Assembly: GCA_030068145.1 (NCBI GenBank)
Contig: JAPJBO010001038.1
Location: 1-64,000, forward strand
Direction of reading: 5' to 3'
Length of the DNA stretch: 64,000 bases
Origin: Diplonema papillatum
Lineage: Eukaryota
Shown: one piece after another, positions 1-64,000 of the stretch
Position numbering within the stretch: the first letter of the stretch is position 1
How the letters are laid out: each line of letters begins with the position of its first letter
Notes under the pieces: generated by a model
Seen by the model: only the letters and a program-made list of their open reading frames with translations
The model's database searches: none
Told to the model about the DNA's origin: nothing
Made by a program: the position numbers and the translations under genes

Positions 1-370
1 ATGCAGTACGTTGCCAACTACCAAATTCTAAGTTCACCTTCTAAGCGCGCGCCAGGCACCGTAGGGTGCAGACGCATTGACGCCACTTCCCGGGGAAGGA
101 GGTTACCCCTGTGTCAGCGAAGCATAAGTCGGATAGTCTGAGGTCGATGTTTGACAGCACATGGTATCCCATGCATTTGTTTGACGCTAAGTTAAGTCTT
201 CGAAGAGAATGTTGGATGCATTAGTAGTAGTCGTTTGAACTTGTTATGCAGCAACAATCTGTGTCGATAGACTGCACATAGTAGTCGTTAGCCGGCGTTG
301 CCAGGTCCCCACATCGCCCGCGCTTCGCCGCTGGACGGAAAACAGAGTCGATGGCAAGCAAGACGGACTG

Positions 371-632
371 TTTTATTTCCCTTCTCTGGGGAAGAGCTGC
401 CGCGCCAAACCTCGCTTCTTTGTACCACATGCGGAGAAAAGAGAAAGAGAGACATAAATAGAGACAGAGAGGGTTTGGAGGAGGACGCTGGCGTGCGTCG
501 GGGCCAGTGAGAAGCACCGGCCACCTTGCTAGATACATCCTGCCGCGGAAAAGGAGCCCTTTCATTCGCTGGGGTCAGCACCCCTGCGGAGGCCCTCTTC
601 CGTGTGCCTTCACGCGGAAGGAAACAGTAGGC
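371..632. repeat. SIRE-like terminal module 'A' (solo copy). A near-identical copy at 1777-2040 forms the 3' end of the DIRS-like element.
   Basis: ~260-bp near-identical direct repeat of 1777-2040 (ttttatttcccttctctggggaagagctgccgcgcc...cggaaggaaacagtaggca), read directly from the sequence. Confidence 0.7.
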
Positions 633-784
633 AGGATTGTATCGGTCTGTGTTGAGCAAGGATTTCTTCTTCCTTGTCGCACAAGGGGAAAGGAGGAGGA
701 AAACAGAAGATCCAGGGCAGTGCGGAGGGGATGCAGTAATCACGCTTCCAGCCTCATGCACGCACGTGCCCGATGCCCTCTGTG

Positions 785-1500
785 GAGCGGAAGGAAGTCA
801 GCCCTCTGCTGAGGGGAAAAGCTGCATAGCCCTCTGCGGAGGGAAAAGCAACGTCATTTCCCGCACGGGGAAGCCCGCCCTCTGCTGAGGGGAAAACGCT
901 GCACGATGCCACCCCTGCTGGGGAGCCCTCTGCGGAGGGAGCGCGACGTCATTTCCCGCACGGGGAAGCCAGCCCTCTGCTGAGGGGAAAACGCTGCACG
1001 ATGCCACCCCTGCTGGGGAGCCCTCTGCGGAGGGAGCGCGACGTCATTTCCCGCACGGGGAAGCCAGCCCTCTGCTGAGGGGAAAACGCTGCACGATGCC
1101 ACCCCTGCTGGGGAGCCCTCTGCGGAGGGAGCGCGACGTCATTTCCCGCACGGGGAAGCCAGCCCTCTGCTGAGGGGAAAACGCTGCACGATGCCACCCC
1201 TGCTGGGGAGCCCTCTGCGGAGGGAGCGCGACGTCATTTCCCGCACGGGGAAGCCAGCCCTCTGCTGAGGGGAAAACGCTGCACGATGCCACCCCTGCTG
1301 GGGAGCCCTCTGCGGAGGGAGCGCGACGTCATTTCCCGCACGGGGAAGCCAGCCCTCTGCTGAGGGGAAAACGCTGCACGATGCCACCCCTGCTGGGGAG
1401 CCCTCTGCGGAGGGAGTGCGACGTCATTTCCCGCACGGGGAAGCCAGCCCTCTGCCGAGGGGAAACGCTGCACGATGCCATCGGGGGACCCTCGCGGAGG
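785..1500. repeat. 95-bp tandem repeat array, ~7 copies.
   Basis: ORF track shows identical 82-aa ORFs phased every 95 bp (854, 949, 1044, 1139, 1234). Unit is GGGAAAACGCTGCACGATGCCACCCCTGCTGGGGAGCCCTCTGCGGAGGGAGCGCGACGTCATTTCCCGCACGGGGAAGCCAGCCCTCTGCTGAG. Confidence 0.9.
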
Positions 1501-1552
1501 GAAGAAGTTCATGGCGCGATACCCTCATCGCATTGGGAGGGAGGGAGGGAAC

Positions 1553-1776
1553 TTTTTTAAGCCCGGCGGAGGTCAACTGACCGGAGCTACCGGGGAGAGT
1601 GTGCTTACGTTGTGTGGTAACCTGATACGTTCGTGTGGTATGCGTCGATTGTCTAATGAGCTTGAAGCCCCGCATGGGCGCTTTGTTCCGTGCTGTGGGC
1701 GCCGCCCGATGCACGCGGTGATTCGTTTGCGACAATAAAACCTGAGGGAAAAAGACTGCGTGTTTATCCCTCTCAA
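1553..1776. repeat. SIRE-like terminal module 'B'. Contiguous with module A' and identical to 5803-6028.
   Basis: 224-bp near-identical direct repeat of 5803-6028 (acttttttaagcccggcggaggtcaactgaccgg...gtgtttatccctctcaa). Confidence 0.7.
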
Positions 1777-2080
1777 TTTTATTTCCCTTCTCTGGGGAAG
1801 AGCTGCCGCGCCAAACCTCGCTTCTTTGTACCACATGCGGAGAAAAGAGAAAGAGAGACATAAATAGAGACAGAGAGGGTTTGGAGGAGGACGCTGGCGT
1901 GCGTCGGGGCCAGTGAGAAGCACCGGCCACCTTGCTAGATACATCCTGCCGCGGAAAAGGAGCCCTTTCATTCGCTGGGGTCAGCACCCCTGCGGAGGCC
2001 CTCTTCCGTGTGCCTTCACGCGGAAGGAAACAGTAGGCATTATTTAAAGACGCCGCGCCCCCCTCCCCCCCCTCAATCTC

Positions 2081-3870
2081 TCAGTCTCTGGTGTCCAGGT
2101 CGGCGACCATGTTCTCGCCCGGAACCAGATGGGTGAGCACGTCCGCATCGCGCAGGCGCTCCTGCATCTCAACGATGAGGCGGTTTTCCGCTGGGTGCGG
2201 GGACGCAAGCTTTCGGTGGCGGCTCTCGGCCGTGCTGTTGTCGTGGAAGACATCCAGCGTCACCCACCCAGTCGTGACGTGTCGAGCCAGCAGGACGCCA
2301 AGAATCGCCGTCACCAGCTCGCGCCGCCGAATCGGCGTCGGCGGAGCCAGCCTCGCCAGCCGATCCTTCCATCTCCAGCTCTCGCGAGCGAGGACGGTCC
2401 GTCGCGTCGGATCCAGGACGACCACCCCACCTCCCTGGTCGGATGCGTCCGTCCAGACGTGCACTCGCCGCGCTGGGCGCCTGACTCTGCGGGGGGAAGC
2501 GTCCCCCAGCCAGCGATCACCAGCTTCCAGCTCCGCGAGCAGCTCCTGCGGGAGCTCCACGAGCGTGTCCCAGTCGCGGTAGGTGAGGCACCTGCCACTC
2601 ACCAGTCGGCTCGCACGCAGCAGCCCGGGATACGCCGCCGCCGGGGACCTCATGACGTACAGTGCCCAGCGCAGGCACCCGATACGCTGTGCCAGGGCCC
2701 GGAAGGACGTCACGCGTTGCGGCTTGTTCGCGCGGCAGACTGCTGCCCATTCCCGCGGGATCGCGATCGTCTTTGTAGCTAGGTCCAGATCCAGACCGTT
2801 GAAGGTACCGACTTGCGAGGGGCCTTGCGCCTTGTCCTCCCGGATCTGGATCCTGGTGTCGGCAAGCACGGCCCTCAGGCTCCGCTCGTCCCGGACGACG
2901 TCGGACCTTGTCCAGCCCCCGTAGGCTATGTCGTCGTAGATCGCCAGACTGCGGCTTCCGATGCCGGCCAGTCGGCGGACCCCCAGGGTCGTCAGCTGGG
3001 CGATCGCCGGCGCGCGCGCAATGCCCGGGACGGCTATCCGGAAGACGTAGTACGCGTTGGCCGCCCTAAACCCCAGGTAGTCCGCCAGCGCGTCGGACAC
3101 CGGAAGCTGGTAGAAGTAGCCCAGCAGGTCTAGGGTCGCGAACCAAGCGTGGTCCAGGACGAAGCCCTCCACATCCCTGAGCGACGGGGTGATGGGGGAC
3201 AGCGGTTGGGAGGTGCGGCTGTCAAAGGGCCTGCCATCGATCAGCAGACGGGTCTCTTCCTTCCCCTTTTTCGGGATTTTGAACACCTTCAGAGTGATCC
3301 GCGGCCTCTTTTCGACTCTCCTAACGACGCCACTCTGCAGCATCACCGCCAGGTCGGCCTCAGTGATGTCCGAGCTCGGTGGAGCGTGGTGCCTCTCGTG
3401 CGAGAGGAGCATGGGCTCTCGCGTCAGCTGGCGCAGGACGCGAATCTCGTCCTCCCACAGGCCTCGCTCGACCTTCCCGTAGTCGGCCTTTGTGACCGGC
3501 ATGGTGTCGATGGGCCCGCGGGACGTTCTGTACACCGGGCTCGGTGCCTTCGTGTACGTCCTCGATGCCAGTTCCGATAGCGCCTCTTCCTGAGCCCGAA
3601 CCCCTTCGACGTGCGTGCTCACGTCCCCGCGCAGCAGCCAGTCTTCCAAGGTCACCGCCCTGTCGAAGTCGGCCTCGCTCTGCTCGCCCATGTCGCCCCG
3701 TAACCGGCTTTCCCCCCATGCGAGCAGGCGGTCCAGATACCCGGCTGCCCCGGGATGGCGGCTGTTTGCCCAGTCCCGCAGGGGATGCGAGCTCTTCAGG
3801 TCCTGTGCGTACTCGGGGCAGAACGTGCTCGTCCTGGCCGCACCCTTCACCTTGAGCACGCCATCAGGTC
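2081..3870 (-). CDS. DIRS ORF3: reverse transcriptase (YDDI motif) plus RNase H (TDAS motif). The 5' end overlaps ORF2 by frameshift.
   Basis: In the 932-aa ORF, residues ~341 onward contain the RT fingers (LKVFKIPKKGKEETRLLIDGRPFD), the catalytic SLAIYDDIAYGG, and RNase H VWTDASDQGGGVVV. The first ~340 aa are a GC-rich spurious extension overlapping ORF2 and ORF1. Confidence 0.7.
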
Positions 3871-4713
3871 GCCGCTCACCGGCGTGTGGAGCAGCAGCGA
3901 CGCGCGAGCCGTCCTCACGCTGTCCGGGGTCAGGCAGCCCCAGAGATAACGCTTCAACGTGTCCTTGGACTGGTGACGGGCCATGAGCAGGAGGTCCTCC
4001 CAGCCCGCCCCGCTTCTGGCCAGGTGCTGGAGCGCCCCTCTCTTCCAGCTGTGCTCTGCACAAACCGGGAACAGCTTCCTCGCTTCCCGCAACAGCTTCC
4101 TCGTCGTGGCCTCGGTGAAGCGAGCCCCCCGCTGCACCCACCTGCTTACTCGCAGCGCCACGCCCAGGGGGACCCGGTAAGTCACCTCTGACTCCCTCAT
4201 ACGAAGGCTCGCCTCCTTCGTGGTCCACCACGAAACTCGGAGCAGACCCGGCCCCACGATGACCACGTCTGTCGGGGCCAGGGCCCGCAGGTCCGCCATC
4301 CGCAGCGCTCCCGCCCACGCCAGGCAGGCAGCCACCGTCACCTGCTCGTCGCCGCCCCTGACCAGCCCCTCGACGAGGGTCCGTTGCTGCTCCAGCGTGA
4401 TCGGGGGGGCATGCGCCGGCACTTCCCTGCGCTCGAGCCTGGCTTTGAGGATGGCCTTCTTCATGGCCGCCAGATCCCCCGACGGCACCCCGAGCTTCGC
4501 CCCCAGCACCTCGACGTACTTGCCGACGGAGGCCGTGCGCATCTCGCCGGTCCTCGGCCTGCCTCTCTGCCCCGGCACCCTCGCGACGTACGCTTCCAAC
4601 TGCTCCTGTGTCATGCCCTTGCCGAGCATGGCGGTCGCGAACGCCTTGATTCTCAGCGCGGGGGGAGCCGCCTGCAACCCCGCCACGGCTGTGAACCGCG
4701 TCAGCGACGCCAC
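3847..4713 (-). CDS. DIRS ORF2: tyrosine recombinase (phage-integrase-like).
   Basis: 288-aa ORF. The C-terminal region (...ARHQSKDTLKRYL...) is consistent with the R...H..R...Y catalytic tetrad of tyrosine recombinases. Position between gag and RT matches VIPER-type DIRS elements. Confidence 0.55.
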   Translation of the reverse strand: MASLTRFTAVAGLQAAPPALRIKAFATAMLGKGMTQEQLEAYVARVPGQRGRPRTGEMRTASVGKYVEVLGAKLGVPSGDLAAMKKAILKARLERREVPAHAPPITLEQQRTLVEGLVRGGDEQVTVAACLAWAGALRMADLRALAPTDVVIVGPGLLRVSWWTTKEASLRMRESEVTYRVPLGVALRVSRWVQRGARFTEATTRKLLREARKLFPVCAEHSWKRGALQHLARSGAGWEDLLLMARHQSKDTLKRYLWGCLTPDSVRTARASLLLHTPVSGDLMACSR

Positions 4714-4815
4714 GATCGACGCCCGCTGCGCCGTCGTCTTCTTCGAGGTCGCGCCGCCCTCGAAAACCGCGACCCGCCTCTCCCACGCGGCAAACCCCCC
4801 TCTCTGGGAGGGGAG

Positions 4816-5778
4816 TCACCCGTTTTTTGTCCTGCGGGAGACGGGCCCGTGCGAGAAACGGCAGTCCACCCTTGTGCATCTGCCTGCTTTGAAATTGCGG
4901 CAGGCCGGCGCCTGACGCGGAGGGACCCCCCGAGCGCGGGGCGGAACCGACTTGGGCGCCGCCTTAAACTGCGCCGTGAACCGGCGCCGGGCCTGCCGCA
5001 CTCTCTCGGGCAGAAGTTCCACCCTCAGCACGTCGCGCATCACTAGCGCTGCGCTGGGGTCGCGGGTCTCGTACTCCGCGTTCTGCTCCTCGTAGGAGTG
5101 GAAGAGCCCCCCCAGGCGGAGGATCCACATTCGTTTCGGGGGACCGGATTCCCCGCGGCGCAGGCGGACGAGGTCACGGACCCGTTCCGTGACATCGTCC
5201 CGCCTGTCCTGCAGCTGTTGGTTCCCTTTGAACCTGTACAGCCTTCGGACTGCGTCCTCAAACCCCCGCATGTTTGCCGCCGTCGGCTGCATTGTTCTCC
5301 ACCGCTCCGGGTCGAGGAACGCGAAGTCGTCATCGTCGTCATCGTCGCCGACGTCCTGCCCCGCGACTGCCGCGCCATCCAGCAGCGCGAGCACCTCGCG
5401 CTCGTCTTCGAGGCTGCCCAGCTCCCGCTGCAGCGTCGGGCCCAGGCCCGCCCAGAACCCTGGGTCCTGCTCGTCAAAGGCGAGAAAGATTTCTTCCGCC
5501 CTCGCCCTCGGCAGGCCGGGCATGAGCTCGGCCGGCATCAGTGGTACCCCCCCCTCTCCCGGTAGCTCCTCTCCGCCTCTTGGCCTCTTGGCCTCCTTCT
5601 CCGCCTCGTCCTGCTCACGTGCCCTCTTCTGGGCAGCGCCGATCTCCCTCTCGGCGGCTTCAACTTCGGCCTCACGCCGGGCCAGGCCTGCCTCGAGATC
5701 GAGAAGGCGCTTCTCCAGGAGAGCCAGCCCCTCCGCGTCTCTCTGCAGGGCGTTCTGCTGTTGCTGCTTGGGGGGCAT
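4816..5778 (-). CDS. DIRS ORF1: gag-like protein with coiled-coil/acidic region and C-terminal CCCH zinc knuckle (CRNFKAGRCTRVDCRFSH).
   Basis: 320-aa ORF with a poly-D tract and a C-x5-C-x4-C-x3-H motif near the C-terminus. Sits at the 5' end of the element. Confidence 0.55.
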   Translation of the reverse strand: MPPKQQQQNALQRDAEGLALLEKRLLDLEAGLARREAEVEAAEREIGAAQKRAREQDEAEKEAKRPRGGEELPGEGGVPLMPAELMPGLPRARAEEIFLAFDEQDPGFWAGLGPTLQRELGSLEDEREVLALLDGAAVAGQDVGDDDDDDDFAFLDPERWRTMQPTAANMRGFEDAVRRLYRFKGNQQLQDRRDDVTERVRDLVRLRRGESGPPKRMWILRLGGLFHSYEEQNAEYETRDPSAALVMRDVLRVELLPERVRQARRRFTAQFKAAPKSVPPRARGVPPRQAPACRNFKAGRCTRVDCRFSHGPVSRRTKNG

Positions 5779-6024
5779 CGCAACTTGGGGAAACTTGGGG
5801 TAACTTTTTTAAGCCCGGCGGAGGTCAACTGACCGGAGCTACCGGGGAGAGTGTGCTTACGTTGTGTGGTAACCTGATACGTTCGTGTGGTATGCGTCGA
5901 TTGTCTAATGAGCTTGAAGCCCCGCATGGGCGCTTTGTTCCGTGCTGTGGGCGCCGCCCGATGCACGCGGTGATTCGTTTGCGACAATAAAACCTGAGGG
6001 AAAAAGACTGCGTGTTTATCCCTC

Positions 6025-6402
6025 TCAAGAAAAATCTGCATACTGGAACTTCGGCGGGACCGTTGGAATCAGCGCTTCCTGTTTCCGGAAGTAGAAGAGG
6101 TTGTGGCGGCCCGGGTTGACTCCCAACGCGGCGTGGAGCATTTCGAGCTCGGTGACCGACTTGCCGGGGGGGCACTCGCCCAGCCAGTCGAAGCAGTGGC
6201 CTGCATTTCTGCGCCTGCTGTTGATCTCGTCGACCGAAACCTGTGTGCGATGGGCTGGTTGGCGACGCGGCCGGCTTTCAACTGTTTCCCGGTGCTGAGT
6301 GGGGGGGAGAGGAACGGTCTTTACTTTTGCATTTTCAGTGGCACATGACCAATTCATTTTGCATTCCCGCCATGTCTTTCGAGCATGTTGTATGTCATTC
6401 AT
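6025..6402 (-). CDS. P-loop NTPase fragment (Walker A 'GECPPGKS'). Candidate next block of the TEP1-like gene. Abuts or is truncated by the DIRS element.
   Basis: The ORF C-terminal part CFDWLGECPPGKSVTELEMLHAALG matches GxxxxGK[ST]. It is colinear and same-strand with the DUF4062 block at 7.8-8.0 kb. Confidence 0.3.
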   Translation of the reverse strand: MNDIQHARKTWRECKMNWSCATENAKVKTVPLPPTQHRETVESRPRRQPAHRTQVSVDEINSRRRNAGHCFDWLGECPPGKSVTELEMLHAALGVNPGRHNLFYFRKQEALIPTVPPKFQYADFS

Positions 6403-7166
6403 ACCATCATTCTAATCGGCATTCCTCTTCATGAATCGCGAACGATCCTTTCCGTGGAATGTTAACACCGCCACTTGAGGTTATCGAGGCGAGGTCATGC
6501 CAGAATAGTTAGCCATGTCACTAGAGCGGAGTGCTGCTCCGATTCAGAATGTGATTGACTCACTCTAGTGATTTGCAGTCTTGCCAAATGATTGCCAGTC
6601 TCTTTCATTCGCCAGCTATGATTTCATTCCATGCGTGGTTAACCATCATACTACTAACGCCCCTCGGTACAGTGCCTTCCGGGAGGAGAGGGGAAAACGG
6701 GGAACACGGAATAGTTGAGCCGCTTCGTTTTGTTTGTGCGTGCCGATTGATCGTGTTTCCACTTGTCCTGTGGATCATTTTCACGGTTGGGAATTCTGAT
6801 CAAGCACCAAAACACGCTGCCTACATCTTTTTCGCCTGCAGCACAGTACACTTTTAAAGTTTCAGCGGGACAAACTCCGCAGCCAGGCAGTGGCTGGTTT
6901 CTCATTCCCAAGTGTCGAAGCGGTCTGGACAGTTCCTTGGCACATGCTAGCATCGCCTGCTGTCGAACCCGAGTAACAACAGCAGAGTCAGCAACTGATC
7001 CATGATGTCCATGATAATGCTCCAACACTCAAAAGGAAAGGGGGTTTCACGTTCCAGGGTGTAAAACTCTCGAAGGGGCTTTTTCCCCGTGGTTGCACTC
7101 GTTCGTTTGTGCTTCGTTCTCAGTACTCACCTGCAGACGTGTTCCGGAAGTGTTCCCTTCAGTACG

Positions 7167-7535
7167 GTGCTACTAAGAAAACACTTTCCCTTCAGTACGG
7201 TGCTACTAAGAAAACACTTTCCCTTCAGTACGGTGCTACTAAGAAAACACTTTCCCTTCAGTACGGTGCTACTAAGAAAACACTTTCCCTTCAGTACGGT
7301 GCTACTAAGAAAACACTTTCCCTTCAGTACGGTGCTACTAAGAAAACACTTTCCCTTCAGTACGGTGCTACTAAGAAAACACTTTCCCTTCAGTACGGTG
7401 CTACTAAGAAAAACTTTCCCTTCAGTACGGTGCTACTAAGAAAACACTAGTACGGTGCTACTAAGAAAACACTTTCCCTTCAGTACGGTGCTACTAAGAA
7501 AACACTTTCCCTTCAGTACGGTGCTACTAAGAAAA
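7167..7535. repeat. 33-bp tandem repeat, ~11 copies (CCTTCAGTACGGTGCTACTAAGAAAACACTTTC).
   Basis: Perfect 33-bp periodicity seen in the sequence and in the 11-aa-periodic ORFs. Confidence 0.9.
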
Positions 7536-7718
7536 CACTCGACGTTGCTGCTTTGACTCCGAATGGAAGGGGAGATACAGAGGTAAATACGCAAACACAA
7601 TACACAATCTGATTTGTTCTTCGCTCACACCACCGTGTGTTGTTTTCTCACTCAGGACTTGACCTGTTCAGTTTGTGGGTCTTGTCGTGTAGGTAGACTC
7701 GCATGACCTCACGTCCGT

Positions 7719-8864
7719 TCAACACGTGGTTCGGTAGTTGCAGCACTTGGGATTCCTCTGGATCGCATTTCCCCTTCCAAGCTGGCATGTAAAAGAAATG
7801 GAAAAAGGGGTGAAAGGGAGAAGGGGAAGGAAATAGAATACGTTGTAAGAGGAGGGCGTGTGGCCATAACGGTCCCCCACGAGTCCTATGAAGAAAGGCT
7901 TGCAGCGTTCGACTTCGTTGAGGCACAGAGACGTCGATAGGCCATTGTCGGCGTCTTGGGACGTGATGCCCCACCGCAGGTCGATGTCAACCAGCCGGAT
8001 TTTGTACCCGCGCGCGGCACACCAGCGTCGCAGGGTGGGGAATACTTCGGTGGACAACAGGTGCCGCTCGGTTTGCATGTCGAGGAACGTCGACGAAATA
8101 AAGACGCGGATCGTGGCCCATCCCCCTGAAGCGCCGTCCGTGCTCGTGACGGCGAGGGACCCCATGTGCGACTGCATGTGCGACTGAGACCGCGCGGCCG
8201 TCTCGTTCTCTTCGTACTCTTCTTCCTCCTCCGCTTCTTCTTCATCGCTGGGGCCGACGCTGGGCTTCTCTTCCGTTTCCTCGCTCTCTTCGTCTTCCTC
8301 TTCTTCTTCGGCGTCGCCGGCGCATCCTTTTCCTCCGACCCTCGGCCCTGCCAGCATCTCGAAGTTGACCTTGTCCTTCTTCACGCGCTTCACCTCGTCT
8401 ATCCGTTCGACGTACTCCAACTGCGCAGCGCCCCGCTCCGCTACGAAGCGAAGGATCGAATCGGAGAACCCCGTAACGTACGCGTCGTTCGTCGCGTCCG
8501 ACGGCAGCTTGCAGCCGCCGCCGCCGGCGATGTCCACCGAGATGTAGAACAGATCGGGGTTGATCAGCTGCCGCATCTTCTTCACGTACGCCGACAGGCC
8601 CCCGTTGCGCAGCGGATTCTCGTCGGAGAAGTCCTGCCCGCTGTCGCCGACGGCGCTGTCGTCGATCACGATCAAGTTGTCGACCCACGTCTGTGTTGTT
8701 GGACTAAGTATGCTGGAGGACCCTTTTCCCCGGACGTAAAAGCTAACGTTGCAGGTGCAGCAAAGGATGACTATGTATTCGAGAAACAACAACAGGGTGC
8801 TGCCAGCGAGCCCCGATTCGACTGTCTGAGACACAAAACGTGCATTGAAAGCATCGAACCGCAT
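7719..8864 (-). CDS. TEP1/Ro60-like gene block: C-terminal vWA part of the TROVE module, an acidic linker, and a DUF4062-like domain.
   Basis: 'AYVKKMRQLINPDLFYISVDIAGGGG...GFSDSILRFV' resembles the Ro60/TEP1 vWA C-terminus. 'IRVFISSTFLDMQTERHLLSTEVFPTLRRWCAARGYKIRLVDIDLRWG' resembles DUF4062, which is found N-terminal to NACHT in TEP1/NWD proteins. The last ~45 aa of the ORF (KCCNYRTTC) run into a dispersed repeat and are probably not coding. Confidence 0.5.
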   Translation of the reverse strand: MRFDAFNARFVSQTVESGLAGSTLLLFLEYIVILCCTCNVSFYVRGKGSSSILSPTTQTWVDNLIVIDDSAVGDSGQDFSDENPLRNGGLSAYVKKMRQLINPDLFYISVDIAGGGGCKLPSDATNDAYVTGFSDSILRFVAERGAAQLEYVERIDEVKRVKKDKVNFEMLAGPRVGGKGCAGDAEEEEEDEESEETEEKPSVGPSDEEEAEEEEEYEENETAARSQSHMQSHMGSLAVTSTDGASGGWATIRVFISSTFLDMQTERHLLSTEVFPTLRRWCAARGYKIRLVDIDLRWGITSQDADNGLSTSLCLNEVERCKPFFIGLVGDRYGHTPSSYNVFYFLPLLPFTPFSISFTCQLGRGNAIQRNPKCCNYRTTC

Positions 8865-10039
8865 CGCGATGACTCGAGTTCTCTAACGGCCTCGGGTGAT
8901 GCTTGTCCTAGCCAGGGGGATACCCGCCGATATTCCTGCACCCCGGACCCCCACTCCGGATTGTGGGAGTGGTTTTGCGGTCGTTTGTGCGGTCGGCCTC
9001 ACTCCCTCAATGCGGGAGTGGCCACTCCCGCATTGACTTAGTATATGGCTGCTGAAGTCCGGGTGTCCTTAATGACTTCCTTATTTGGACCATCGTCGAA
9101 AGGGTTCCTATATGGTATCGTATTCTGGTTTGCATATCGTACCTGTGGCAGTACCAGTGCGTGTGCATGTGTCTGTCCTTGTTGCCCATTGCCGACTATG
9201 TGTTGGTGTCGTTCCTTCCCGATCTTGCGCCAGGGTAGAACTCGAAACAAATCGTTGACTGTGCAGGCCACGGATGACTATTTATAAAACAACGTGGAGC
9301 TTCTTTAACAAGTTAGCAAGCTGCCATGACTGCGCTGATCCGTATTTCTGGCGGGAGGCTAACGGATACAGCGATGCAAAGATGCAACGATGCAAAGAAC
9401 TTCGAAATACTCGACGTAGCTGCATTGTTAACTACTTAAGGACGGAGGGGGGCAGGGTTAAATTTGGGAAAAGGGCTCCACGTCGATGCGGTTCGACGTT
9501 ACCCTCGCCAGAGGGAGCCCCGCGTCCGCCCGCCTACCCGGAGCCACTCGACACCCTGGAAGTGAGGGCGTCGACGAGTAGGTCGAGCTGGACACGTTGT
9601 CCGAGGCTTCGTCGTACACCGCCAGCCCGCCCGCGATGCCCTGCAGCCGCCTCTGCAGCCCTGCAAGACGCGACGCATCCCGACCCACTCCGCCTACACG
9701 GCCACCGCGACCGGCCGGCTGCGGGCCCCCAACGGCAAGCACCCACGTCGGCGAGAGCGAACGGCGGCCGCACCCGTCCCCGCGGCGCTTTCCCCCGTCC
9801 ACCCTCGGTCGCTTCCTCACCCAGCGACCAAAGGCCTGCCGCTCGTCGTCCGGCTCGTCCGCCCGACTGCGGCCGTCCACCCGCACCACGCGCTCCACCG
9901 GACGGGTTGTGGGCCCTCCCGTCCATCTCTTCCACGCGCGCGTCCATGTCACCGCCATTCTAACCCTACCATTCGGAGTCCCGAGAGCAGTAAGGCGGTT
10001 AGTCACGCCTTAGCAGTCCCAGGGCCTCTCCCCTCCCAC

Positions 10040-10696
10040 CTATATGTGTCTCGCTGTCATCGCTACCGCGCTGACATTTCCGAGAGAGAGAGAGAGAAAG
10101 AGAGGGAGATGGAAGGACACCTCGTTGCTCAGGATGCCGTTCAGCACGTCGAACGGGAACTTGAGGTTCGCTGCCGCCTTGCCGGTGCTGCGCATTTGGA
10201 GGACGGTGTCGTTGGCGGCTTGGAGGTTGCGCAGGATGGTGCCGTCCTGCAGGTTGGCGATGGCCGCAGACCCGCCTTCGTCGGAGTCGTACAGGTAGAT
10301 GTCGCAGTCCTCGCAGCCGTACTTGAGCATGAGGGCCAGCAGGATGGACAGTTCGCGGAGGGTCCGCACGGAACCGATGCCTTTGGACGAGGCTGCGGTG
10401 ATGGGCGCGTTCAGCGCCTCCTTCGCGTTGCAGAGAACCAGCGTTTTGCCGTAGATGGGTTTAATGTTGTACGTCGTCGCGTGCCTCACCGCCGTGTCCA
10501 GCGCATCCGCGTACGATTCGATGACGTCCGGCGTCGGTATGTTCTTCGGCACGATCACCTTCTGCAAACGCCGCTGCTCCCCGTCGGCTGCGCCGGCTTT
10601 CCCCGCCTTCCCGGGTTTCCCGCCTTTTCCGGTCTTCGACCCCTTCTTCCCTTTGTCCTTGCCTTTGCCCTTGCCTTTGCCCTTCCCAGCGAACAT
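10040..10696 (-). CDS. Probable vWA-like N-terminal block of the same TROVE/TEP1-like gene, preceded by a K/G-rich linker.
   Basis: Weak Ro60-vWA-like pattern (KTLVLCNAKEAL...CDIYLYDSDEG...TILRNLQAANDTVLQMRSTG). Same strand and colinear between the TROVE-middle and vWA-C blocks. Confidence 0.3.
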   Translation of the reverse strand: MFAGKGKGKGKGKDKGKKGSKTGKGGKPGKAGKAGAADGEQRRLQKVIVPKNIPTPDVIESYADALDTAVRHATTYNIKPIYGKTLVLCNAKEALNAPITAASSKGIGSVRTLRELSILLALMLKYGCEDCDIYLYDSDEGGSAAIANLQDGTILRNLQAANDTVLQMRSTGKAAANLKFPFDVLNGILSNEVSFHLPLFLSLSLGNVSAVAMTARHI

Positions 10697-10997
10697 CGCC
10701 GGCGGCGCCTCCGGCTTCGGCGCGGCTCCCTTCCCAGCCTTGCCCAGGGTCTTGCCCCACAGGTCGGCCAGCGACTCGGCCGCCCGTCCCGCGCCCTTCG
10801 AGCCTTTGGCTTTCTTTTTCTCGGCTTCGAGCAGCCGCTGCTCCTCGACGTACTGCGTCGCCTGTGGAGGATAATATTATCATAATGTCACTCTTCTAAG
10901 AAGCCGTTTGTGCTTCCGACGATCCCGTATGGGCGTACAGATTGGTGTCTTTCGACGTTTTGTGCGTGTGAGGTGCAGCTTTGTGTGTGGTGTGACG

Positions 10998-13545
10998 GGA
11001 TTGGGGGGGAAAATGTTTCTTGGGTTTGAAGAGCGCGTGGTGCTTGCACCACTGAGGCCAGGTTATTTAACCGCGGATTTAGTGAAGGATTGTTCAGGAA
11101 ACGGTCGCGAGCGAAACCCGACCAGGTAACGACCATTTCACTGTCTTCTTTGTTTTGTGATGCGAACATCACGAGGTGCTGTCCGAAGACACCGCCCACG
11201 TGAGCACTGTTAAGCAGCGGTTGCCAGATACTCCCGTAGCACCTATTCACGGGTTTGCAGGGGTAAAAAGGAAGCCCGGGTTGGGGAGGGTGGTGGGTTT
11301 GGTGCGTAGTATTCTTCTTTTTTTGTTCTTTCTCGGTTCTGGTGGTGCTGCTCCTTCCTTCTCGTCCTGTGTTGGGTTACGACTTTTTTTGTTCTTTATC
11401 GGTTCTGAGCGTTTCCATATGCCTTTTCCTGCTTTGACATGCAGTCCCTTCCAAACTGTACCTCTCTTGGTGTTCGGGGGTTGGGCCGTATGGTAACGTC
11501 TCGGGAAACGAAGTGTTGTTGTTTGTGGCGTCACAAAAGCGACAAATTGCCAAAGCAACCGGGTGCCGAGCTTAAGCAAGGCGTTTGTCAATGGAGAACC
11601 AGTCCTGTGCCGTTTTAGGGCCGGCAGGTCTCAACGGGGGGAAAATGTTTCTTGGGTTTGAAGAGCGCGTGGTGCTTGCACCACTGAGGCCAGGTTATTT
11701 AACCGCGGATTTAGTGAAGGATTGTTCAGGAAACGGTCGCGAGCGAAACCCGACCAGGTAACGACCATTTCACTGTCTTCTTTGTTTTGTGATGCGAACA
11801 TCACGAGGTGCTGTCCGAAGACACCGCCCACGTGAGCACTGTTAAGCAGCGGTTGCCAGATACTCCCGTAGCACCTATTCACGGGTTTGCAGGGGTAAAA
11901 AGGAAGCCCGGGTTGGGGAGGGTGGTGGGTTTGGTGCGTAGTATTCTTCTTTTTTTGTTCTTTCTCGGTTCTGGTGGTGCTGCTCCTTCCTTCTCGTCCT
12001 GTGTTGGGTTACGACTTTTTTTGTTCTTTATCGGTTCTGAGCGTTTCCATATGCCTTTTCCTGCTTTGACATGCAGTCCCTTCCAAACTGTACCTCTCTT
12101 GGTGTTCGGGGGTTGGGCCGTATGGTAACGTCTCGGGAAACGAAGTGTTGTTGTTTGTGGCGTCACAAAAGCGACAAATTGCCAAAGCAACCGGGTGCCG
12201 AGCTTAAGCAAGGCGTTTGTCAATGGAGAACCAGTCCTGTGCCGTTTTAGGGCCGGCAGGTCTCAACGGGGGGAAAATGTTTCTTGGGTTTGAAGAGCGC
12301 GTGGTGCTTGCACCACTGAGGCCAGGTTATTTAACCGCGGATTTAGTGAAGGATTGTTCAGGAAACGGTCGCGAGCGAAACCCGACCAGGTAACGACCAT
12401 TTCACTGTCTTCTTTGTTTTGTGATGCGAACATCACGAGGTGCTGTCCGAAGACACCGCCCACGTGAGCACTGTTAAGCAGCGGTTGCCAGATACTCCCG
12501 TAGCACCTATTCACGGGTTTGCAGGGGTAAAAAGGAAGCCCGGGTTGGGGAGGGTGGTGGGTTTGGTGCGTAGTATTCTTCTTTTTTTGTTCTTTCTCGG
12601 TTCTGGTGGTGCTGCTCCTTCCTTCTCGTCCTGTGTTGGGTTACGACTTTTTTTGTTCTTTATCGGTTCTGAGCGTTTCCATATGCCTTTTCCTGCTTTG
12701 ACATGCAGTCCCTTCCAAACTGTACCTCTCTTGGTGTTCGGGGGTTGGGCCGTATGGTAACGTCTCGGGAAACGAAGTGTTGTTGTTTGTGGCGTCACAA
12801 AAGCGACAAATTGCCAAAGCAACCGGGTGCCGAGCTTAAGCAAGGCGTTTGTCAATGGAGAACCAGTCCTGTGCCGTTTTAGGGCCGGCAGGTCTCAACG
12901 GGGGGAAAATGTTTCTTGGGTTTGAAGAGCGCGTGGTGCTTGCACCACTGAGGCCAGGTTATTTAACCGCGGATTTAGTGAAGGATTGTTCAGGAAACGG
13001 TCGCGAGCGAAACCCGACCAGGTAACGACCATTTCACTGTCTTCTTTGTTTTGTGATGCGAACATCACGAGGTGCTGTCCGAAGACACCGCCCACGTGAG
13101 CACTGTTAAGCAGCGGTTGCCAGATACTCCCGTAGCACCTATTCACGGGTTTGCAGGGGTAAAAAGGAAGCCCGGGTTGGGGAGGGTGGTGGGTTTGGTG
13201 CGTAGTATTCTTCTTTTTTTGTTCTTTCTCGGTTCTGGTGGTGCTGCTCCTTCCTTCTCGTCCTGTGTTGGGTTACGACTTTTTTTGTTCTTTATCGGTT
13301 CTGAGCGTTTCCATATGCCTTTTCCTGCTTTGACATGCAGTCCCTTCCAAACTGTACCTCTCTTGGTGTTCGGGGGTTGGGCCGTATGGTAACGTCTCGG
13401 GAAACGAAGTGTTGTTGTTTGTGGCGTCACAAAAGCGACAAATTGCCAAAGCAACCGGGTGCCGAGCTTAAGCAAGGCGTTTGTCAATGGAGAACCAGTC
13501 CTGTGCCGTTTTAGGGCCGGCAGGTCTCAACGGGGGGGGGGGAGC
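10998..13545. repeat. 632-bp tandem repeat, 4 copies, ending in a poly-G tract.
   Basis: Identical ORF triplets recur every 632 bp (11631/12263/12895 and 11176/11808/12440/13072). The unit starts with gggggaaaatgtttcttgggtttgaag. Confidence 0.9.
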
Positions 13546-13699
13546 TTTACTGTATCGGGCTTGACTTTAACTCATGCTTCAGCCAGGTTGCCCACTCTGC
13601 CTTATCGCTAGGCTCCTGAAAGCGTACCCTTTCGCATACACACTGCATAACTGAAGAACCAGGAGTCGTCCAGGATTTGCCAATACGTCGCATCACGGC

Positions 13700-14580
13700 G
13701 CCCGTAGATTTGCGCCAGGTCTCCGGTTGACCATTGAAGAGGTGTATGGTGCAAGAGTTTCATGGACTCCTACGCTTGGAAAGGTCCCGTTACACATCTA
13801 TTCACAGCAGCAAAAACTGATCCTTTCTGCCGTACACGCGGGGGACCTCGTTGCCTCGGTTCCCGGTGCAGCTTCCGTTTCCGCGGTCGCGTGCCACTCT
13901 CTTTCTCTTTTCTAGAGTTATAGTTCGCTTGAGAATCCGGGATTTTAGAGTCTCCGGGTGACCTTGTCGAATGGGTTCTTTTAAAGCTAATACGTACTGG
14001 GTGGGTTTGGGGGGGCATGCATGACTTCTTTCGTGTACACTTTATTTGCTTGCTGACAAGTTAGGTTCGTATCAATTTGTGGTATAAGCTCCTGCCTTGT
14101 GACGTGTGCTGCGTAGTCCAGACGAAGCACACGTAAATCTGGGGTTGGCGGCGGGCGTAAGCGTTCGACTGAAAAGACTACATTCCTCGAAGGAATGCAC
14201 TTGGTTTTGGTCACGAACAGTCTCGGACATGGCTAGCCTTTACTCAAACTGAAGGTTTACACCTAAGAAACAACCCGCACCCACATAGCCCTTGCTTGCT
14301 CTACGAGAACCCATTTAACGAAGGCAAGTCATCCGGAGACCTAAAATCTCGGAATATCAAGCGAACTTAACTCTATGAAGGGAACAGTTTGCAGTGTTGT
14401 ATGCTCCCCCATGTAGCCTTCGTCGCAATAAGCACCGGGCGGCCCCTCCGAATGTTTCTTGTCGTATACGATCGAAGATAGATGGTTGATCCTCCACAAG
14501 GGACACATATTTAGAGTGCAAGTTCGCTTAGGGATCCGGGGTTTTGTAGTCTCCGGGTGAACATTGTCATAATAAGGTAT
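13700..14580. repeat. Cluster of short dispersed-repeat modules (...GAGTTAAAGTTCGCTTGA.ATTCCGGG.TTTTAG.GTCTCCGG.TGACC...) in both orientations.
   Basis: Related copies at 13915-13995 (+), 14215-14380 (-), 14505-14575 (+). Further copies at 19925-19990 (-) and 42960-43040 (+). Confidence 0.6.
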
Positions 14581-14924
14581 AGTATGTTAGTGTGCGTATC
14601 GGATCTGCTGTAGTGGCAGTACGTGTACTCGTGCGTGTATCTTTGTTGCGGAGAGAAGCCCTGGGACTGCTAAGGCAAGACGAACCACCTCACAGCTTTC
14701 AGGCCAAAGGAGGGGGGCGATGCCGACGACGTGGGCGCACGCAAGGCGCTCGCCACCATCGGGAAGGCGGGGCGGGGCCCACACTCTTTGGCTTGTATTG
14801 ATGCTCTCGGGAAAGGTCAGCGCGGTGCCGATGATCACGAGAACACGTAAGGTGGGTGGGAGAGGCACCTGTATGAACCACGTACTTGTCATGCGTATGA
14901 CACGTAAGAACGTGATACGAAAGG

Positions 14925-15200
14925 TGCTTGTAAAATACTCGAGGGACTGCCTTGTGCTCATTTCTACGGAGGCTAGTGGGGGAGAAAACAATACAACTAC
15001 TAGGTGGGCTCTTTTTAGAGTTAAAGTTTTTGTTGAACGCTTACGCCCGCCACTAAACCCAGATTTACCTGTGTTTCGTGTGGGCTACAGCACACTTACC
15101 TCCCAGATTTACCTGTGTTTTGTGTGGGCTACAGCATATTTACCTCCTTCGAGATTTTGCAACTGGCAGTCTCCTCAAGTATTTCCCTTAAGGAATTGCC
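14925..15200. repeat. Dispersed repeat family (~250 bp). Other copies at 26128-26340 and 59890-59970, with an inverted partial copy at 14125-14170.
   Basis: Long near-identical stretches (aatactcgagggactgccttgtgctcatttc...cgcttacgcccgccactaaacccagatttacctgtgtttcgtgtgggctacagcaca.ttacctcc...ctggcagtctcctcaagcatttcc). Confidence 0.7.
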
Positions 15201-15254
15201 TAGGAATTGGCTTGTGGAGGTGATTTTGCCTTGTTTTTTTGCATTCTGCAGCCA

Positions 15255-15773
15255 TTATTTCAGCCTAAACGAGCGTCCGACCACGTTTCCCGCCCTTTCG
15301 GAGCGTTTTATGGCACCTGAGTGGTAGGTTTCAAGTTTAGGGCTTCTGGCTTGCGTATACAAGAAAGGTAATACCTTGAGGATGTGCGCGCCCAGATCGA
15401 TGCGGATGGCTTCGTAGGCTGAGAAGAAGCGGTACGGGAAGAGCCGGCTTTTCGTGACCTGCTCCGGGTTGCGAAGGCGATCCTGCACCTTTTTGTGGTG
15501 CGCGGCGCTGATCCCGGACAGGATGAAGTTCCGGATGTTGCGGACCATCGCCATGAACGGCAGCGGCGGCGACATGTCGAGCAGCTTCTCCCACGTGTCG
15601 GCCGTATTGCCCTCCTTCGCCAGCATCACCTCCCACGTGTCCGGCACGTCCAACTTCATCCTCTTCCCCGCGCGTTCCCCGTCGAACTCATGCGTTGCAG
15701 CGAGTCCAGTCTTCTCAAACTCACCCTCGGTAGTCGGGTATCGCTGGCCTGTAATACACATGACGTGGTACAC
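15255..15773 (-). CDS. TROVE-domain middle block of the Ro60/TEP1-like gene.
   Basis: 'LLDMSPPLPFMAMVRNIRNFILSGI...RLFPYRFFSAYEAI' matches the conserved Ro60/TEP1 TROVE core (LLxxLPxxALLRNLGKM...HPFHILIALETY). The ORF track start is GTG. The flanks have acceptor-like TGTATTACAG|G and donor-like CTCAAG|GTATTA. Confidence 0.5.
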   Translation of the reverse strand: MYHVMCITGQRYPTTEGEFEKTGLAATHEFDGERAGKRMKLDVPDTWEVMLAKEGNTADTWEKLLDMSPPLPFMAMVRNIRNFILSGISAAHHKKVQDRLRNPEQVTKSRLFPYRFFSAYEAIRIDLGAHILKVLPFLYTQARSPKLETYHSGAIKRSERAGNVVGRSFRLK

Positions 15774-16213
15774 GGGCTTCTCTACGTGCAGAGATCGGAT
15801 CAGCCGCTTGATCGTGTAAACCCGGGCGGTCAGCGCGTCGTCTGAGTCGTCTCCACCTCGGAGCTGCCCTGTGTTGTCGGCAAGGGGTAAGGGAAGGTGT
15901 AAGCAGGCCTTACATTCAGCATGCTGAACGTACTGATTTCAGCACGTTAATTTTCTTAGTTTCTTTTTTGTACACATGCTGAATCAGTACGTGTACACGT
16001 GCTGGAATCAGTACGCTATCAGCACGTGCTATCTTTTCTGCAGATTCATCTGGGGAATCACAACCGCAGTAACGGCAGCTCCTGCTGTTGCTTACCACCG
16101 CGACACTGGAGGGTTGAGGCCGGAGAGGAGGCAGAGGCAAAGACATGCCACACTGGCAGGTGAGCTCCCTACGGCCACACTGGCAGGTGAGCTCGCTACG
16201 CGCGAGCTCCCTA

Positions 16214-16443
16214 CCATGCAGGGTCAAAACCTTGTGTCTTTTTGGAAATGGCCAAAAAAAAAAAATTCAGGAAAAAAATGGGTTTTTTGAATTTTAAAAG
16301 TTTGGAACAAACTCTGCAGTAATTTTTGAGGAAGTTGAGCAAAAAAAAAAATTTCCAAAAAAATTTTTAGGGCTCCATCGGCCCCGCGGGAGCGTTTTAA
16401 TAAGACACAAGGTTTTGACCCTGCATGCTACGTTCTATTTCTG
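16214..16443. mobile_element. MITE copy 1 (~225 bp): TIR CATGCAGGGTCAAAACCTTGTGTCTT, TA-flanked.
   Basis: Perfect ~26-bp terminal inverted repeats. AT-rich internal region with poly-A runs. Flanking TA on both sides. Confidence 0.8.
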
Positions 16444-17018
16444 TTTTTGCCTGACCCTACGTACTGATTATCAGTAGGTATTTAAAGAGCTGCGTAAGCC
16501 CTGGGTGTGAGGTGCAAGGGCGAAGCGTGGGTGCCGCGCGTTTTGGCTGCACGAGTGCAGAAAAAGTGGTCGAATGCTCGTTTAAGCTCGAAGAAAGGCC
16601 GCAGGATCCGAATTCAAGGAGAAATCACCCTCCGTAGTGTCATTCCCTAGAAACCCAAAAAAAAACAGCCACAAAACGAGCCCGACTAGCATCCAACCCT
16701 CCAGGGTACCCAAAAAACATCCGGGGAGTCCCCGAAAACTTGCTCTAGAACGGTGCGGGTTGAAGAAACGGCCAGAAAATGTCCCACCCCACGGGTAAGC
16801 TACGGCCGCAGCTTGCAACCCTGTCTCCTGTGCTGCCGCCGTCGCCAACGATCTAGCCGAATAAATGTACGTCAAAAATATTTTCGGAAAGAACTCCCAC
16901 ACGCCAAATTTTCTTCCGGTTTCCGCTTATTCTTCAAACACGGCAAGAATGAATGCTGGCGTTGGGGTAGAGTAGCCGCCGCTTTGTGCGGATGCTTCGT
17001 GAGTTCAGTGTTCAGTGT

Positions 17019-17435
17019 TCAGTGTTCAGGGTTCAGCTTTTCAAGTGTTGGGTGTTGTTGGTAGTCCGGACGCACGAAACGAGGCATACCACTGGCAGTA
17101 AAGTTTGGGTTGAACTGGTCGTCGAGCTCTTCGAGGGCGTCGGGGCTGCTGGCGACTTCCTGGCGCTTCCGCTTCTTGTCCTTCTGCTTCTTCCGCAGCA
17201 TTCCCTTTTCCTTGTCGTGCTTCGCGAGCTGGTACGCCGAGAAGTCAGGGAACTTGTCCACCAGCGCTTTCCGCAGTGAGGTCGGCAGCCCCTTCGTGGC
17301 AGCTTCCGCGTTTTTCCTGTGGGTGTTGGGATGGTGTCCAGAATCTACAGATCTCCACAACCGGATATCGACCCCGAGGATGGGCTCAGGAGGTGTGGGT
17401 ACCCGATATGGGGGTATGTGGGGCCGGTATACCAC
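17019..17435 (-). CDS. Hypothetical small basic protein (K/R-rich).
   Basis: 138-aa minus-strand ORF lying between MITE copies. No recognisable domain. Could be spurious. Confidence 0.2.
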   Translation of the reverse strand: MVYRPHIPPYRVPTPPEPILGVDIRLWRSVDSGHHPNTHRKNAEAATKGLPTSLRKALVDKFPDFSAYQLAKHDKEKGMLRKKQKDKKRKRQEVASSPDALEELDDQFNPNFTASGMPRFVRPDYQQHPTLEKLNPEH

Positions 17436-17445
17436 CAGTGTGTAT

Positions 17446-17580
17446 AATGCAGGGTCAAACCCTTGTGTCTTTTTGAAAATGGCAAAAAAAAAATTCCGGA
17501 AAAAAAATGGGTTTTTTGAATTTTAAAATTTTGGAACAAACTCTGCAGTATTTTTTGAGGAAGTTGAGCAAAAAATTTTA
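17446..17580. mobile_element. MITE copy 2 (left half only, 3'-truncated).
   Basis: Left TIR and internal sequence match copy 1. No right TIR. Confidence 0.6.
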
Positions 17581-17994
17581 TTTCCCTTCACTGTGTTTGC
17601 GACGCAGCGGTCGAAGCGTTCGAATGGTCAGAGAAAAAATAGCAAGAGGTAAGTTCTTGGGATTTTGTGTAGGGCGCAAGGCGAGCGCCGGGACCCGTGG
17701 ATTCACACAGGCCACCTTGCTCCAGGGAGGGGCACGGGCTGCCTAAATTTTCACGAACTGTCCAGTTCAGATCCGCTTTGGAGAGGACGCGCCATATAAC
17801 ACGCAGCGACGACGGGTACTCATTTTGCGTGGCGCCCTCTTCCGTGTGCAATCACGCGGAAGGAAACATCAGACTTCAAAAAATGCTTGTGACCTGCGGG
17901 TCAAGAAAAAAGACGTCGCAAACCACAGGAAAAGGGAAAAAGAGGTGTGTACGGGTGGTTACCCGTTTGTGGCAGGATAATAAAAACCTTCCGG

Positions 17995-18116
17995 AAAAAG
18001 TCTTCGTGTTTTTCCTCTCGAAAAAAAATTCCGAAAAAAAAAAATTGGGGTCCATCGGCCCCGCGGGAGCGTTTTAAAAAGACACAAGGTTCTGACCCTG
18101 CATGGTATAGCACACC
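17995..18116. mobile_element. MITE copy 3 (right half only).
   Basis: Internal sequence (...ggggtccatcggccccgcgggagcgttttaaaaagacacaaggttctgaccctgcatgg) with the right TIR. Confidence 0.6.
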
Positions 18117-18263
18117 CCGTATACACCACCACACCACGTAGGTATCCGATTCATCGAGGGAATCCTTGAGGCACCTAAACGTACAGGGTACTTGGGTTGG
18201 TTTCTTTGTGCCGAAGTAGAATTCCTGTACACACCCATCATACGGTACGGTGTAGTGTATATA

Positions 18264-18489
18264 CCATGCAGGGTCAAAACCTTGTGTCTTTTTGAAAATG
18301 GCAAAAAAAAAAAAAAAAAATCCGGAAAAAAAATTGGGTTTTTTGAATTTTAAAATTTTGGAACAAACTCTGAACCTAATTTTTGATGACGTTGAGCAAA
18401 TTTTTTTTTTTTCCAAAAAATTTTGGGGTCCATCGGCCCCGCGGGGGAGCGTTTTAAAAAGACACAAGGTTTTGACCCTGCATGATACG
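18264..18489. mobile_element. MITE copy 4 (full length).
   Basis: Both TIRs present, TA-flanked. Confidence 0.8.
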
Positions 18490-18705
18490 TACTGCACAGC
18501 GAGTGCATACTGTGTGTATAGGTGGTCCCATTATGGTCCTCAGGACCTCTGATGCCTGGAACCGCCTATGTGGCCGGTGCGGCCCATGAAACCAGTCAAT
18601 TGACGAAAGTAGAGCCAAGACATCCACTGATGAGTGCAATTGATGTCACCCTCGATCAGCCGCAGTTGAGTTGAGGGGAACAGCTGGTTTGCCTCACCTG
18701 CCCCT

Positions 18706-19533
18706 TCAATGCTCGTGATTCTCGCTTTCTTTCGCGAGTGTGTAGGGATCCTCGGTTTCCAATCTGTTTGAAAGTCGTTTCCTCCTTCCATTCGGAATCG
18801 AAATTCTCGGTGATACCCTGCTGCAACGTTGAGTACTGAAAAGAAATGCGCAGTCTTGTGAAGAAAACTGCCCCCCAGGTTCGAAAGATCGAGGACCCCG
18901 GGTGCTGATCGGGGTGCCGATCGATAGCAAGATGAGCGGCCTACGGGGGGGGCCAGCTGCACACCTTCTGACAGTCAGCCAGAGTTCCGCAAACTGAGCA
19001 ACCTGAACCCAGTCGGTCGGCAAGACGATGATGCGGGGGATGTAGGCGCGGAGGTATGGGGCGCACGCGGGGGTGACGGCAGCGAAGGCCGCGAGATAGT
19101 TGCTCGTGGCCCGGATGTTCAAATCGGCGCGGACGTAAAGCGCGAGCTTCAGCAGGAACTCCGGAGAAGTCTTCGCGACCTCGGCCGCCAACCGGTTGAT
19201 GCCGGCGATCTGGCCCGTCGTCACCGTCCCTTCGTCGTACCGGGACTCTCGGATCATCATCGCGCACACCGACGTCAGCAAGCGGTGCTTCGCCTCTCGG
19301 ATGCGCTGCCCTTCTGGCGCCATCGTTGAAAGGCTCCCGTTGGCTCTGCCTTTTTTTTTTTTTTTGGTTCGTTCTTTGCCTGTGGGGGTGTTTGAGATTT
19401 GCAAATTACAGTGATTCTGAGGATATTCGCGCGTTAGATTGATGATGTGCAGAGCGAGGCTTGGCAGGAATTCCGGCGACGGTTTTTCCTTCGTGGTTCC
19501 GGGACTCCCGTGACCAACATCGCACAACTGCAC
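18706..19533 (-). CDS. TROVE-domain N-terminal block of the Ro60/TEP1-like gene. The conserved part is ~18950-19320; the rest of the ORF looks non-coding.
   Basis: 'EFLLKLALYVRADLNIRATSNYLAAFAA...LPTDWVQVAQFAELW' matches the Ro60/TEP1 TROVE N-terminus (FLxRLAIYSRxELNIR...). A 230-bp shared upstream module and motif lie just 5' of it. The MITE cluster lies just 3'. Confidence 0.5.
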   Translation of the reverse strand: MQLCDVGHGSPGTTKEKPSPEFLPSLALHIINLTREYPQNHCNLQISNTPTGKERTKKKKKGRANGSLSTMAPEGQRIREAKHRLLTSVCAMMIRESRYDEGTVTTGQIAGINRLAAEVAKTSPEFLLKLALYVRADLNIRATSNYLAAFAAVTPACAPYLRAYIPRIIVLPTDWVQVAQFAELWLTVRRCAAGPPRRPLILLSIGTPISTRGPRSFEPGGQFSSQDCAFLFSTQRCSRVSPRISIPNGRRKRLSNRLETEDPYTLAKESENHEH

Positions 19534-19589
19534 CAGGGGGCAGCTTATGATGCGTCGTTCTCCGGTTTGAGTTCTCTTCGCGGCCTTTA

Positions 19590-19813
19590 TTTTCTAGCGT
19601 TATTTGTGGATTAGACGGTCGGTGGTTTAAAGCCTCCGGTTGACCGTAGAGGCTTGGGTATGGAGGGGGTTGAGAAAAGTGAGAGAGGGTGCCGCTCGTT
19701 TCGGGTGATGTGTCACTCCGTTGTGAAACCTTGTGAAGTCCCCTAACGCGTGTAGGGGGTGTTTGGGATTGGGTAGGGTGTGGTCGTTCTGCTACGGCGT
19801 GAAAGCCGTTTCG
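19590..19813. repeat. ~225-bp module, near-identical to 29600-29833. Both copies lie immediately 5' of minus-strand ORF starts.
   Basis: Near-identical over >200 bp (...gggtatggagggggttgagaaaagtgagagagggtgccgctcgtttcgggtgatgtg.cactccgttgtgaaaccttgtgaagtcccctaacgcgt.tagggggtgtttgggattgggtagggtgtggtcgttctgctacggcgtgaaa). Confidence 0.8.
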
Positions 19814-20164
19814 TTGTTTTTGTGTTAACAATGCATTGTTGGTACTAAAAATTAGTAGCTGGCAGCGTACGCTTGCCAAAGCAGGTGAGTTGCGCTAGTG
19901 CGCACAAACAAAAAGAGAACCCATTCATGAACGGTCACACGGAGACCCTAAAACCCCGGAATTTAAAGCGAACTTTAACTCAGAAAACTTCGTTTAAATA
20001 TTCCGGGGCTGAAAAATGACATCGTGATCCACTACCGATACCGTCGCAGTCCACTGCTGGAAACGATGCCGTCTCAGGATGGAGGGAAATCATTTTGGCT
20101 CCCACGGCTCCTCTCTCACGTATCATCAAAGATTATGGGTTCAGGGGGGAGTACATTCGCAAAG

Positions 20165-20245
20165 GCTGGAATTTAAAGGAATTGTCGGAATGACACCAAC
20201 ACCACCAGGCGCGGAGTATGCGGCTTAATTTGGCTCGACACGGGA
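20165..20245 (+). pseudogene. Degenerate SSU rRNA fragment (3'-domain '...AAAGGAATTGACGGAA.GGCACCAC...GCGGCTTAATTTGACTCAACACGGG' region).
   Basis: ggctggaatttaaaggaattgtcggaatgacaccaacaccaccaggcgcggagtatgcggcttaatttggctcgacacggg is a clear but mutated match to the universal SSU helix, including the kinetoplastid-like GGAATG variant. It is isolated and too short to be a gene. Confidence 0.5.
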
Positions 20246-20499
20246 TTTTTGTACTAGGTCAGGACGACGTCGCATTTGTGCAACCTCCTGCGAGCGTTTA
20301 ACCACGTCAGGCCAGCGGGAGCAAGGACGTTGTCCGAAGACGCCGACACTTACCTTTCGCTGACGATGCCGCGGGTCACCTCCTCAACTCATTCCTATCC
20401 TGGTCGATCCGAGCAAAACTGAGGCAGCCGGCATGCCGTCTCGCAACAGAAGCTTGGACGATCCGAATAGGTCCAGACGTCTCAACCATAAACCCCTGT

Positions 20500-20875
20500 G
20501 AAGGAGCAATGATTAAGATTTGAACGCATCTCCAACTCTTACCACTCATCGGTTTCAGGGACTTTTAACCCTCTTTTCAAAGTTATTTGCATCTTTCCAT
20601 CACTGTACTTGTTCGCTATCGGCCTCCGGGAGATATTTAGCCTTAGCAGAGGGATACCTGCCGATTAGCTCAGCATTCCCAAACTGAGCGACTACCAGTA
20701 GTGTAGTTAACCAACATGGCTCGTCGAGGAAATACGGGACTCTCACCCTCCCATTCCAGGAGACTTACCTCGACGCCAGTTGTGTTCCCAAGCAGCTTGC
20801 GCCACATTCCGGATATCCGTAGAACACCTGTTCAGGCTTGGGTTTTGCCCTGTTCACTCGCCGTTACTAGGAGCA
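20500..20875 (-). pseudogene. Degenerate LSU rRNA 5'-end fragment (first ~380 nt), in opposite orientation to the SSU fragment.
   Basis: Minus strand reads TAGTAACGGCGAGTGAACAGGG...GTTTGGGAATGC...GGCTAAATA...CCGATAGCGAACAAGTACAGTGATGGAAAGATGCAAATAACTTTGAAAAGAGGGTTAAAAGTCCCTGAAACCG. This matches the LSU 5' domain with many substitutions. Confidence 0.5.
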
Positions 20876-21594
20876 TGGGAGCTTGAGGCTGCATGTACAG
20901 CGACACTCTTGCGTGGAGGGAAATGTACCCGACCTATCATAGAAGCCGGTAAGAAGCCAGCGCAAACCCGGCAGGAGCCGCTGATCTTCGCCGTTTCTGC
21001 CGCCGCGACGTTTTTCCACGAGCCCGACAGGACGAGAAGAGTGAGGAGGAAGGGCAGAGCAATATGCAAGGCGCCGGCCACTTGTTGTTCTCGCGGTGCT
21101 TGTCTTCTTTTTTCTTTCTGCTTTCGTGCCTTTTTATTATGAAAAAAAAGGTTCCGGGGGTATCGACTGAGGAGGATGGCAAAACAAGGTTGGACGACGC
21201 GTCCGTGAATTTGCCGAGGGCAGGCGGTCAGTGTTGCACATGCTTGCACGACGTCCTTCGGTCCTCTTCGCTAATCGATCACTCTCGACACTGAGCTGCC
21301 AACATGAGCTCGGTAGAGGACACGGTACGAATAGAATCGGGATCGAGCGTTCGGGATCTGAACAGCGACGAGAGGATCACATACGCTTGGGGACAGATCT
21401 GCTGCGCTTGAAGTATCTGTGGGCTTGGCTTTGGCATGGCTGACGGTGACTTTGGCTTTGCTGGCTTGGGGCTTGACCTGCGTGTGGCGACTGAGCGTAC
21501 ACCAGCAGCATGTTTTTTGCAAGAACTCGTAGACACGGGATGCGATGAGCAGGAAGACAAAGCATTCCCGACAACGCCTGTCAGCATGTTTTCG

Positions 21595-22990
21595 CAAAAA
21601 AGACAGGCGCTTCGTTTTGTTTGTGCGTGCCGGGTGATCGTTTTCCCACTTGTATTTACCCCGTGTACATTCAGGTAAGGAAACCTGATCAACTACCAAA
21701 CACGCTGCCTACGTCTTTTTAGCCTGCACAATACATTGAAGGGCAATCCGCAAGATTGCTAGTACTAAAAAAGCTCGTTGACATGGGATGCGACGAGCCG
21801 GAGACCAACAGCAGTAGGGGATGATCCAAAAGATGGCAAACGACCATCATTACAATCCCCCACCGTCCCCCTATTGTCTGAGTCTGGCTAGTTCACGGAC
21901 GGTCCAACCCCTTTCGTGGGATCTAAGACCAATTCGTTCCCGAGATGGCGGAAAAGGGGGGATGGGTTGAGACGGAAAGGGAACTAGTGAAAAAAGAGGT
22001 TGTGCTATACGATTGAAGCTGAAGGGAAGAGTGACACGGGTCGACGCACAGTTAGAGGTGGAGGGGAGGGTGACACAAAAGACGCACAAACGGGAGCTGG
22101 GTTGTAAACGGATTCGTCCAGACTTTGCAATTGTGTGCGGGTGGATCTGAAGATGGTCGGGGGAGACGGAAAGGAAAGGATCACGAAGATATGAGAACGG
22201 CGACGCAAGAGAGAAAGGATTAACGAAAGGACTTCTTTGCTCAAGTTTGAAGAAGGGGTGGTTGGAAGAGGCGGGAGAGCCGTTGGTGAACGGCGATTAC
22301 TCCGGAAGAATTGCAGTTTGCTGAGGGAATAGGAGCAAGACGCATGGTTAGATGAGCACGACCACCTCGAATCGACACCAGGAGAACTCGGGGTGGAGCT
22401 GGCTTCTACGACTAGTAATATTCCGGCAAAAGGTAGCACTCCTGAACTAGCCCGAACCAACAGGATCAAAGATGCCAGTCACATCTTCCCAATTATTTTT
22501 CCCACCCTCCATCCCCTGCGTGACGTCGTCCCGGCGGCAGTCATAGCCTCATGATCGGTGTTCTTTACACAGCAGTACTGAACAAAAGAAGTGCCAAGGT
22601 CGATGGTTCGTCACCATTTTCTTGTTCTTCTTTGGTCTGCCCATTGACCGGAAGACCTGATGAACGAAACGAAGTTGAAGATCCGTTTTGACTCCAGAGC
22701 CCCTGTTTTTTCTTTAGCAGCCGATTCCCACACGGAGCAGCACCGGAGTCCTCCAAGCATCAATATTTCAACCAGAAACACTCGACGTAGCTGCTTCGAC
22801 TCCGAATCGAAGGGAGGAAATATAGAGGTAAGGTTTTTGTTTTTCGCTTACCCCCGCCCCACCGACGTGTGTTGTTTTCTCACTCAGGACTTTGACCTGT
22901 TGTGTTTGGGTGATTTGTCATGTGGGGGTAGACCCGCATGACCACACGTCCGTGCAACACGTAGTTTGGTAGTTACAGCACTTGGGATAC
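21595..22990. repeat. Segmental or dispersed duplicate of 6715-7760: shared blocks with different internal content.
   Basis: 6720-6850 matches 21600-21740 (gcttcgttttgtttgtgcgtgccg..gatcgt.tt.ccacttgt...aacacgctgcctac.tcttttt.gcctgca). 7540-7760 matches 22785-22990 (ctccgaat.gaagg...ccgtgtgttgttttctcactcaggactt.gacctgtt...gcatgacc.cacgtccgt.caacacgt.gtt.ggtagtt.cagcacttgggat). Confidence 0.6.
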
Positions 22991-24613
22991 CTTTTGTTCT
23001 TTGTCGGACAGCATCGTCGAGCATTTCCTTTCAAGCTGGCGCTTATGTAAAAAAAGAGGAAAAACACTGGAAACGCTCTCCGCTCGCCCATGTTCGGGGT
23101 GTTATTCCCAATGGAAGGTACGCACAGAAAGAAAAACACGGACCGAGAAAAAGGAACAGAGTCGACGACTTGGAAAAGGTTGTCGGCACGAAACGTAGTC
23201 GTCGTAGTAGTAGCAGTAGTTTTGAGCTTGGCACTCAGCAACAATCCTGACGATGAACTGCACACCAGACAGTAGTGGCAGTAGCTTCAGCTCAGTGTGA
23301 GTTTGATCGAAGTAACATCAACGCGTCCCTTTCAAAGACCAGCCACAGTCAACGCCGCGTGGGTGCGGACAACAGACAGTATAGTAGCAGTAGCTTGAAC
23401 TTGATGTGCAGCACCAATCTGTGACGATAGACTGCACTAACAGCAGCATGCGTGGTTCTAATTCGGGAAGAAATGATACACGGGGGCAGGGTCTAGGTTT
23501 TGTACGCCTTGGCTAAGTGCGCAAATGGTGCCAGTCGAAGCTGGTGAAGCCTCGATGCCGCCCACGCGATGTGAAATGGCGGGACCATCTTTACAAACAA
23601 AGGAGTGACTCAAGGCAACCGCCTGAGCGGCGCCGTCCGAGCGCACACAGCAGTAACGCGCCGCAGCAGTTGCACTTCTGTGTGGGGCTGCAGTGGTGGC
23701 TGATGATACCGAGCCGCGTCGGTCAACTGCTTCAAGACGAGTCGCTGTGGAACCCGTGTTGCGCAACACAGGGCCATATGTGAAGGTTTTGTTTGCACAG
23801 CCACATCCGCGGTGATGCCCACTCGATAAGTTTTCGAGTCGCCGCAACACGTTTCGGTCGGACAGGACCACCGAAGATCATTTGTTTTTCCTTGACGACA
23901 GTAAGCGTCGGACTAACCCACCCAGGGGTCCTCATTCGGTTCTGGTATTTGGGGGGGGCTTCCCCCCCCCCCCCCCCTTTTTCAAAAACGGATCTGGCGC
24001 TTCCTTTGTTTGTGCGCACGTACGGTCTCTCTGGTCTCTCGCGCGGGAGGGAGGAGGGGACGGGCTTCCTGCAGCACCAATCTAGAAATCGGAGCGCAAG
24101 CCGTGTGTCCGCCCCGTTAATTCGCATTTTCGCGCTGGAATTACGGGCTGGCATTTTCTGTTCGATAATGATACACTTTCGCCCCTTCGCACGACGAAAT
24201 TAACCGGTGTGCTCGGCTCCCTATCTCCCCGTGTTCCGGAACAAATTACGCCCACAATCCGAGCTCGATACCGCGATGATAATCCGCAGCTGGGGTGGAA
24301 CAAGAGCCGAAGCTAGGGCTGATTCAAAACAGAAATCCTAAATTTAGAATCCCCGAAGGAAAAGGAGGAGACGACATACCCCCCTGGGTGGCAAATAAAC
24401 GAAAGCGCTTCCCGTTCCAACTCACGTTTCCATATACTTTTCGAGGAGACAGCTGCTGCAAGGTGTACCCGAAGAAGCACGGAACTGAGAAGACGTTTCC
24501 GCAAACCCGTTTCATTTCCATGTTTTCGGGGGGGGTAAATGAATTTCACTTGCCATCATTGCCGGGGTTCTCCCACGATGGACACCCGACTACATTCAAA
24601 GAAATGCGTGCTT

Positions 24614-25123
24614 TCATGCAAAGCGTGATGCAGTGACAAAATAGAAAGACCAGGGATCACTGCGCTGGTTGCGGGGGCTGCAATGAGACTTTTCTCGGAG
24701 CTGCCATCCTCGCTTCTCGCATGCGGGGAGAAACCTTCTCGAGCGGGTGGGGTCTAGAAGCGAAAAAGAATAGGCGCGATGTTTGTTTGTACGTGCCGGG
24801 CCCTCGAGGTCGTCGGCCATGGCTGCGCGCTTGTTTCGGTCAGCAAGGCAGCAACAGACTGGACAGCTCCAGTTGTCGTCCTTAATGCTTTCCAAGAAGC
24901 TTGCAGCGTCCGGTCCCAACTTCTTGGTTACGCATCCTGCAGATGCGATGTAACCGCAAGAAGCACACCTCGACGAGGTGTCCGGCCTGTGTGCAATGCC
25001 GCACGTCGCGAATATGCATTCGCTCTCCGCTTCATCGTAATCCTCCCCGCGGGGGAGTTTCACGACGGGGATAGCACCCCATTCGACTTCTCCCTCGAGG
25101 ATGTCAGTCCGAGTTAGTGCCAT
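24614..25123 (-). CDS. Hypothetical Cys-rich small protein (possible zinc-binding). Embedded between two direct copies of the 'ttgtttgtacgtgccggg' repeat end.
   Basis: 169-aa ORF with a true ATG (25121-25123) and a C/H-rich N-terminal half (CIFATCGIAHRPDTSSRCASCGYIASAGCVTKK...WSCPVCCC). May be element-encoded. Confidence 0.25.
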   Translation of the reverse strand: MALTRTDILEGEVEWGAIPVVKLPRGEDYDEAESECIFATCGIAHRPDTSSRCASCGYIASAGCVTKKLGPDAASFLESIKDDNWSCPVCCCLADRNKRAAMADDLEGPARTNKHRAYSFSLLDPTRSRRFLPACEKRGWQLREKSHCSPRNQRSDPWSFYFVTASRFA

Positions 25124-25835
25124 TTTTTGTTTGTACGTGCCGGGGGAGGATTAGCCTGTTAGTGAGTGATAGTGAGTGAATATGATCGGTAGGCTAATCT
25201 TCTCCCAAACACGCTGCCAGCGTTCTCTTTCGTGTTTACAATTAATTGTTATTACGAAGAAATGACTCGCAAGAGTGCTGTAGTATGGTTTGAGTTTCAG
25301 CTTAGTGAGTTTGATCGAGGTAGCCCATGCAAAGACCAGCCACAGTCAACGCCGCGTGGGTGCGGGCATTTGATATTATTCATCATGTTTCAAACCCCCG
25401 ATTGCGCGTAACCTGGAAGCACTCAGAAAAATGTCGGTGGTATGGTTTAAGATAAACCAGTGTCACCTGAGGGGGGGTAATCTCAGGAGGCGGCTTGTGG
25501 TATTCTTCTTGCGTATCAATCTTCTAAGATCTGCAACATTGGCGGGGTTTCCGGGTGCTCCTTCTGCCGTTCATCGCACTGCCCCCGTACAACCTTTTGA
25601 AAGAGTGTCATACATGCGCCACGACCTGCCTTCTTATCATCGTCGGTTGCTTTTTGTTTGAACTTTTCTTCCCAACTGTTGCACAGTGGGTCCACGAACA
25701 CAACGAAAGCCCTCTTAGTTTCTCTTGGGATTTTCCGTGGTTGTCTTTGGCTGGCCTTTGGCGTAGAGTCGGAACAGGGGGGCGAGTGCCGAATATTGCG
25801 AGAGGCACGTCAACTGTGGAACGTGCTTGGAATGT

Positions 25836-25990
25836 GGGTATGTGCTCAACACCGCACTGGTCACGTCGGCGCCGTGTTTCGGTCCTTTAAGCCACGGACA
25901 CATAAGGCGGACCATCATCAGCGCGGAACCTGAGTGTCTGCAGACAGGACTGAGGTGTGAGTCTGTGGGCACGTCAACTGTGGGGGGGGG
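25836..25990. repeat. Dispersed repeat family (~150-250 bp). Other copies at 30185-30430 and 62008-62230, all same orientation and often next to poly-G.
   Basis: Shared gaacgtgcttggaa...gtgctcaac.ccg.ac...gtgtttcggtcctttaagccacgg...cggaccatcatcagcgcgga.cct.agtgtctgcagaca. Confidence 0.7.
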
Positions 25991-26337
25991 GGCAAGCAGG
26001 AGGCGAGAACTGAAAGCATTCATCGGCCAGGAAGGAAAGTAGAGGAAAGAGGGGGAACCGCGGCCTGTGAACTAACACAAGCCAGGCAGTATTTCGCACC
26101 CCCATTCCTGTTCTTGAAAGGTGGAACGGGAAAATACTCGAGGGACTGCCTTGTGCTCATTTCGAAGGAGGCTAGAGGGGGAGAAATCAATACAACTACA
26201 AAGTGGGTCTTTTTTGTTGAACGCTTACGCCCGCCACTAAACCCAGATTTACCTGTGTTTCGTGTGGGCTACAGCACATTTACCTCCTTTGATCTATCGC
26301 AACTGGCAGTCTCCTCAAGCATTTCCTACAAAGCAGG

Positions 26338-27505
26338 TGCTTAGGGTGCTCTGACTTTTTTTTTTGTTTCTGGTCCCGCGTGCGTACAGATTTCTGAGAA
26401 TTGCCAGAAAAAAAGATAATCCAAGAAAAAGATAATTTGCACAACAAGTGACCACAACGTTAGAAACTGGTCGGTTCGCCTCTGTCTCGTCGTGCTGTGG
26501 AAGGGTTCTAAAGCACGCGCTCTCAGTGTGTTCAGAACAGGACCAGGCCACAGCTACAGAGAACGCTGTGAACGCTGTGTGAACGCTTTGGAGGCTATCA
26601 AAGCCCGTCTTGGGACCGCTCAATACAGCAGACAACCCGTAGTTGTATGAAATGAGGATACCGCAACCGAGCAGGCATCTCTTCTTGCGTACGTCCAGGA
26701 GAAGTTTGGTATCAGCAGTCCTATGGTGAGCAAGGAAGAAGCAGAAGGCAGCAACAGGGTCATGGAACTCTGGAAGGCCCACGGTGGAGCAAATTCATCC
26801 CCGCACCTTTTCAACCTGCGGAGCTGCGAGGATACAAGCTGTCCTCTCATTGTCGACAAAGCCGACCTCCTCGAGTGTCCAACACTTGCATTGCTGAGGA
26901 AGATTTGAGGGGGTGTTTGACAAAGCTGACATCGGTCACGAGGACACCTTCGGACCGTCGCCCGCTGCACCGAGGCGCACCAATCGGCCTTCATCAAGAT
27001 ACAGAATCTGCACCAGCCTATTAAGTGCCCAATGTGCACCAGATTTCGCGGAATCTTCCGGGCAAGTGTATCCCAAGCCAAGCTTCACCAGGGTGCCTTG
27101 TCTTAGGGAGACAATGCTAGTGAGATCAAGCTGTCATCCGTGTTTGCCACCAAGGGAGGGATGTCGTGTACTGCCCATGTCGAGTGGACCTTGAACCCGA
27201 CGACTCTCTACAACTGAAGTGCAGTACGTTTCAAAAGATCTGTGATCTGTGATCTGTGATCTGTGTCGACAACGTGGACTGCACCCTGCGAAACTGTTGA
27301 TCAACGAGTCTGTGCTCAGAAATCCGCCACATCGCTGTCTCAGAGTCAACCACGACAGATGCGACGCCTTAATGAAGCAGAGGCTCAGAGAAAACCGACT
27401 ATATATGCCCTAGTTTTTTTGGGCTATTTATTTTTTTTTTTGCGTGCGTGCGTACAGATTTTTTGGGGGGGCGGGGACCAGAAACAAAAAAAAAAGTCAG
27501 AGCAC
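26338..27505. mobile_element. ~1.17-kb element bounded by ~50-bp terminal inverted repeats. Non-autonomous candidate.
   Basis: 26340-26395 (agggtgctctgacttttttttttgtttctggtcccgcgtgcgtacagat) is the reverse complement of 27440-27500. The internal ORFs have no recognisable domains. Confidence 0.5.
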
Positions 27506-27624
27506 CCTTATACAAAAAAAAAAAAAGCAGAAACGGTGAAGATGATAATTGTCACAGGGTTGGTGAAATGAAAGCGAGAATGTGTCCCAAAAACCCTCTT
27601 TCTCTTTCTTCTCCCTCGCCCTTT

Positions 27625-27960
27625 AGGTACCAGGGAAAGCCTGCTACACGGGAGCCAAGCTTCACGTGTTCGGCGGTACTGCAGAGCCACGGGCCTACGG
27701 GTCAAGTGGCTACCGACTTCCCAAACTAAAGCAAGGCTTGGCGCACCTTGGGGCTTGGCGCTCGCGCTGAACACAAGCTCGTCGAGACGGTCAGCCACAG
27801 GGCAGAGCGGACGGGGTTGTGGCACTGAGCTGCCTCCGACTCAAGCTTTGCAAGCTGTGGTTGGCCGTCACGTTCCTGGACCAGGAGCGGCCTTTTTATT
27901 TTTCTTTTTCTTTTTTTTCCTTTTTCTTCTCTTCTTCTCTCTCCCTCGCCCTTGCGTACT
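27625..27960. repeat. ~290-bp dispersed repeat followed by a polypyrimidine (CT) tract. Second copy at 52050-52365.
   Basis: Near-identical over ~290 bp (ggtaccag..aaagcctgctacacgggagccaagcttcacgtgttcggcggtactgcagagccacgggcctacgggtcaagtggctaccga...). Both copies are followed by a T/C-rich tract. Confidence 0.8.
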
Positions 27961-28795
27961 CTTCTTTCTCTTCTTCGTAGTGATGGTAACAACTGGGGCC
28001 AAAGGTCCCTTTCCTCGTTTCTTGGAATTCTTAGAGTGTTTCGGGGTTGACTACACCCGCACCCACTCGTTTTTTGTTTCTTCTTTTTCGCGTGCTTTCC
28101 GGCTCTTCGCTCGGTGAGTTGCCTAGGGGTGGCGTTGTATTTATTTTCCCCCAACGACAGTGCACCCTCAGGGTTGCAGCTTTTAGCTTCGGCGGCCAGA
28201 GCGGTCGAAATCCGGTCAGACCGGAAGGTACCCAATAGCCTGCACACAAGCTACGCCCCCCTGAACCGCGGCAACACTGTACACAAGAAACCTTCTTTTG
28301 TGTTCGCTTTTTGGTTTCCCCCGTATTTTTTTTCTTTTCTTTCACAGAAACTCTAGCAATTTAATCTACACAGGTGGGGAAGGGGGGAGGAGGGGGGCTG
28401 GGGAAAAGGGTTGACGACAAGAAGCATCTGGCTTCAGGTAAGGAAGGAGGGGCGGCGGATTTACCGCCCCTCCTCCTCACGCACCAAACTGGAAGCTGGA
28501 AGGAACACGGGTCCGCCGCCAGGACGGCTTTCGCGACGAGTTTGCTCGGGCGTGAAATTCGCGGCGCGAGAACAGTTTGAGCCGCAGCTCTTGACAAGAC
28601 CGATGGAGAAAAGTTCCTTTTGTTCTTCGCTTTTTTTTTTCACGAAAGGAGGAGGGTCGGTCCTGCTTTAGGTTGTGTTAGGTTCTCCCGACTCCCACAG
28701 TCGTGGTCAGCGCAAACTCAACAGAGGTCTAGGCAACTATTCCCTGCAGGAATAGCATGCTTTCAAAGAAGAAAAGACGAACCGGTGGTTCACGG

Positions 28796-29584
28796 TCACG
28801 GCATGAAGAGAGCCGGGTTCCTATCAACCGCGGGGTAGTTGTACGTGGGGGCCAGCCGCGGCCCCGCGTGCCGGTGCTCGAGCTTGTCGTGGCCGGGCCG
28901 GATGCGGTCCCACTCCCGCTTGTGGTTGTTCGCCGGCGGCCGCTCCACCCGGGCGCCGGCGGCGCGGTTGGGGTGGTGGTGGTGGTGGTGGTGGTGCTGG
29001 TGCTGGTGCTGCTGCGGCTTACCGTCGGGCTTATCCGGCGCGGGGCGGCTGGCCGGCAGCGGTTCTCTGTCCGGGGCCCTGTTAGGTCGGTGCCGGTCTT
29101 CGTGGGCCGCCGGGGCTTGGGTTGGGTTGAGGCCGTATCGGGCGAGGCGCTGGTTGCGCTCTGCGCGTTCCTGGTCACGCTTGCGGTCGGCTTCGTGCTT
29201 GTGCTGCTGCTGCGGCGCGGCGTGCGCCTGGTTGCGGTGGTGGCGGGTGATGTCGTTGAGGCGGTGCTCCGGCGGGACGTTGTTGCGGGTCTCCGCCTCA
29301 CGGGTCTTCGCGTCCTTCCTCTCCCGCGCCGCCTCCCTGTCCTCCCTCTGCCGGTGCTGCTGCTGCTGCTGCTGCTGCGCTGGGTCCCTGGGCGCGGCCC
29401 CAGCGTAGCCGGCGGCGCGCTCCCTGTGCCGCCTCTCCCTTTCCCTCTCCCTCTCCCGCTCCTTCTCCCGTTCCCTTTCCCGCTCGGCGAGCAGCGCTTC
29501 GATGCCGCCGGCCGGTCTCCTGCCCGCCTCCTCCCGCTGCCCTTGCGACCCGATGGCTGGCGCGCTGCGCCCTCCGTTCGTCAC
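28796..29584 (-). CDS. Hypothetical low-complexity RE/RD-, Q- and His-rich protein.
   Basis: 262-aa minus ORF with (ER)n, Q7 and H10 runs over CAG/CTG and GGT repeats. The start is ~70 nt downstream (in gene orientation) of the recurring upstream motif and the shared 225-bp module. The opposite-strand ORF 28757..29773 is probably spurious. Confidence 0.35.
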   Translation of the reverse strand: MTNGGRSAPAIGSQGQREEAGRRPAGGIEALLAEREREREKERERERERERRHRERAAGYAGAAPRDPAQQQQQQQHRQREDREAARERKDAKTREAETRNNVPPEHRLNDITRHHRNQAHAAPQQQHKHEADRKRDQERAERNQRLARYGLNPTQAPAAHEDRHRPNRAPDREPLPASRPAPDKPDGKPQQHQHQHHHHHHHHPNRAAGARVERPPANNHKREWDRIRPGHDKLEHRHAGPRLAPTYNYPAVDRNPALFMP

Positions 29585-30449
29585 GGCTCCCCCTGTAGTT
29601 TGGGTTCTTTTAGCTTTTATTTCAACTTATTTGTGGATTGGTTGGTCGGTATTTTAAAGTCTCCGGTTGACCGCAGAGGCTTGGGTATGGAGGGGGTTGA
29701 GAAAAGTGAGAGAGGGTGCCGCTCGTTTCGGGTGATGTGCCACTCCGTTGTGAAACCTTGTGAAGTCCCCTAACGCGTTTAGGGGGTGTTTGGGATTGGG
29801 TAGGGTGTGGTCGTTCTGCTACGGCGTGAAAAGCCAGGAAGTTTCGACGCTAATCTCCGACTCTTGATTATGCTCACCGGGTTGCGTGCTCGTCAGGAAG
29901 ATTCCGGTGCCTGGCTTTTGTTTGCATCAGCCCCCCTCACGACGGGTGGGTAAAAATATTAGTTTTAGGTTCAGGCAGGACACTCATGCATGTTTGATGC
30001 TGGCATCAAGTCTTCTTCGAAGAAAATGTAAATAGAAAAACAGAAATGGAAAAAGGAGAGATAGTGATCCGTCCGAAACGAACTTATTGGCACATGTTTC
30101 TCATGAGAGAAGTGCTGGTCGTCGTAACACGTTCAGTCGTCTGATTTCTGCTTCTTGCACAATAGTGTGGGGGTTGCATTAGAACGTGCTTGGAACTGTT
30201 TTGTGCTCAACTCCGCACCGCTCCGACCTGTAGTTCTGTCTTTTAAGCCACGGACGCATAAGGCGGCGGACCATCATCAGCGCGGAGCCTCAGTGTCTGC
30301 AGACACAGGACAGCGAGTCTGGCTTGTCAGGCGGGAGCTGCCGCCACAGCCAGGACCACCCATGCTACGATACGAGAGCACAGGAAAATCCGTCACGGGG
30401 AGAAGGTCCCTACTACCTGTGGCAGTCGACGAAGTGATTTGCAGGATGG

Positions 30450-31583
30450 TTAAAGATAAAACATTAGTGTCGCCCGAGGGGGGGGTAATCTCAGGGCGCG
30501 GGCGTACCACGGATTGTATGATGTATGTATGGAAGAGGACAAACCTGAAGGCACCGGGGCGCTTGAAGGGTTTGTGATGGCGGGCTGCGAGCGGACGGGG
30601 ACGGGCGGCCGGTTGGCGGTGTTCGCGGAGGACGCCGCTGTGCCTGTAGTTCCGTTCGTGGCGTCGGCCGCCGCGAGCTCGGCGGTGGCCGGCATCGCGA
30701 CCGTGACGCTGAAGGTTGGCGGCGCCGAGCAGAGGGCGGCGTGCACCGCGTCGCTGTGGTCCTGCACGGCCTCCCGCCCGATCTTCAGGATCGCCATCCC
30801 CGCCGTCAGCCCAGCCGTGTCCGCGGGGGCCCCCGGCACCACCTCGATGATCTCGATGCCGCGGAACCGTACGCCGATGGCACCCTCCGGGTTCTTGGCT
30901 ATGGTGAAGGTCCTGCGCTCGCGCGCGTTTCTGGCCTGCTCCTCTCTGTGCCTCTCCCGGGCCCGTCGCAGGGCGTGGCGCTGGTCGCGGTCTGCCTTCC
31001 TGCGCCTTTGGTCGTTCTGCGAGCTCGCTGGGTGGGTGGTTAACTCCCTGCAGAACGGGCACTCAACCTTGCCCGAGCTGCAGTGCACACACTCAGGCGG
31101 GACCCCCGGGATGGCGCACCGGCAGGTCTGCGCCCACGTCGCGAAGCAAGACTGGCAGATCGAGTGCGAGCACGGGTCAAGCGTGACGCCGTCACGCAGG
31201 CCGCCCATGCAAATCGCGCACTCCGGCCCGCTCGCCGTGCTCGTCACCGTCGCAGGCGTCTCCGGAACGCCCAGCGCGGCCTCCTGAGGGCTGCGGCCTG
31301 GTTCTTCGAAGGTAGGCATTCTGCTTCTTCTTGTCTTCTTTTTTCTGCTGTTTGTCGCGCGGGGCCGTGGGTAGGGGGGTGTATCCGCTCCTCTCCCTGG
31401 ATTTAGAGTTTCGTTCGTGTTGTAAGCCTCCGGTTGACCGTTGAGGCGGGATTGGGTGAGGAAACCTCCACCTTCGAGAACACGCAGTTTGGGGAAGGTT
31501 GAGTGCCCGTTCTGCAGGGAATTGACCACCCACCAAAGTTGAGTACCTGTAGGTAGGGACAGAAGGAAGCGCATTGGGTCCAT
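30450..31583 (-). CDS. PDZ-domain plus RING-finger protein (putative E3 ligase). The true start is probably the ATG at 31317-31319 (MPTFEEP...).
   Basis: RING: ECAICMGGLRDGVTLDPCSHSICQSCFATW...ECVHCSSGKVECPFC. PDZ-like: GVRFRGIEIIEVVPGAPADTAGLTAGMAILKIGREAV. The recurring upstream motif sits ~105 nt 5' of the ATG. Confidence 0.6.
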   Translation of the reverse strand: MDPMRFLLSLPTGTQLWWVVNSLQNGHSTFPKLRVLEGGGFLTQSRLNGQPEAYNTNETLNPGRGADTPPYPRPRATNSRKKKTRRSRMPTFEEPGRSPQEAALGVPETPATVTSTASGPECAICMGGLRDGVTLDPCSHSICQSCFATWAQTCRCAIPGVPPECVHCSSGKVECPFCRELTTHPASSQNDQRRRKADRDQRHALRRARERHREEQARNARERRTFTIAKNPEGAIGVRFRGIEIIEVVPGAPADTAGLTAGMAILKIGREAVQDHSDAVHAALCSAPPTFSVTVAMPATAELAAADATNGTTGTAASSANTANRPPVPVRSQPAITNPSSAPVPSGLSSSIHTSYNPWYARALRLPPPRATLMFYL

Positions 31584-31707
31584 CCATGCGCGCCTTTAAT
31601 TAGAAGACAAGGCATTTGGCTACCTTGAGAGAGTCACGGTTACTCCTGCCGTTTACCCGCGCTTGACCTGATCTCTCAGCGTTGACATTCAGGGCACTGG
31701 GCAGAAG

Positions 31708-32271
31708 TCACATTCCACTTGCCACCGCTGTGATGAAGATTCCTCTCATTCGTAACAGTTCCAAGCTGACACTTCGTTGTGGGCACAACATGCAAGAAGG
31801 CCTGGAAGAAATCAGGAGCCGCGGGTAGCACGTCCTAGTAGGACTGATGCAGAACCGCTGCCAGTCAGAAGCAAGAAGATCGCCTCTGTCAGATCGCCCT
31901 TGATGCCCACCCACCTTGAGTGCGTGAACGGCATGGCCCTTCTCCCCTTTGGGGTTGTGAACCAGTCGATGACAACCTCGTCTCTCTTGACGAGAAGGAA
32001 GTTCGCCGACAAAAGATTCGACACCACCGTCCACCTTGACGCCGTCTTCCACGCCACCAAGGCCGCGAGACAACCGAAACGCACATGGCGAGCCACAAAC
32101 AAAAAAGCACAGGATTGTGTGCGGACATGTCCAGGCAAAAACATCGGGGAGTCGAAGAAGTGTCGAGGAGTTCCGGGGAACTCGCCAGGAGCCCGGACCA
32201 GAACATCGGTGGGTACCTTCGTTGCTGGTCGTTGGCGGTTTCCGCACTTTACCCGTGATAGTCTTCAGCAT
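31708..32271 (-). CDS. Hypothetical protein.
   Basis: 187-aa ORF with a true ATG, ~45 nt downstream of a copy of the upstream motif (32331-32350). No recognisable domain. Confidence 0.25.
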   Translation of the reverse strand: MLKTITGKVRKPPTTSNEGTHRCSGPGSWRVPRNSSTLLRLPDVFAWTCPHTILCFFVCGSPCAFRLSRGLGGVEDGVKVDGGVESFVGELPSRQERRGCHRLVHNPKGEKGHAVHALKVGGHQGRSDRGDLLASDWQRFCISPTRTCYPRLLISSRPSCMLCPQRSVSLELLRMRGIFITAVASGM

Positions 32272-33600
32272 GGTGCAGTTTTTAGCGTTTGTTGTGGTTT
32301 AAAGGTTCGGCGGTTTAGGATCTCCGGTTGACCATTGGCCGGGAGTCGGTAGACGGATTTGCACACTTTAACTAAGGCTGTTTCTCCGTTGCGCCGTCGG
32401 ATGTTGAGTGGTGCGAAACCTCGAAGATTATCAAGTCACACGGGCCATTCTGAAGAGGGTGTGTTAGCTGCCGTCGGATAACTGACGGGAGACTCCACCG
32501 GCGAGCGACGGAGCCGAAGTCCTTCCCCCTTCTAACTAGCACTTGAGCCGAATGCCAGATGGAGAAGCTGGCAACCTCCCACGCCCTATCCGTCCCCCGA
32601 AGGAACTCGCCCCACCCACCCTTCAGAGAGGAATTGGAGCTGGCGTCATCTGGCCGGAAGTATGGAGGGTGTGCACTCGTTCATCTCGCCACCTAGAAGA
32701 ACATTCCACCCGGAGCTGATGCCATGCGCGAGGAAATACGAGGGAATGGGGAAGCACTGCGTAGTCAGTTGCACTGCGATGCCTACCTGAAGAAAACAGT
32801 GCCAAGCCAGCGGTGCAATACGTCGACTCCCGACGGAGGTCGCCGATTGATGAGAAGTCGAAAAAGGTCGTCGGGCTAGGAGACTTCGATACGTTTTGTG
32901 GCTGTCTGAGCATTAACAAACGGGCTCCGGGAGAAGCAGGCACAGGGCTGCGGATACGTTTTCGAGCCGGTCCAGAGCAATACGCGGAAATATGACGTGC
33001 TAGATTGTGATGGACCGGGAAGAAGTGTCAGCATGCCGAAGCCACCGGTGTTCATGTGGTCCCCTTCAAAAAGAAACGACCTGCATCATCCGGGGCTTGT
33101 GGACATGGTCAACAGGATCGTCGATGTGTCACCACTTCAGATCTCTGCATCCGGGTTGCGGAGTGTGCACGCATTCCCTTTCGGCAATCCTGCACGTCCG
33201 AGCAAGCTCGTCCGTGGCAGCTTTGAGGCGAGCGATTACACCTTGCCTTAGGACCGACTGACCTGGTAGACTATGGAAAAAGAGCAGACTCGTTGGCTCG
33301 TGTTCCAGACGGGCAGAAGGCTGCTGTATATACGGCACGAGTCTGCAACGACATGAGCCTGAAAGTGTATCACGTTAGGGGAACAACAACGTCCGGAGTG
33401 CCCCTCGCTGACGATGCAATGGCATATGAACGCACACTTGAAGCGGTGCGGGAAGCTCCGTTGAACCGGTCAGTCATTACCCCGGTTTGACAGTGCGGAT
33501 TAAGAGAGTGACCGGCCAAAGACCGCGACCTTTCGGTCAGTTTTTTGCGGTTGAGAGAGGTGCGGTCAATGCCAAAGCACAAGAGGACGCGACACGGCTT

Positions 33601-35562
33601 TCACCAATCGGACTTGAACGTTGAGTAGCCGGGCCAGTCGTCTTTGATCGTGTCGATGAACTCGGGTGTGTCCTTGCGGGGTCGAACGACGTCTTCCGAC
33701 GGGTGCTCGACGTGCGTTGCGTAGCGCGCGAGCCGCGGCGCGAACTTGCGGAGGAGAGATCCCTCCGGCGCTTGCTGGAGGAGGTCGTAGACGAGCGTGT
33801 TGAAGGGCAGGTCCATTTTCCCGTAGGCCTTCTCCTGCGACACGAAGTGCGAGTGCACCGCTACGACCGGCGCCCCGTCGAGCAGCAGCGAGTTGCCGCC
33901 GGCGCCGAGCGCCAGCCGCTCCTCAGCGAAGTCGCCGGCTTGCCACCAGTTCGGCCGCGACTGCTTCTCGAGGCGCAGGTCCGGGGTCCACCAGCCGACG
34001 TTCCACTGCGGTTCGAGTTTGAATGCTCCCTTTTGGGTCGTGATAGCCACGTCGACCGGGCCCTGGTCGAGGTACATGCTGGGCATCCCCTGGTAGTACG
34101 CGATGTCCTGCGTCGAGTGCTCGAAGCGGAGCATGGAGTCTACCCACGCCTTCAGCAGCGGACTGCCCCGCGCGGCGTACACCACGCCGGTGTTCGCGTA
34201 TCCCTGCAGCTGGGCCATGTACCCGGTGCCCCAGCCCCGGGGATCGTGCATGCCGACGCCGAACGTCGCGGCCGCCGCGTCCGGCATCAGCGGCAACGGC
34301 CCGACCAAGAAAACGTCGGCGTCGAGCCAGAGGGTCGTCCTGTGGCGCTCGAGGACCTGCTGCATGAGGTTCGGCTTCTCGTGGAACCAGAACGGCAACC
34401 CCGGCGTCTTCCGCAGCGGGATGATCTCGACGTGGAGCCCGCGGTTCTGCAGCTTGGCCAGCAGCGGCTCGTGCTTCTGGCGTGTGTGCACGTCGATCCC
34501 GATGTAGAACGGCGTTTCCGGTGCGAACACGCGGAGCGACTCGAACAGGATCAGCAGGTGCGCGCCGACAAACTCACCGGTGACCAACGTGCAGACGGAC
34601 TCGATTTGCGTCGTGCGCGTTCCGAGTTCGCACCCCCACGGCAGGCTCGCCACGTTGCACCCCATGACGTTCATGTAGTTCGGATTCGACTGTTTTTGGA
34701 GCAGAGCGCGCGGGTACTGCGAAAGGTCGCACGACAGCTCGGGCAACTTCGCCGGGCACTCGGCCGCGCCGCCGTGCGCAGCGTCCGGTGCAGCATTCGC
34801 CTTCGCCTGCTTGCCGCCGGGCGCCCTTTTGCCGGCGCGCACGACGACGGCGGGGGAGTACGGGTCAGCGATGCACCTCGGGTACCACGTGTATCCGACG
34901 CCGCACCGGTCGCACGCGGCGCCGGCGAAGCCCGGTTTGCACGCGCAGTTCGGCGCCCAGCCGCCGCCGGACCCCTTCAGCCCGAAGGTCACCGCATACG
35001 CGTTCCCGCTGCAGTGCCGCAGCGTAGTGTACAGCGGGGGCCGCGCTGTGACGGCCACCTCAAGCTCGAGCACCTGATGGTTTCCTGGGCAAGGTCCCTC
35101 CCCGAACGTGGCCTTGTCCGCAACCACGCTCTGCCCCGCCGCCAGCCTCTTCGCAGTCGTGAGAAGCAGCGGCTTGTCGGTGACGTCCCACAGCCGCGTG
35201 CATTTGATAGGTTCCGCGTAACAGTGCCGCGTCGCCTCCTCTTTCCCGAAGTGCAAGACAGGGCACGGGTTGGCCTCCTGACCCCCGCCCCACCGCACGG
35301 CGATCACCCGGCCGACGACCCCAGGCGCGAACGCGATGCTGGCCCCGTCCTCGAATTCGAGCACGACGTGGTATTCCGCGGCGGGTGTGCCACCCGCCTC
35401 GGCCGGCCGCTGAGGGGCGCTGCCGGCGGCCGCCGGCCGCTTGTCGTCGACGGCGCACGGGACCTGCTGCGGGCACGGCTCGGCGGTCCGGGCCTCGTGG
35501 AAAACGGCGTACAGGGTGACGACGACGCAGGGCACTGCCAGCAGCGCCCAACGCGACTTCAT
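33601..35562 (-). CDS. Secreted or Golgi protein. It has an N-terminal signal peptide or anchor, a laminin-type EGF-like Cys-rich module, and a C-terminal nucleotide-diphospho-sugar transferase-like domain with a DxD motif.
   Basis: MKSRWALLAVPCVVVTLYAVF (hydrophobic N-terminus). CACKPGFAGAACDRCGVGYTWYPRCI (EGF-like). LWLDADVFLVGPLP (DxD) in a region resembling Nucleotid_trans/GT77-like folds. The upstream motif lies ~110 nt 5' of the start. Confidence 0.6.
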   Translation of the reverse strand: MKSRWALLAVPCVVVTLYAVFHEARTAEPCPQQVPCAVDDKRPAAAGSAPQRPAEAGGTPAAEYHVVLEFEDGASIAFAPGVVGRVIAVRWGGGQEANPCPVLHFGKEEATRHCYAEPIKCTRLWDVTDKPLLLTTAKRLAAGQSVVADKATFGEGPCPGNHQVLELEVAVTARPPLYTTLRHCSGNAYAVTFGLKGSGGGWAPNCACKPGFAGAACDRCGVGYTWYPRCIADPYSPAVVVRAGKRAPGGKQAKANAAPDAAHGGAAECPAKLPELSCDLSQYPRALLQKQSNPNYMNVMGCNVASLPWGCELGTRTTQIESVCTLVTGEFVGAHLLILFESLRVFAPETPFYIGIDVHTRQKHEPLLAKLQNRGLHVEIIPLRKTPGLPFWFHEKPNLMQQVLERHRTTLWLDADVFLVGPLPLMPDAAAATFGVGMHDPRGWGTGYMAQLQGYANTGVVYAARGSPLLKAWVDSMLRFEHSTQDIAYYQGMPSMYLDQGPVDVAITTQKGAFKLEPQWNVGWWTPDLRLEKQSRPNWWQAGDFAEERLALGAGGNSLLLDGAPVVAVHSHFVSQEKAYGKMDLPFNTLVYDLLQQAPEGSLLRKFAPRLARYATHVEHPSEDVVRPRKDTPEFIDTIKDDWPGYSTFKSDW

Positions 35563-35672
35563 GGCCGGGCGTGGGTGAGGAGGGCACCCGTGGGAGGGGG
35601 CGGGGGGAGGTGCCAGATTTTGTGCCTGTTTTTCCGGCGTTTCTTGTGGTTTAGAAGTTCGGTTTGATAGGG

Positions 35673-35693
35673 TCTCCGGTTGACCATTGAGGC
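35673..35693 (-). promoter_or_regulatory. Example of the recurring upstream motif (plus-strand TCTCCGGTTGACCATTGAGGC) ~110 nt 5' of the 33601..35562 start. Other copies at 13729-13750, 19633-19653, 29658-29680, 31426-31448, 32331-32350 and 40074-40100.
   Basis: Seven same-orientation copies. Five lie 45-140 nt upstream of putative minus-strand gene starts. Confidence 0.35.
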
Positions 35694-36249
35694 TGTGAGA
35701 CGGGTAGTATGAGGGATGTAGGCATGATTACACACTTTAACTACGGCTAGCCAAGTGTGTAAGTGTTGCGACCGACACACGTGAGCAGCGTGTTTGGGAG
35801 AAGATTAGCCCATATGCACTTACTATCGTTCACTAGCAGGCTAATCCTCCCCCGGCACGTGCAAACAAACACACGCCTATTATTTTTCCAACGTGGGGGG
35901 GGGTGATGTACTCAACACCCCCGACACGTACTTCCCCCCGAAAGTACTTTCCACCCCCCCCGAAAAGTACTTTCCACCCCCCGACCAAAAAATTCCACCC
36001 CCCGAAAAGTACAGACGGAGACCCGGGAACGTGCTCGCAGCACTGGACGCGGAGCTGTTCTCTAAGTATTGCGCAGGAGCATAGTGCACAGGGTGGCGCT
36101 TAGCAGCCAGTACCGCAGGGACAGTTGGGTGGATGCACTGTGCAGGAGCAATGTGGTCTACTTGGTCGAGGCTACAAGGAAAGCAGGCAGTAAGACCCAT
36201 GAAAGGCCGACGCATGCAGCAACCGACGCGTACTCTCCACTTCGATTGC

Positions 36250-36790
36250 CAAACTCATGACACGCAAACAATCTCTGTGTACAAGAACTACCTCGCTCGG
36301 GCGAGGTGGCCTCTCGTCTCGCGTTTCAAGGCTATGGCATGCTTGATCTTGCCGGTAACGCCCAGTACTGTGCAATGCGCTTCATGGCCGCTGGGTGAGA
36401 GTGCGGTAGTTGCTGCAGATGTTTCAAATGAGCAAGACCGCGGGAGACAGGATCTGCTACACGGTAGCGGGTTGCTGTTCTGCACATGCTCTGCTCATTC
36501 GAACATTTCCAGGCAAGATTCTGCTTCCCCGTTCACTCGAACCAGAGCAAGAGCCGCGTCAGGCCAAACGAGTGCTCGGACGCATTGGGGAAACAAGTAC
36601 CCATTTCTATTCTCACACAAACAATCTCCGCGTACAAAAACTACCTCGCTTGGGCTCGGCGGTGCGATTGCTCTTGAACTGGCGTGCCTCTCGTCTCGCG
36701 CTTCAAGGTTATGGCATGCTTGATCTTGTCGGTAACGCCCAGTACTTACTGTGCAATGCGCTTCACGGCATGCGCTTCACGGCCGCTGGG
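36250..36790. repeat. ~370-bp tandem duplication (2 copies).
   Basis: 36230-36420 closely matches 36590-36800 (caaacaatctc.g.gtacaa.aactacctcgct.ggg...cctctcgtctcgcg.ttcaagg.tatggcatgcttgatcttg.cggtaacgcccagtact...). Confidence 0.7.
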
Positions 36791-37599
36791 TGAGAGTGCT
36801 TCCGGCATTTCGCTGTGGCCGGACGCGGTTCGTTCAGGCACTCGTTGGAAAACTGCGCGCAGAGCTAAAAGGTGAAGCGGGGCGAAGGGAAAAAAAAGGC
36901 GCGGTATTGGAAGTCCACCAGCCGGGACGCGGAACTTTGGGGAAACAATCTGGAGGCAGAAGCAACCCTGGACGACGGAATGTGTCCTCGCGCACGATTC
37001 ATGCGCGGTGTGGACCGATGGCCGAGGGTCGCGCGAGTTGGAACCTCTCTGCACGGATGCTGCCCTTCGTGGGGCACCGACTCGGAGAGGTGACGTGACT
37101 CACCGGTCACCCAAGCAGTGTGCAACACTGGGGTCTGCATTGTGCCCCCGCTCGCGCTACCTCTAACCAGGAGGGGGTTAAAGTAAGATTTTTTAAAAGC
37201 TCTATTCCCGGGTCACCAGGTAGCCACCCAGTGCCCAACGCAGGCCATCGCTACGGATACACTGCATTCTAACCTCAACTACTCTAGGTTCTCCCGGGTT
37301 TTGCCGTCAGATCCGCTGGCTCTTTTTAGTGCAGCATGGCGGTGCAGAGAAGTGTACAAGCCGGTTCCGTGCTGGGGCGAATCTCGCCTTTTATTTCCAA
37401 AACCCGGTTTTTAAGGGGGGGGGGGGGGGGTAGGGTTGGTTGTATTATGTATTATTCGAGACTGGAGGTCCTATGAACATGCAATGTGAATAGCCTCTAT
37501 TCGAGCCAACCCGGCTTTTCTTGCAACAATTATGAAACCGTATTGTTTTTGGACTGGATAATAGTTCAGAGCAAGCTTTTTCCCCTTCTGGGAAAATGC

Positions 37600-37675
37600 A
37601 CAGGGGCGGCAGAGTGAGCGGGCGCCGGCCTTCAGGCCGGTCGGCCCGGGTTCGAACCCCGCCCGTGACATTTTT
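37600..37675 (+). ncRNA. tRNA-derived Pol III element (A box and B box plus T5 terminator). No cloverleaf. SINE head, or a tRNA-like promoter element of the kind found divergently upstream of small-RNA genes in trypanosomatids.
   Basis: A-box-like GGCGGCAGAGTGA at 37606-37617. Perfect B box GGGTTCGAACCC at 37649-37660. TTTTT at 37671-37675. No consistent acceptor or anticodon stems. Confidence 0.35.
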
Positions 37676-37689
37676 CCGGTCGGGGATTG

Positions 37690-38880
37690 TTTTCGAGGTT
37701 TGCTGCGTTCCGGGGTCTAATGTGCCCGAAATTTGCGTTTTTTGCGGAGTTTCTCAGTATCTCGCGGTATTTGGGTCACCCCGTCGCCCCGGGAGAGGGC
37801 CGGCGGGGGGGGGACGGGCGGGAAAAGGCTGCCGCAAGGGTGCGGCGGGGCCTCCCGGGTACGAGCGCCAAACTTTACCCGTGCTCGGTGGGTCCGAGGG
37901 GTGTCCCCCCCGGGTACCAGCGCCAAACCTTTCCCGTACTCGGTGGGTCGGGGGGGTCCGGGGGGGGTGTCCCCCCCCGGGCACGAGCACCGACCTTGAC
38001 TTCACCCGGACTTTACCACCCTGGCCGAACTTCGCTTCGTGCCCGAACTTTTTTCAGTACCAGCGCAGCCTGAGCGCTTAGCACCAGAACTTAGCAACGC
38101 CCGAACTTAGCATCACTCGAACTTAGCTTCACCAGAACTTAGCATTGCCCGAACTTAGCTTCGCCCCGAACTTTACCTGCTGCCTCCAGTCTCGCCACGC
38201 GCCGGCCTTAGCCGAGCGCACGTACTTTGTATTATTGTATTATTGTATTTTTGTATTATTTGTATTATAAAATCTGCTGTTTTATAATACAAATAATACA
38301 AAACTGGATGCAAGCCCTGACGCTGCAGCCCGAAGCTTGGTGGGCCATGGTGGGTGGACTCTTGAAGTCTGAGGGGGGATCGCTGTTGGGTGAAGCTGTG
38401 CCGCGTCGTGCCCCACACTTGTGCCACAGAGCGGAGCTTCAGTGTAATGGGGCTCACACAAGCCGCTCGGGTCACCTTGCTCCTGAACGCCTGTACAAGC
38501 TGTCCACCTTGTCGCAGTGGCTGGCACCCGTCCACGTCGACAACCCACGGAGACGCAAAAACCAACCGACGGAGAAACACCATCAATGTCGATGTCGATG
38601 AGGGTGGTGAGGTCGAGGGCTGTGAAGACGAGGTGGATGAGGGTCTTGTAGTTGCGGAGAGTGAGGACGAAGAGGGAGATGAGGAAGAAGCGATCTGACA
38701 GAAGGTGTGTTCTTACCGCCCCATGTCCGCCGTGTATTATTGTACTGGTGTATTATTGTGTATTTTTGTATTATTGTATTATTTGTATTATTCGTAGTAT
38801 AAACGGCCAAACCAATAATACTGCCAACCCTATAGGGGGGGGGGGGGGGGGGGGGGGGGGCGGGGTCGACTTATAACAGT
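37690..38880. repeat. Composite low-complexity, Foldback-like block: a 60-bp tandem (37690-38000), a 20-bp 'CCGAACTTAGC..' tandem (38050-38175), GTATTATT hairpin arrays (38225-38295, 38735-38800), and poly-G tracts (37422-37440, 38826-38862).
   Basis: Direct reading. The 20-bp unit is related to the arm subrepeat of the Foldback-like element at 62330-63310. Confidence 0.55.
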
Positions 38881-40554
38881 TGCATCTCCCTTTTAGCCCA
38901 AAAGCGGGTTTTGGAAACCGGGGAACTGGCCCGAACGTAAAGCCTGTCTCTAACATCTACACCCGCCACGGGAAGGCGGTACGACTCCTCGCGTGCAGCA
39001 GAGTGCGATGCTGGGATCAAGTGTGCAATGGGTCTTGAGCCTGAATGTATTTAGGTGAAGCACAGGTGACGTACTGGAATCAGTCCAGAAGAAAAAGTCA
39101 CAATGTGAGCTGTAGAACTTCGTGATGATGTCACTTCTTTCACACCAAAAAAAAAGGTCTCAGGTGAAGCCAGCCAGGTGAAGCCCGCGTCACCTGAACT
39201 TCCACGGCAAAGATAATTAGGGCGGGCAGCGGCTTCATGTCGCAAGACAAAATTTGGCCCGCGATTCCTACCGTGGCTACCCGTCACCACTCGCAAACAG
39301 AGGTGGTGCGACTCATCCACCAGAACCAGCGGAGCGCAGCGCGGGACTCTGCAGCGTGAAAAGACCTCCAAATCGTCTTCTAAGGTGGAGCGGAAAGCAA
39401 GAAAGAAATGGCACCCCTGCTTGCTGGAGTGTATAAAAGACAGTTCCGTACAACAGCTGCATTAGACGCAGCTTGATCCGAGAGCTCGCTAGGAGGTGGC
39501 ATCCCTGATGCACGTTCACCGGTCGACCCGCTTGTCCCGACACGCGTCCGATCTGTTGGTTGTGGGCCCCGTGGCCGCGGCTTCGGCTCCGGCACTCTCG
39601 CGGTGCCCGCGCTCGCCCGTTGGCCGACACTGCCTGGGTCGACACACGCGCTGGTTTCCTTCGACAACGGGGACACCGTCCAGAATCCGCTTCGGGTCGC
39701 CTCCCTGAACCACTAGCGTCTGCCCCTACCTGGCAGGTGCCGACACATCCTCGGGACCCCACTGCACGATCACTCCTTTGTCCGCCATACTCCGGAACAC
39801 ATCCGACGCCAGGTCCCCCTCACTGCCCCCACGAGGATACCACTCGCGCCACAGAGTTCCGCTTTGTTCTTGCACTCCTTCGTTGAGGAAAGAAGCCAGA
39901 GAGGGCTGAACTTACTGCGTATGCCCACACTCGTGGGAGGCCTGAACGTGCTCGTCCGCAGCGTGCATGTTAGACAACACCTGTTTGGATCTGGATACAA
40001 CACAATACGCTTTCAATCATAACTTATTATAGCGTGCAGGAATTTGAACTTGGTGTGCCAAACAAGTGTTTTAGGGTCTCCAGTCGACCATTCAGGGAGA
40101 CGGGTAGTGAAAGGGATGCAGACGTAATTACTACGGCTAGCCATGTTCTTGCTGACGATTTTCTCCGACAAAGAGGACGGGAAGCCCAACTTTTTCGTAA
40201 CCTCGAATGGGAACGGAAAAAGGGACGCTGAGAGACGGCGGCCCGGGCGGCACCGATCCCCGCGCACAACAGCAGGCAGTGACGCTTTTTGACGTACTGT
40301 GCACGCATGCCCCGTGACTTCTTTTGGGGTCTCGAGTGGCACCAACAAGACGCTTGGCGAGCTTCCTGACAAGACATGATGTCCTGGTCTGATTGGAGGC
40401 GTGTGCTTGAAGGTGCGTATATTCATCTGCAGGAATGCTTGAAGTGTCCACTTGTGGCAGGGAAAGGTACAGAATTACCCAGCGGTGATGTCTGGGAGAT
40501 GCAAGATCGTCTTCAAAGGGAGCCGAGGACCAGTTTCAAGATGTTACCTGTACA

Positions 40555-40915
40555 TCTCAACACGTGTGTGACTTCTAAGGGGCACTTATCCACTCCTCCG
40601 TGATTCTGAGTGCCACGTGGAAGCGGTGAGCCACTGGTGTGCCTGGTTGGCGGTGTTTTAGACGCCTGTTCCTGGACTCCGACACTTGTGGCTTCGAAGG
40701 GGCGTTTATCCATCCTCCGTGAGTATCGGATGGCCGCGTGGAGGCGGTGAACTCCACAGTCGTGCCCGGTTAGTGGGGTCTTCGACGCCTTTACCTGTAT
40801 TGCTCGACACTTGCGACTTCGAAGGGGCGTTTATCCATCCTCCGTGAGTATCGGATGGCCACGTGGAGGCGGTGAACTCCACAGTCGTGCCGGTCTTCGA
40901 CGCCTTTACCTAGCG
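40555..40915. repeat. ~125-bp tandem repeat, 3 copies.
   Basis: cgacacttg.g.cttcgaaggggcgtttatccatcctccgtgagtatcggatggcc.cgtggaggcggtgaactccacagtcgtgcc... is repeated. Confidence 0.8.
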
Positions 40916-43900
40916 CTTGAAAGTTCGGAGTGATTCTCGAAGTGCCGCTTGTGGCAGCGGCGGGCTCCATTCCCCGTGAGTTCCGTGTTCTTGTTGATGC
41001 GAATTTCTAGGGGGTGTAAAAGGTGCCTCCGTCGGAAAGACTCTCTCCTGCTGTCGCACCGCGGGCGTTGGATGGCTTGGATGATGAGAATTCACAAAAA
41101 AATATTCCGCGACACGTGTCCTTGACAAGGCAAGGAGGGCATGGAGAGGTCTATAAAGGGAACCGAACACCTTTTTTTGAGGATGGGGGGGCTTCAGATA
41201 GGGGAGGGAAGAAAAGCCGTCAACCACTACAAATGCTGATCGTCTGTACCCCACGTTTCGACGCTTTGCTTTCGGAAACCGGTAGCTGACCCGGAAGCCC
41301 GTGGCAAAAGAAGTTCCTACCCGGCCAACCGATATATTCCTGGAGAGCGTTCGTTTGCCTTTGTGGAATTCCCACGATGGATCGCAATATCGCTGAACGC
41401 GTGAAGCTTGGGCCTGCTACTTCAATGCAGGGAAACGAATACTTCCGGAGGTAATCGTCTTGGCCCTGATAAACGGGATAACGGACGCTTGCATCAACTG
41501 ATCAGATGATGGTAAAAATGATACGAAGGTAGCATTCTCCTCGCTTTGAGATGCGTCCCCGGTCTCTGACGCCGCGGAAAAGGTAGCGAAAACGAACCAA
41601 CTGCCAATGATCTTCGATGGTTAGCCGCGTCTTAAGCAAAACCCCCCGAGCGGTTGTGCCGGACAATGTTGCTACTCGGCCAATCCCAATGTTTTTAAGG
41701 CTAGTGGTACGACTAACGAAATCTTGTTATTTCGTATGAACGGGGAACCCCCTGCCTCGGGGATTTGGCTGCGTTTCGTTTCGCTTTCTCAGGTGCAGCT
41801 CCCTCTTTAGTACAGCAGTACTACTACTGAAAACAAAGTAGGCGAAAGAGGGCAGGGTGGCAAGCCCTTCTCTGGCCACGTTGTAGCAAGAAGGAGGCGT
41901 AGTGGAAAGGCTTTCTGACACATCTGCTCAGAGCAGCGAACATCCGATGCACTTCGACAGTGGAGAGGCCGGCAATTCGGCGCTGTCTCCGGTTAGGCGA
42001 CGTGCGTTTTCTTGTTCTGCTTTTTTTCGCAAGTCTGGTCAGTAGAAGAAAGGTGTGCCCTTTGTTTTGTTTAGGTCCGTAATTCTCAGAGTGAACGTTC
42101 AATTGAGAATCCATAAGAGGCTTCAAAGTCACCGGGTGACCATCGCCGAAAGTGGTGTAGTTGAGAGGAATGCTTGAGGGGAAATCTGGCGAAATCGATC
42201 TCAGTCACCGTAAACGCGGGTCAGCACGTCCGGTGCATATACGGTAAGCATACGACTCTCCTTTGCTGCGCTGCGGTTGTGCCCGTTGCGTAGGAAAACA
42301 TACGATGCTTCGGAGTGTGTGCAAGTCGAAGGTCTTACGAGTAGTGTTTACCCTGTGTTAAGATCAATTTCAGCGGGGTCTAAACCCGATCTCAACAAAG
42401 GCAAGAGGGGACGTAAGGAGTGGGGAGGGTTTGGGCAGAAAGAATGGTATAGTTCGATGCCGCGCATGTGGGGTATGCGACCCCAGATGCACAGCATCGC
42501 TCCTGGAGAATGGTATCCATTTTCACGTCGCTCGTTCTTGTAATTGTGGTTGACCTCACCCCCCCCGCCCTGGAAGGGCATTGAACAGGGTGGCGAACTC
42601 ACTGCGGGAGAGGGGACGACGCGTCTCGCCCAGAGAGGGGTAGCGGGCCGCTGGAAAGGATGCGCAGCCCGACTGAGCCCCCCTTGGCTCTCTCTGTGGG
42701 TTCCACTTCCCATCTCGCAACGTGAGGCACCCAGCAGGAGCCAGCCGCACACTGTTTGGAAATCTCCCCCAGCAGCTTGTGGTGAACCTCTGACGAGTGG
42801 TATCACCACATACACCACGTATGTGTACACCTCTATGGGTATACAGGTGGTACGTAGGTAGTATGCAAGGTTCCCGCGACCCCAAAATCGTGATGATTAA
42901 CCTGAAACCCCCTGCTTCTTGGCTATAATATGATACAAAACGCGATCGTTGCCATACTACGACACTTTTACTCGTTTTTAGAGTTAAAGTTCGCTTGAAA
43001 TTCCGGGGTTTCAGGATCTCCGTGTCACCGTTCATGAATGGGTTTGTGTGCGAAGGTGTGGCTGACTCCTTGCTGTGAACCTGACTCGCGAGAGAGCCCC
43101 TGGGTAGGTATTTCGAGTTCGGAAGTTCCCTGATTCGTTGCTAATGATGTGTAGGGTGTAGTTCGTAGCCGTTTGGATAGCATCGCGGCGACTTCCTGTA
43201 TCATCTGCTGGGGGAGAGGAGGTGTCCATCGGCGCGCGGTCTACCGCAGAAGGATTGGTGGAGTCGCAGCTCTCGCTCACAGAAAGAAACGCGCAGTTTT
43301 TTTTTTTGTTTTTTGCTCTTTTTACTGGTTCGGTGTCGGAAGAAGAGGGCGTTTGTTTTCTTCGCGTTTTCTCGCCAAAGGGGAAGGTGGGGGATGAGTG
43401 AACCGGCTCAATAAGGCGGGGCGGGGCGAAGGTTGCTGTGCAGCAGGACTCGAAAGACCTCGATCCTGGTGTGAACGAACACGACGCGGCTCGTGGTGAA
43501 CTCGGCGCGGTCGAAAACAGTGGATTCGAAAGTCTCCCCTCGCGTCGCTGGACCGCAGAGCACTTCGGTCCTGCTTTAGGTTGTGCCACCCACCAAAGCC
43601 GCAGCAGCAACCTTCGCAAAAAAGGCGATGTGGGTACAGCTGCATCAGACGCCGGCTGATCCGAGAGCTCGGTGGCGGCGCCGCTCATGACTGACCCCTC
43701 CGAAAACTGAAAAAAATCGGGGCTGGCGCTTCGGTGAATTGCGCAACCCCTCAAATTGAACTGGGCCGGAGTGCTGGGTTTGTTGAACAGGGTTCAGGCG
43801 GAGTGAGGTTAGACTTGGCGTTCACTCATTGATTCTCAGTCGGGCACGAAAAAAAGACTCGGGTGGTTTTCTCCGCGAGGACGGAACACTTTCGATGGCA

Positions 43901-44898
43901 GGGTCTTTGAGCCAATTCACCTCTGCCCTATCGAACGGTATCGAGCTTTGTAGTTTTGGGTTAGAAAGCAAATAATCTCGTTGTAGAGCGTGATCGAGCA
44001 AAAAACGAGCGGAATCGCCGCGGAATCGGTTAATGCAAAGAATCTGTGGCGATAATCTGCATCTGCGTTGTCGAGCTCGGGTCGCTTTCAGAGGGGGGTA
44101 GGTGAATTGGCTCACGTCTTACACAAATAAGCGAATAATACCCGCTCAGCAGCGACACATCAATGATACGGTAAAAGATTCTTATTCTTCACGTGTGCGG
44201 GTAAATAAACCTCTGGTGCTAGTATATGAGGTTCTAGCTCACGTCTGAAAAAAAGAGCGGGGTTGCCTTTGCAAACAAACGATGGGCGCAAGGCGGCCTG
44301 GCGACGTCGATCCGAGCGCAAACAGCATCTAAAAGAAGAAATGCTCGGATTCCTCGCCAAGGACAACAATGCGACGGGAACAAGGAAAGCCACTCGGTGT
44401 GGGAAACGACGCCTGGCACATCCTGGTTCGTTCAGCATTACAGTGCAACGCTCGGTTGTTCAGCTGACAGGTCTTTCACGTCCGGACTCTAAGGGTCAGT
44501 CTTTCACTTCGTGACCTGCAAAACTGGTTTGTTCGAATGGTGTCCGTGTCCGTAAAAGTGGCTACGGAAGAACCGGATGACGGCTAGGACGACTTGGCCG
44601 GCTTTTCCAAGTCACGCAGGGTCCACTGCTGTTCGTTGTCGGCGCCTGTGGATGTTTTTTTTCAAATTGATGAACGCTCAGGGAGCTTTAAGAATCTTCT
44701 GACCGCCAACCTGGCCAGAAGCCCATGGGGAAAAGGTTGCTGCCAAAGTGTTGTCGCTCCGGACGAATTAGGCAGCGCAGCCAGGGCAGGCCCCTGCGAC
44801 CCACTCCAGCCTCCGCGGTGCATTGACCGTCTTGAATAGCATCCATTGCTTCGATATCCCACAAAGTCACTATTCAAACTATGTCGGTTCGCTGCGTG

Positions 44899-47800
44899 CT
44901 ATTGGGCAGGTTGTGTACTATCTCTGTTGCCGGGCTCCGGATCGAAATCCGGGTAGTGATGAAGAGACGATCGCATACCCAGTGACAGTTGCTGCGCGTG
45001 GAACTCCGGAAGGGCGAGTCGTTTCGAAATGGTGACGCAAGTGGTACCCCTCTGCTGAATCTCAGAATAAAGCTTTTGCTCGACGTCCACCGAGACCGCG
45101 TCGGTGCACTCATCGAGGACCGCGTAGTTGGGAGCGTGGAACAGAATGCGAGCAATGCCAAGCCTCTGCTGCTCCCCGAGGGACAACACATTTTCCCACG
45201 GCTCAACGACCTCGAGTCCAACAGCATCGTCGGATACTACGCGGACCGAGACATCGCCGTGGGCGCGCATTTGCTTGACTGCTTCTTTGCAAGCTGATGC
45301 GTTGCCGCGGATGACGACCGTGCCTTTCTCTTCGTCGGCCTGCACCTTCACCTTACAGTGATGCTCCAACTCCCGCTTGCCGCCTACCAACCGCGACATG
45401 GCGTCCTTTGGGATCTCGACGATCTGCCTCCTCTCCCGAAGCGCCAGGCGCTCGATCCCGACCGAACGCAAGACTTCAAGGAGCTTGTCCTTCAACTTAG
45501 GGTCCCCGCCCATGTCCTCGGCCCTCGCAGGGTAAACGACCTGATCGGCCAACGTCCCGGACACCATGTACAGTTTCTGGGGCACAAGGGAGAGGCCGTT
45601 GGTCGGGCGCGACACGCCTGTAGCGGGCCACAGCCCTGCGAGGACGCGGAAGAATGAGGTCTTCCCGACCGAGTTGGGGCCGGTGACCAGCAGAGACTTT
45701 CCCGGGGGCACCGTCAACGAGATGTTCGAAGCAAGGGTCCGGCCGGCAGGCGTGGTGATCGTGGTTTTGTCGAAAGAGATGGAAGGGGAGTTCGTGTGCG
45801 TGTCGGCGACCGGGGGAAGCGAGTGGATGACGTCGAGAAGCTCGCAAACACGCGTCGAAGACGCGCTGAGCTTGGCGAAGTTGGTGTAGAGCGAAGCGAG
45901 CTTGCCGAAGCTGTCAATCGAAGCCGTGGTTCCCTTACCGACGGCCGTCAGAACCTCTTGGTTGATGTCGGACTGGTGCATGACAACCTGCAACTTAACG
46001 AAGTCGGTGAACACCGCTCCGCTGGTGACCATCCGTGACACTTCGTCGGGGTCCTTCACGAGCCAGCCGGACACGGCCTTGAAGACGCTTTCCTTAGCCC
46101 GGGCGCTCAGTTGGGCATCCGCCAGCTTCTTCAAGTGAGCCTCCGCGATCTCCTTTTCGCGGCCTCCCCCGCCGAAGAACGCGATAGACTCCGAATGGGT
46201 CCGTACCCTCTTATGCACAAACCGGAACGCAGCTTCGTGCTTCTGTTCCGCGCGCACCAAACTCTCGTGGTCGGGCATCATGAGCTTAACCACGGCAGAC
46301 CCGGCGGCCATGTATCCGAAGAGCGGGAGGGCTTGATCGTATGACATCCACGAGGGCATCTTGTACGCTACCCACGCGACGTTTGCTATCGGGAGCATGC
46401 TTTTCGACAGGATGGTCGAAAGCTGCTCTGACAGCTCCATCACCTCGTGCGTCAAACGCTGGTCCGCGTCGAGGATCCGCCGGTCGACGTTCCGCAGCCG
46501 GTAGAACGCGAGGTTTTTCGCGAAGAGCCCGCGGGAGTAGTTCGCGAGGTTGTCCGCCCAGACGGCGCTGACGGCACCCTGCAGGTGCGCGATCAGCGAC
46601 TCGAGGCATGCTGTGGCGAGGTCTTGCGCGCTGGACAGGAACGCGAAGCGGACGAACCTCTCCGGGTTCCGGTCCAAAGCGGACTGGATCAGCCTGCCCG
46701 CTGTGAAAGCGTCGACTTCGTGCATGGCGGTTCGGAACAGGATAGTGACGAGGAGAAGACACGTCGGCTGCACGGAGCCCGGAAGGGCGATGCGGAGCAG
46801 CTGGTGCATCTTCGAAAAGAACCCCCGCCTGGGAATTGCGACGGGGGGCTTGTTGGTGTCGTGCGACTTCTTCACCGTCGCATCGATGTCGACAGACATT
46901 CCCGTCAGCACCGGCTTCGGCAAGCTGGTCACCTTCCAGCCCCCGTCTGAGTTTTCCCCTTCGAGGTGCAGGTTCTTGCTGTGGTACGCCTCCAGCGCTG
47001 GCCGGTGGCAGATGGTGATGTACGTGATTTTTCTCTTGTAGCATTCTTCGTACAGCATGCTCTCTACTGAATGGCTCACCGCTGAGGTGCATTCGTCTAA
47101 AATAGCGTACTTCGGGTTGTGGTAGAACAGCCGTGCGATAGCGAGACGCTGCTGTTCACCGAGCGACAGCTTTTCGTCCCAGATGGTCTCTTCGTCGGTC
47201 GGCATGTCGAGGAGATGAAGCAGGTCAACCTTGACCAGGAGCTTGATCAACTCCTCCCTGTTGATCCCTTTCCCCTTCAGTGGGTACGCGAGCTGATCTT
47301 CCAACGTGCCCAGCACGTTGTACGGCTTCTGCGGGACGTAGAAGATGTCGGCACACAACCCATCTGTATTGACCCCTGGCTTGGTGATAACCCCCTCCTT
47401 CAGTGGCCACAGCCCACCAAGGTACCTGAAAATGGACGACTTGCCCGCGCCGTTGTGCCCCGTCAACAGCAGCCCTTCACCCGGGGTCACGTCGAAGGTG
47501 AGGTCCCGCACCAGCACCTGGCCCGCGGGTGTGTGCACCGTGACTCCCTCGAACTTGATGATGTTGCCCTCCTTCATGTTCGACTTCTTCACTGCCACCG
47601 TGTCCTTCGAGAGCACAGCCAGCAAATCAAGGAGCTCGCACACCTTCCCGCACGTTGGCTTCATGTGAACGGCAGTTGCATGCAGCGTGAGCAAACTGCC
47701 GTTGCCGATCAACATTTCGAGCATGAACCTCGAGTTCTCCTCGGCCGTCGCCACAAGTCCGGCAACGGACGAACTGGACCCGGCCAGCGCTCTGTTCAGT

Positions 47801-48843
47801 ATGGGAAGGAGAATAATTGATTGAATCCAGCTCCTGCATCCGTGCGTGTACGCGATGGAGAAGATGGTGTCGTGCCGCGCTTTGGTGCGGCTGAGCTCGA
47901 CGGAGGCAGCCGAGACCTTCGTGAATGCGTTGTCCAGGATTTTCGCTTCGGTCGCCGCGCCGTTCAAGGCTGCGATGGCCTCTGCGTTCGCCTGCATGCG
48001 GGTGGTGCCCGAGACGTAGCTGCCTTGGGCCTTGAGGAGCGCCCGGTACAGCAAGCCGATGTTTTTCGGAAACAGCCGCTGCGCCACTTCGTAGGCGAAC
48101 AGGAGATACATGTGAGGGATCATGGCGTACGCGACTCCATTGGTCCGGATGAGTTTGAACGTGAACCACACGATCGGGACGATCGACTTGATCAGCAGGT
48201 GAACGACGTTCACCAGACGCGTTGTGCTGGATTGCACCTCGCGCATGATGACCTCGTCTGCGTCTGGGATAGCGCGGGGCTTCTTCGTGGTGCCGACGTA
48301 GTAGTAGTTCATGGCCATGAAGTACTGCCGGTGGATCTCGCCGGTTAGCTTGGACCTCCACAGGACCCCGAGGCGCTCCCGGCAGTAGTTGATCGCGGCG
48401 TTCACTGCGGAGCCGATGGCGGCCATTTGCAAGGCGCGGAGCGCATGCTCCTGGAACAGGCCGGCCTGCCTGCCGTATACAGCCTCCGACAGCTTCTTCA
48501 TAACCGTGCTGCTAATGTCCATGAGGTACGTCCTGATCACGGAGAGCATCAGGAGGCCGAATATCTCACCACGGCCCATGCCTTCAGGACTACCCCACCT
48601 TGCTGTCATCTTTGGCCACACGATGGCCAGCAGCCGTTTGACGTGGTCCTTGTGGTTCTTGGAGAGCCACGCCGACCCGCCAATCAAATCCCGAATCAGC
48701 AGCAGCACGTACACGATGACATCGAGGATCTTGATATTCTGCAACAGGCCCGTCTTCTTCTGCGCGGCTAAGGCGCCACGCCCTTGGGAGGTGCTGCTTT
48801 CTCGGGACATTCTGCGATGAAACTGTGGGTAGTGCCCGGCCAC
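44899..48843 (-). CDS. Full-size ABC transporter of subfamily D (peroxisomal/glyoxysomal ALDP/PXA1-type), TMD-NBD-TMD-NBD in one intronless 1314-aa ORF. NBD2 carries a ~65-aa KH-like insertion.
   Basis: NBD1: GHNGAGKSSIFRYLGGLWP...LSLGEQQRLAIARLFYHNPKYAILDECTSAVS...ITICHRP...DGGWKV, closely resembling ABCD1 (GPNGCGKSSLFRILGGLWP...LSGGEKQR...LDECTSAVS). NBD2: GPNSVGKTSFFRVLAGLWP...LSLGEQQRLGIARILF...LDECTDAVS. Codon bias is coding-like throughout. Confidence 0.85.
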   Translation of the reverse strand: MAGHYPQFHRRMSRESSTSQGRGALAAQKKTGLLQNIKILDVIVYVLLLIRDLIGGSAWLSKNHKDHVKRLLAIVWPKMTARWGSPEGMGRGEIFGLLMLSVIRTYLMDISSTVMKKLSEAVYGRQAGLFQEHALRALQMAAIGSAVNAAINYCRERLGVLWRSKLTGEIHRQYFMAMNYYYVGTTKKPRAIPDADEVIMREVQSSTTRLVNVVHLLIKSIVPIVWFTFKLIRTNGVAYAMIPHMYLLFAYEVAQRLFPKNIGLLYRALLKAQGSYVSGTTRMQANAEAIAALNGAATEAKILDNAFTKVSAASVELSRTKARHDTIFSIAYTHGCRSWIQSIILLPILNRALAGSSSSVAGLVATAEENSRFMLEMLIGNGSLLTLHATAVHMKPTCGKVCELLDLLAVLSKDTVAVKKSNMKEGNIIKFEGVTVHTPAGQVLVRDLTFDVTPGEGLLLTGHNGAGKSSIFRYLGGLWPLKEGVITKPGVNTDGLCADIFYVPQKPYNVLGTLEDQLAYPLKGKGINREELIKLLVKVDLLHLLDMPTDEETIWDEKLSLGEQQRLAIARLFYHNPKYAILDECTSAVSHSVESMLYEECYKRKITYITICHRPALEAYHSKNLHLEGENSDGGWKVTSLPKPVLTGMSVDIDATVKKSHDTNKPPVAIPRRGFFSKMHQLLRIALPGSVQPTCLLLVTILFRTAMHEVDAFTAGRLIQSALDRNPERFVRFAFLSSAQDLATACLESLIAHLQGAVSAVWADNLANYSRGLFAKNLAFYRLRNVDRRILDADQRLTHEVMELSEQLSTILSKSMLPIANVAWVAYKMPSWMSYDQALPLFGYMAAGSAVVKLMMPDHESLVRAEQKHEAAFRFVHKRVRTHSESIAFFGGGGREKEIAEAHLKKLADAQLSARAKESVFKAVSGWLVKDPDEVSRMVTSGAVFTDFVKLQVVMHQSDINQEVLTAVGKGTTASIDSFGKLASLYTNFAKLSASSTRVCELLDVIHSLPPVADTHTNSPSISFDKTTITTPAGRTLASNISLTVPPGKSLLVTGPNSVGKTSFFRVLAGLWPATGVSRPTNGLSLVPQKLYMVSGTLADQVVYPARAEDMGGDPKLKDKLLEVLRSVGIERLALRERRQIVEIPKDAMSRLVGGKRELEHHCKVKVQADEEKGTVVIRGNASACKEAVKQMRAHGDVSVRVVSDDAVGLEVVEPWENVLSLGEQQRLGIARILFHAPNYAVLDECTDAVSVDVEQKLYSEIQQRGTTCVTISKRLALPEFHAQQLSLGMRSSLHHYPDFDPEPGNRDSTQPAQ

Positions 48844-48989
48844 CCGTTCCCCACTCCTGCGATATATTCCGAGGATAGAGGTATGATAAAAGCTCTAACG
48901 AGCCAACCCCACTTTTTCGGGTCCGGGGGCGGAGCCCGGGAGCACTTTTTTGTAAACCCCCCCGTCGCTTAATATTTACACCTTTTTCT

Positions 48990-49790
48990 AATGGGTAAGG
49001 TGCCTTAGGGGACTAGTCCCAATGTGAAATGTGCCCTTAGGGGACTAGTCCCACTTGGAAATTGTTACCTTGACTTTTGTCAGGGAAATGCACTTAGCAA
49101 AATTTGAGCAAACTTTGAAATTTTCATTTTTTCCAGATTTTTGCAGAATTTGGCCATTTTTGCCGAAGTTTACAGATTTTGGCCATTTTCGGCCATCTTT
49201 GCCGATTTTTCCAGAATTTGGCCATTTTCGGCCATCTTTGCCGATTTTTCCCATTCTTGCCGATTTTTCCAGAGTTTGGCTATTTTTGGCCATTTTTGCC
49301 GATTTTTCCAGAATATGGCCATTGGCCATTTTTGGCCATTTTTGCCGATTTTTCCAGATTTTGGCCATTTTTGCCGATTTTCCAGATTTTGGCCATTTTG
49401 CCGATTTTGCTCAGATTTTGGTAAAAATCGGCCAAAAATGGCCAAAATCTTGAAAAAATCGGCAAAAATGGCCAAAATGGCCCAAATCTGGAAAAATCGG
49501 CAAAAATCGGCCAAAAATGGCCAGAATCTGGCAAAATCGGCCAAAGTTGGCCAAAATCCGAAAAATCCGAAAAATCTGAAAATTTCCGAAAAATTGCTAA
49601 AAATTTGCGAAGTACACTTCCCTGGCAAAAAGTCCAATGAAATTGTTTGCCCTTAGGGGACTAGTCCCCTAAGGGCATATTTTCATGGGGAAGTACTGGG
49701 AACTGCACTTAGCAACTTTTTTGCAAACTCTTACCAGGAATTGTAATGAAAAATAGGGACTAGTCCCCTAAGGGCACATTTCACATTCCA
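48990..49790. mobile_element. Foldback-like element (~800 bp). Its arms are made of ~25-bp subrepeats (GGCCATTTTTGCCGATTTTTCCAGA) that switch to their reverse complement at ~49420. Terminal palindromes GCCCTTAGGGGACTAGTCCCCTAAGGGC.
   Basis: 49020-49045 (aatgtgaaatgtgccc) is inverted at 49770-49790 (gggcacatttcacatt). Internal arrays are forward until ~49420, then reverse-complemented (cggcaaaaatggccaaaa). Three ~30-bp perfect palindromes containing ACTAGT. Confidence 0.65.
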
Positions 49791-51940
49791 TGTTCGCAAA
49801 GTGGCCGAGATCACCGCTCTGAACCCGCTGGTTGGCCAGGAAGAAGACGTTGGCTGGGTGGGTCGGTCTTCGTCTCGCTCGACTGAGCCGGTTGTACAGC
49901 GCTGTGTACACTGTCTCCGGATTGGGCTGGAATCTGATACCGTGTTGGAGGCAGAAGCTCGACACCTGAGAAGTGTCCAGCTCCGGTAAGCGTGCCACAC
50001 TCCTGCAACGCATGTTGAAATGTTCGCGGGCGAAAGCTGAGAACGTTCACTGCCGATGGCATCTCAAAACTGCCCTCCATCGCTCGCATGTGAGTGCGAT
50101 ATACCCGCACTCCACCCCGTCTGCTCGCCACGAAGCTGCAGCGTCGCACCCCGCCGCGTCGCGACCGGTGCCTGTCCCAGCTCTCGCGCAAGAGTCGACC
50201 ACCGTTACCCGCTCAAGAGTCGACCACCGATACCCGCTCAAGAGTCGACCACCGTTACCCGCCAAGCGTGGCGGCGTCGAGATGAAGCACTTCCTCGCGC
50301 ACAGTCCTTCGACCTATTGTTGTCTTCATCGCCATCCTCTTCGTCCTCTTCCTCTGTAGACCCCACACTCTTCATTTCCGTGGCCGCCCGCTTCCTACGA
50401 GGCATTTCATCGCCCAAGTTCCTGGGATCTCGACCATAGGGTTAGCGTCAGTTTCAATTGTGAGGCAAATCCTCACATTTCAGGGGATTAGTTTCCGTTG
50501 CAGATTTAGACCGACGGTCTAAATCTGCAAACCGGACTTGGCCGGAAAAAAAAAAATGTTCAAAAAACGGTGTCCAAAGTAAATATAGGCGGGGGGTGTG
50601 GTGTTTGTAGCGGAAGGCTGCTGAGCCTCCGCTGCTGAGACCCAGCCGCTTGGCACCATAGTTCTCTCTTCCAGCGTCGCTTTCAGCTGCTGGGTTGCTG
50701 GCGGGGACTGGTCATGCTCTGATGTGGTCTCTCCAGGGGTTAAGGGCATCGAACACAAGATGTTTGATATCTCACCAGATAGTGAACTTCCAAGCCGTCG
50801 AAGACACCGGCTGCTTCTTGCTCGGCCCGGACAACGGATAATCTGGCCGTCATGCCAGTCCCTCGAAGGCGTCTTCACCTTCTCCAGTGTCTTCGTCCGA
50901 TACGATGGAGCTTGCACACGAGCACTGCAAACACCATCTTCCCGTGATGGCAGGTTAGTCATTTCTTGGGTTGCTATGGTGAGATTTCGGGTTTTGTAAA
51001 TATTAAGGGCAGAGTCTCATAATATTTACAATCATAGGGTTAGCGTCAGTTTCAATTGTGAGGCAAATCCTCACATTTTGGAGAAAAAAAAAGGAGCCCA
51101 GCACGAGCTGCTGTTGTTGACAACAAAAAATCTGGGGAGGAAACGGGTGTCACATCCTCTAGTCCACCTTGGAAAACGGAAAAATCCAAAAGCAATATGC
51201 GTTTTTTTCCGGGAACTCTGGGGGCCAGTCCCGTGGTGTATGGGTCAAACTGGGTCCAAGGCCTAGCTAAAGTCTCATCATCAGGAGGGCAGTCATAAAT
51301 ACGTCTCCAAAAACATACCCAAAAAAAAATTGCCGCTGCACGGGGCCAAAAAACTACCCCCCTCTCAAAAGTGTATCCATAATATTCTCCTCCTTGGTGA
51401 GCGTGAGCGGTTGTGTGATGGAGCGAGAGGCCCTGTTTCACAGTATATCATTAGTCGGTTAATATTAATCTTCTAAGACTAGCGTCTTATACGACAAAAA
51501 AAATTGCCGCTGCGCGGGGCCTGAGTCAACAATATTAAGCCAAACCCGTTCTTATACAAGACGGGGAGGACACGATCTGAAACACAGGCGTCCTCAGTGA
51601 AGCACCCTGGTGCAGTCGGTCGGGGGTCCAACCCACTGCACCACGGTGCAACAGCGAACAGAGGCTTTTCTTCCGCGCAAACTGCGCTTTTTCTGAAGAG
51701 CTTCTAGCCGAACCCCTGTATTTACATATGTGCCCAATATAGCTTTCCCACCAGAAAATGGCTGTCCCTCACATTATTTTCAGGTTGTACACGATTTTGA
51801 GGGTCACGCTAATACCCTGTATACAATGCTCAGAATATTTAAAAAAGAAATGAAAATATTAAGCGAGGGGGGGGGTTAGTGTTTTTTGTAGTGTTGTTTG
51901 GGCTAAAGCCTCCTAGACTTTTTCTTCGCTCGAAATTGCC

Positions 51941-52016
51941 ACCGGGATAGCTAAGTGAACGGCACAAGACTTCTGTGCTGGAAGTCCCGGTTCGACCCCC
52001 GCCAAGGACCTTTTTT
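51941..52016 (+). ncRNA. tRNA-derived Pol III element (A box TAGCTAAGTGA, B box GGTTCGACCCC, T6 terminator) directly upstream of the 290-bp repeat copy. SINE-like head.
   Basis: A box at 51948-51958 and B box at 51989-51999, with TTTTTT at 52011-52016. Cannot be folded into a canonical cloverleaf. Confidence 0.35.
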
Positions 52017-52049
52017 GGTTCAAAATTGTTTTTGGCTTCTGGGTGGGCT

Positions 52050-52365
52050 TAAGGTACCAGATAAAGCCTGCTACACGGGAGCCAAGCTTCACGTGTTCGG
52101 CGGTACTGCAGAGCCACGGGCCTACGGGTCAAGTGGCTACCGATTTCCCAGACTAAAGCATCAAGGCTTGGCGCACCTTGGGGCTTCGCGCTCGTGCTGA
52201 ACACAAGCTCGTCGAGACGGTCAGCCGCAGGGCAGAGCGGACGGGGTTGTGGCACTGTGCTGCCTCCGACTCAAGCTTTGCAAGCTGTGGTTGACCGTCA
52301 TGTTCCTGGACCAGGAGCGGCCTTTCTATTTTTTTCTTTTTCTTTTTCTTCTTTCTTCTTCTTGG
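52050..52365. repeat. Second copy of the 290-bp dispersed repeat plus CT tract (see 27625-27960).
   Basis: Near-identical to 27625-27910. Confidence 0.8.
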
Positions 52366-54792
52366 CTTCTGGGCCAGTAGTACCTGAAGCTTTGCTTGCG
52401 TGCACTACGAATGCGTTTGATGTTTGCGCTTTGCGCCGCACGTGGACTGGCAATGAAGAGCTTTTCTCGAGTTTCATGTTTTATGTGTCATGCGGAGAAT
52501 GCCAGCAAGAAATCTTGGATACTGGACCACGTTCGAAAATGATATTGGTCATCGCGACCAATCGTGCTGTACACCGACACACACGTTTTGACGCCCGATT
52601 TGCTGTGTATGTAAGCGAAGACATACAGCCCAGTTGTCAGGAGAAAGAGATAAAGAGTAGCCGGATTGAAAGATGCCCCTTGATGAGAGCAAGGTGGTGC
52701 GACACGGCATAAAGCACGCTGGTCAAGCAGCCGAAAGAAAAGGTAGCGAAACACAGAATCGAGCCCCTTCTGCAGAGGGAGCAACAGGAATTGCGGACGG
52801 TTCAGGGTTGCGAGGCCGGCCTTCTGTCTGGAAGTTCTATTCGAGGGCGAACGAAGGGGTTTCCGGCACACGGACGCGACAAAACTGATCGGAAAATGGT
52901 CCCGACAATCTCCGGCAGCAGAGCGAGGACGAGATCTCTCACCCGGCTATACTTGCCAAGTAATATGAAACGTCTACCATTTCTGTCGTTGGCTCAAAGA
53001 CTCGTGCCCACAAACGCCAGGGTCTGGTTTGATTGTCTTCGCAACGAACGTGACGAACGTAACGGCTTGGCAGTGAGTCGCTGGTGCAGATACTACCGCG
53101 AGCATGCGGTGTTCCTTGTCTGTTCTACGAACGGTCCCTGTGGATCGCGTACTGCGGGAAACCCGCGACTTACATCGGGCATGCACATGCCAAGGAGCAA
53201 CACGAGGTCAGGGCAGGAGATCGCATTCTCGCGAGACATTATTTCTGCCCACCGTATGGGCACAATCACTTGGGAAGGATAGAAAAAGGGAGGGGGGAGA
53301 ATAATTGGAAGGTTTGCCTCGAGACGCAAGCAGGCCATTGCCAACGCGAATCAGACAGGTCAGCTGCCACACGCGCACAAGGCAAGATCAGCACTGCGGC
53401 CGTACCGCGTAACCGGCACGGCAAACCCATTTCCCGAATGGAACAAGTTTGCCCAAACATGGCGCTGGGGCAGGAAGAAATCCGGGAATCGCCTCGAGCC
53501 AAGATCACACGTACGGGGTGTGAGTATGATCTTTTCCGGAGGGGGCAAAGCAGAAATCTGCCTGCAGAAACTTCCTTGCTTCGGTTTTGAGCGTTTTCAC
53601 CCCAGCTGAAGCATGCGACTTTTCCTCGCTGAAGGTCCTTTCGTGCTTAAACAGGGAAAGAAGGCCCAACCACGAGGCCTAATCATGGTTGGGATCTAGA
53701 CAGTCGGCCGCTTTCGAAAGGCAGTCCGATCGTCCTAGATCGCGCTGCTACTTAAAGCAGACCCGGGCTGGCAGGAGCAACTTTAATGAGAGACTCGTAG
53801 TAGCTGGGACCGAGTTTTCGGCCACCCACTTGCTAGTGTGGCCTGCGGCAACGGTATTCAGAAACAGCATTTTGCCGTTGCGTTCACTCCCCGCCACCGC
53901 GCGCAAGGAAGGTGGGCAGCTTGGTCGGGGAACGCGTAAAACGGGGCTCGAACGAGAAGTATTGCTTAACACCTCTTCGCCGCTTTCCGTGGGTGAGTGG
54001 TTTGTCTGCGCTACTGAGCCAAGGTAACCCCCAAAACGAGCCTAGAGGAGCCTTCTTGCGCAGGCTGGCGTTTGAATAAAAGCCCGGCGTTGGTACTTTA
54101 AAAAAGAGGCCGACGTTTGTAATAGAAAAAGGGCCGGCGTTGATGTCAACTGCAGCACGAATTTTGGGGTGAAAGTTCGCTTGGAGGCTCAGGAAGCGAA
54201 TTAGTCGGTAAAATCAGAACGCCTTCAAAAACGGCCCAGGTCTCGTGCAGTACTGCGCGTCCACAATACCCGCAGGGTATGCTAGATTCGGCTGGGTACC
54301 ACATGGTTTGGTACTCCATGCCTGGGTTCGCCGACTGTGATCAACGAATGCGTGCATGTGCACTGACGCACGAGTACCTGAACGCGCGTGTTAACCATTG
54401 ACGTACGGGACAACGCTGGAGGGGCTGGGGTTCGGATGAGGAAGGGAAAATAGGGGTAGGCGAATGGGCAGTGAGCTTACCCGTCTTTACTCTGGCATTT
54501 CATTGAGAAGAAGTAGAAGATCACGACGAGCGGGGCTATGATAAGTATCGCATCTGCGCGGTGGGATGACGGGGGAGGCGAGTGGATAAGGACGGGGAAG
54601 GTGAACTTACCACGCTTCGGCAGCAACCATCGCTCTGTTCATTCCTCTGTCTTCTGTCTTGGGAGAAGAAGGGGTTACTTTGTAGCGGGTGCCGGTGTAG
54701 CGGTTTTCATAGCAGCCTGTGCGGCATCCGCCTTCTGAATGTCTCGCTCAATCTGCAGTGTTTGGGGAAGCTGACAAGAGGGAACAACGAGA

Positions 54793-55013
54793 TACCATGC
54801 AGGGTCAAAACCTTGTGTCTTTTTGGAAATGGCCAAAATTTTGTTTCCAGAAAAAAAATGGGTTTTTTGAATTTTAAAATTTTGGAACAAACTCTGCGGT
54901 AATTTTTGAGGAAGTTGAGCAATTTCTTTTTTTTCCAAAAATTTTTTTTGGGGGGCCATCGGCCCCGCGGGAGCGTTTTAAAAAGACACAAGGTTTCGAC
55001 CCTGCATGATACA
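54793..55013. mobile_element. MITE copy 5 (full length), same family as 16214-18489.
   Basis: catgcagggtcaaaaccttgtgtcttttt...aaaaagacacaaggtttcgaccctgcatg, TA-flanked. Confidence 0.8.
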
Positions 55014-55390
55014 CGGTTACTCGCCGGTGTTGGATGTTGAACCCCAGAACTCAACCCGGTTGCTGTGCACAACGTATGGAGATCTGCTGTATGTAGAGGC
55101 TTTAGCACGGCGTGTATGACAGTATACTGACTACCAGAGTGTCCACAGTCATTGACGTTGCTCTCTATTATTAGGCATACCTGTGCCCGAACGTCCTTCG
55201 CCCCGGAAGACGCATATTTGAAGGCACGCTGCAAGTCGTAGAGAAGGTCGTTGACGTCTTCGATCCCGACAGACAGACGGATCAGATCAGGTGGCAATGT
55301 TCTGATAGGTTTTTAGAGTGTGAGGTGTTTCTTTGTCTCCGACTAGCGAGTCATCCGAAGACGGACGCGGCAAGACGGACGAAGATGAGG

Positions 55391-55900
55391 TCAGGCTGGT
55401 GTGATGTCCAGCTCATTCTTGGAATGTTGCTTTCGCGCCGCGTGCTTTTTGTTGTAACCTCCCGCTGGCAGTGTTGCCGAAGCAGTTGCTCGAGGGTCCT
55501 CGAACCTTCTTGGCACATTTCGCGTCCTCTGCTTTCTCGCGGAGACAGTCGGCACCGGTGACATCAGCTGGGCTCGCTTCCGCCCTTTCCTAGGCCGTGC
55601 TCTAAGTTCGCTCGCTGGCGGGCTTCCGACGTTCTGTTGCGGGAGCTTCTTCGATGGCTCGGTCAGAGCGGGCTTCTTCTTCTTCTTGGCTGCCTTCGGG
55701 ATGCCTGGCACGTCCTCTCCCTTCGTGGCGGTGTGTTCTTTGCTGTCGGTGTCTGTCGACCGACCTTCTGAAGCTTTGTTGGCTTCGGCCTGGGGGGGCT
55801 GGCAGCCCTTCAGCAGCAGGCTGCGGGGGCAGTCACATGGGCCGCGGTCGTGTTCCCGGCGGCCATGGTGGCGGCCGGCCTTGCAGCAGATCGTCGGCAT
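55391..55900 (-). CDS. Hypothetical basic Cys/His-rich protein (possible zinc-binding nuclear protein).
   Basis: 169-aa ORF: a Cys-rich N-terminus (CCKAGRHHGRREHDRGPCDCP) followed by a K/R-rich tail. No confident domain. Confidence 0.25.
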   Translation of the reverse strand: MPTICCKAGRHHGRREHDRGPCDCPRSLLLKGCQPPQAEANKASEGRSTDTDSKEHTATKGEDVPGIPKAAKKKKKPALTEPSKKLPQQNVGSPPASELRARPRKGRKRAQLMSPVPTVSARKQRTRNVPRRFEDPRATASATLPAGGYNKKHAARKQHSKNELDITPA

Positions 55901-56130
55901 GTTGCATTCCGCGCACCTAGTCGTGCGGTGCTTGTCGCATGACCGCCATGGAGGCCGTAGTCGTCAGCGTGGTGGTGTCGGCAGTGTGCCTCCACTCGGA
56001 CCGTGGTGGTACAGAGTGCGCGGCAGACGGAGCTGCGGTGCCGCATTCCACGGCAGAGGCTAACAAAAGAGGCGCATGTGCAGATTTCGAGCAGGTAACT
56101 CGACACGCGCGCCGCAACTCATAATGAACG

Positions 56131-57558
56131 CTACAAAAACAAAAGAACAGGATACCTCTTCTCTGCTGGAATCGAGGCGTGCGAGAGGAGGCACGGCATC
56201 TCGATGACCGAGTTGCAGGAGCCAAAGGATACCGTGATTTTAACGAGGCGGCAGGCGTCGACAACGCGCTGCGACAGCCGCGTGTCACCTGTTTCAAAGG
56301 ACAGGACGGAGCCGCCCCCCCGGGCTTGCTTGCAGTGGAGGTCGTACGAAGCTTTGGATTGGGATAATGGCGATGATTCGGCTTCGTCAAAGAGTCCGGC
56401 GTAGTGCAGGCGCGTGACTTGCGGAACGGTTGAAAGGTACTTTGCAATCTGCATCGCGTTGTATTGCTGCCTCTCGATACGGACGGCAAGTGTCTTGAGC
56501 CCGCGCAGCACCAGCCAAGAGTCGAACGGAGCCAAAGCGGTGCCCTCCGCGTTCTGGAGGAAACCGACTCTTCGGGCCAAGTCCTCCGTCTTCACGCACA
56601 CAACGCCGACCATCGTGTCCGAGTGTCCGTTCAAAAATTTCGTGCCGCTGTGCATGGCGATGTCGGCACCGAGAGTCAAAGGCTGCCACAAGTACGGGGA
56701 CATCATCGTGCTGTCGACACTCACCAAGATATCGTGCTTATGCGCCATCTCTGCCAAGCCACTAAGGTCCGTAATTCTCATGAGCGGGTTCGACGGACTC
56801 TCGATGTGGATCATCTTCGTGACTCCCGGTGAGATCGCGGTCTTCAAAACGTTCAGGTCTGTTGTGTCCACAAACTTCAGCTTGATACCAAACCGGTTGC
56901 ACACCTGCGTCAGTAGACGGTGCATGCCACCGTACAAATCGGAGCATGCGATAATTTCGTCTCCGGAGCTGAACAGCTGTGTGATTGTCGTCAAAGCGCC
57001 CATGCCCGTGGAAAAGGCAAAGGCACTGTGCGCCCGCTCAAGTTTGGCAATGAGGACTTCAAGGGCGGTTCGGGTCGGGTTTCCGGACCTTGTATAGTCG
57101 TACGGCCCGAACTGTTCGATGCTAGGTTGAACGAACGTCGCCGTTTGGTAAATGGGCATTGAGCTCGGGTGGTACGGGTCATTAGGGCAGCCGTCGAAGA
57201 TAACAACTTGGGTTGCAGGGTGTAGGGCTGCCTGCTTTTTGTGGAAGTGCGGTCGCTCGGGGTGCGTGGGCAGGCCGGATGCGTCGAACGAAGACACACT
57301 GCCCATTTTCTCGAAGTTGTGCGGCTCGCAGACGTTGCCAGACTGGTCCAACCAGTCCGGGATAGCATATTGCCAGCTCTCGTCGGCCAGGTGGTCGGCT
57401 ACGGATATCTCGTTGTTCGTCGTCTTCCCGACTTCCTCCAGCAGGCTGGTCAGCCGGCAATTCCGGAACTCCAACATGTCCCGCTCTGACTCGAGCTCCT
57501 TCATCTGCTTCTCGAGCTCGCTGACTCTCCCACGCAGTACTTTGTTTTCCTCTTCCAT
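56131..57558 (-). CDS. Cys/Met-metabolism PLP-dependent enzyme (cystathionine beta-lyase/gamma-synthase/gamma-lyase family) with an N-terminal coiled-coil extension.
   Basis: Family hallmarks: SGNPTRTALE...AFSTGMGAL...DSTMMSPYLWQPLTLGADIAMHSGTKFLNGHSD (PLP-lysine in the SGTKF motif). The N-terminal ~45 aa are heptad-like (LRGRVSELEKQMKELESERDMLEFRN). The true start may lie downstream of this extension. Confidence 0.8.
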   Translation of the reverse strand: MEEENKVLRGRVSELEKQMKELESERDMLEFRNCRLTSLLEEVGKTTNNEISVADHLADESWQYAIPDWLDQSGNVCEPHNFEKMGSVSSFDASGLPTHPERPHFHKKQAALHPATQVVIFDGCPNDPYHPSSMPIYQTATFVQPSIEQFGPYDYTRSGNPTRTALEVLIAKLERAHSAFAFSTGMGALTTITQLFSSGDEIIACSDLYGGMHRLLTQVCNRFGIKLKFVDTTDLNVLKTAISPGVTKMIHIESPSNPLMRITDLSGLAEMAHKHDILVSVDSTMMSPYLWQPLTLGADIAMHSGTKFLNGHSDTMVGVVCVKTEDLARRVGFLQNAEGTALAPFDSWLVLRGLKTLAVRIERQQYNAMQIAKYLSTVPQVTRLHYAGLFDEAESSPLSQSKASYDLHCKQARGGGSVLSFETGDTRLSQRVVDACRLVKITVSFGSCNSVIEMPCLLSHASIPAEKRYPVLLFL

Positions 57559-58552
57559 CGTGTCCCAGAGGATGCACTTCTCTCTTCTGCAATGGTTCGT
57601 TTCTTCCGGATGCCAGTGCTTTCCAGCTCAGTGAAGAGCTGTATTGAACTAATGTTTCATTTCTTCCTGAAGCCGGTGCTCAGTGAAGATATGTACTGAA
57701 CATGCGCTCACACCGGCTCTTGGGTTTCGGCCAACGACCGCTTTCGGGTCTTAGGCGGCCTGTGCTTGGACAGCTTGTGGATGCGTATTTCGTTGTACCC
57801 TCAAAGCTCGGGGCTTTCACATTTTTCGGCATCACTCACAACTTTCCTCGAGACACAAGTGTACCTGCGTCTCAATTCCAAAAGGACCACAGTTAGGTCT
57901 GCGACGAACAACTCCAAGCCACAGCTTCCGTACTAGATCGAAGACTCAACACAGTTTGCCGGCATTACGATCCGGCTTTCAATGAGAAAGAGCAGAGCGG
58001 CCTTCTTGTGGTATCAGGAGAAAAAGGTGAGTTGACACAGGTAGTACAGGTCGGAAGACCTGTGATACACAGAAGTCGACGACACCTCCGGAGAGAAGAG
58101 GGAGTCTGTGAAAGTGGAGCTAAATACGCGGTTGTGGCAAGAGCGTTTTCTTCACATTCTTTTCTTTCGCAGATACGGTTGACAGGGCAGATGACGGCCA
58201 GTTTCGGTCGGAATCATTGCTGGTATCTGCCAACACCAACACGAGTTCTTCGTGTCGGCCGGGATAGCTGGGGATGTAGGTCGGGTCAGGTGCGCTGCGC
58301 AGACAGCGGCTGCTACTCAAATACCGTTGTGTTGTCGCGGTCGCCCGCGATGCTTCGGAATGTACTTGTCGGCACCGGGATGGCGTGGGAGCTTGATTGC
58401 AAATAGAACCAGCCCATTTCCGCCTTGATTTTAGTACTTCATGAAGGTGCAACGAGGTCGGGCGCGTCTGCAGGCCACACGAACTGGAACAGTGTCGTGG
58501 CGTTGGGAAAGGTCCCAGGACGGCGTTTTTCATGCACGCGCGAACCCCGGTC

Positions 58553-59521
58553 TCAAGACGGTCTGGGATATGAGGAAGATGAGTGCTCGGTCAACGAAGA
58601 CGCCAAAAGAGATGTCAGCCCGGGCAAAGGGCGGAGGACTGAAGACAAATGTGTGTGGTGGCGCTGGGGGAGCGGCATGTTCAGAAAGTCACAACAAGAC
58701 TGCAGCAGCCTGTCGCAGGAATGCACACGGTCGGCGTACTGCCTTCGTACCTCAAGTCCAGGTGCTCCCCTTTTGTGCAAGAAGAACCCTGATTCCAGGC
58801 CGGAAGCGACCGTTCGTCTTCTCTCTGGTCCGTCTTTGCCTTCCTGTCGATACCGGCACAAGCTTCCTTGGGGACACACAGAGCGCGGTTGCACCAGTTT
58901 GTGGCACGCATTCGCCTCTTCGTCGGAAATGGCAGCCCGCAGGTGCTGTTCTCGACCCGCTAGCGCATCTAAGGCGTATTGCCTGGACTGCTGTTGATGC
59001 CGTTTGATTTCGGCATCAGCAGCTGCCAGGACAGTCGAGCGTTGTTCGCTGGCGATCCGTCGGGCATCGAGTCTGGCTTGAGAAGCCGCGTGCGCGCGGG
59101 TTCGGAGAGACTGCAGTCCGGTTTCTCGCACAGCAATACTTTCCTCGTGTTCTCTTTGTCGGGCTTCGGTGGTCCCTCTCGACATCACTTTATACAGTGC
59201 GGCGGCGAAGGCGTCTTCGTCTTGCTTTCTGAACAGATAACTCATGTCGTCAAGTTCCTGCAAGCGGTCTTGCTCGCGGCCCCAATGCCGCTCTTCCTTC
59301 AAATCGATAGCCAGCTGAACCCGGAACAGCGCCTGGTTTCGCTCTCTTTCGACGGCCTTCTTCTTCTGTTCTTCCCTCCTACCTGCCGCCCTGCACTCCA
59401 GCCACCGCAGTCGCTCCTCTAGCGCAGCCACTTCTTGTTCATCCGCCCGCTCTACCTCGCCTTTGCACCATGTCACGCCGCGGTCTGCCTGCTCACACTG
59501 GCTTAATACATCGATGCTCAT
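58553..59521 (-). CDS. Hypothetical coiled-coil protein.
   Basis: 322-aa ORF, strongly E/R/Q/A-rich with heptad-like patterning. Coding-like codon bias. No catalytic motifs. Confidence 0.4.
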   Translation of the reverse strand: MSIDVLSQCEQADRGVTWCKGEVERADEQEVAALEERLRWLECRAAGRREEQKKKAVERERNQALFRVQLAIDLKEERHWGREQDRLQELDDMSYLFRKQDEDAFAAALYKVMSRGTTEARQREHEESIAVRETGLQSLRTRAHAASQARLDARRIASEQRSTVLAAADAEIKRHQQQSRQYALDALAGREQHLRAAISDEEANACHKLVQPRSVCPQGSLCRYRQEGKDGPERRRTVASGLESGFFLHKRGAPGLEVRRQYADRVHSCDRLLQSCCDFLNMPLPQRHHTHLSSVLRPLPGLTSLLASSLTEHSSSSYPRPS

Positions 59522-61596
59522 CGACCCCCCACGAACCCCCTACGCCTGATTTAGGTTAAAACGTAGTGCTGTCGCTACTATCAAAACGTGCTCCGCGGGG
59601 TGGACTGTCGTCAACGGAAACACCAAAGCACCGCCCTCCTCCGGATCGGGGACTTGAGAGCCAATGTTTGAGATTCATCGAAAATCAGGAAACGTAACAT
59701 GATCGTTAGGCTGAATATGATCGTTAGGCTAATCTTCTTCCCAAACACGCTGTGTCAGCGTTCTCTATTTGTATCGTGTTTACAATGCATTGTTTGTGTG
59801 TACGTGTGTAAACCCTGTTTTAAGTGATTTCGCACACGCACGCTGCCATCCGACGCTTTGATAATATAATACACACGCAAGCTTGTTACCAGTAGTAGTC
59901 GTAAACCTCCTCCTTTGATCTTTCGCGACTGGCAGTCTTCTCAAGCATTTCCTACAAAGCAGGTGCTTGTACAAAAAGAATAACGTTTCGAGTTTCATGC
60001 GGGTACAAGCTCTAGAAAAGGGTCCAGGGTGTACCTGCTAGGAAGAGTCTGCCACACTTGCCATATTTGGGCCGCCAAGTTCACATCCGCATCGCGGGCT
60101 TCGTGGTTTTGTGCGGTTGATGGGCTTGGTGGTGGTGGTGCCGTGCGCACGGTGTGCTGCTTTGCGCTGATTGTTAAGTGATTTCTCTTCCTTGGGCTTC
60201 CGCAAGCACAACTGGTCGTAGTAGATGGTACACGTTCCAGATGGCACGAACCGGGGATCGGTACTGAAGATCGTGTATCGAGCAAGCTTTTACCCTTATG
60301 CTCTACGCGAGATTTCTCTTCCCGCTGAGCTTGCCTTAGGACACCTGCGTTAATGTGTAACAGATGTGCCGCCCGAGCCAAACTCCCCACCTGACTGGTG
60401 TCTCCAAACGAGGATTCGCGAGCCCAAGCCCGTTTGTCGCTGGAGCACAGCACCCCAGGACTTCCTCGAGACTGCGTCAAGCGTTCTTCCTATCCTGTTT
60501 GGCGTCGAGCACAGTGCCGGTGAAGTTCTTCTACTTCATGCGCTACATCTCCCATTGTACTACTCCGTACTCAACCTTTGCGGGAAATCTCCCACGTCTC
60601 AGTTTGGATTCAGGGGGCAGAAGACGTTCTTTGCCGGCTCGCAGAACGAACGAAGGGGAAACCTGGCGCTTTTCTTTGTGGCGGCGTTAATTGTAGCGTT
60701 TTTAAATCTGGTGGACAGCCAAATCCGCCAGAATTAGAAACGCGTCCGTCCTGTATAATACGTTGGAAGCGTTTGTGAATCTGCTTTTTCTTCTTCTTCT
60801 GTGTTGATAGATGTGTGTCTCTCACAAAGGTCAATGTTGCAATCGTTAGCGGAAAGACAGCGCAACGTGCTTGTTGCAAACGTTCGGAGTCAGAAGGGGA
60901 ACGGTCTTGCGCACGCAGCGTAAGAACAGTCGCTCTACCAGGCTCCCCACTAGTGACTGAAGCCGTCTTCCCAGAAGCTAAAGAATAAGAAGACTCTCTG
61001 TGGGTGGTGACGTACACAATTATTCGCTCACCGAAGACTGTTCTTCGAGAAATAGGAAGTCCGACATGCTTAGAAGAAACCGGAAACCAAGTACGTCGTA
61101 CGATTCGGCGAAACAACCTGTTTCGCAAGTACGGGCGACTAAGATCATAAGCACTGCGCTCTAATTGTGCGAAGAGATAACCGCGCCGCCGGCGATGCAG
61201 ATTATCGCCACGGATTCTTTGTATTCTAACCCAAACTAATTGTGTGGAATCCCCCAAAACCACGAAAAGTGATCCACTCCTCTCGCCCGCCTAGAAGATT
61301 CTAGAAAGCAGCAGGCAGAGCGGTACAAGTAAGTTTTTCTTCAACGAGGCAGCTACTGGCTCTTTTGCAGAAAAAATTGAACTTTCTTCCGCTCAGACCA
61401 AGTTTGGAGTTCATTTTTTGACGTCGTTCGGCGACCTTTGCTGCTCTTAGCATACACCCGGAGATCGTTGGGGATGGCACAGCTCGGAGCTGGATATCAG
61501 CCGCAACGCGGAACATACAGCGAGGATGGCAGCGGGCGACAGATTGGAACTCTGTCCGTCAAAGTCTAGCTGACACGTCCCCTCCAAGATCTAAAG

Positions 61597-61998
61597 CCCC
61601 CCCCCTCGTACTATTTAGGCAGTCGTACTATTTAGGTAAATAGCACGAGCGTTGTTTTTTAAAGGTTTTAACCCATGCACTTTTGTCCACTGTGACTGAA
61701 AAGTGCGGTTTCAGCGTCACTTAGAATTAGAAAAACGGAAGATTTCGGCGGAAACCCCCCAGTTCAGTTTTTTTAGCGACAACCAAGAAAAATGCGGTTG
61801 CATCACTTAGAGTGAGACCTCATGAGGCTCACTCTACATGCCACTGGTTGAATGGTAGTTGAAAAGTGGTTGAATAGTGGTTAAATAGTGGTTAAATAGT
61901 GGCTAAATAGTACGAGTCACTCTGAAACTTTGGGGGGTGTACTTTTAGCTTTTTCAGGAATTATCTGATGTTTTTCACCTAAATCGTACGAGGGGGGG
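61597..61998. mobile_element. Small TIR element (~400 bp): CCCCCCCTCGTACTATTTAGG ... CCTAAATCGTACGAGGGGGGGG.
   Basis: Terminal inverted repeats of ~21 bp including a poly-C/poly-G cap. Internal hairpin agagtgagacctcatgaggctcactct and GTGGTTAAATAGT tandem units. Confidence 0.5.
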
Positions 61999-62287
61999 GA
62001 TTGCAAGAACGTGCTTGGAATGGGTATGTGCTCAACACCGTACTGGTCCCGTCTGCGCCGTGTTTCGGTCCTTTAAGCCACGGCGGACCATCATCAGCGC
62101 GGAACCTGAGTGTCTGCAGACAGGACTGCTGGTTTGTCAGGCGGCTGTTCGTAGCTCGTCACAGCCAGGACCACCCGTGCTACTAGAGCTCAAGCTAATC
62201 CGTCACAGGGAGAAGGCCCCTACAACCGTGTCTGAGCAATCAGTTAAAAAACTCAGGGCACTCGCCCTGATTGTGACTGCGACTCGC

Positions 62288-63340
62288 TAGGGGGGGGGGG
62301 GGGGGGGGGGTGTAGGTCTAATTTAGAGATTCGTGTCGAGTTTGGTGACGCGAATCTAGTGATGCAGCGCCGAATTTAGTGATGCAGGCCGAATTTGGTG
62401 ACGTCGAACTTAGTGACACCGCGCCGAATTTAATGGTGGAGGGCCGAATTTAGTGATGAAAGGCCTAATTTAGTGATAAAACGCCGAATTTAGTGATGCA
62501 GCGCCGAATTTAGTGATGCAGCGTCGAATTTGGTGACGTCGAATTTTGCCGAATTTAGTGATAAAACGCCGAATTTAGTGACACAACGCCGAATTTAGTG
62601 ACGCAGCGCCGAATTTAGTGACGCAGGTCGAATTTAGTGATGCAGCGTCGAATTTAGTGATGAAAGGTCGAATTTGGTGACGCCGAATTTGGTGACACAG
62701 CGCCGAATTTGGTGACGCTGAACCCTCGAATTTAGTGATGCAGCGTCGAATTTAGTGATGCAAGGTCGAATTTAGTGATGCAAGGTCGCATTTGTTGCAG
62801 ATTATTTTTCATATGCGGGTTTGCGGGTCTGGGTATGCGGGTTGGCGGCTGGGTATGCGCAACATAACCCCACAAGTTGTACCAAAAAACCCAGAGTCTT
62901 GAACCAATCATTCCCCCACGATCTGTAAATCCGGCCCTGTGTCACCAAATTCGACACCCTCCGTCACCAAATTCGATTTTGCGTCACCAAATTCGACCAA
63001 ATTCGACACCTTTCGTCACCAAATTCGACTCTGCATCACTAAATTCGATGACTTTGGCATTTCATACCCAAAATCGACGTCACCAAATTCGACTCGCCAT
63101 CACTAAATTCGGCTCTGCATCACTAAATTCGGCGTTTTATCACTAAATTCGGCCCTCCGTCACTAAATTCGGCCATGCGTCACCAAATTAGACGTCACCA
63201 AATTCGGCGCTGTGTCACTAAATTCGGCGTTGTGTCACTAAATTCGGCGCTGCGTCACTAAATTCGGCGTTGCATCACTAAATTCGGCGTCACCAAATTC
63301 GACCCGAATCTCTAAATGAGACTGACCCGGGGGGGTAGGG
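62288..63340. mobile_element. Foldback-like element (~1.05 kb). Left arm is a ~20-bp tandem (CGAATTTAGTGATGCAGCGC)n. Right arm is its reverse complement (GTCACCAAATTCGAC)n. Capped by poly-G/poly-C tracts.
   Basis: 62330-62800 and 62930-63310 are reverse-complementary arrays. 62320-62345 (tctaatttagagattcg) is inverted at 63300-63320 (cgaatctctaaatgaga). G22 at 62288-62318 and G-rich run at 63322-63340. Confidence 0.7.
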
Positions 63341-63687
63341 GGGGGCAAACTCTGTTTTCTTCGCCACTTAGCCTTTTTCTCGCGTTATGGTGAATTTTAG
63401 GGCAATCTTTGAAAACCAACTGCATTTTTTCGGTACATGATGACTTTGTGGGGGGTGTTTGGCAGTCTGTGGTGCATAATTGTGCCCTCTTGTGCCTTTT
63501 TGAGGCATTTTCAGCCCCTTATAGGCCTCGGTCGCTCGGGGGGTCACAAGTTGTCGTGTGCAGCACCTGTGGTCCTGATCTTGTCGAAAACACCCGAATC
63601 TGGTTCTAATCCACAGCAGTGCCCTCACCGGTGACTGGCGGGTGCGAAAAGTTGGAAAAACAGGCCAAAACCACCAGTTTTATGGCC

Positions 63688-63830
63688 AGATTCACTAAAT
63701 AGCCCGCCAGATTCACTGAATAGCCGGTCGGATTCACTAAATAGCTGGTCAGATTCACTAAATAGCTGCTAAATAGCCGGTCGGATTCACTAAATAGCTG
63801 GTCAGAATCACTACATAGATGGTCAGACTT
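63688..63830. repeat. ~21-bp tandem repeat (GGTCAGATTCACTAAATAGCT), ~6 copies. Possibly the arm of another Foldback-like element that extends past the window.
   Basis: Direct reading of the periodic units. Confidence 0.7.
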
Positions 63831-64000
63831 ACTGAATTTCCAGAAAAATGACAGAATTTCCGCTTCACCACCCTGAAATGCAGATATACAGACGAAATGC
63901 CACTAGAAACAATGAACCGGTGTCTGAAGTGCGGTCATTTGTCCACCAGACAGGTGAAGGGTGCAAGAGCTGGAGTAAACGGGATAGGAGGGATGGACGT

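What the first reader, a model, noticed from the sequence alone, without database searches (positions are those of the whole stretch)
362..6028. VIPER-like DIRS retrotransposon with split SIRE-like ends, next to a unit that uses the same ends around a 95-bp tandem array
The complete element (1777-6028, minus strand) begins with module B' (5803-6028) and ends with module A' (1777-2040). On the flank, B and A occur contiguously (1553-2040) as a ~490-bp unit. That is the architecture described for T. cruzi VIPER, which starts with the first part and ends with the last part of a SIRE.

Immediately 3' of the element there is a second unit. Module B (1553-1776) and a solo module A (371-632) bracket a 95-bp ×7 tandem array (785-1500) instead of ORFs. 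This looks like a non-autonomous derivative, or a satellite captured between SIRE halves. It suggests these terminal modules can mobilise arbitrary internal DNA.
Basis: partly seen in the sequence, partly recalled or inferred. Interest (0 to 1): 0.55.

Follow-up and report, generated by a model that had tools for sequence, protein, structure and literature searches.

The report
One complete VIPER-like diplonemid retrotransposon
The two "units" are a single 5.7-kb tyrosine-recombinase retrotransposon of the marine protist Diplonema papillatum; it has the split-repeat ends already described for trypanosome VIPER elements, so it is an ordinary mobile element in a host group where this kind had not been reported.

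Summary
One module occurs at 371-638 and 1777-2044, the other at 1547-1776 and 5799-6028 (both ~100% identical). A 95-bp x7 array lies between them. The window is from Diplonema papillatum, not Trypanosoma cruzi.

On the minus strand the layout is A1 - gag-like ORF - tyrosine recombinase - RT/RNase H - B1 - A2 - X (908 bp, holds the array) - B2. This is the split-direct-repeat architecture published in 2019 for complete VIPER and TATE elements. There, SIRE is simply the A2-spacer-B2 region. So the "second unit" is the element's own 3' end, not a neighbouring element.

Two intact relatives (37-43% protein identity) from another diplonemid genome show the same layout. Each has a ~0.9-1.1 kb spacer containing tandem repeats. 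One sits in a satellite array as a single unit, in phase and without target-site duplication.

Gene order, split repeats, absence of duplication and recombinase affinity are VIPER-like. The reverse transcriptase is less derived: it keeps YDD where kinetoplastid elements have IDN.

Verdict: a new diplonemid member of the known VIPER-like group, with an unusually long repeat-bearing spacer. Interest is modest.

The parts
5799..6028 (-). The element's 5' end is at 6028 (5'-TTGAGAGGGATAAAC...). A1 ends about 20 nt upstream of the ORF1 ATG.
   Evidence: Identical to 1547-1776. Only two copies exist in the window. Termini were read.
4816..5778 (-). ORF1, Gag-like, 320 aa. It has an N-terminal coiled-coil-like Glu/Ala/Arg-rich region and a C-terminal CCCH zinc knuckle (C-x7-C-x4-C-x3-H).
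   Evidence: ORF list. Weak zf-CCCH Pfam hits, E 4e-4, below the curated cut-off. The homologous first ORF in L001 also carries CCCH.
4714..4818 (-). A single in-frame TGA (4816-4818) ending ORF1, followed by an open linker in the same frame. ORF2 has no ATG. The inference is a Gag-YR fusion by stop-codon readthrough.
   Evidence: Frame analysis. The arrangement (same frame, one TGA, no ATG) is the same in L001 and L002. T. cruzi VIPER ORF1 (1-1341) and ORF2 (1342-2359) are likewise contiguous in frame.
3847..4713 (-). ORF2, tyrosine recombinase, 288 aa as listed. Candidate catalytic residues: R138 (ALRMADL), K166 (WWTTKEA), H221/R225 (HSWKRGAL), H247, Y256.
   Evidence: No Pfam hit. The AlphaFold2 model (pLDDT 80.5) matches Cre, XerA, XerH and Tn1549 integrase (Foldseek E 8e-6, probability 1.0). 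These residues are invariant across 6 homologues. 100% identical to DIPPA_16546.
2081..3850 (-). ORF3, reverse transcriptase plus RNase H. Motif C is IYDDIAYGG. RNase H motifs are WTDASDQGGG, RRRELV, FHDNSTAES and MVADLDTRD. ORF3 starts at the GTG of a GTGA overlap with the ORF2 stop (3847-3850), in the -1 frame.
   Evidence: 100% identical to 'putative enzymatic polyprotein [Diplonema papillatum]'. Pfam RVT_1 matches all 4 family members, best E 1.3e-5, below the curated cut-off. The family profile hits Ty3 RT 4ol8_A at E 6e-5. The overlap was read (ATGA in L001; GTGA here and in L002). RNase H motifs were read by eye only.
1777..2044 (-). It begins about 36 nt after the ORF3 stop.
   Evidence: Identical to 371-638.
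1547..1776 (-). A2: the internal copy of the 5' terminal repeat. It abuts B1 directly. The B1|A2 junction (1777|1776: ...GGGAAATAAAA|TTGAGAGGG...) reproduces the element's 3' end joined to its 5' end.
   Evidence: The role of the junction is inferred by analogy with the DIRS-1 internal complementary region, shown experimentally to be essential (PMC7192593).
639..1546 (-). X: a 908-bp non-coding spacer between A2 and B2. It contains the 95-bp x ~7 tandem array (about 785-1502). It is the counterpart of the ~30-bp 'SIRE-exclusive' internal region of T. cruzi.
   Evidence: It shows no similarity to the ORF region or to anything else in the window. There is no Rfam match. The RNA fold is no more stable than shuffles, z = +0.44. 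Equivalent spacers of 869 and 1074 bp with tandem repeats occur in L001 and L002.
371..638 (-). B2: the 3' terminal repeat. The element's 3' end is at 371 (...GGGAAATAAAA-3').

Best explanation
Window 371-6028 (minus strand) is one intact, recently inserted, autonomous tyrosine-recombinase retrotransposon of Diplonema papillatum. It belongs to the VIPER-like group of the DIRS order. Its layout is A1 - Gag-like - YR - RT/RNase H - B1 - A2 - X - B2.

Shown here:
- the three coding modules and their order;
- the two pairs of identical split direct repeats;
- the internal B1|A2 junction that equals the end-to-start junction;
- the absence of a target-site duplication;
- conservation of the whole layout, including a ~1-kb tandem-repeat-bearing X, in two distant relatives.

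Inferred by analogy with the DIRS-1/Ngaro model:
- The element is transcribed from within A1 to within B2.
- Gag-YR is made by readthrough of the single in-frame UGA.
- RT/RNase H is made by a -1 shift or reinitiation at the (A/G)UGA overlap.
- The cDNA's incomplete ends are restored and joined using the internal B1|A2 junction as template.
- The recombinase inserts the resulting molecule without duplicating the target.

The 'second unit' (371-1776) is the A2-X-B2 tail of this element. It is the structural equivalent of T. cruzi SIRE. X is a permissive slot whose sequence is free to vary.
For: - Repeats and coordinates.
- Host and copy number: the RT is 100% identical to a D. papillatum protein whose cluster has 14 members, with 84% and 79% paralogue clusters of 8 and 3. 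The YR is 100% identical to DIPPA_16546.
- YR fold. RT.
- L001 has the same layout: A1 7361-7778, gag, YR, RT, B1 11841-12024, A2 12024-12441, X with 186x2 and ~130x2 repeats, B2 13311-13494. The whole unit interrupts an 83-bp satellite that resumes in phase (913 = 11x83) with at most 1 nt of ambiguity.
- L002 also has the same layout: A1 8682-8869 ... B1 12781-12849, A2 12988-13175, X with a 132x2 repeat, B2 14250-14318.
- Published architecture: complete VIPER/TATE copies have A1 ... B1-A2-B2, and SIRE = A2 + ~30 bp + B2 (PMC6681497; PMC12278014).
- Orientation is fixed. All 3 diplonemid elements here, and the 11 kinetoplastid copies tabulated with a full split-repeat pattern, have the ORFs before B1-A2. 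That argues the ends are set by the transcript, not by a random cut at either junction.
- Expression signals are conserved in all three elements.
- The host of L001/L002 is another diplonemid. Relatives are transcribed in Lacrimia lanifica and Flectonema neradi.
Against: - No other D. papillatum copy could be read: the genome is not in the searchable DNA collections and the look-up of encoding contigs failed. Within-species constancy of A2-X-B2 is therefore untested.
- Only three intact elements were compared, and two come from one assembly.
- X has no demonstrated function.
- T. cruzi SIRE does exist as thousands of dispersed solo copies, so A-x-B units can occur on their own.
- Every mechanistic step (transcript ends, readthrough, circle formation, integration) is inferred and not observed.
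- ORF3 begins with GTG, not ATG, in this copy.
Confidence: 0.85

Rival explanations
1. There are two elements in tandem. An autonomous element (A-ORFs-B, 1777-6028) lies head-to-tail with a separate non-autonomous SIRE-like element (A-X-B, 371-1776). This could arise if a circular copy of one integrated by site-specific recombination into the other. The two could then move independently.
For: - T. cruzi SIRE is a dispersed short element with exactly the A-x-B structure. Ribeiro et al. leave open whether it is mobilised in trans.
- DIRS-1 is reported to insert preferentially into pre-existing copies.
- A circle carrying two identical B|A junctions could in principle be resolved by the recombinase into an A-ORFs-B circle and an A-X-B circle (inference).
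Against: - The composite is present in 3 of 3 intact family members at about 40% protein identity. Both repeat pairs are 100% identical in each.
- In L001 the composite was inserted as one unit into a satellite, in phase.
- No solo A-X-B or solo A/B copy exists in the 64-kb window.
- The order is always ORFs first.
- The literature defines this composite as the complete element.
Confidence: 0.1
2. The array region is a chance nested insertion, a captured satellite, or an assembly artefact that happens to sit between a duplicated end of an ordinary element.
For: - The D. papillatum assembly is 52% repeats, and its authors warn of artificially duplicated or collapsed repeats.
- The 95-bp array is nearly homogeneous (98% matches), as after a recent expansion.
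Against: - Spacers of similar size, each with its own tandem repeats, occupy the same position in two independent relatives from a different assembly.
- X carries no termini, ORFs or duplication of its own.
- The repeats flanking X are exactly the pairs that the split-direct-repeat model predicts.
Confidence: 0.03
3. It is an Ngaro-, PAT- or DIRS1-type element rather than VIPER-like.
For: - Split direct repeats also define Ngaro and PAT.
- The RT scores best against a DIRS-group profile (37 bits versus 5 for VIPER) and keeps the canonical YDD motif.
Against: - Gene order is gag-YR-RT/RNase H, not gag-RT/RNase H-YR.
- There are no inverted terminal repeats or DIRS-1-style internal complementary region.
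- The YR scores 24-28 bits against VIPER, TATE and Bodo profiles versus 11 or less for DIRS, Ngaro and Crypton.
- In neighbour-joining trees the RT groups with VIPER+TATE (bootstrap 70) and never with DIRS (0 of 100). The YR falls inside the VIPER+TATE+Bodo assemblage (bootstrap 41).
Confidence: 0.02

Closest known systems
VIPER of Trypanosoma cruzi / Crithidia fasciculata, complete copies with split direct repeats (Ribeiro et al. 2019, PMC6681497), and its SIRE portion
   Same: - Three ORFs in the order Gag-like, YR, RT/RNase H.
- A1 at the 5' end and B1-A2-B2 at the 3' end, with about 100% identical pairs.
- Repeat sizes of the same order: 173/219 bp in T. cruzi versus 230/268 bp here.
- ORF1 and ORF2 contiguous in one frame.
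- No target-site duplication.
- The HS-x-K-R-G-A-L and (A/G)-[RK]-H...Y-L recombinase motifs.
- The A2-spacer-B2 region corresponds to SIRE.
   Different: - The host is a diplonemid, not a kinetoplastid.
- No nucleotide similarity was found to the one SIRE/VIPER segment tested (its first 60 nt).
- The A2-B2 spacer is 908 bp with a 95-bp x7 array, versus about 30 bp in T. cruzi. In C. fasciculata at most ~14-143 bp is left for it (arithmetic).
- RT motif C is YDD, versus IDN in all kinetoplastid VIPER/TATE sequences of the published alignment.
- Gag has a CCCH knuckle rather than the CCHC box.
- Protein similarity is remote: YR 27 bits to the VIPER profile.
TATE (telomere-associated transposable element) of Leishmania (Viannia) and other trypanosomatids
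   Same: - Same ORF order and the same split direct repeats.
- The YR profile score is as high as for VIPER (28.0 versus 27.5 bits).
- The RT clusters with VIPER+TATE in the neighbour-joining tree.
   Different: - TATE recombinases are much longer (up to ~1000 aa) with N-terminal extensions.
- RT motif C is IDN.
- The diplonemid clade does not group specifically with TATE (0 of 100 bootstraps).
Ngaro-like and PAT-like elements (DIRS order)
   Same: - Split direct repeats A1 ... B1-A2-B2.
- YR-mediated insertion without target duplication.
- Canonical YxDD reverse transcriptase.
   Different: - Their YR lies downstream of RT/RNase H.
- PAT elements also encode a methyltransferase.
- YR and RT profile or tree affinity is low.
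DIRS-1 of Dictyostelium
   Same: - Tyrosine recombinase plus RT/RNase H.
- An internal sequence reproduces the joined ends. In DIRS-1 this is the internal complementary region, experimentally essential (PMC7192593). Here it is the B1|A2 junction.
   Different: - DIRS-1 has inverted terminal repeats and a complementary, not direct, internal junction.
- Its ORF arrangement is different.

Membership tests
VIPER-like group (VIPER + TATE) of DIRS-order retrotransposons, sensu Ribeiro et al. 2019 | Three coding modules in the order Gag-like, tyrosine recombinase, RT/RNase H | tested here: met
   ORFs at 5778-4816, 4713-3847 and 3850-2081. YR fold. RT. Same order in L001 and L002.
VIPER-like group (VIPER + TATE) of DIRS-order retrotransposons, sensu Ribeiro et al. 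2019 | Split direct repeats: A1 at the 5' end, B1-A2-B2 at the 3' end | tested here: met
   A1 5799-6028 = A2 1547-1776. B1 1777-2044 = B2 371-638. B1 abuts A2.
VIPER-like group (VIPER + TATE) of DIRS-order retrotransposons, sensu Ribeiro et al. 2019 | No target-site duplication on insertion | tested here: met
   The window flanks share nothing. The L001 insertion in the 83-bp satellite is in phase with at most 1 nt of ambiguity.
VIPER-like group (VIPER + TATE) of DIRS-order retrotransposons, sensu Ribeiro et al. 2019 | The tyrosine recombinase is related to the VIPER/TATE recombinases rather than to DIRS, Ngaro, Crypton or bacterial ones | tested here: met
   Profiles built from the published alignment score VIPER 27.5, TATE 28.0 and Bodo 24.1 bits, versus DIRS 11.0, bacterial 10.9, Ngaro 7.7, Crypton 6.9 and Xer 2.4. 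The neighbour-joining tree places it inside the VIPER+TATE+Bodo assemblage, but with only 41% bootstrap.
VIPER-like group (VIPER + TATE) of DIRS-order retrotransposons, sensu Ribeiro et al. 2019 | The reverse transcriptase is related to the VIPER/TATE RTs | tested here: inconclusive
   Profile scores point the other way: DIRS 37.3, VIPER 5.4, TATE 3.7 bits. Motif C is YDD, not IDN. The neighbour-joining tree nevertheless groups diplonemid + VIPER + TATE at 70% bootstrap and never groups it with DIRS. Long-branch effects are not excluded.
VIPER sensu stricto with SIRE (Trypanosoma cruzi) | The ends are the first ~182 bp and last ~220 bp of the SIRE sequence (nucleotide homology) | tested here: not met
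   The first 60 nt of T. cruzi VIPER/SIRE give only chance 9-10-nt matches in the window. The host is D. papillatum. The full SIRE consensus was not available to test.
VIPER sensu stricto with SIRE (Trypanosoma cruzi) | A2 and B2 are separated by only a ~30-bp internal region | tested here: not met
   The spacer is 908 bp with a 95-bp x7 array.
Ngaro-like / PAT-like | The recombinase is encoded downstream of RT/RNase H | tested here: not met
   The YR (4713-3847) lies upstream of the RT (3850-2081) on the coding strand.
DIRS1-like | Inverted terminal repeats plus an internal complementary region | tested here: not met
   The only inverted pair found in 1-8000 is a 30-nt, 70% match inside the ORFs.
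LTR retrotransposon | Two complete direct LTRs at the ends, a DDE integrase, and a 4-6-bp target duplication | tested here: not met
   The end repeats are two different modules. There is no integrase ORF. There is no target duplication.

The most novel reading that the evidence does not exclude
Diplonemids carry a third, previously undescribed branch of VIPER-like retrotransposons that keeps an ancestral-looking (YDD) reverse transcriptase. In this branch the A2-B2 interval has become a kilobase-sized, freely exchangeable 'cargo slot' that breeds tandem arrays.

The element carries two identical B|A junctions. Its own recombinase could therefore split a circular copy into an A-ORFs-B circle and an A-X-B circle. 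That would give SIRE-like non-autonomous elements able to spread arbitrary DNA or satellite seeds. It would also explain the origin of T. cruzi SIRE.
Probability: 0.15. Interest if true: 0.55.

Novelty: new member of a known kind. Interest (0 to 1): 0.3.

Why it matters
- **Host range.** In the 2019 survey, VIPER and TATE were found only in Kinetoplastida. I found no paper linking them to diplonemids. Intact, multi-copy, transcribed relatives in several diplonemids push this group back at least to the common ancestor of kinetoplastids and diplonemids.
- **Phylogeny.** Kinetoplastid VIPER/TATE reverse transcriptases carry mutated conserved residues and were left out of a recent phylogeny for that reason (PMC12440569). 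The diplonemid copies keep canonical motifs, so they could help place the whole group among tyrosine-recombinase retroelements.
- **Annotation.** In GenBank these genes are labelled 'enzymatic polyprotein', 'hypothetical protein' or 'Endo-1'. The D. papillatum genome paper lists TATE-like ORFs among DNA transposons. Recognising the full 5.7-kb unit would improve repeat annotation of a genome that is 52% repeats.
- **Open question.** The long, variable spacer gives a natural test of what the SIRE-equivalent region tolerates.

Tried and rejected
- **Other D. papillatum copies.** The look-up of encoding contigs returned 'not on record' for P0001, P0002, P0003 and P0008.
- **Metagenome scan.** A scan with the RT profile found no relatives.
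- **Loci L003 and L004.** These more distant RT hits are degenerate RT fragments without gag, YR or split repeats, so they are uninformative.
- **Pfam.** It gives nothing for the recombinase and only sub-threshold RVT_1 and CCCH hits. Structure prediction and profile searches were needed instead.
- **Structured RNA in the 95-bp array.** Rejected. The fold energy equals that of shuffles (z = +0.44) and there is no Rfam hit.
- **X as an internally deleted copy of the ORF region.** Rejected. X has no similarity to 2045-5798.
- **Conserved nucleotide motifs in A, B or X across the three elements.** None beyond chance-level matches of 15-23 nt at E 0.01 or weaker.
- **Classification from the RT profile scores alone (DIRS best).** Considered and not adopted, because the tree, the recombinase and the gene order disagree.

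Full report
**1. Observation**

- One module is present at 371-638 and 1777-2044 (268 nt, 99%; 263 nt are 100% identical).
- A second module is present at 1547-1776 and 5799-6028 (230 nt; the only mismatch is at the inner edge).
- Probes of 35-36 nt from each module occur exactly twice in the 64-kb window. Shuffled sequence gives 0.00 expected matches.
- Between 639 and 1546 lies a 95-bp tandem array. Tandem Repeats Finder reports 828-1480, 6.9 copies, 98% matches. Degenerate copies extend it to about 785-1502.
- Three long minus-strand ORFs occupy 2081-5778.

**2. Source organism**

- The RT/RNase H translation is 100% identical to 'putative enzymatic polyprotein [Diplonema papillatum]'. That protein's cluster has 14 members. 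Paralogue clusters at 84% and 79% identity have 8 and 3 members.
- ORF2 is 100% identical to DIPPA_16546.
- The window is therefore from the diplonemid D. papillatum, not from T. cruzi. The family is multi-copy there.
- The D. papillatum genome paper describes transposable elements only in general terms. It does not mention DIRS, VIPER or tyrosine-recombinase retroelements (PMC10161547).

**3. Coding content**

- **ORF1** (5778-4816, 320 aa) is Gag-like. It has a coiled-coil-like N-terminal part and a C-terminal CCCH zinc knuckle. The Pfam hits are weak and below the curated cut-off.
- **ORF2** (4713-3847) has no Pfam match.
  - Its AlphaFold2 model (pLDDT 80.5) matches Cre, XerA, XerH and Tn1549 integrase over both domains (Foldseek E 8e-6, probability 1.0).
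  - The expected catalytic residues are invariant among six homologues: R138, K166, H221/R225, H247, Y256.
  - ORF2 is a tyrosine recombinase (YR).
- **ORF3** (3850-2081) is a reverse transcriptase plus RNase H.
  - A profile of the family hits Ty3 RT and HIV-2 RT in the PDB.
  - RVT_1 is detected in all four members tested, below the curated cut-off.
  - The YDD motif and DIRS-type RNase H motifs are visible in the sequence. The RNase H motifs were read by eye only.
- The gene order is therefore gag - YR - RT/RNase H.

**4. Architecture on the coding strand**

In the published VIPER nomenclature the element reads:

A1 (6028-5799) - ORFs - B1 (2044-1777) - A2 (1776-1547) - X (1546-639) - B2 (638-371)

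- B1 abuts A2. The junction (...GGGAAATAAAA|TTGAGAGGG...) is exactly the element's 3' end joined to its 5' end.
- The flanks show no target-site duplication.

**5. Relatives**

The exhaustive RT/RNase H profile search found few close relatives: 17 proteins at E <= 1e-30. Two of them gave intact elements in long contigs of ENA assembly ERZ25333217.

- **L001** (RT 43% identical):
  - A1 7361-7778; gag (with CCCH); YR; RT; B1 11841-12024; A2 12024-12441.
  - An 869-bp X with 186-bp x2 and ~130-bp x2 repeats; B2 13311-13494. Both repeat pairs are 100% identical.
  - The whole unit interrupts an 83-bp satellite that resumes in phase (913 = 11 x 83). Only a single T is ambiguous at the boundary.
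- **L002** (YR 37% identical):
  - A1 8682-8869; ORFs; B1 12781-12849; a 138-bp gap; A2 12988-13175.
  - A 1074-bp X with a 132-bp x2 repeat; B2 14250-14318.

The A, B and X sequences of the three elements share no nucleotide similarity. Only the architecture is conserved.

The host of that assembly is another diplonemid. Its peptidase M3 is closest to:
- Lacrimia lanifica, 63%
- Diplonema ambulator, 61%
- D. japonicum, 59%
- Rhynchopus euleeides, 59%
- Flectonema neradi, 56%
- D. papillatum, 54%

Relatives of the RT are also present in the transcriptomes of Lacrimia lanifica and Flectonema neradi.

**6. What is already known**

Ribeiro et al. 2019 (PMC6681497) reported the following:
- Complete VIPER copies of T. 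cruzi Dm28c and C. fasciculata, and TATE of L. braziliensis, carry split direct repeats 'A1 at the 5' end and B1, A2 and B2 at the 3' end'.
- In T. cruzi, A is 173 bp and B is 219 bp, both pairs 100% identical.

The window matches this description point for point. The ~490-bp contiguous block is the internal B1|A2 junction, not a SIRE.

The one clear structural difference is the size of the spacer.
- It is 908, 869 and 1074 bp in the three diplonemid elements, each with tandem repeats.
- It is about 30 bp in T. cruzi.
- For two C. fasciculata copies, subtracting the ORF span and repeat sizes from the copy lengths leaves only about 14 and 143 bp.

**7. Classification tests**

I built group profiles and neighbour-joining trees from the published YR and RT alignments (supplements 18 and 16).

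*Recombinase*
- The window YR scores 27.5 bits (VIPER), 28.0 (TATE) and 24.1 (Bodo).
- It scores 11.0 (DIRS), 10.9 (bacterial), 7.7 (Ngaro), 6.9 (Crypton) and 2.4 (Xer).
- In the tree the diplonemid YRs are monophyletic (100%). They fall inside the VIPER+TATE+Bodo assemblage, next to VIPER proper, with weak support (41%).

*Reverse transcriptase*
- The profile scores point the other way: DIRS 37.3, retroviral 23.4, VIPER 5.4, TATE 3.7 bits.
- The window RT has the canonical YDD motif. Every kinetoplastid VIPER/TATE sequence in the alignment has IDN.
- The RT tree nevertheless groups diplonemid + VIPER + TATE at 70% bootstrap and never groups it with DIRS.
- My reading: this is a less-derived lineage of the VIPER-like group, distinct from both VIPER proper and TATE. 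The RT evidence alone is inconclusive.

A second D. papillatum family (P0084, annotated 'Gag-Pro-Pol polyprotein') has a YR upstream of an RT whose motif C is VDN, all in one ORF.

**8. Expression signals**

These are shown in sequence; the mechanisms are inferred.
- In all three elements ORF1 and ORF2 are in the same frame. They are separated by a single TGA, with no ATG for ORF2.
- The ORF2 TGA overlaps (A/G)TG of ORF3 in the -1 frame: ATGA in L001, GTGA in the window and L002.
- T. cruzi VIPER ORF1 (1-1341) and ORF2 (1342-2359) are likewise contiguous in frame.
- The most likely reading is a Gag-YR fusion by UGA readthrough. RT/RNase H would follow by frameshift or termination-reinitiation.

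**9. Mechanism**

All steps below are inferred.
- In DIRS-1, the internal region that reproduces the joined termini has been shown experimentally to be essential. It restores full-length cDNA from a transcript that lacks the extreme ends (PMC7192593).
- The B1|A2 junction is the direct-repeat equivalent of that region.
- I propose four steps:
  1. transcription from within A1 to within B2;
  2. reverse transcription;
  3. repair and joining of the ends on the B1|A2 template;
  4. YR-mediated insertion without target duplication.
- The ORFs always precede B1-A2. This holds in 3 of 3 elements here and in the 11 kinetoplastid copies tabulated with a full split-repeat pattern. It argues that the ends are fixed by the transcript, not by a random cut at either of the two identical junctions.
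- X lies in a position that tolerates arbitrary sequence. No structured RNA was found there (z = +0.44). No Rfam family matches. X has no similarity to the ORF region.

**10. Rival explanations**

- **Tandem pair of an autonomous and a SIRE-like non-autonomous element.** This is topologically equivalent and cannot be fully excluded without a genome survey. It is disfavoured for three reasons. The composite is conserved in distant relatives. It was inserted as a single unit in L001. No solo units exist in the window.
- **Chance nested insertion or assembly artefact.** This is contradicted by the equivalent spacers in an independent assembly.
- **Ngaro, PAT or DIRS1 membership.** This fails on gene order and on end structure.

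**11. Limits**

- No other D. papillatum copy could be read.
- A metagenome scan found nothing.
- Two further loci were degenerate fragments.
- The trees are neighbour-joining trees on short trimmed alignments.
- No mechanistic step has been observed.

**12. Verdict**

The finding is real. It is an intact VIPER-like split-direct-repeat retrotransposon. The kind is known. The host group is new, and the A2-B2 spacer is unusually long and repeat-bearing. I found no paper reporting such elements in diplonemids. Interest is modest.

Noticed in passing
L002:6189-8675 and L002:14331-16817: The related element in L002 is bracketed by a 2487-bp direct duplication of host DNA (99.96% identical, containing a protein-kinase gene). 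The duplication starts about 6 bp and 12 bp from the element ends. A tyrosine recombinase should not make such a duplication. Possible causes are homologous integration of a circle carrying element plus host DNA, a segmental duplication, or an assembly artefact of a heterozygous insertion.
   Followed up: partly
L001:698-7361 and 13494-21797; L003:9708-11963; L004:1560-5972; window 7153-7539: At four of the five loci carrying this RT family, a long tandem array of 56-117-bp units lies inside or within about 2 kb of the element. L001 has an 83-bp satellite of more than 14 kb on both sides. L003 has a 56-bp x ~40 array directly after the RT. L004 has a 117-bp x 38 array. The window has its internal 95-bp array plus a 33-bp x 12 array. 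L002 has only its internal 132-bp x2 repeat. The L001 satellite is unrelated to that element's own X repeats. Whether this association is more than the general repeat richness of diplonemid genomes was not tested.
   Followed up: partly
window 17834-17868: A 35-nt stretch (GCCCTCTTCCGTGTGCAATCACGCGGAAGGAAAC) is 94% identical to part of repeat module B (about 592-626 and 1998-2032). It is a short imperfect hairpin that lies near the start of B, just after the ORF3 stop. Nothing else around 17.8 kb resembles the element. It may be a relic of an old copy or a shared short motif.
   Followed up: partly
window 6029-6402 joined to 1-370 (minus strand): Removing the element in silico joins a 125-aa ORF that ends at the insertion point (its stop codon lies inside A1) to about 43 further in-frame codons. 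The insertion may interrupt an ORF or intron. No homology check was run on the joined ORF.
   Followed up: no
P0084 (KAJ9473756.1, Diplonema papillatum; not in the window): D. papillatum has a second, distant family, annotated 'Gag-Pro-Pol polyprotein'. It has a VIPER/TATE-type recombinase domain (residues 512-664) fused upstream of an RT (781-1103) in one ORF. Its RT motif C is VDN, like the kinetoplastid IDN.
   Followed up: partly
window 7719-8864, 44899-48843, 56131-57558 (all minus strand): The host genes identified in the window are a DUF4062 protein, an ABC transporter with transmembrane region 2, and a Cys/Met-metabolism PLP enzyme. All lie on the same strand as the element. This fits the co-directional gene clusters reported for Diplonema.
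   Followed up: no

Follow-up and report, generated by a model that had tools for sequence, protein, structure and literature searches.

The locus analysed here raises the question of whether coding fragments resembling TEP1 and Ro60, scattered among repeats in the genome of the marine protist Diplonema papillatum, belong to a genuine gene with very large introns or are the remains of one. TEP1 (telomerase protein component 1, or vault-associated protein, the homologue of Tetrahymena p80), with the domain order TROVE-vWA-DUF4062-NACHT-WD40, binds both vault RNA and telomerase RNA. The source organism was confirmed by two ORFs of the window that match D. papillatum proteins exactly. Within the window, the whole 64,000-nt stretch of DNA that was analysed (contig JAPJBO010001038.1, positions 1 to 64,000), positions 6044-19323 of the minus strand probably represent, judging from the sequence, the 5′ part of the D. 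papillatum TEP1 orthologue, with six exons, 955 codons and transposon-filled GT-AG introns.

Colinear coding blocks and their junctions

Six colinear minus-strand blocks were detected by tblastn, which together follow TEP1 homologues in N-to-C order over the first ~870 residues, with E-values (1e-5 to 1e-65) far beyond chance. Pfam agreed, placing TROVE (7-154) in the ORF 18706-19533, TROVE (237-355) in the ORF 15255-15773 and DUF4062 in the ORF 7719-8864, all on the minus strand. Such a series had been described in the initial annotation, whose five listed segments were all recovered, while exon 2 had been overlooked. Joining the exons at GT-AG sites (Table 1) produced a 2867-nt frame of 955 codons with zero stop codons, and the spliced product contained DUF4062 and one complete TROVE match (profile 14-442 of 442, 273 bits, E 5e-81), whereas the unspliced blocks taken separately gave only TROVE fragments.

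Table 1. Positions of the features in the window (a slash marks an exon boundary)
Feature	Position	Strand	Details
tblastn blocks	19302-18985, 17312-17196, 15851-15378, 10573-10118, 8693-7839, 6258-6046	minus	homologue queries
Possible spliced-leader (or 3′) acceptor AG	19380..19381	minus	context ACACCCCCACAG/GCAAAG; 56 nt upstream of ATG
Exon 1, coding part, TROVE N-terminus	18965..19323	minus	ATG 19323-19321; donor AAG/GTGTGC; tblastn, Pfam, spliced model
Intron 1	17317..18964	minus	1648 nt, 48% GC; MITEs 18262-18487 (full), 18021-18109 and 17437-17586 (partial)
Exon 2, TROVE	17090..17316	minus	encodes KGLPTSLRKALVDKFPDFSAYQLAKH; acceptor CACCCACAG/G; donor GTG/GTATGC
Intron 2	15869..17089	minus	1221 nt, 49% GC; full MITE copy 16212-16430
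Exon 3, TROVE core	15375..15868	minus	acceptor CGACAACACAG/G after pyrimidine-rich tract; donor CTCAAG/GTATTA
Intron 3	10862..15374	minus	4513 nt, 51% GC; 632-bp array and short dispersed repeats (13896-15103)
632-bp tandem array	11004-13537		x4.0; copies 100% identical
Exon 4	10121..10861	minus	acceptor TCCTCCACAG/G; donor AACGAG/GTGTCC; junction search and spliced model
Intron 4	8691..10120	minus	1430 nt, 59% GC
Exon 5	7842..8690	minus	acceptor CCAACAACACAG/A; donor TACAAC/GTATTC
Intron 5	6241..7841	minus	1601 nt, 48% GC; 33-bp array and dispersed repeats (6718-6840, 7533-7757)
33-bp tandem array	7153-7539		x12
Exon 6	6044..6240	minus	acceptor CGCACACAG/G; donor TTCCA/GTATGC; tblastn E 7e-16
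Probable intron 6, incomplete	1..6043	minus	15 nt unique sequence, DIRS-like element, 370-nt flank; runs off window
DIRS-like retroelement	371..6028	minus	same orientation as TEP1 gene
Its split direct repeats	A1 6028-5799, B1 2044-1777, A2 1776-1547, B2 638-371
Its ORFs	4816-5778; 2081-4879; 3847-4713		gag-like; RT polyprotein; tyrosine-recombinase-like
Its 95-bp tandem array	828-1480		6.9 copies (TRF)

The exon 1 product aligned from residue 1 with the start of the homologue, and the position of its donor was uncertain by ~20 nt, with an alternative site present. Exon 2 showed 79% identity to residues 128-160 of homologue P0001 (tblastn); since its 3′ end lies in a low-complexity linker, the exon 2 donor and the exon 3 acceptor constitute the least certain junction, and in the junction search both J1 and J2 were ambiguous by tens of nucleotides. 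Exon 3 was 65% identical to the homologue (tblastn E 3e-65). Exon 4 covers a linker rich in Lys and Gly, the last part of TROVE and the N-terminal half of the vWA-like domain (tblastn E 3e-54), its acceptor lying immediately 3′ of in-frame stop codons; the C-terminal half of that domain comes from exon 5, which also supplies an acidic linker and DUF4062 (tblastn E 2e-64). Homologue residues abutted at the exon 4/exon 5 junction (577 then 579 in P0004, 530 then 533 in P0003, tblastn), which was a top-scoring pair in the junction search, as was the exon 5/exon 6 junction, across which the TEP1 fragment PDB 11gz_A aligned (E 3e-24).

Each of the five junctions was GT...AG, with compatible phase and extended consensus. 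All donors of the locus were GTRT, which fits the Diplonemidae 5′ splice-site consensus G/GTATG (PMC12621601), and all five acceptors in the spliced model were (A/C)CACAG. The CACAG motif was also read from the sequence at the AG upstream of the ATG, which is possibly a spliced-leader acceptor. The donors CTCAAG/GTATTA (15375/15374) and AAC/GTATTC (7842/7841), already pointed out in the initial annotation, were used in the best spliced model; the acceptor proposed there, TGTATTACAG/G (15758-15748), lies inside the conserved coding sequence M-C-I-T-G-Q, within an exon. The multiple alignment of homologues was continuous at J1, J4 and J5 and as far as J3, where a lineage-specific Lys/Gly-rich linker starts.

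Structure prediction supports the vWA assignment of the middle blocks. When exons 4 and 5 are joined, the AlphaFold model of their product (mean pLDDT 67, pTM 0.68) shows a vWA fold like that of Ro60, and the top Foldseek matches of the model were Ro/Rsr and other vWA domains (probability 1.0, E 1e-5). The "Walker-A P-loop" that had been assigned to 6.2-6.03 kb was rejected, since GECPPGKS in exon 6 aligns with a motif that belongs to the DUF4062 region, P-x-G-[KR]-S-x-T-E-x-E. The exon 6 sequence GECPPGKSVTELE aligned with YPSGRSVTEMEV of PDB 11gz_A and with RCPPGKSLTHLE in the closest homologue, whose likely NACHT P-loop, VSGVDGVGKT (found by eye), lies ~185 residues C-terminal of this motif; in homologue P0003, the exon 6 block matched residues 776-810 and NACHT starts at ~944.

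Introns, repeats and composition

The MITE copies, which bear 32-nt terminal inverted repeats, and the 632-bp and 33-bp arrays were confirmed as described before, and all of them lie within introns. Repeats overlapped the exons by 0 bases, the exons being unique sequence, and unique sequence also separates the intron repeats from the exon edges. No Pfam domain was found in the ORFs of intron 4. GC3 of the coding sequence was 0.83, versus 0.73-0.88 in neighbouring genes, and the introns had 48-59% GC.

The initial annotation had also considered an old pseudogene, that is, a continuous gene shattered by successive transposon insertions, in which the GT and AG dinucleotides at the block edges would be coincidental. 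The spacers are indeed repeat-filled, and the reading frame of the closest relative is uninterrupted at all five junction positions, as such a history would have it, but the 955 codons contain neither stop codon nor frameshift, the high GC3 has been kept beside spacers of ~50% GC, all five junctions agree in consensus and phase, and the block edges adjoin unique sequence rather than repeat termini. This reading was already disfavoured and is extremely improbable. The other reading, a true TEP1-like gene of several exons whose kb-scale introns are loaded with transposons, is favoured because of the frame-compatible GT-AG junctions, the full-length TROVE domain, the vWA model, the unique exons of high GC3 and the intronic position of the repeats.

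Such introns had been thought notable in an otherwise intronless genome, a premise that fails, since introns occur in 41% of D. papillatum genes, with a mean of 1.6 per gene, and the long ones often contain transposable elements (Valach et al. 2023; PMC10161547). The adjacent CBL gene served as a positive control for the GT-AG reading: it has an 854-nt GT-AG intron, the removal of which completed the Pfam domain, whose match grew from 14-350 to 14-381 of 381. The published long introns are kb-scale and GT-AG, hold complete or partial transposons and tandem repeats, and lie in gene-sparse, repeat-rich regions, as at this locus, which differs in no qualitative way and has at least six introns, above the mean (PMC10161547). 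Overall, the scattered colinear blocks and the multi-exon interpretation stood, but the P-loop, one acceptor and the intronless genome did not.

The DIRS-like element and the 3′ edge of the locus

DIRS-order retroelements (Ngaro/PAT-like) have split direct repeats. The DIRS-like element in the window has the same A1 ... B1-A2 ... B2 terminal layout, an RT-like polyprotein and an overlapping tyrosine-recombinase-like ORF; it differs in the 95-bp tandem array between A2 and B2 and in its two enzyme-domain matches, which are weak (RVT_1, E 0.027, Pfam; integrase phrog_216, E 2.7e-4, with Phage_integrase at E 0.26). Its gag-like ORF has identical counterparts among D. papillatum proteins, seen on 10 contigs. 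The element is judged young because its terminal repeats are nearly identical (A copies 100%, B copies 99%) and its ORFs are open.

The chain of blocks stops at this element, as noted earlier: TEP1 homology ends at 6046, 18 nt before the terminal repeat that begins at 6028. The element starts 15 nt downstream of the exon 6 consensus donor GTATGC, and no TEP1 match was detectable in the 370-nt flank beyond it; on these two grounds, intron 6 is the element's most likely location, and the truncation by the element that had been suggested before was not upheld. The NACHT and WD40 parts, two-thirds of the gene, were not found within the window by tblastn with homologues.

Recent disabling of TEP1, through insertion of the young element at or beside the exon 6 donor or through loss of the C-terminal part, is unlikely, although the proximity and youth of the element, the absence of NACHT/WD40 sequence from the window, the lack of an annotated protein and the "very partial" TEP1 of the literature (see below) would accord with it. 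It would imply a very recent pseudogene, or truncated transcripts only, with six exons intact. Read-through of the exon 6 donor gives ...KFQYADFS, in which QYADFS is faintly similar to the homologues' [FWY]xxxF motif, although with the wrong spacing, so that an insertion into the exon itself keeps a small probability; moreover, against a disabled gene, GTATGC stands exactly at the end of homology and fits both the Diplonemidae consensus (PMC12621601) and the other donors of the gene, TEP1 sequence does not resume in the flank, and intronic transposable elements are normal in this genome (PMC10161547).

The same read-through stops after six further codons, and this is what a naturally short TROVE-vWA-DUF4062 protein, ending after exon 6 (for example at TGA 6027-6025) and having no NACHT/WD40, would require. 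Some database homologues have just 900-1100 residues, but these are probably truncated because they come from short metagenome contigs and a prokaryote-style gene caller. The stop codon would come partly from the transposon, and in the closest relative the protein goes on to NACHT and to WD40 propellers, among them the second propeller specific to TEP1 (Pfam Beta-prop_TEP1_2nd), which makes a short protein highly unlikely. The element, being young and 15 nt from the donor of the probable TEP1 gene, could nevertheless interfere with its expression.

Relation to known proteins and annotation

The locus product has the N-terminal domain order of TEP1, namely TROVE, vWA-like domain (DUF5920) and DUF4062, matches the solved fragment PDB 11gz_A and shows 28-54% identity to proteins named TEP1 or p80-like. 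It differs from TEP1 in being visible for the first 955 residues only and in the long Lys/Gly-rich insert after the TROVE core; the DxSxS (MIDAS-type) position of some homologues reads CNAKEAL here and CNVKDSL in the nearest relative. Ro60 proteins have about 500-540 residues and lack DUF4062. The locus product shares TROVE with Ro60/Rsr, and its vWA model best matches Ro/Rsr and human Ro60 structures, but DUF4062 follows the vWA-like domain, and matches were marginal to solved TROVE proteins (E 6e-5) compared with TEP1-type proteins (E 1e-88 to 1e-148).

Searches of a database of 5.8 billion proteins with either half of TEP1 gave no matching D. papillatum protein, so the published RNA-seq-guided annotation apparently has no model at this locus. 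A vault study listed only a "very partial" TEP1 for D. papillatum (PMC12547018, Table S3). Searches at the locus, which the initial annotation had recommended on account of nearby tRNA-like elements, detected no vault RNA, Y RNA or tRNA, in contrast to TEP1 with its vault RNA.

We infer that the junctions described above are spliced and that the gene is complete. The primary transcript would be trans-spliced to the spliced leader at the AG upstream of the ATG, and a U2-type spliceosome would then remove five complete GT-AG introns, each 1.2-4.5 kb long, as well as the sixth that leaves the window. Passive accumulation would have loaded the introns with MITEs and tandem arrays, and intron 6 with the young retroelement, while the exons would have remained unique and open, their codon bias being that of expressed genes; exons for NACHT and WD40 are expected beyond window position 1. 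What the locus adds is a probable gene that annotation has missed and not a new phenomenon, since the architecture of transposon-filled GT-AG introns has already been described for the D. papillatum genome. Trypanosoma brucei TEP1 binds vault RNA, and by analogy with trypanosomes and mammals, the protein encoded here may bind vault-type RNA.

Predicted exon-intron structure of the TEP1-like gene

When the joined blocks served as a protein query, TEP1/p80-type proteins were recovered, the best match being P0001, an ORF of the closest relative, with 54% identity. Comparison of TEP1 homologues with the window by tblastn upheld the colinear, same-strand arrangement described in the initial annotation, since six blocks were found in colinear order on the minus strand. 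The homology of the blocks listed there was real, but the block at about 17.3 kb had been overlooked. GT donors and AG acceptors were listed around each pair of blocks, and the frame-compatible, stop-free joins were kept and scored against the relative. The joined exons comprised 2867 nt, or 955 codons, with zero stops and a frame still open at residue 955.

Features of the window discussed in the text
Feature	Position	Strand	Basis or remark
Block 1	19302-18985	minus	tblastn
Block 2	17312-17196	minus	tblastn
Block 3	15851-15378	minus	tblastn
Block 4	10573-10118	minus	tblastn
Block 5	8693-7839	minus	tblastn
Block 6	6258-6046	minus	tblastn
Predicted exon 1	19323-18965	minus	splicing model
Predicted exon 2	17316-17090	minus	splicing model
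Predicted exon 3	15868-15375	minus	splicing model
Predicted exon 4	10861-10121	minus	splicing model
Predicted exon 5	8690-7842	minus	splicing model
Predicted exon 6	6240-6044	minus	splicing model
33-bp x12 tandem array	7153-7539
632-bp x4.0 tandem array	11004-13537		intron 3
MITE, full copies	16212-16430, 18262-18487, 54793-55011
MITE, partial copies	17437-17586, 18021-18109
DIRS-like element	371-6028	minus (strand of TEP1 gene)
Split direct repeats	A1 6028-5799, B1 2044-1777, A2 1776-1547, B2 638-371
95-bp tandem array	828-1480		within DIRS-like element
LSU rRNA fragment	20492-20901	minus	RF02543 positions 24-664
LSU rRNA fragment	31579-31706	minus	RF02543 positions 2196-2323
LSU rRNA fragment	60237-60379	minus	RF02543 positions 2623-2763
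653-residue ORF	33601-35562	minus	exact match, D. papillatum protein KAJ9443974.1 (DIPPA_17694) of a 75.6-kb contig
CBL gene	55301-57558	minus	main ORF 57558-56131, ends prematurely

The predicted introns 1-5 were 1648, 1221, 4513, 1430, and 1601 nt long, and GT...AG termini with a compatible phase restoring the frame were present in all five of these complete introns, to which a sixth donor was added after exon 6. The donors (AAG/GTGTGC, GTG/GTATGC, AAG/GTATTA, GAG/GTGTCC, AAC/GTATTC, and CCA/GTATGC) were all GTRT, in agreement with the G/GTATG consensus of the 5' splice site in Diplonemidae (PMC12621601), and the acceptors ended in (A/C)CACAG in 5/5 cases. In a by-eye reading for an introner-type origin, the five intron ends had no noticeable sequence in common except the splice consensus. 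The exon 4/5 and 5/6 junctions (J4 and J5) were the best-scoring joins by alignment alone, and J1 and J2 lay in variable linkers, their position being uncertain by tens of nucleotides. Across exon 4/5 the coordinates of two TEP1-type homologues abutted, with residue 577 followed by 579 in P0004 and residue 530 followed by 533 in P0003. The multiple alignment was unbroken at J1, J4, and J5, and at J3 it was unbroken as far as the join, where a lineage-specific Lys/Gly-rich linker starts. The sequence TGTATTACAG/G (15758-15748), earlier proposed as an acceptor, was rejected because it fell inside the conserved VYHVMCITGQ, internal to an exon. On the plus strand, a 291-residue ORF at 8166-9041 was antisense to exon 5 and reached part of intron 4. 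Rather than being a gene, this ORF is probably a by-product of GC-rich third codon positions on the sense strand.

P0001 is encoded on a 608-kb ENA contig (ERZ25333188, locus L001) of about 32-41% GC except for one stretch of about 50%. It was followed after 14 nt by a 1687-residue ORF (P0045) with DUF4062, NACHT, and WD40 propellers, one of which was the second propeller specific to TEP1, PF25047 (95 bits, cutoff 89). The gap between the two ORFs was a 79-nt intron (L001 11577-11655, GACG/GTATGC...CTGCAG/G) with an A-rich 3' end. Its removal produced ...EDYADG-NPLRTGG..., aligning with ...QDFSDENPLRNGG of the window, and rejoined the ORFs, so that the relative codes for a TEP1 of about 2230 residues. 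Short introns with an A-rich tract, resembling this one, have been reported in Diplonema japonicum. The frame of the relative was uninterrupted at 5/5 of the window's junction positions, and its one intron was at a different site. That the introns of the gene are all gains or expansions in the D. papillatum lineage is nevertheless unlikely; if they were, and if mobile DNA had created or inflated them, the gene would offer a snapshot of recent intron gain. Diplonemids are sister to the kinetoplastids, which have almost no introns.

Domains of the predicted product

Before splicing, Pfam assigned only fragments of TROVE to the ORFs at 18706-19533 (positions 7-154) and 15255-15773 (positions 237-355), and DUF4062 to the ORF at 7719-8864, whereas the spliced product gave one match over the whole TROVE profile (PF05731 14-442/442, 273 bits, E 5e-81) as well as DUF4062 (PF13271, 43 bits, cutoff 24.7). 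A solved TEP1 fragment (PDB 11gz_A) matched residues 797-952 with an E value of 3e-24, spanning the exon 5/6 junction.

The region between TROVE and DUF4062 was assigned by fold comparison. Pfam DUF5920 alone reached 19-22 bits, under its cutoff of 27, and the vWA region, searched as a profile against PDB sequences, matched none of them. The AlphaFold model of a 276-residue stretch running from the last part of exon 4 into the first part of exon 5 (mean pLDDT 67, pTM 0.68) had as its best Foldseek matches Deinococcus Rsr, human and Xenopus Ro60, RGLG, and vWF vWA domains (probability 1.0, E about 1e-5), which placed a vWA-like domain of the DUF5920 / vWA_Ro60 type after TROVE. Since the model draws on both exons, the domain appears to need exon 4 and exon 5 sequence together. 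At protein residues about 500-510 in exon 4, CNAKEAL was found in D. papillatum and CNVKDSL in its nearest relative, at the position where some TEP1-like homologues carry a MIDAS-type DxSxS (DVSGSM); the metal-ion site was probably lost in the lineage of these two.

The order of an N-terminal TROVE, a vWA-like domain, and DUF4062 is common to TEP1 and the D. papillatum product. Ro60, in contrast, consists of TROVE and vWA alone in about 500-540 residues, and a Ro60-type architecture was ruled out by the DUF4062 that follows the vWA-like domain and by the length of the open frame. Searching the window by tblastn with the 2252-residue relative revealed no NACHT / NPHP3_N past the equivalent of its residue 874 and no C-terminal WD40 beta-propellers; the NACHT region would be located beyond the window. 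The GECPPGKS once read as a Walker A motif aligned with YPSGRSVTEMEV of TEP1 and RCPPGKSLTHLE of the relative and hence is not the NACHT Walker A. In P0003 this block corresponds to residues 776-810 and NACHT begins at about 944, and the likely NACHT P-loop of the relative, VSGVDGVGKT (picked by eye), is about 185 residues further along. The locus is a real TEP1 orthologue that appears to lack an annotation, and it has six or more predicted GT-AG introns.

Repeats in the predicted introns and the adjoining DIRS-like element

The initial annotation had left open whether the coding sequence was broken up by insertions. The GC3 of the coding sequence was 0.83, as compared with 48-59% GC in the introns, and was 0.73-0.88 in three other genes of the window. 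Self-comparison revealed no exon bases overlapping repeats; the repeats were intronic, with unique sequence between them and the exon edges, and ten intron ORFs yielded no transposase or other meaningful domain in Pfam. Composition, repeat placement, and the domain-free intron ORFs thus argue against breakage by insertions into the coding sequence and favor a gene whose predicted GT-AG introns would be filled with mobile and tandem repeats. The 33-bp array, the 632-bp array, and the MITE named earlier were real. The four copies of the 632-bp array were 100% identical over 1.9 kb, which points to an amplification of very recent date, to gene conversion, or to an artifact of the assembly. The MITE unit was non-coding, about 219 bp long, with 32-nt terminal inverted repeats that were 94% complementary. 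Weak, sub-threshold Rfam matches to plant MIR2606 and MIR2646 at two copies (16213-16429 and 18261-18488) are consistent with long hairpins formed from these inverted repeats and are no evidence of miRNA genes.

A reverse transcriptase and a tyrosine recombinase in place of a DDE integrase are the hallmark of DIRS elements. The element adjoining exon 6 had the A1 ... B1 A2 B2 layout of split direct repeats typical of DIRS-like elements, with A1/A2 100% and B1/B2 99% identical. Its polyprotein was reverse transcriptase-like (RVT_1, E 0.027, below the curated cutoff), an overlapping ORF weakly matched a tyrosine recombinase (PHROG integrase family 216, E 2.7e-4), and Phage_integrase was matched at E 0.26, below the curated cutoff; the profile positions were as expected, yet all the scores were under curated cutoffs. 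Its 320-residue ORF at 4816-5778 (minus) was identical to D. papillatum proteins found on ten contigs. The element started 15 nt past the exon 6 donor GTATGC, and no TEP1 match was detectable in the 370 nt beyond it; together these two observations would place the element inside intron 6. Reading through this donor gave KFQYADFS, a faint echo of the [FWY]xxxF of the homologues with one residue too many.

That the DIRS-like insertion recently disabled the gene, or that the gene is incomplete, is quite unlikely and keeps some weight because the NACHT and WD40 parts were not in the window and no annotated protein was found. In the protein database, no D. papillatum protein matched either the N-terminal or the C-terminal half of TEP1 or equaled the spliced product, the C-terminal query recovered nothing but the relative and WD40 proteins of distant kinship, and the exon 5 ORF was absent from the protein collection by exact look-up. 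Furthermore, a 2025 vault study listed only a "very partial" TEP1 for the species (PMC12547018 Table S3).

Genomic setting and RNA partners of TEP1

The architecture of this TEP1 orthologue is typical of the published D. papillatum genome and not surprising. Introns occur in 41% of the genes, are nearly all GT-AG, number 1.6 per gene on average, and have a median length of <1 kb; the long ones "often" hold transposable elements, whole or in part, and validated introns reach a maximum of 72 kb (PMC10161547). The assumption that introns are missing from the window's other genes proved false for at least the cystathionine beta-lyase-like CBL gene, in which an 854-nt GT-AG intron (56155-55302) was found with the donor AAGAG/GTATCC at 56155 and the acceptor CCTATCAG/A at 55302. 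The exon after it codes for ...TLPPDLIRLSVGIED..., which includes ...LIRLSVGIED..., and splicing lengthened the Pfam match to Cys_Met_Meta_PP, which spanned 14-350 before and 14-381 of 381 afterwards, with the frame open for at least about 130 further codons. The 1314-residue ORF at 44899-48843 (minus), read by eye from its translation, looked like an ABC transporter whose two halves are fused, the second nucleotide-binding domain being interrupted by a long insert. Such a fusion would be unusual for the ABCD type to which the ORF had been assigned, because ABCD proteins are normally half-transporters.

Binding of vault RNA and/or telomerase RNA and association with the vault particle are known for the TEP1 of mammals and of T. 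brucei (PMC12547018). The "Pol III tRNA-like elements" suggested as a lead to vault or Y RNA found no support in Rfam or ARAGORN: neither RNA was detected in the whole window at the Rfam gathering threshold or in 1-24000 at E<=1, and ARAGORN detected no tRNA. Three fragments of eukaryotic LSU rRNA (RF02543, 105-148 bits) were scattered on the minus strand outside any rDNA unit. The small structured RNA to which the TROVE-vWA module binds is, in mammals and T. brucei, the vault RNA (PMC12547018). By family analogy, the module of D. papillatum may likewise bind a small structured RNA, and the DUF4062-NACHT-WD40 part would presumably serve as an NTPase and scaffold.

Our results supply the first 955 residues and the predicted exon-intron structure of the D. 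papillatum TEP1 orthologue, and illustrate how genes with long transposon-filled introns escape automated annotation. Long transposon-filled GT-AG introns had already been published for this genome, and the use of the finding lies in the annotation and the vault biology of diplonemids. It supports the presence of a vault/TEP1 RNP in diplonemids as well as in kinetoplastids, and offers a defined gene with which to ask if vault-type RNA joins in spliced-leader trans-splicing outside trypanosomes.

Follow-up and report, generated by a model that had tools for sequence, protein, structure and literature searches.

A dispersed repeat with a conserved 21-nt core lies just upstream of some exons in a Diplonema papillatum gene cluster and may take part in 3' splice-acceptor regions

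We analysed a 64,000-nt stretch of Diplonema papillatum nuclear DNA (the window), which carries a minus-strand unidirectional cluster of SL-trans-spliced genes. A 21-nt motif that recurs in this cluster is the best-kept core of a 60–100 nt dispersed repeat, whose 13 copies fall into two subfamilies, A and B. Judged from where they lie, the A copies most plausibly constitute the acceptor-proximal portion of 3' splice sites, an assignment that we put forward tentatively and at somewhat under even odds. The position of the conserved motif suggests that it may itself have a role in splice-acceptor regions. The genes that bear on these positions are as follows.

33601–35562, minus strand: DIPPA_17694, a single exon of 653 aa whose product is exactly KAJ9443974.1
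28799–31319, minus strand: DIPPA_17697, a RING-PDZ protein with an RE-rich tail; exon 1 30545–31319, intron 29593–30544, exon 2 28799–29592
18985–19323, minus strand: first coding exon of a TEP1 (TROVE) homologue, ATG 19323

The spliced product of DIPPA_17697 (523 aa) is identical to KAJ9443973.1, which confirms its gene model. The "RE-rich ORF" that an earlier note on this DNA had taken for a gene start is exon 2 of this PDZ-RING gene, and the motif copy at 29660 is thus intronic. The 31708–32271 ORF, also listed there as a gene, has no coding potential, homologues or annotation and is not a gene. Later exons of the TEP1 homologue lie near 17294–17196, 15821–15393, 10876–10121, 8684–7842 and 6204–6040.

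Searching the window with TCTCCGGTTGACCRTTGAGGC at ≤2 mismatches gave five matches, all on the plus strand (13720, 19633, 29660, 31427 and 35673), against 0.01 expected from shuffles. The 12-nt core CTCCGGTTGACC is exact at these five sites and at 32322, and a copy at 40078 with two core mismatches was recovered by profile search (E=1.6e-4), which brings the A-type copies to seven, five strong and two weaker. All seven lie on one strand (two-sided binomial 0.016). The recurring motif described earlier is therefore real, but four of its seven coordinates were off by 1–10 nt (13729 becomes 13720, 29658 becomes 29660, 32331 becomes 32321 and 40074 becomes 40077), and the GGTTTAAAG or TTTTAGGG-like stretch said to precede each copy is found in five. 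The A-type cores, all read in gene sense, are these.

35673–35693, minus strand: full copy about 35628–35725; next YAG downstream of the core, CAG|G, at +60
31427–31447, minus strand: diverged flanks, about 31378–31481; next YAG downstream of the core, CAG|G, at +43
29660–29680, minus strand: copy about 29614–29714, or 29627–29831 including the A2 flank
19633–19653, minus strand: about 19587–19687; upstream flank near-identical to that of the copy at 29660 for 162 nt
32321–32341, minus strand: about 32276–32375; intergenic, 1.27 kb beyond the DIPPA_17694 stop codon
40077–40097, minus strand: degenerate core, about 40031–40124; upstream flank common to the copy at 35673
13720–13740, minus strand: core only, within TEP1 intron 3

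On the gene-sense (minus) strand the core at 35673 reads GCCTCAATGGTCAACCGGAGA, and the motif core is an imperfect palindrome (GCCTC..CGG TCAA CCG GAGGC). In mRNA sense, an A copy runs from a variable, often C-rich flank through the core GCCTCAAYGGTCAACCGGAGRC into a 45-nt A/C-rich tail. Conservation is uneven: the average identity between pairs of copies is 81% across the 21-nt core versus 28% in the upstream and 38% in the downstream flank, so that the flanks stand at random level while the core retains a CpG-bearing CCGG. A C-/pyrimidine-rich tract upstream of the core is significant only in the A2 pair, borderline at 35673 and 40077, and absent in three copies. Because flanks are common to 19633 and 29660 and to 35673 and 40077, the copies within each of these pairs are not independent.

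A profile search of the window with nhmmer recovered the 13 family copies with E from 2e-18 to 2e-4, 11 of them in one orientation. Multiple non-tandem copies can be aligned beyond the motif over a common block of 49–65 nt, as in dispersed repeats generally, and the earlier proposal that the motif forms part of such a family is borne out. The longer repeat that had been noticed at 13915, 14505, 42960 and 19925 (the last inverted) corresponds to four B-type copies, and the search added two more, at 14328–14375 and 42084–42151.

13909–13984, minus strand: B-type copy with core GGGTGACC on the plus strand, in TEP1 intron 3, oriented as the A copies
14508–14578, minus strand: B-type copy in TEP1 intron 3, oriented as the A copies
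14328–14375, plus strand: B-type copy in TEP1 intron 3, opposite orientation, from the profile search
19919–19987, plus strand: B-type copy, opposite orientation, 92% complementary to the copy at 42974–43044
42975–43052, minus strand: intergenic B-type copy
42084–42151, minus strand: diverged intergenic B-type copy, from the profile search

The A subfamily occurs in a single orientation and is confined to RNA that is removed from the precursor (outron, intergenic or intron).

We compared the repeat with the main classes of mobile and structured elements. No TIRs were detected within the copies, the flanks of the head-outward pairs 13909/14379 and 19591/19987 do not match, and no target-site duplication was found, the longest k-mers common to the flanks (6–7 nt) being at chance level. 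The family is thus not a MITE or other DNA transposon by these features; the same window holds a genuine MITE with 30-nt TIRs. ARAGORN found no tRNA, Rfam gave no match on the copies at E≤5, and neither an A-rich or poly(A) tail nor a TSD was seen, which argues against a SINE or non-LTR retroposon. The transposon-derived module suggested earlier was not supported, as no transposon hallmark was found in the copies; present or past mobility of the family is an inference. Nor is the repeat a structured RNA element with covariation-supported folding: RNAalifold gave only four weak base pairs, neither strand showed a compensatory change, and single-sequence folds reached a z-score below −2.5 in only 2 of 14 cases. 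A sense-strand hairpin is stable at 19633 (z=−3.2) and 31427 (z=−2.7) and not significant in the other five A copies, and no covariation is seen at its variable positions. A relict spliced leader, that is, a retroposed mRNA 5' end, was also rejected, since the 3' 23 nt of the 39-nt SL have no match in the window at ≤3 mismatches.

The A copies are concentrated near the 5' boundaries of exons. Two of the seven fall within 130 nt upstream of the five start codons (0.09 expected, P=0.004), and counting internal exon starts as well raises this to three (0.24 expected, P=0.0015); both figures were calculated once the pattern was already known, cover 64 kb, and count copies with shared flanks. The core at 35673 lies 123 nt upstream of the annotated DIPPA_17694 ATG (111 nt from the plus-strand motif start to ATG 35562) and that at 31427 lies 120 nt upstream of the DIPPA_17697 ATG at 31319 (108 nt from the motif start), with no intervening ATG in either case. 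The copy at 29660 sits in the annotated DIPPA_17697 intron, which ends at the 3' splice site CTACAG|G (29592 being the first base of the exon). This site lies 80 nt beyond the core and is the first YAG to follow it; the 20 nt adjoining this acceptor fall outside the repeat. In all three gene-linked copies the next YAG is CAG|G, 43–80 nt downstream of the core.

The remaining four A copies adjoin no exon, so that only three of seven are near an exon start. Those at 32321 and 40077 are intergenic with no following gene, the latter with no coding potential downstream, and that at 13720 lies 166 nt upstream, in gene sense, of a 632-bp tandem array. The copy at 19633 is 322 nt upstream of the TEP1-homologue ATG 19323, and the next ATG, at +125, starts a 28-codon uORF. 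The motif had been placed 45–140 nt upstream of gene starts in five of seven cases; this held for 31427 and 35673 and failed for the other three, among them the TROVE gene, whose ATG lies 310 nt from the motif start and whose intron 3 contains the copy at 13720. What survives of the association with gene starts is an enrichment beside exon 5' boundaries (P 0.0015–0.004), whereas two of the five genes have no motif. These are ABC (ATG 48810) and CBL (ATG 57558), upstream of which no A-type motif was found; seven of the eight cis introns of the window also lack a copy. The element is therefore not a general signal, for SL trans-splicing or otherwise.

We propose that the A copies might act as repeat-derived acceptor modules that serve both SL trans-splicing and cis-splicing, where they would supply a splicing-enhancer site or the region of the branch site or A/C tract. 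The CAG|G after 29660 is the cis 3' splice site annotated there, and the CAG|G after 31427 and after 35673 is the best candidate SL-addition site ahead of the annotated ATG. SL addition at these positions (+43 and +60) is predicted to leave 5' UTRs of 77 nt and 63 nt, respectively; the SL is added to all D. papillatum mRNAs, and the median 5' UTR is 66 nt (PMC10161547). We counted in favour of the acceptor role the likeness of the A/C-rich element tail to the C-, A- or CA-rich tracts and introns of diplonemids, whose 3' splice-site tracts are C-rich, or A-rich in Diplonema japonicum, and whose introns carry CA-rich motifs (PMC12621601). The predicted CAG|G sites also match the acceptor preference published for D. 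papillatum (PMC10161547) and the local cis acceptors of the window, which read ...ACACAG|G. We counted against it the best TEP1 acceptor, CCCCCACAG|G, which is 62 nt before the ATG and 260 nt past the copy at 19633, the position of the acceptor-adjoining 20 nt at 29660 outside the repeat, the patchy C-/pyrimidine tract, the absence of a branch-point consensus from the core on inspection, and the post hoc nature of the statistics. Among the roles listed in the earlier note, trans-splice or splice-acceptor function fits best by position; the two intronic copies speak against a promoter, a 5'-UTR element or a poly(A) signal.

Nearly as likely as the acceptor role, and possible in its own right, is that the repeat has no function and survives where it is harmless (introns, outrons and spacers) in the orientation that spares RNA processing. 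The "conserved core" would then be the segment common to differently truncated or mosaic copies. Repeats make up 52% of the D. papillatum genome, in thousands (roughly 10,000) of dispersed families (PMC10161547), and the B-type relatives lie in both orientations away from exons. The mosaic copies and the two flank-sharing pairs point to secondary duplication, three copies retain the core only, as expected if truncated copies all keep one end, and a neutral origin also accommodates the four A copies beside no exon and the lack of covariation support for an RNA structure. However, neutrality does not readily explain the single orientation of all seven A copies, their 10- to 20-fold enrichment just upstream of exon starts, or a core that stays 81% identical despite its CpG while the flanks are at random level, and no target-site duplication, TIR or tail was found to show insertion.

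The acceptor role could also be part of a more dynamic system, which we think unlikely. The repeat would be a ~65-nt mobile or duplicating module with a 21-nt sequence recognised by the spliceosome or a splicing factor, and landing in sense would create or strengthen a 3' acceptor for SL addition and cis-splicing. SL use of such a module would define new mRNA 5' ends inside polycistrons, and cis use would define intron ends.

It is improbable that the motif functions within mature mRNA, either as a control element of the 5' UTR or as a small-RNA target that a regulon has in common, or that it is the poly(A) or 3'-end signal of the upstream gene. Its mRNA-sense orientation and length of ~21 nt would suit a small-RNA target in a genome that encodes Dicer, Argonaute and Piwi proteins (PMC10161547), and the hairpins at 19633 and 31427 would suit a control element, yet SL addition at the first CAG|G would remove the core with the outron, and the hairpin is neither significant in five of seven copies nor backed by covariation. 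Copies 32321 and 29660 lie 0.8–1.3 kb past a stop codon, near typical 3'-UTR lengths (PMC10161547), but the intronic copies at 29660 and 13720 would be absent from mature mRNA, and a poly(A) signal there would truncate transcripts. Least probable of all is that the motif acts at the level of DNA, in front of individual genes, as an element for promoter function or transcription start or as a site bound by a dimeric DNA-binding protein: although the core is an imperfect palindrome, two copies lie ~120 nt upstream of start codons and a motif 40–60 nt upstream could have escaped the published logo analysis, which spans only ±30 nt of SL sites, the copies in the DIPPA_17697 intron and TEP1 intron 3 would not be expected of a core promoter, which should hold a fixed place upstream of transcription units, two more lie in spacers with no downstream gene, two of five genes lack the motif, and genes in the unidirectional clusters of D. 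papillatum are thought to be co-transcribed over long stretches (PMC10161547).

Diplonemids are among the most abundant marine eukaryotes, and no diplonemid cis-signal for mRNA 5'-end formation is described other than the AG dinucleotide; the logo analysis in the genome paper, which took in only ±30 nt around SL sites, revealed no motif there (PMC10161547). A repeat-borne element 40–80 nt upstream of acceptors would, if true, offer a testable handle on trans-splice site choice and show how the repeats that form 52% of the genome shape gene boundaries. The mobile module, if real, would be the first gene-proximal cis-element described in diplonemids, with repeats reshaping gene boundaries in a genome without per-gene promoters. 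A neutral repeat would instead illustrate the orientation filtering of repeats inside polycistronic units.

Several known systems share features with the element. The Ur element of C. elegans operon spacers combines a stem-loop with a U-rich motif and occurs in nearly all SL2 spacers. Like it, the D. papillatum motif is a short RNA element on the sense strand of a polycistronic precursor, some tens of nt ahead of an SL trans-splice site (predicted here), whereas our motif is found at a minority of genes, also occurs in introns, and has no supported hairpin. In Alu-derived 3' splice sites and introner- or MITE-type elements, one orientation presents a tract and an AG to the spliceosome, to which the A copies may be likened, and for the introns of diplonemids an origin from MITE-like elements has been suggested (PMC12621601); the A copies differ in that no TIRs or TSDs were found, the copy fills ~100 nt of a 952-nt intron, and the AG used is just outside it. 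The trypanosomatid "79-bp signature" retroposons (ingi/RIME, L1Tc/NARTc, DIRE and LmSIDER) likewise keep a short conserved segment while the rest is unrelated, and they too are degenerate short copies across directional-cluster spacers. LmSIDERs were exapted for post-transcriptional control (PMC2323293). SIDERs are ~550 bp, with an A-rich end and target-site duplications, and lie in 3' UTRs; the D. papillatum element, compared by description, has no A-rich end, TSD or 3'-UTR location that we could find and lies upstream of exons or in introns.

[quoted passage not shown] SIRE reportedly supplies the trans-splicing 3' acceptor site for some P2-beta genes, a finding attributed to Vazquez et al. 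in 1994. Like our element, this VIPER derivative consists of dispersed non-coding repeats that occupy the spacers between genes of a euglenozoan with polycistronic transcription and SL trans-splicing. SIRE has the structure of VIPER termini (PMC6681497); it is ~430 bp long and comes from the termini of a tyrosine-recombinase retroelement, whereas the D. papillatum element, compared by description only, is 65–100 bp with a 21-nt core. As a candidate donor of acceptors in the manner of SIRE, it has an annotated cis 3' splice site at +80 (29660) and SL sites at +43 and +60 that are predicted only. It also differs from SIRE in its host, a member of the Diplonemea, and in having one copy at a cis-intron acceptor.

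The motif is real, is locked in one orientation and belongs to a family of short dispersed repeats. The 21-nt sequence has 5 matches at ≤2 mismatches, on the plus strand only, against 0.01 expected; its 12-nt core CTCCGGTTGACC is exact at 6 sites, and a seventh, degenerate copy at ~40077-40078 was picked up by profile search. The family profile was built from the longer block delivered by a repeat search of the window, and it identified 13 members. Seven are A-type (GGTTGACC on the plus strand), all in a single orientation, and six are B-type (GGGTGACC or variants), four oriented like A and two inverted. Full copies have ~65 nt in common, spanning TTTYTAGMGTT... to ...CTCCGGKTGACC on the plus strand, and the A copies at 13720, 31427 and 40077 are reduced to little beyond the core. 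The earlier note had correctly recognized both the motif and its place in a longer dispersed repeat, with four of its coordinates wrong by 1-10 nt.

Among independent A copies, mean identity is 81% over the 21-nt core; in the flanks it is 28%, which is random level, over 40 nt towards the gene-upstream side and 38% over 45 nt towards the other. Longer flanks are common to 19633 and 29660 (162 nt at ~98%) and to 35673 and 40077 (~60 nt), so the family is a mosaic whose copies are not all independent. In the first pair, the ~98% identical stretch lies on the gene-upstream side of the cores (19645-19807 and 29672-29834), whereas the 45 nt on the opposite side are merely ~76-82% identical, which suggests a possible recent duplication or conversion tract terminating at the core. 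We rejected a homology reaching as far as the start codon, since the alignment among A copies stops ~55 nt beyond the core.

All recognizable genes of the window are on the minus strand, and D. papillatum genes in general form unidirectional clusters that are believed to be co-transcribed (PMC10161547). Three of them are:

57558, minus strand: start of the cystathionine beta-lyase gene (CBL), with two further downstream exons; its 475-aa ORF (56131-57558) is 100% identical to the D. papillatum protein
48810, minus strand: start of the ABC gene
19323, minus strand: ATG of a multi-exon TEP1 homologue, of which the TROVE ORFs are parts

The RE-rich ORF, previously counted as a separate gene start, is instead an exon of DIPPA_17697, the PDZ-RING ORF being the other, and the spliced product matches the annotated KAJ9443973.1 exactly. 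The donor at 30544 (CAG/GTTTGT, the slash marking the junction) and the acceptor at 29593/29592 (CTACAG/G) preserve the frame; a donor at 30507 was rejected as out of frame. This product aligns over the exon junction to homologues of 47-62% identity, which have an RE-rich C-terminal tail ending ...MP. The product of DIPPA_17694, the GT-EGF gene, is an exact match to KAJ9443974.1, and because the two accessions are consecutive we infer that the annotation places no protein-coding gene in between. Also proposed as a gene behind the motif, the 31708-32271 ORF has no coding potential or homologues and is missing from the protein collection.

The positions of the seven A copies, with offsets counted from the initial G of GGTCAACC along the gene-sense strand, are as follows:

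35673: 123 nt ahead of the annotated ATG of DIPPA_17694, no intervening ATG; first YAG is CAG/G at +60
31427: 120 nt ahead of the annotated ATG of DIPPA_17697; first YAG is CAG/G at +43
29660: intronic in DIPPA_17697; first YAG is CAG/G at +80, which is the annotated 3' splice site
19633: 322 nt ahead of the TEP1 ATG; best TEP1 acceptor is CCCCCACAG/G, 62 nt before the ATG
13720: in intron 3 of TEP1, with the next exon far away
32321: intergenic, no following gene
40077: intergenic, no following gene

Three copies lie near exon 5' boundaries, rather than the five that had been placed next to gene starts, and four of the seven are not near an exon. The link to exon boundaries is nonetheless suggestive: with seven sites placed at random over the non-coding 48.5 kb, 0.09 copies are expected ≤130 nt upstream of the 5 ATGs and 2 were observed (P=0.004), and adding internal exon starts gives 3 against 0.24 (P=0.0015), in tests framed post hoc on 64 kb in which the pattern had already been seen. 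A general gene-start signal is not what we find, as the window has no A copy upstream of ABC or CBL and none at its remaining 7 cis acceptors. We also observed an ATG 120-127 nt past the core in five of the seven A copies, despite homology ending at +55. Two of these are annotated start codons, and at 19633 a 28-codon uORF (19520-19434, minus strand) begins 125 nt past the core. This regular spacing may be chance.

We tentatively propose, at a little less than an even chance, that 3' splice-site regions have A copies as their distal part. This is suggested by the sense orientation of all A copies, by the position of three of them 43-80 nt upstream of a CAG/G (in one case an annotated acceptor), and by the 5' UTR lengths that would follow from the spliced-leader addition predicted at the CAG/G of 35673 (63 nt) and of 31427 (77 nt), at or near 35625 and 31396. 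In D. papillatum the median 5' UTR is 66 nt, 41% of genes bear introns, and every mRNA carries a 39-nt spliced leader added at an AG, with a mild bias for C before and G after; no sequence motif was reported at these sites within the examined span of +/-30 nt (PMC10161547). Local cis acceptors consist of CA-rich tracts with a terminal ACAG/G, and the 45-nt repeat tail is A/C-rich; diplonemid acceptor tracts are reported to be C-rich, those of Diplonema japonicum A-rich, with CA-rich motifs in introns (PMC12621601). A C-rich upstream tract is significant in a single copy pair only, the AG in use at 29660 falls outside the repeat, and the repeat is absent from most acceptors of the window. An AG at -7 or +12, in or beside the core, was rejected as the acceptor: at 29660 the annotation places the acceptor at the +80 CAG, and the AG at +12 belongs to a GAG, which is unfavoured.

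A neutral repeat filtered by orientation and location, whose truncated and mosaic copies simply have one end in common, would account for much of the observed pattern, and we regard it as possible but rather less than evenly probable. Every A copy is in sequence that is cut from the precursor RNA or lies outside the body of any mature mRNA. Of the roles that the earlier note had listed, a trans-splice or acceptor role fits best, while the promoter, 5'-UTR element and poly(A) signal roles are disfavoured by the two copies inside introns.

Family copies were searched for terminal inverted repeats, target-site duplications and A-tails and have none that could be detected, and we rejected a MITE or retroposon identity on these hallmarks. 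The core, imperfectly palindromic, folds into a small hairpin that scores better than shuffles in only 2 copies, on the sense strand; with no consensus RNA structure or compensatory changes on either strand, a conserved hairpin was rejected. An rRNA, tRNA or snRNA fragment was rejected on Rfam (no copy matched at E≤5) and ARAGORN (no tRNA), and a relict spliced leader on the lack of similarity to it. A metagenome scan with YCTCCGGTTGACCRYWGAGGC returned 4 contigs (GC 60-68%) matching the 21-mer only, which are chance hits.

Repeats make up 52% of the D. papillatum assembly, in ~10,000 dispersed families (PMC10161547). Besides the motif family, the window holds these elements and fragments:

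20492-20901, 31579-31706 and 60237-60379, minus strand: 28S rRNA fragments (Rfam LSU_rRNA_eukarya, 105-148 bits)
16213-16430, 17442-17600, 18021-18107, 18270-18487 and 54793-55011: MITE copies, some partial
1547-6028, minus strand: LTR-type retrotransposon (gag-like 4816-5778, pol 2081-4879)

The 28S fragments are the 3 Rfam matches of the window and lie away from the motif copies, scattered over spacers, one between 32321 and 31427; they are consistent with this genome's rRNA gene pieces, which are reported to number in the thousands. The MITE family (~215-230 bp) is A/T-rich in the middle and has perfect terminal inverted repeats of ~30 nt (TACCATGCAGGGTCAAAACCTTGTGTCTTTTT ... AAAAAGACACAAGGTTTTGACCCTGCATGGTA), and all five copies are intronic (TEP1 introns 1 and 2, CBL intron 2). 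The retrotransposon, with 100% identical terminal repeats of 230 nt (1547-1776 and 5799-6028), is inserted in the TEP1 homologue directly past exon 6204-6040, and its gag protein has an exact annotated match on 10 contigs. Within TEP1 intron 3 is an array of ~4 units of 632 bp that are 100% identical (10999-13566), stopping ~120 nt ahead of the opening of the exon-4 reading frame; this array resembles the gene-flanking repeats of the D. papillatum genome paper (PMC10161547). A 20-nt satellite (CGAATTTAGTGATGCAGCGC-like) makes up two facing arrays (62350-62800 and 62900-63300) that form a large inverted repeat with arms of up to 129 nt, 83-95% complementary, and a 10-nt-periodic tract (GGCCAAAAAT type) at ~49.1-49.6 kb is likewise an inverted repeat.

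If the A copies do act at splice acceptors, the motif would add a further case to a known kind, repeat-derived sequence at the splice acceptors of a trans-splicing euglenozoan. Among known systems, SIRE of T. cruzi is the nearest precedent, and LmSIDERs are an example of exaptation among degenerate short repeats of euglenozoan spacers (PMC2323293).
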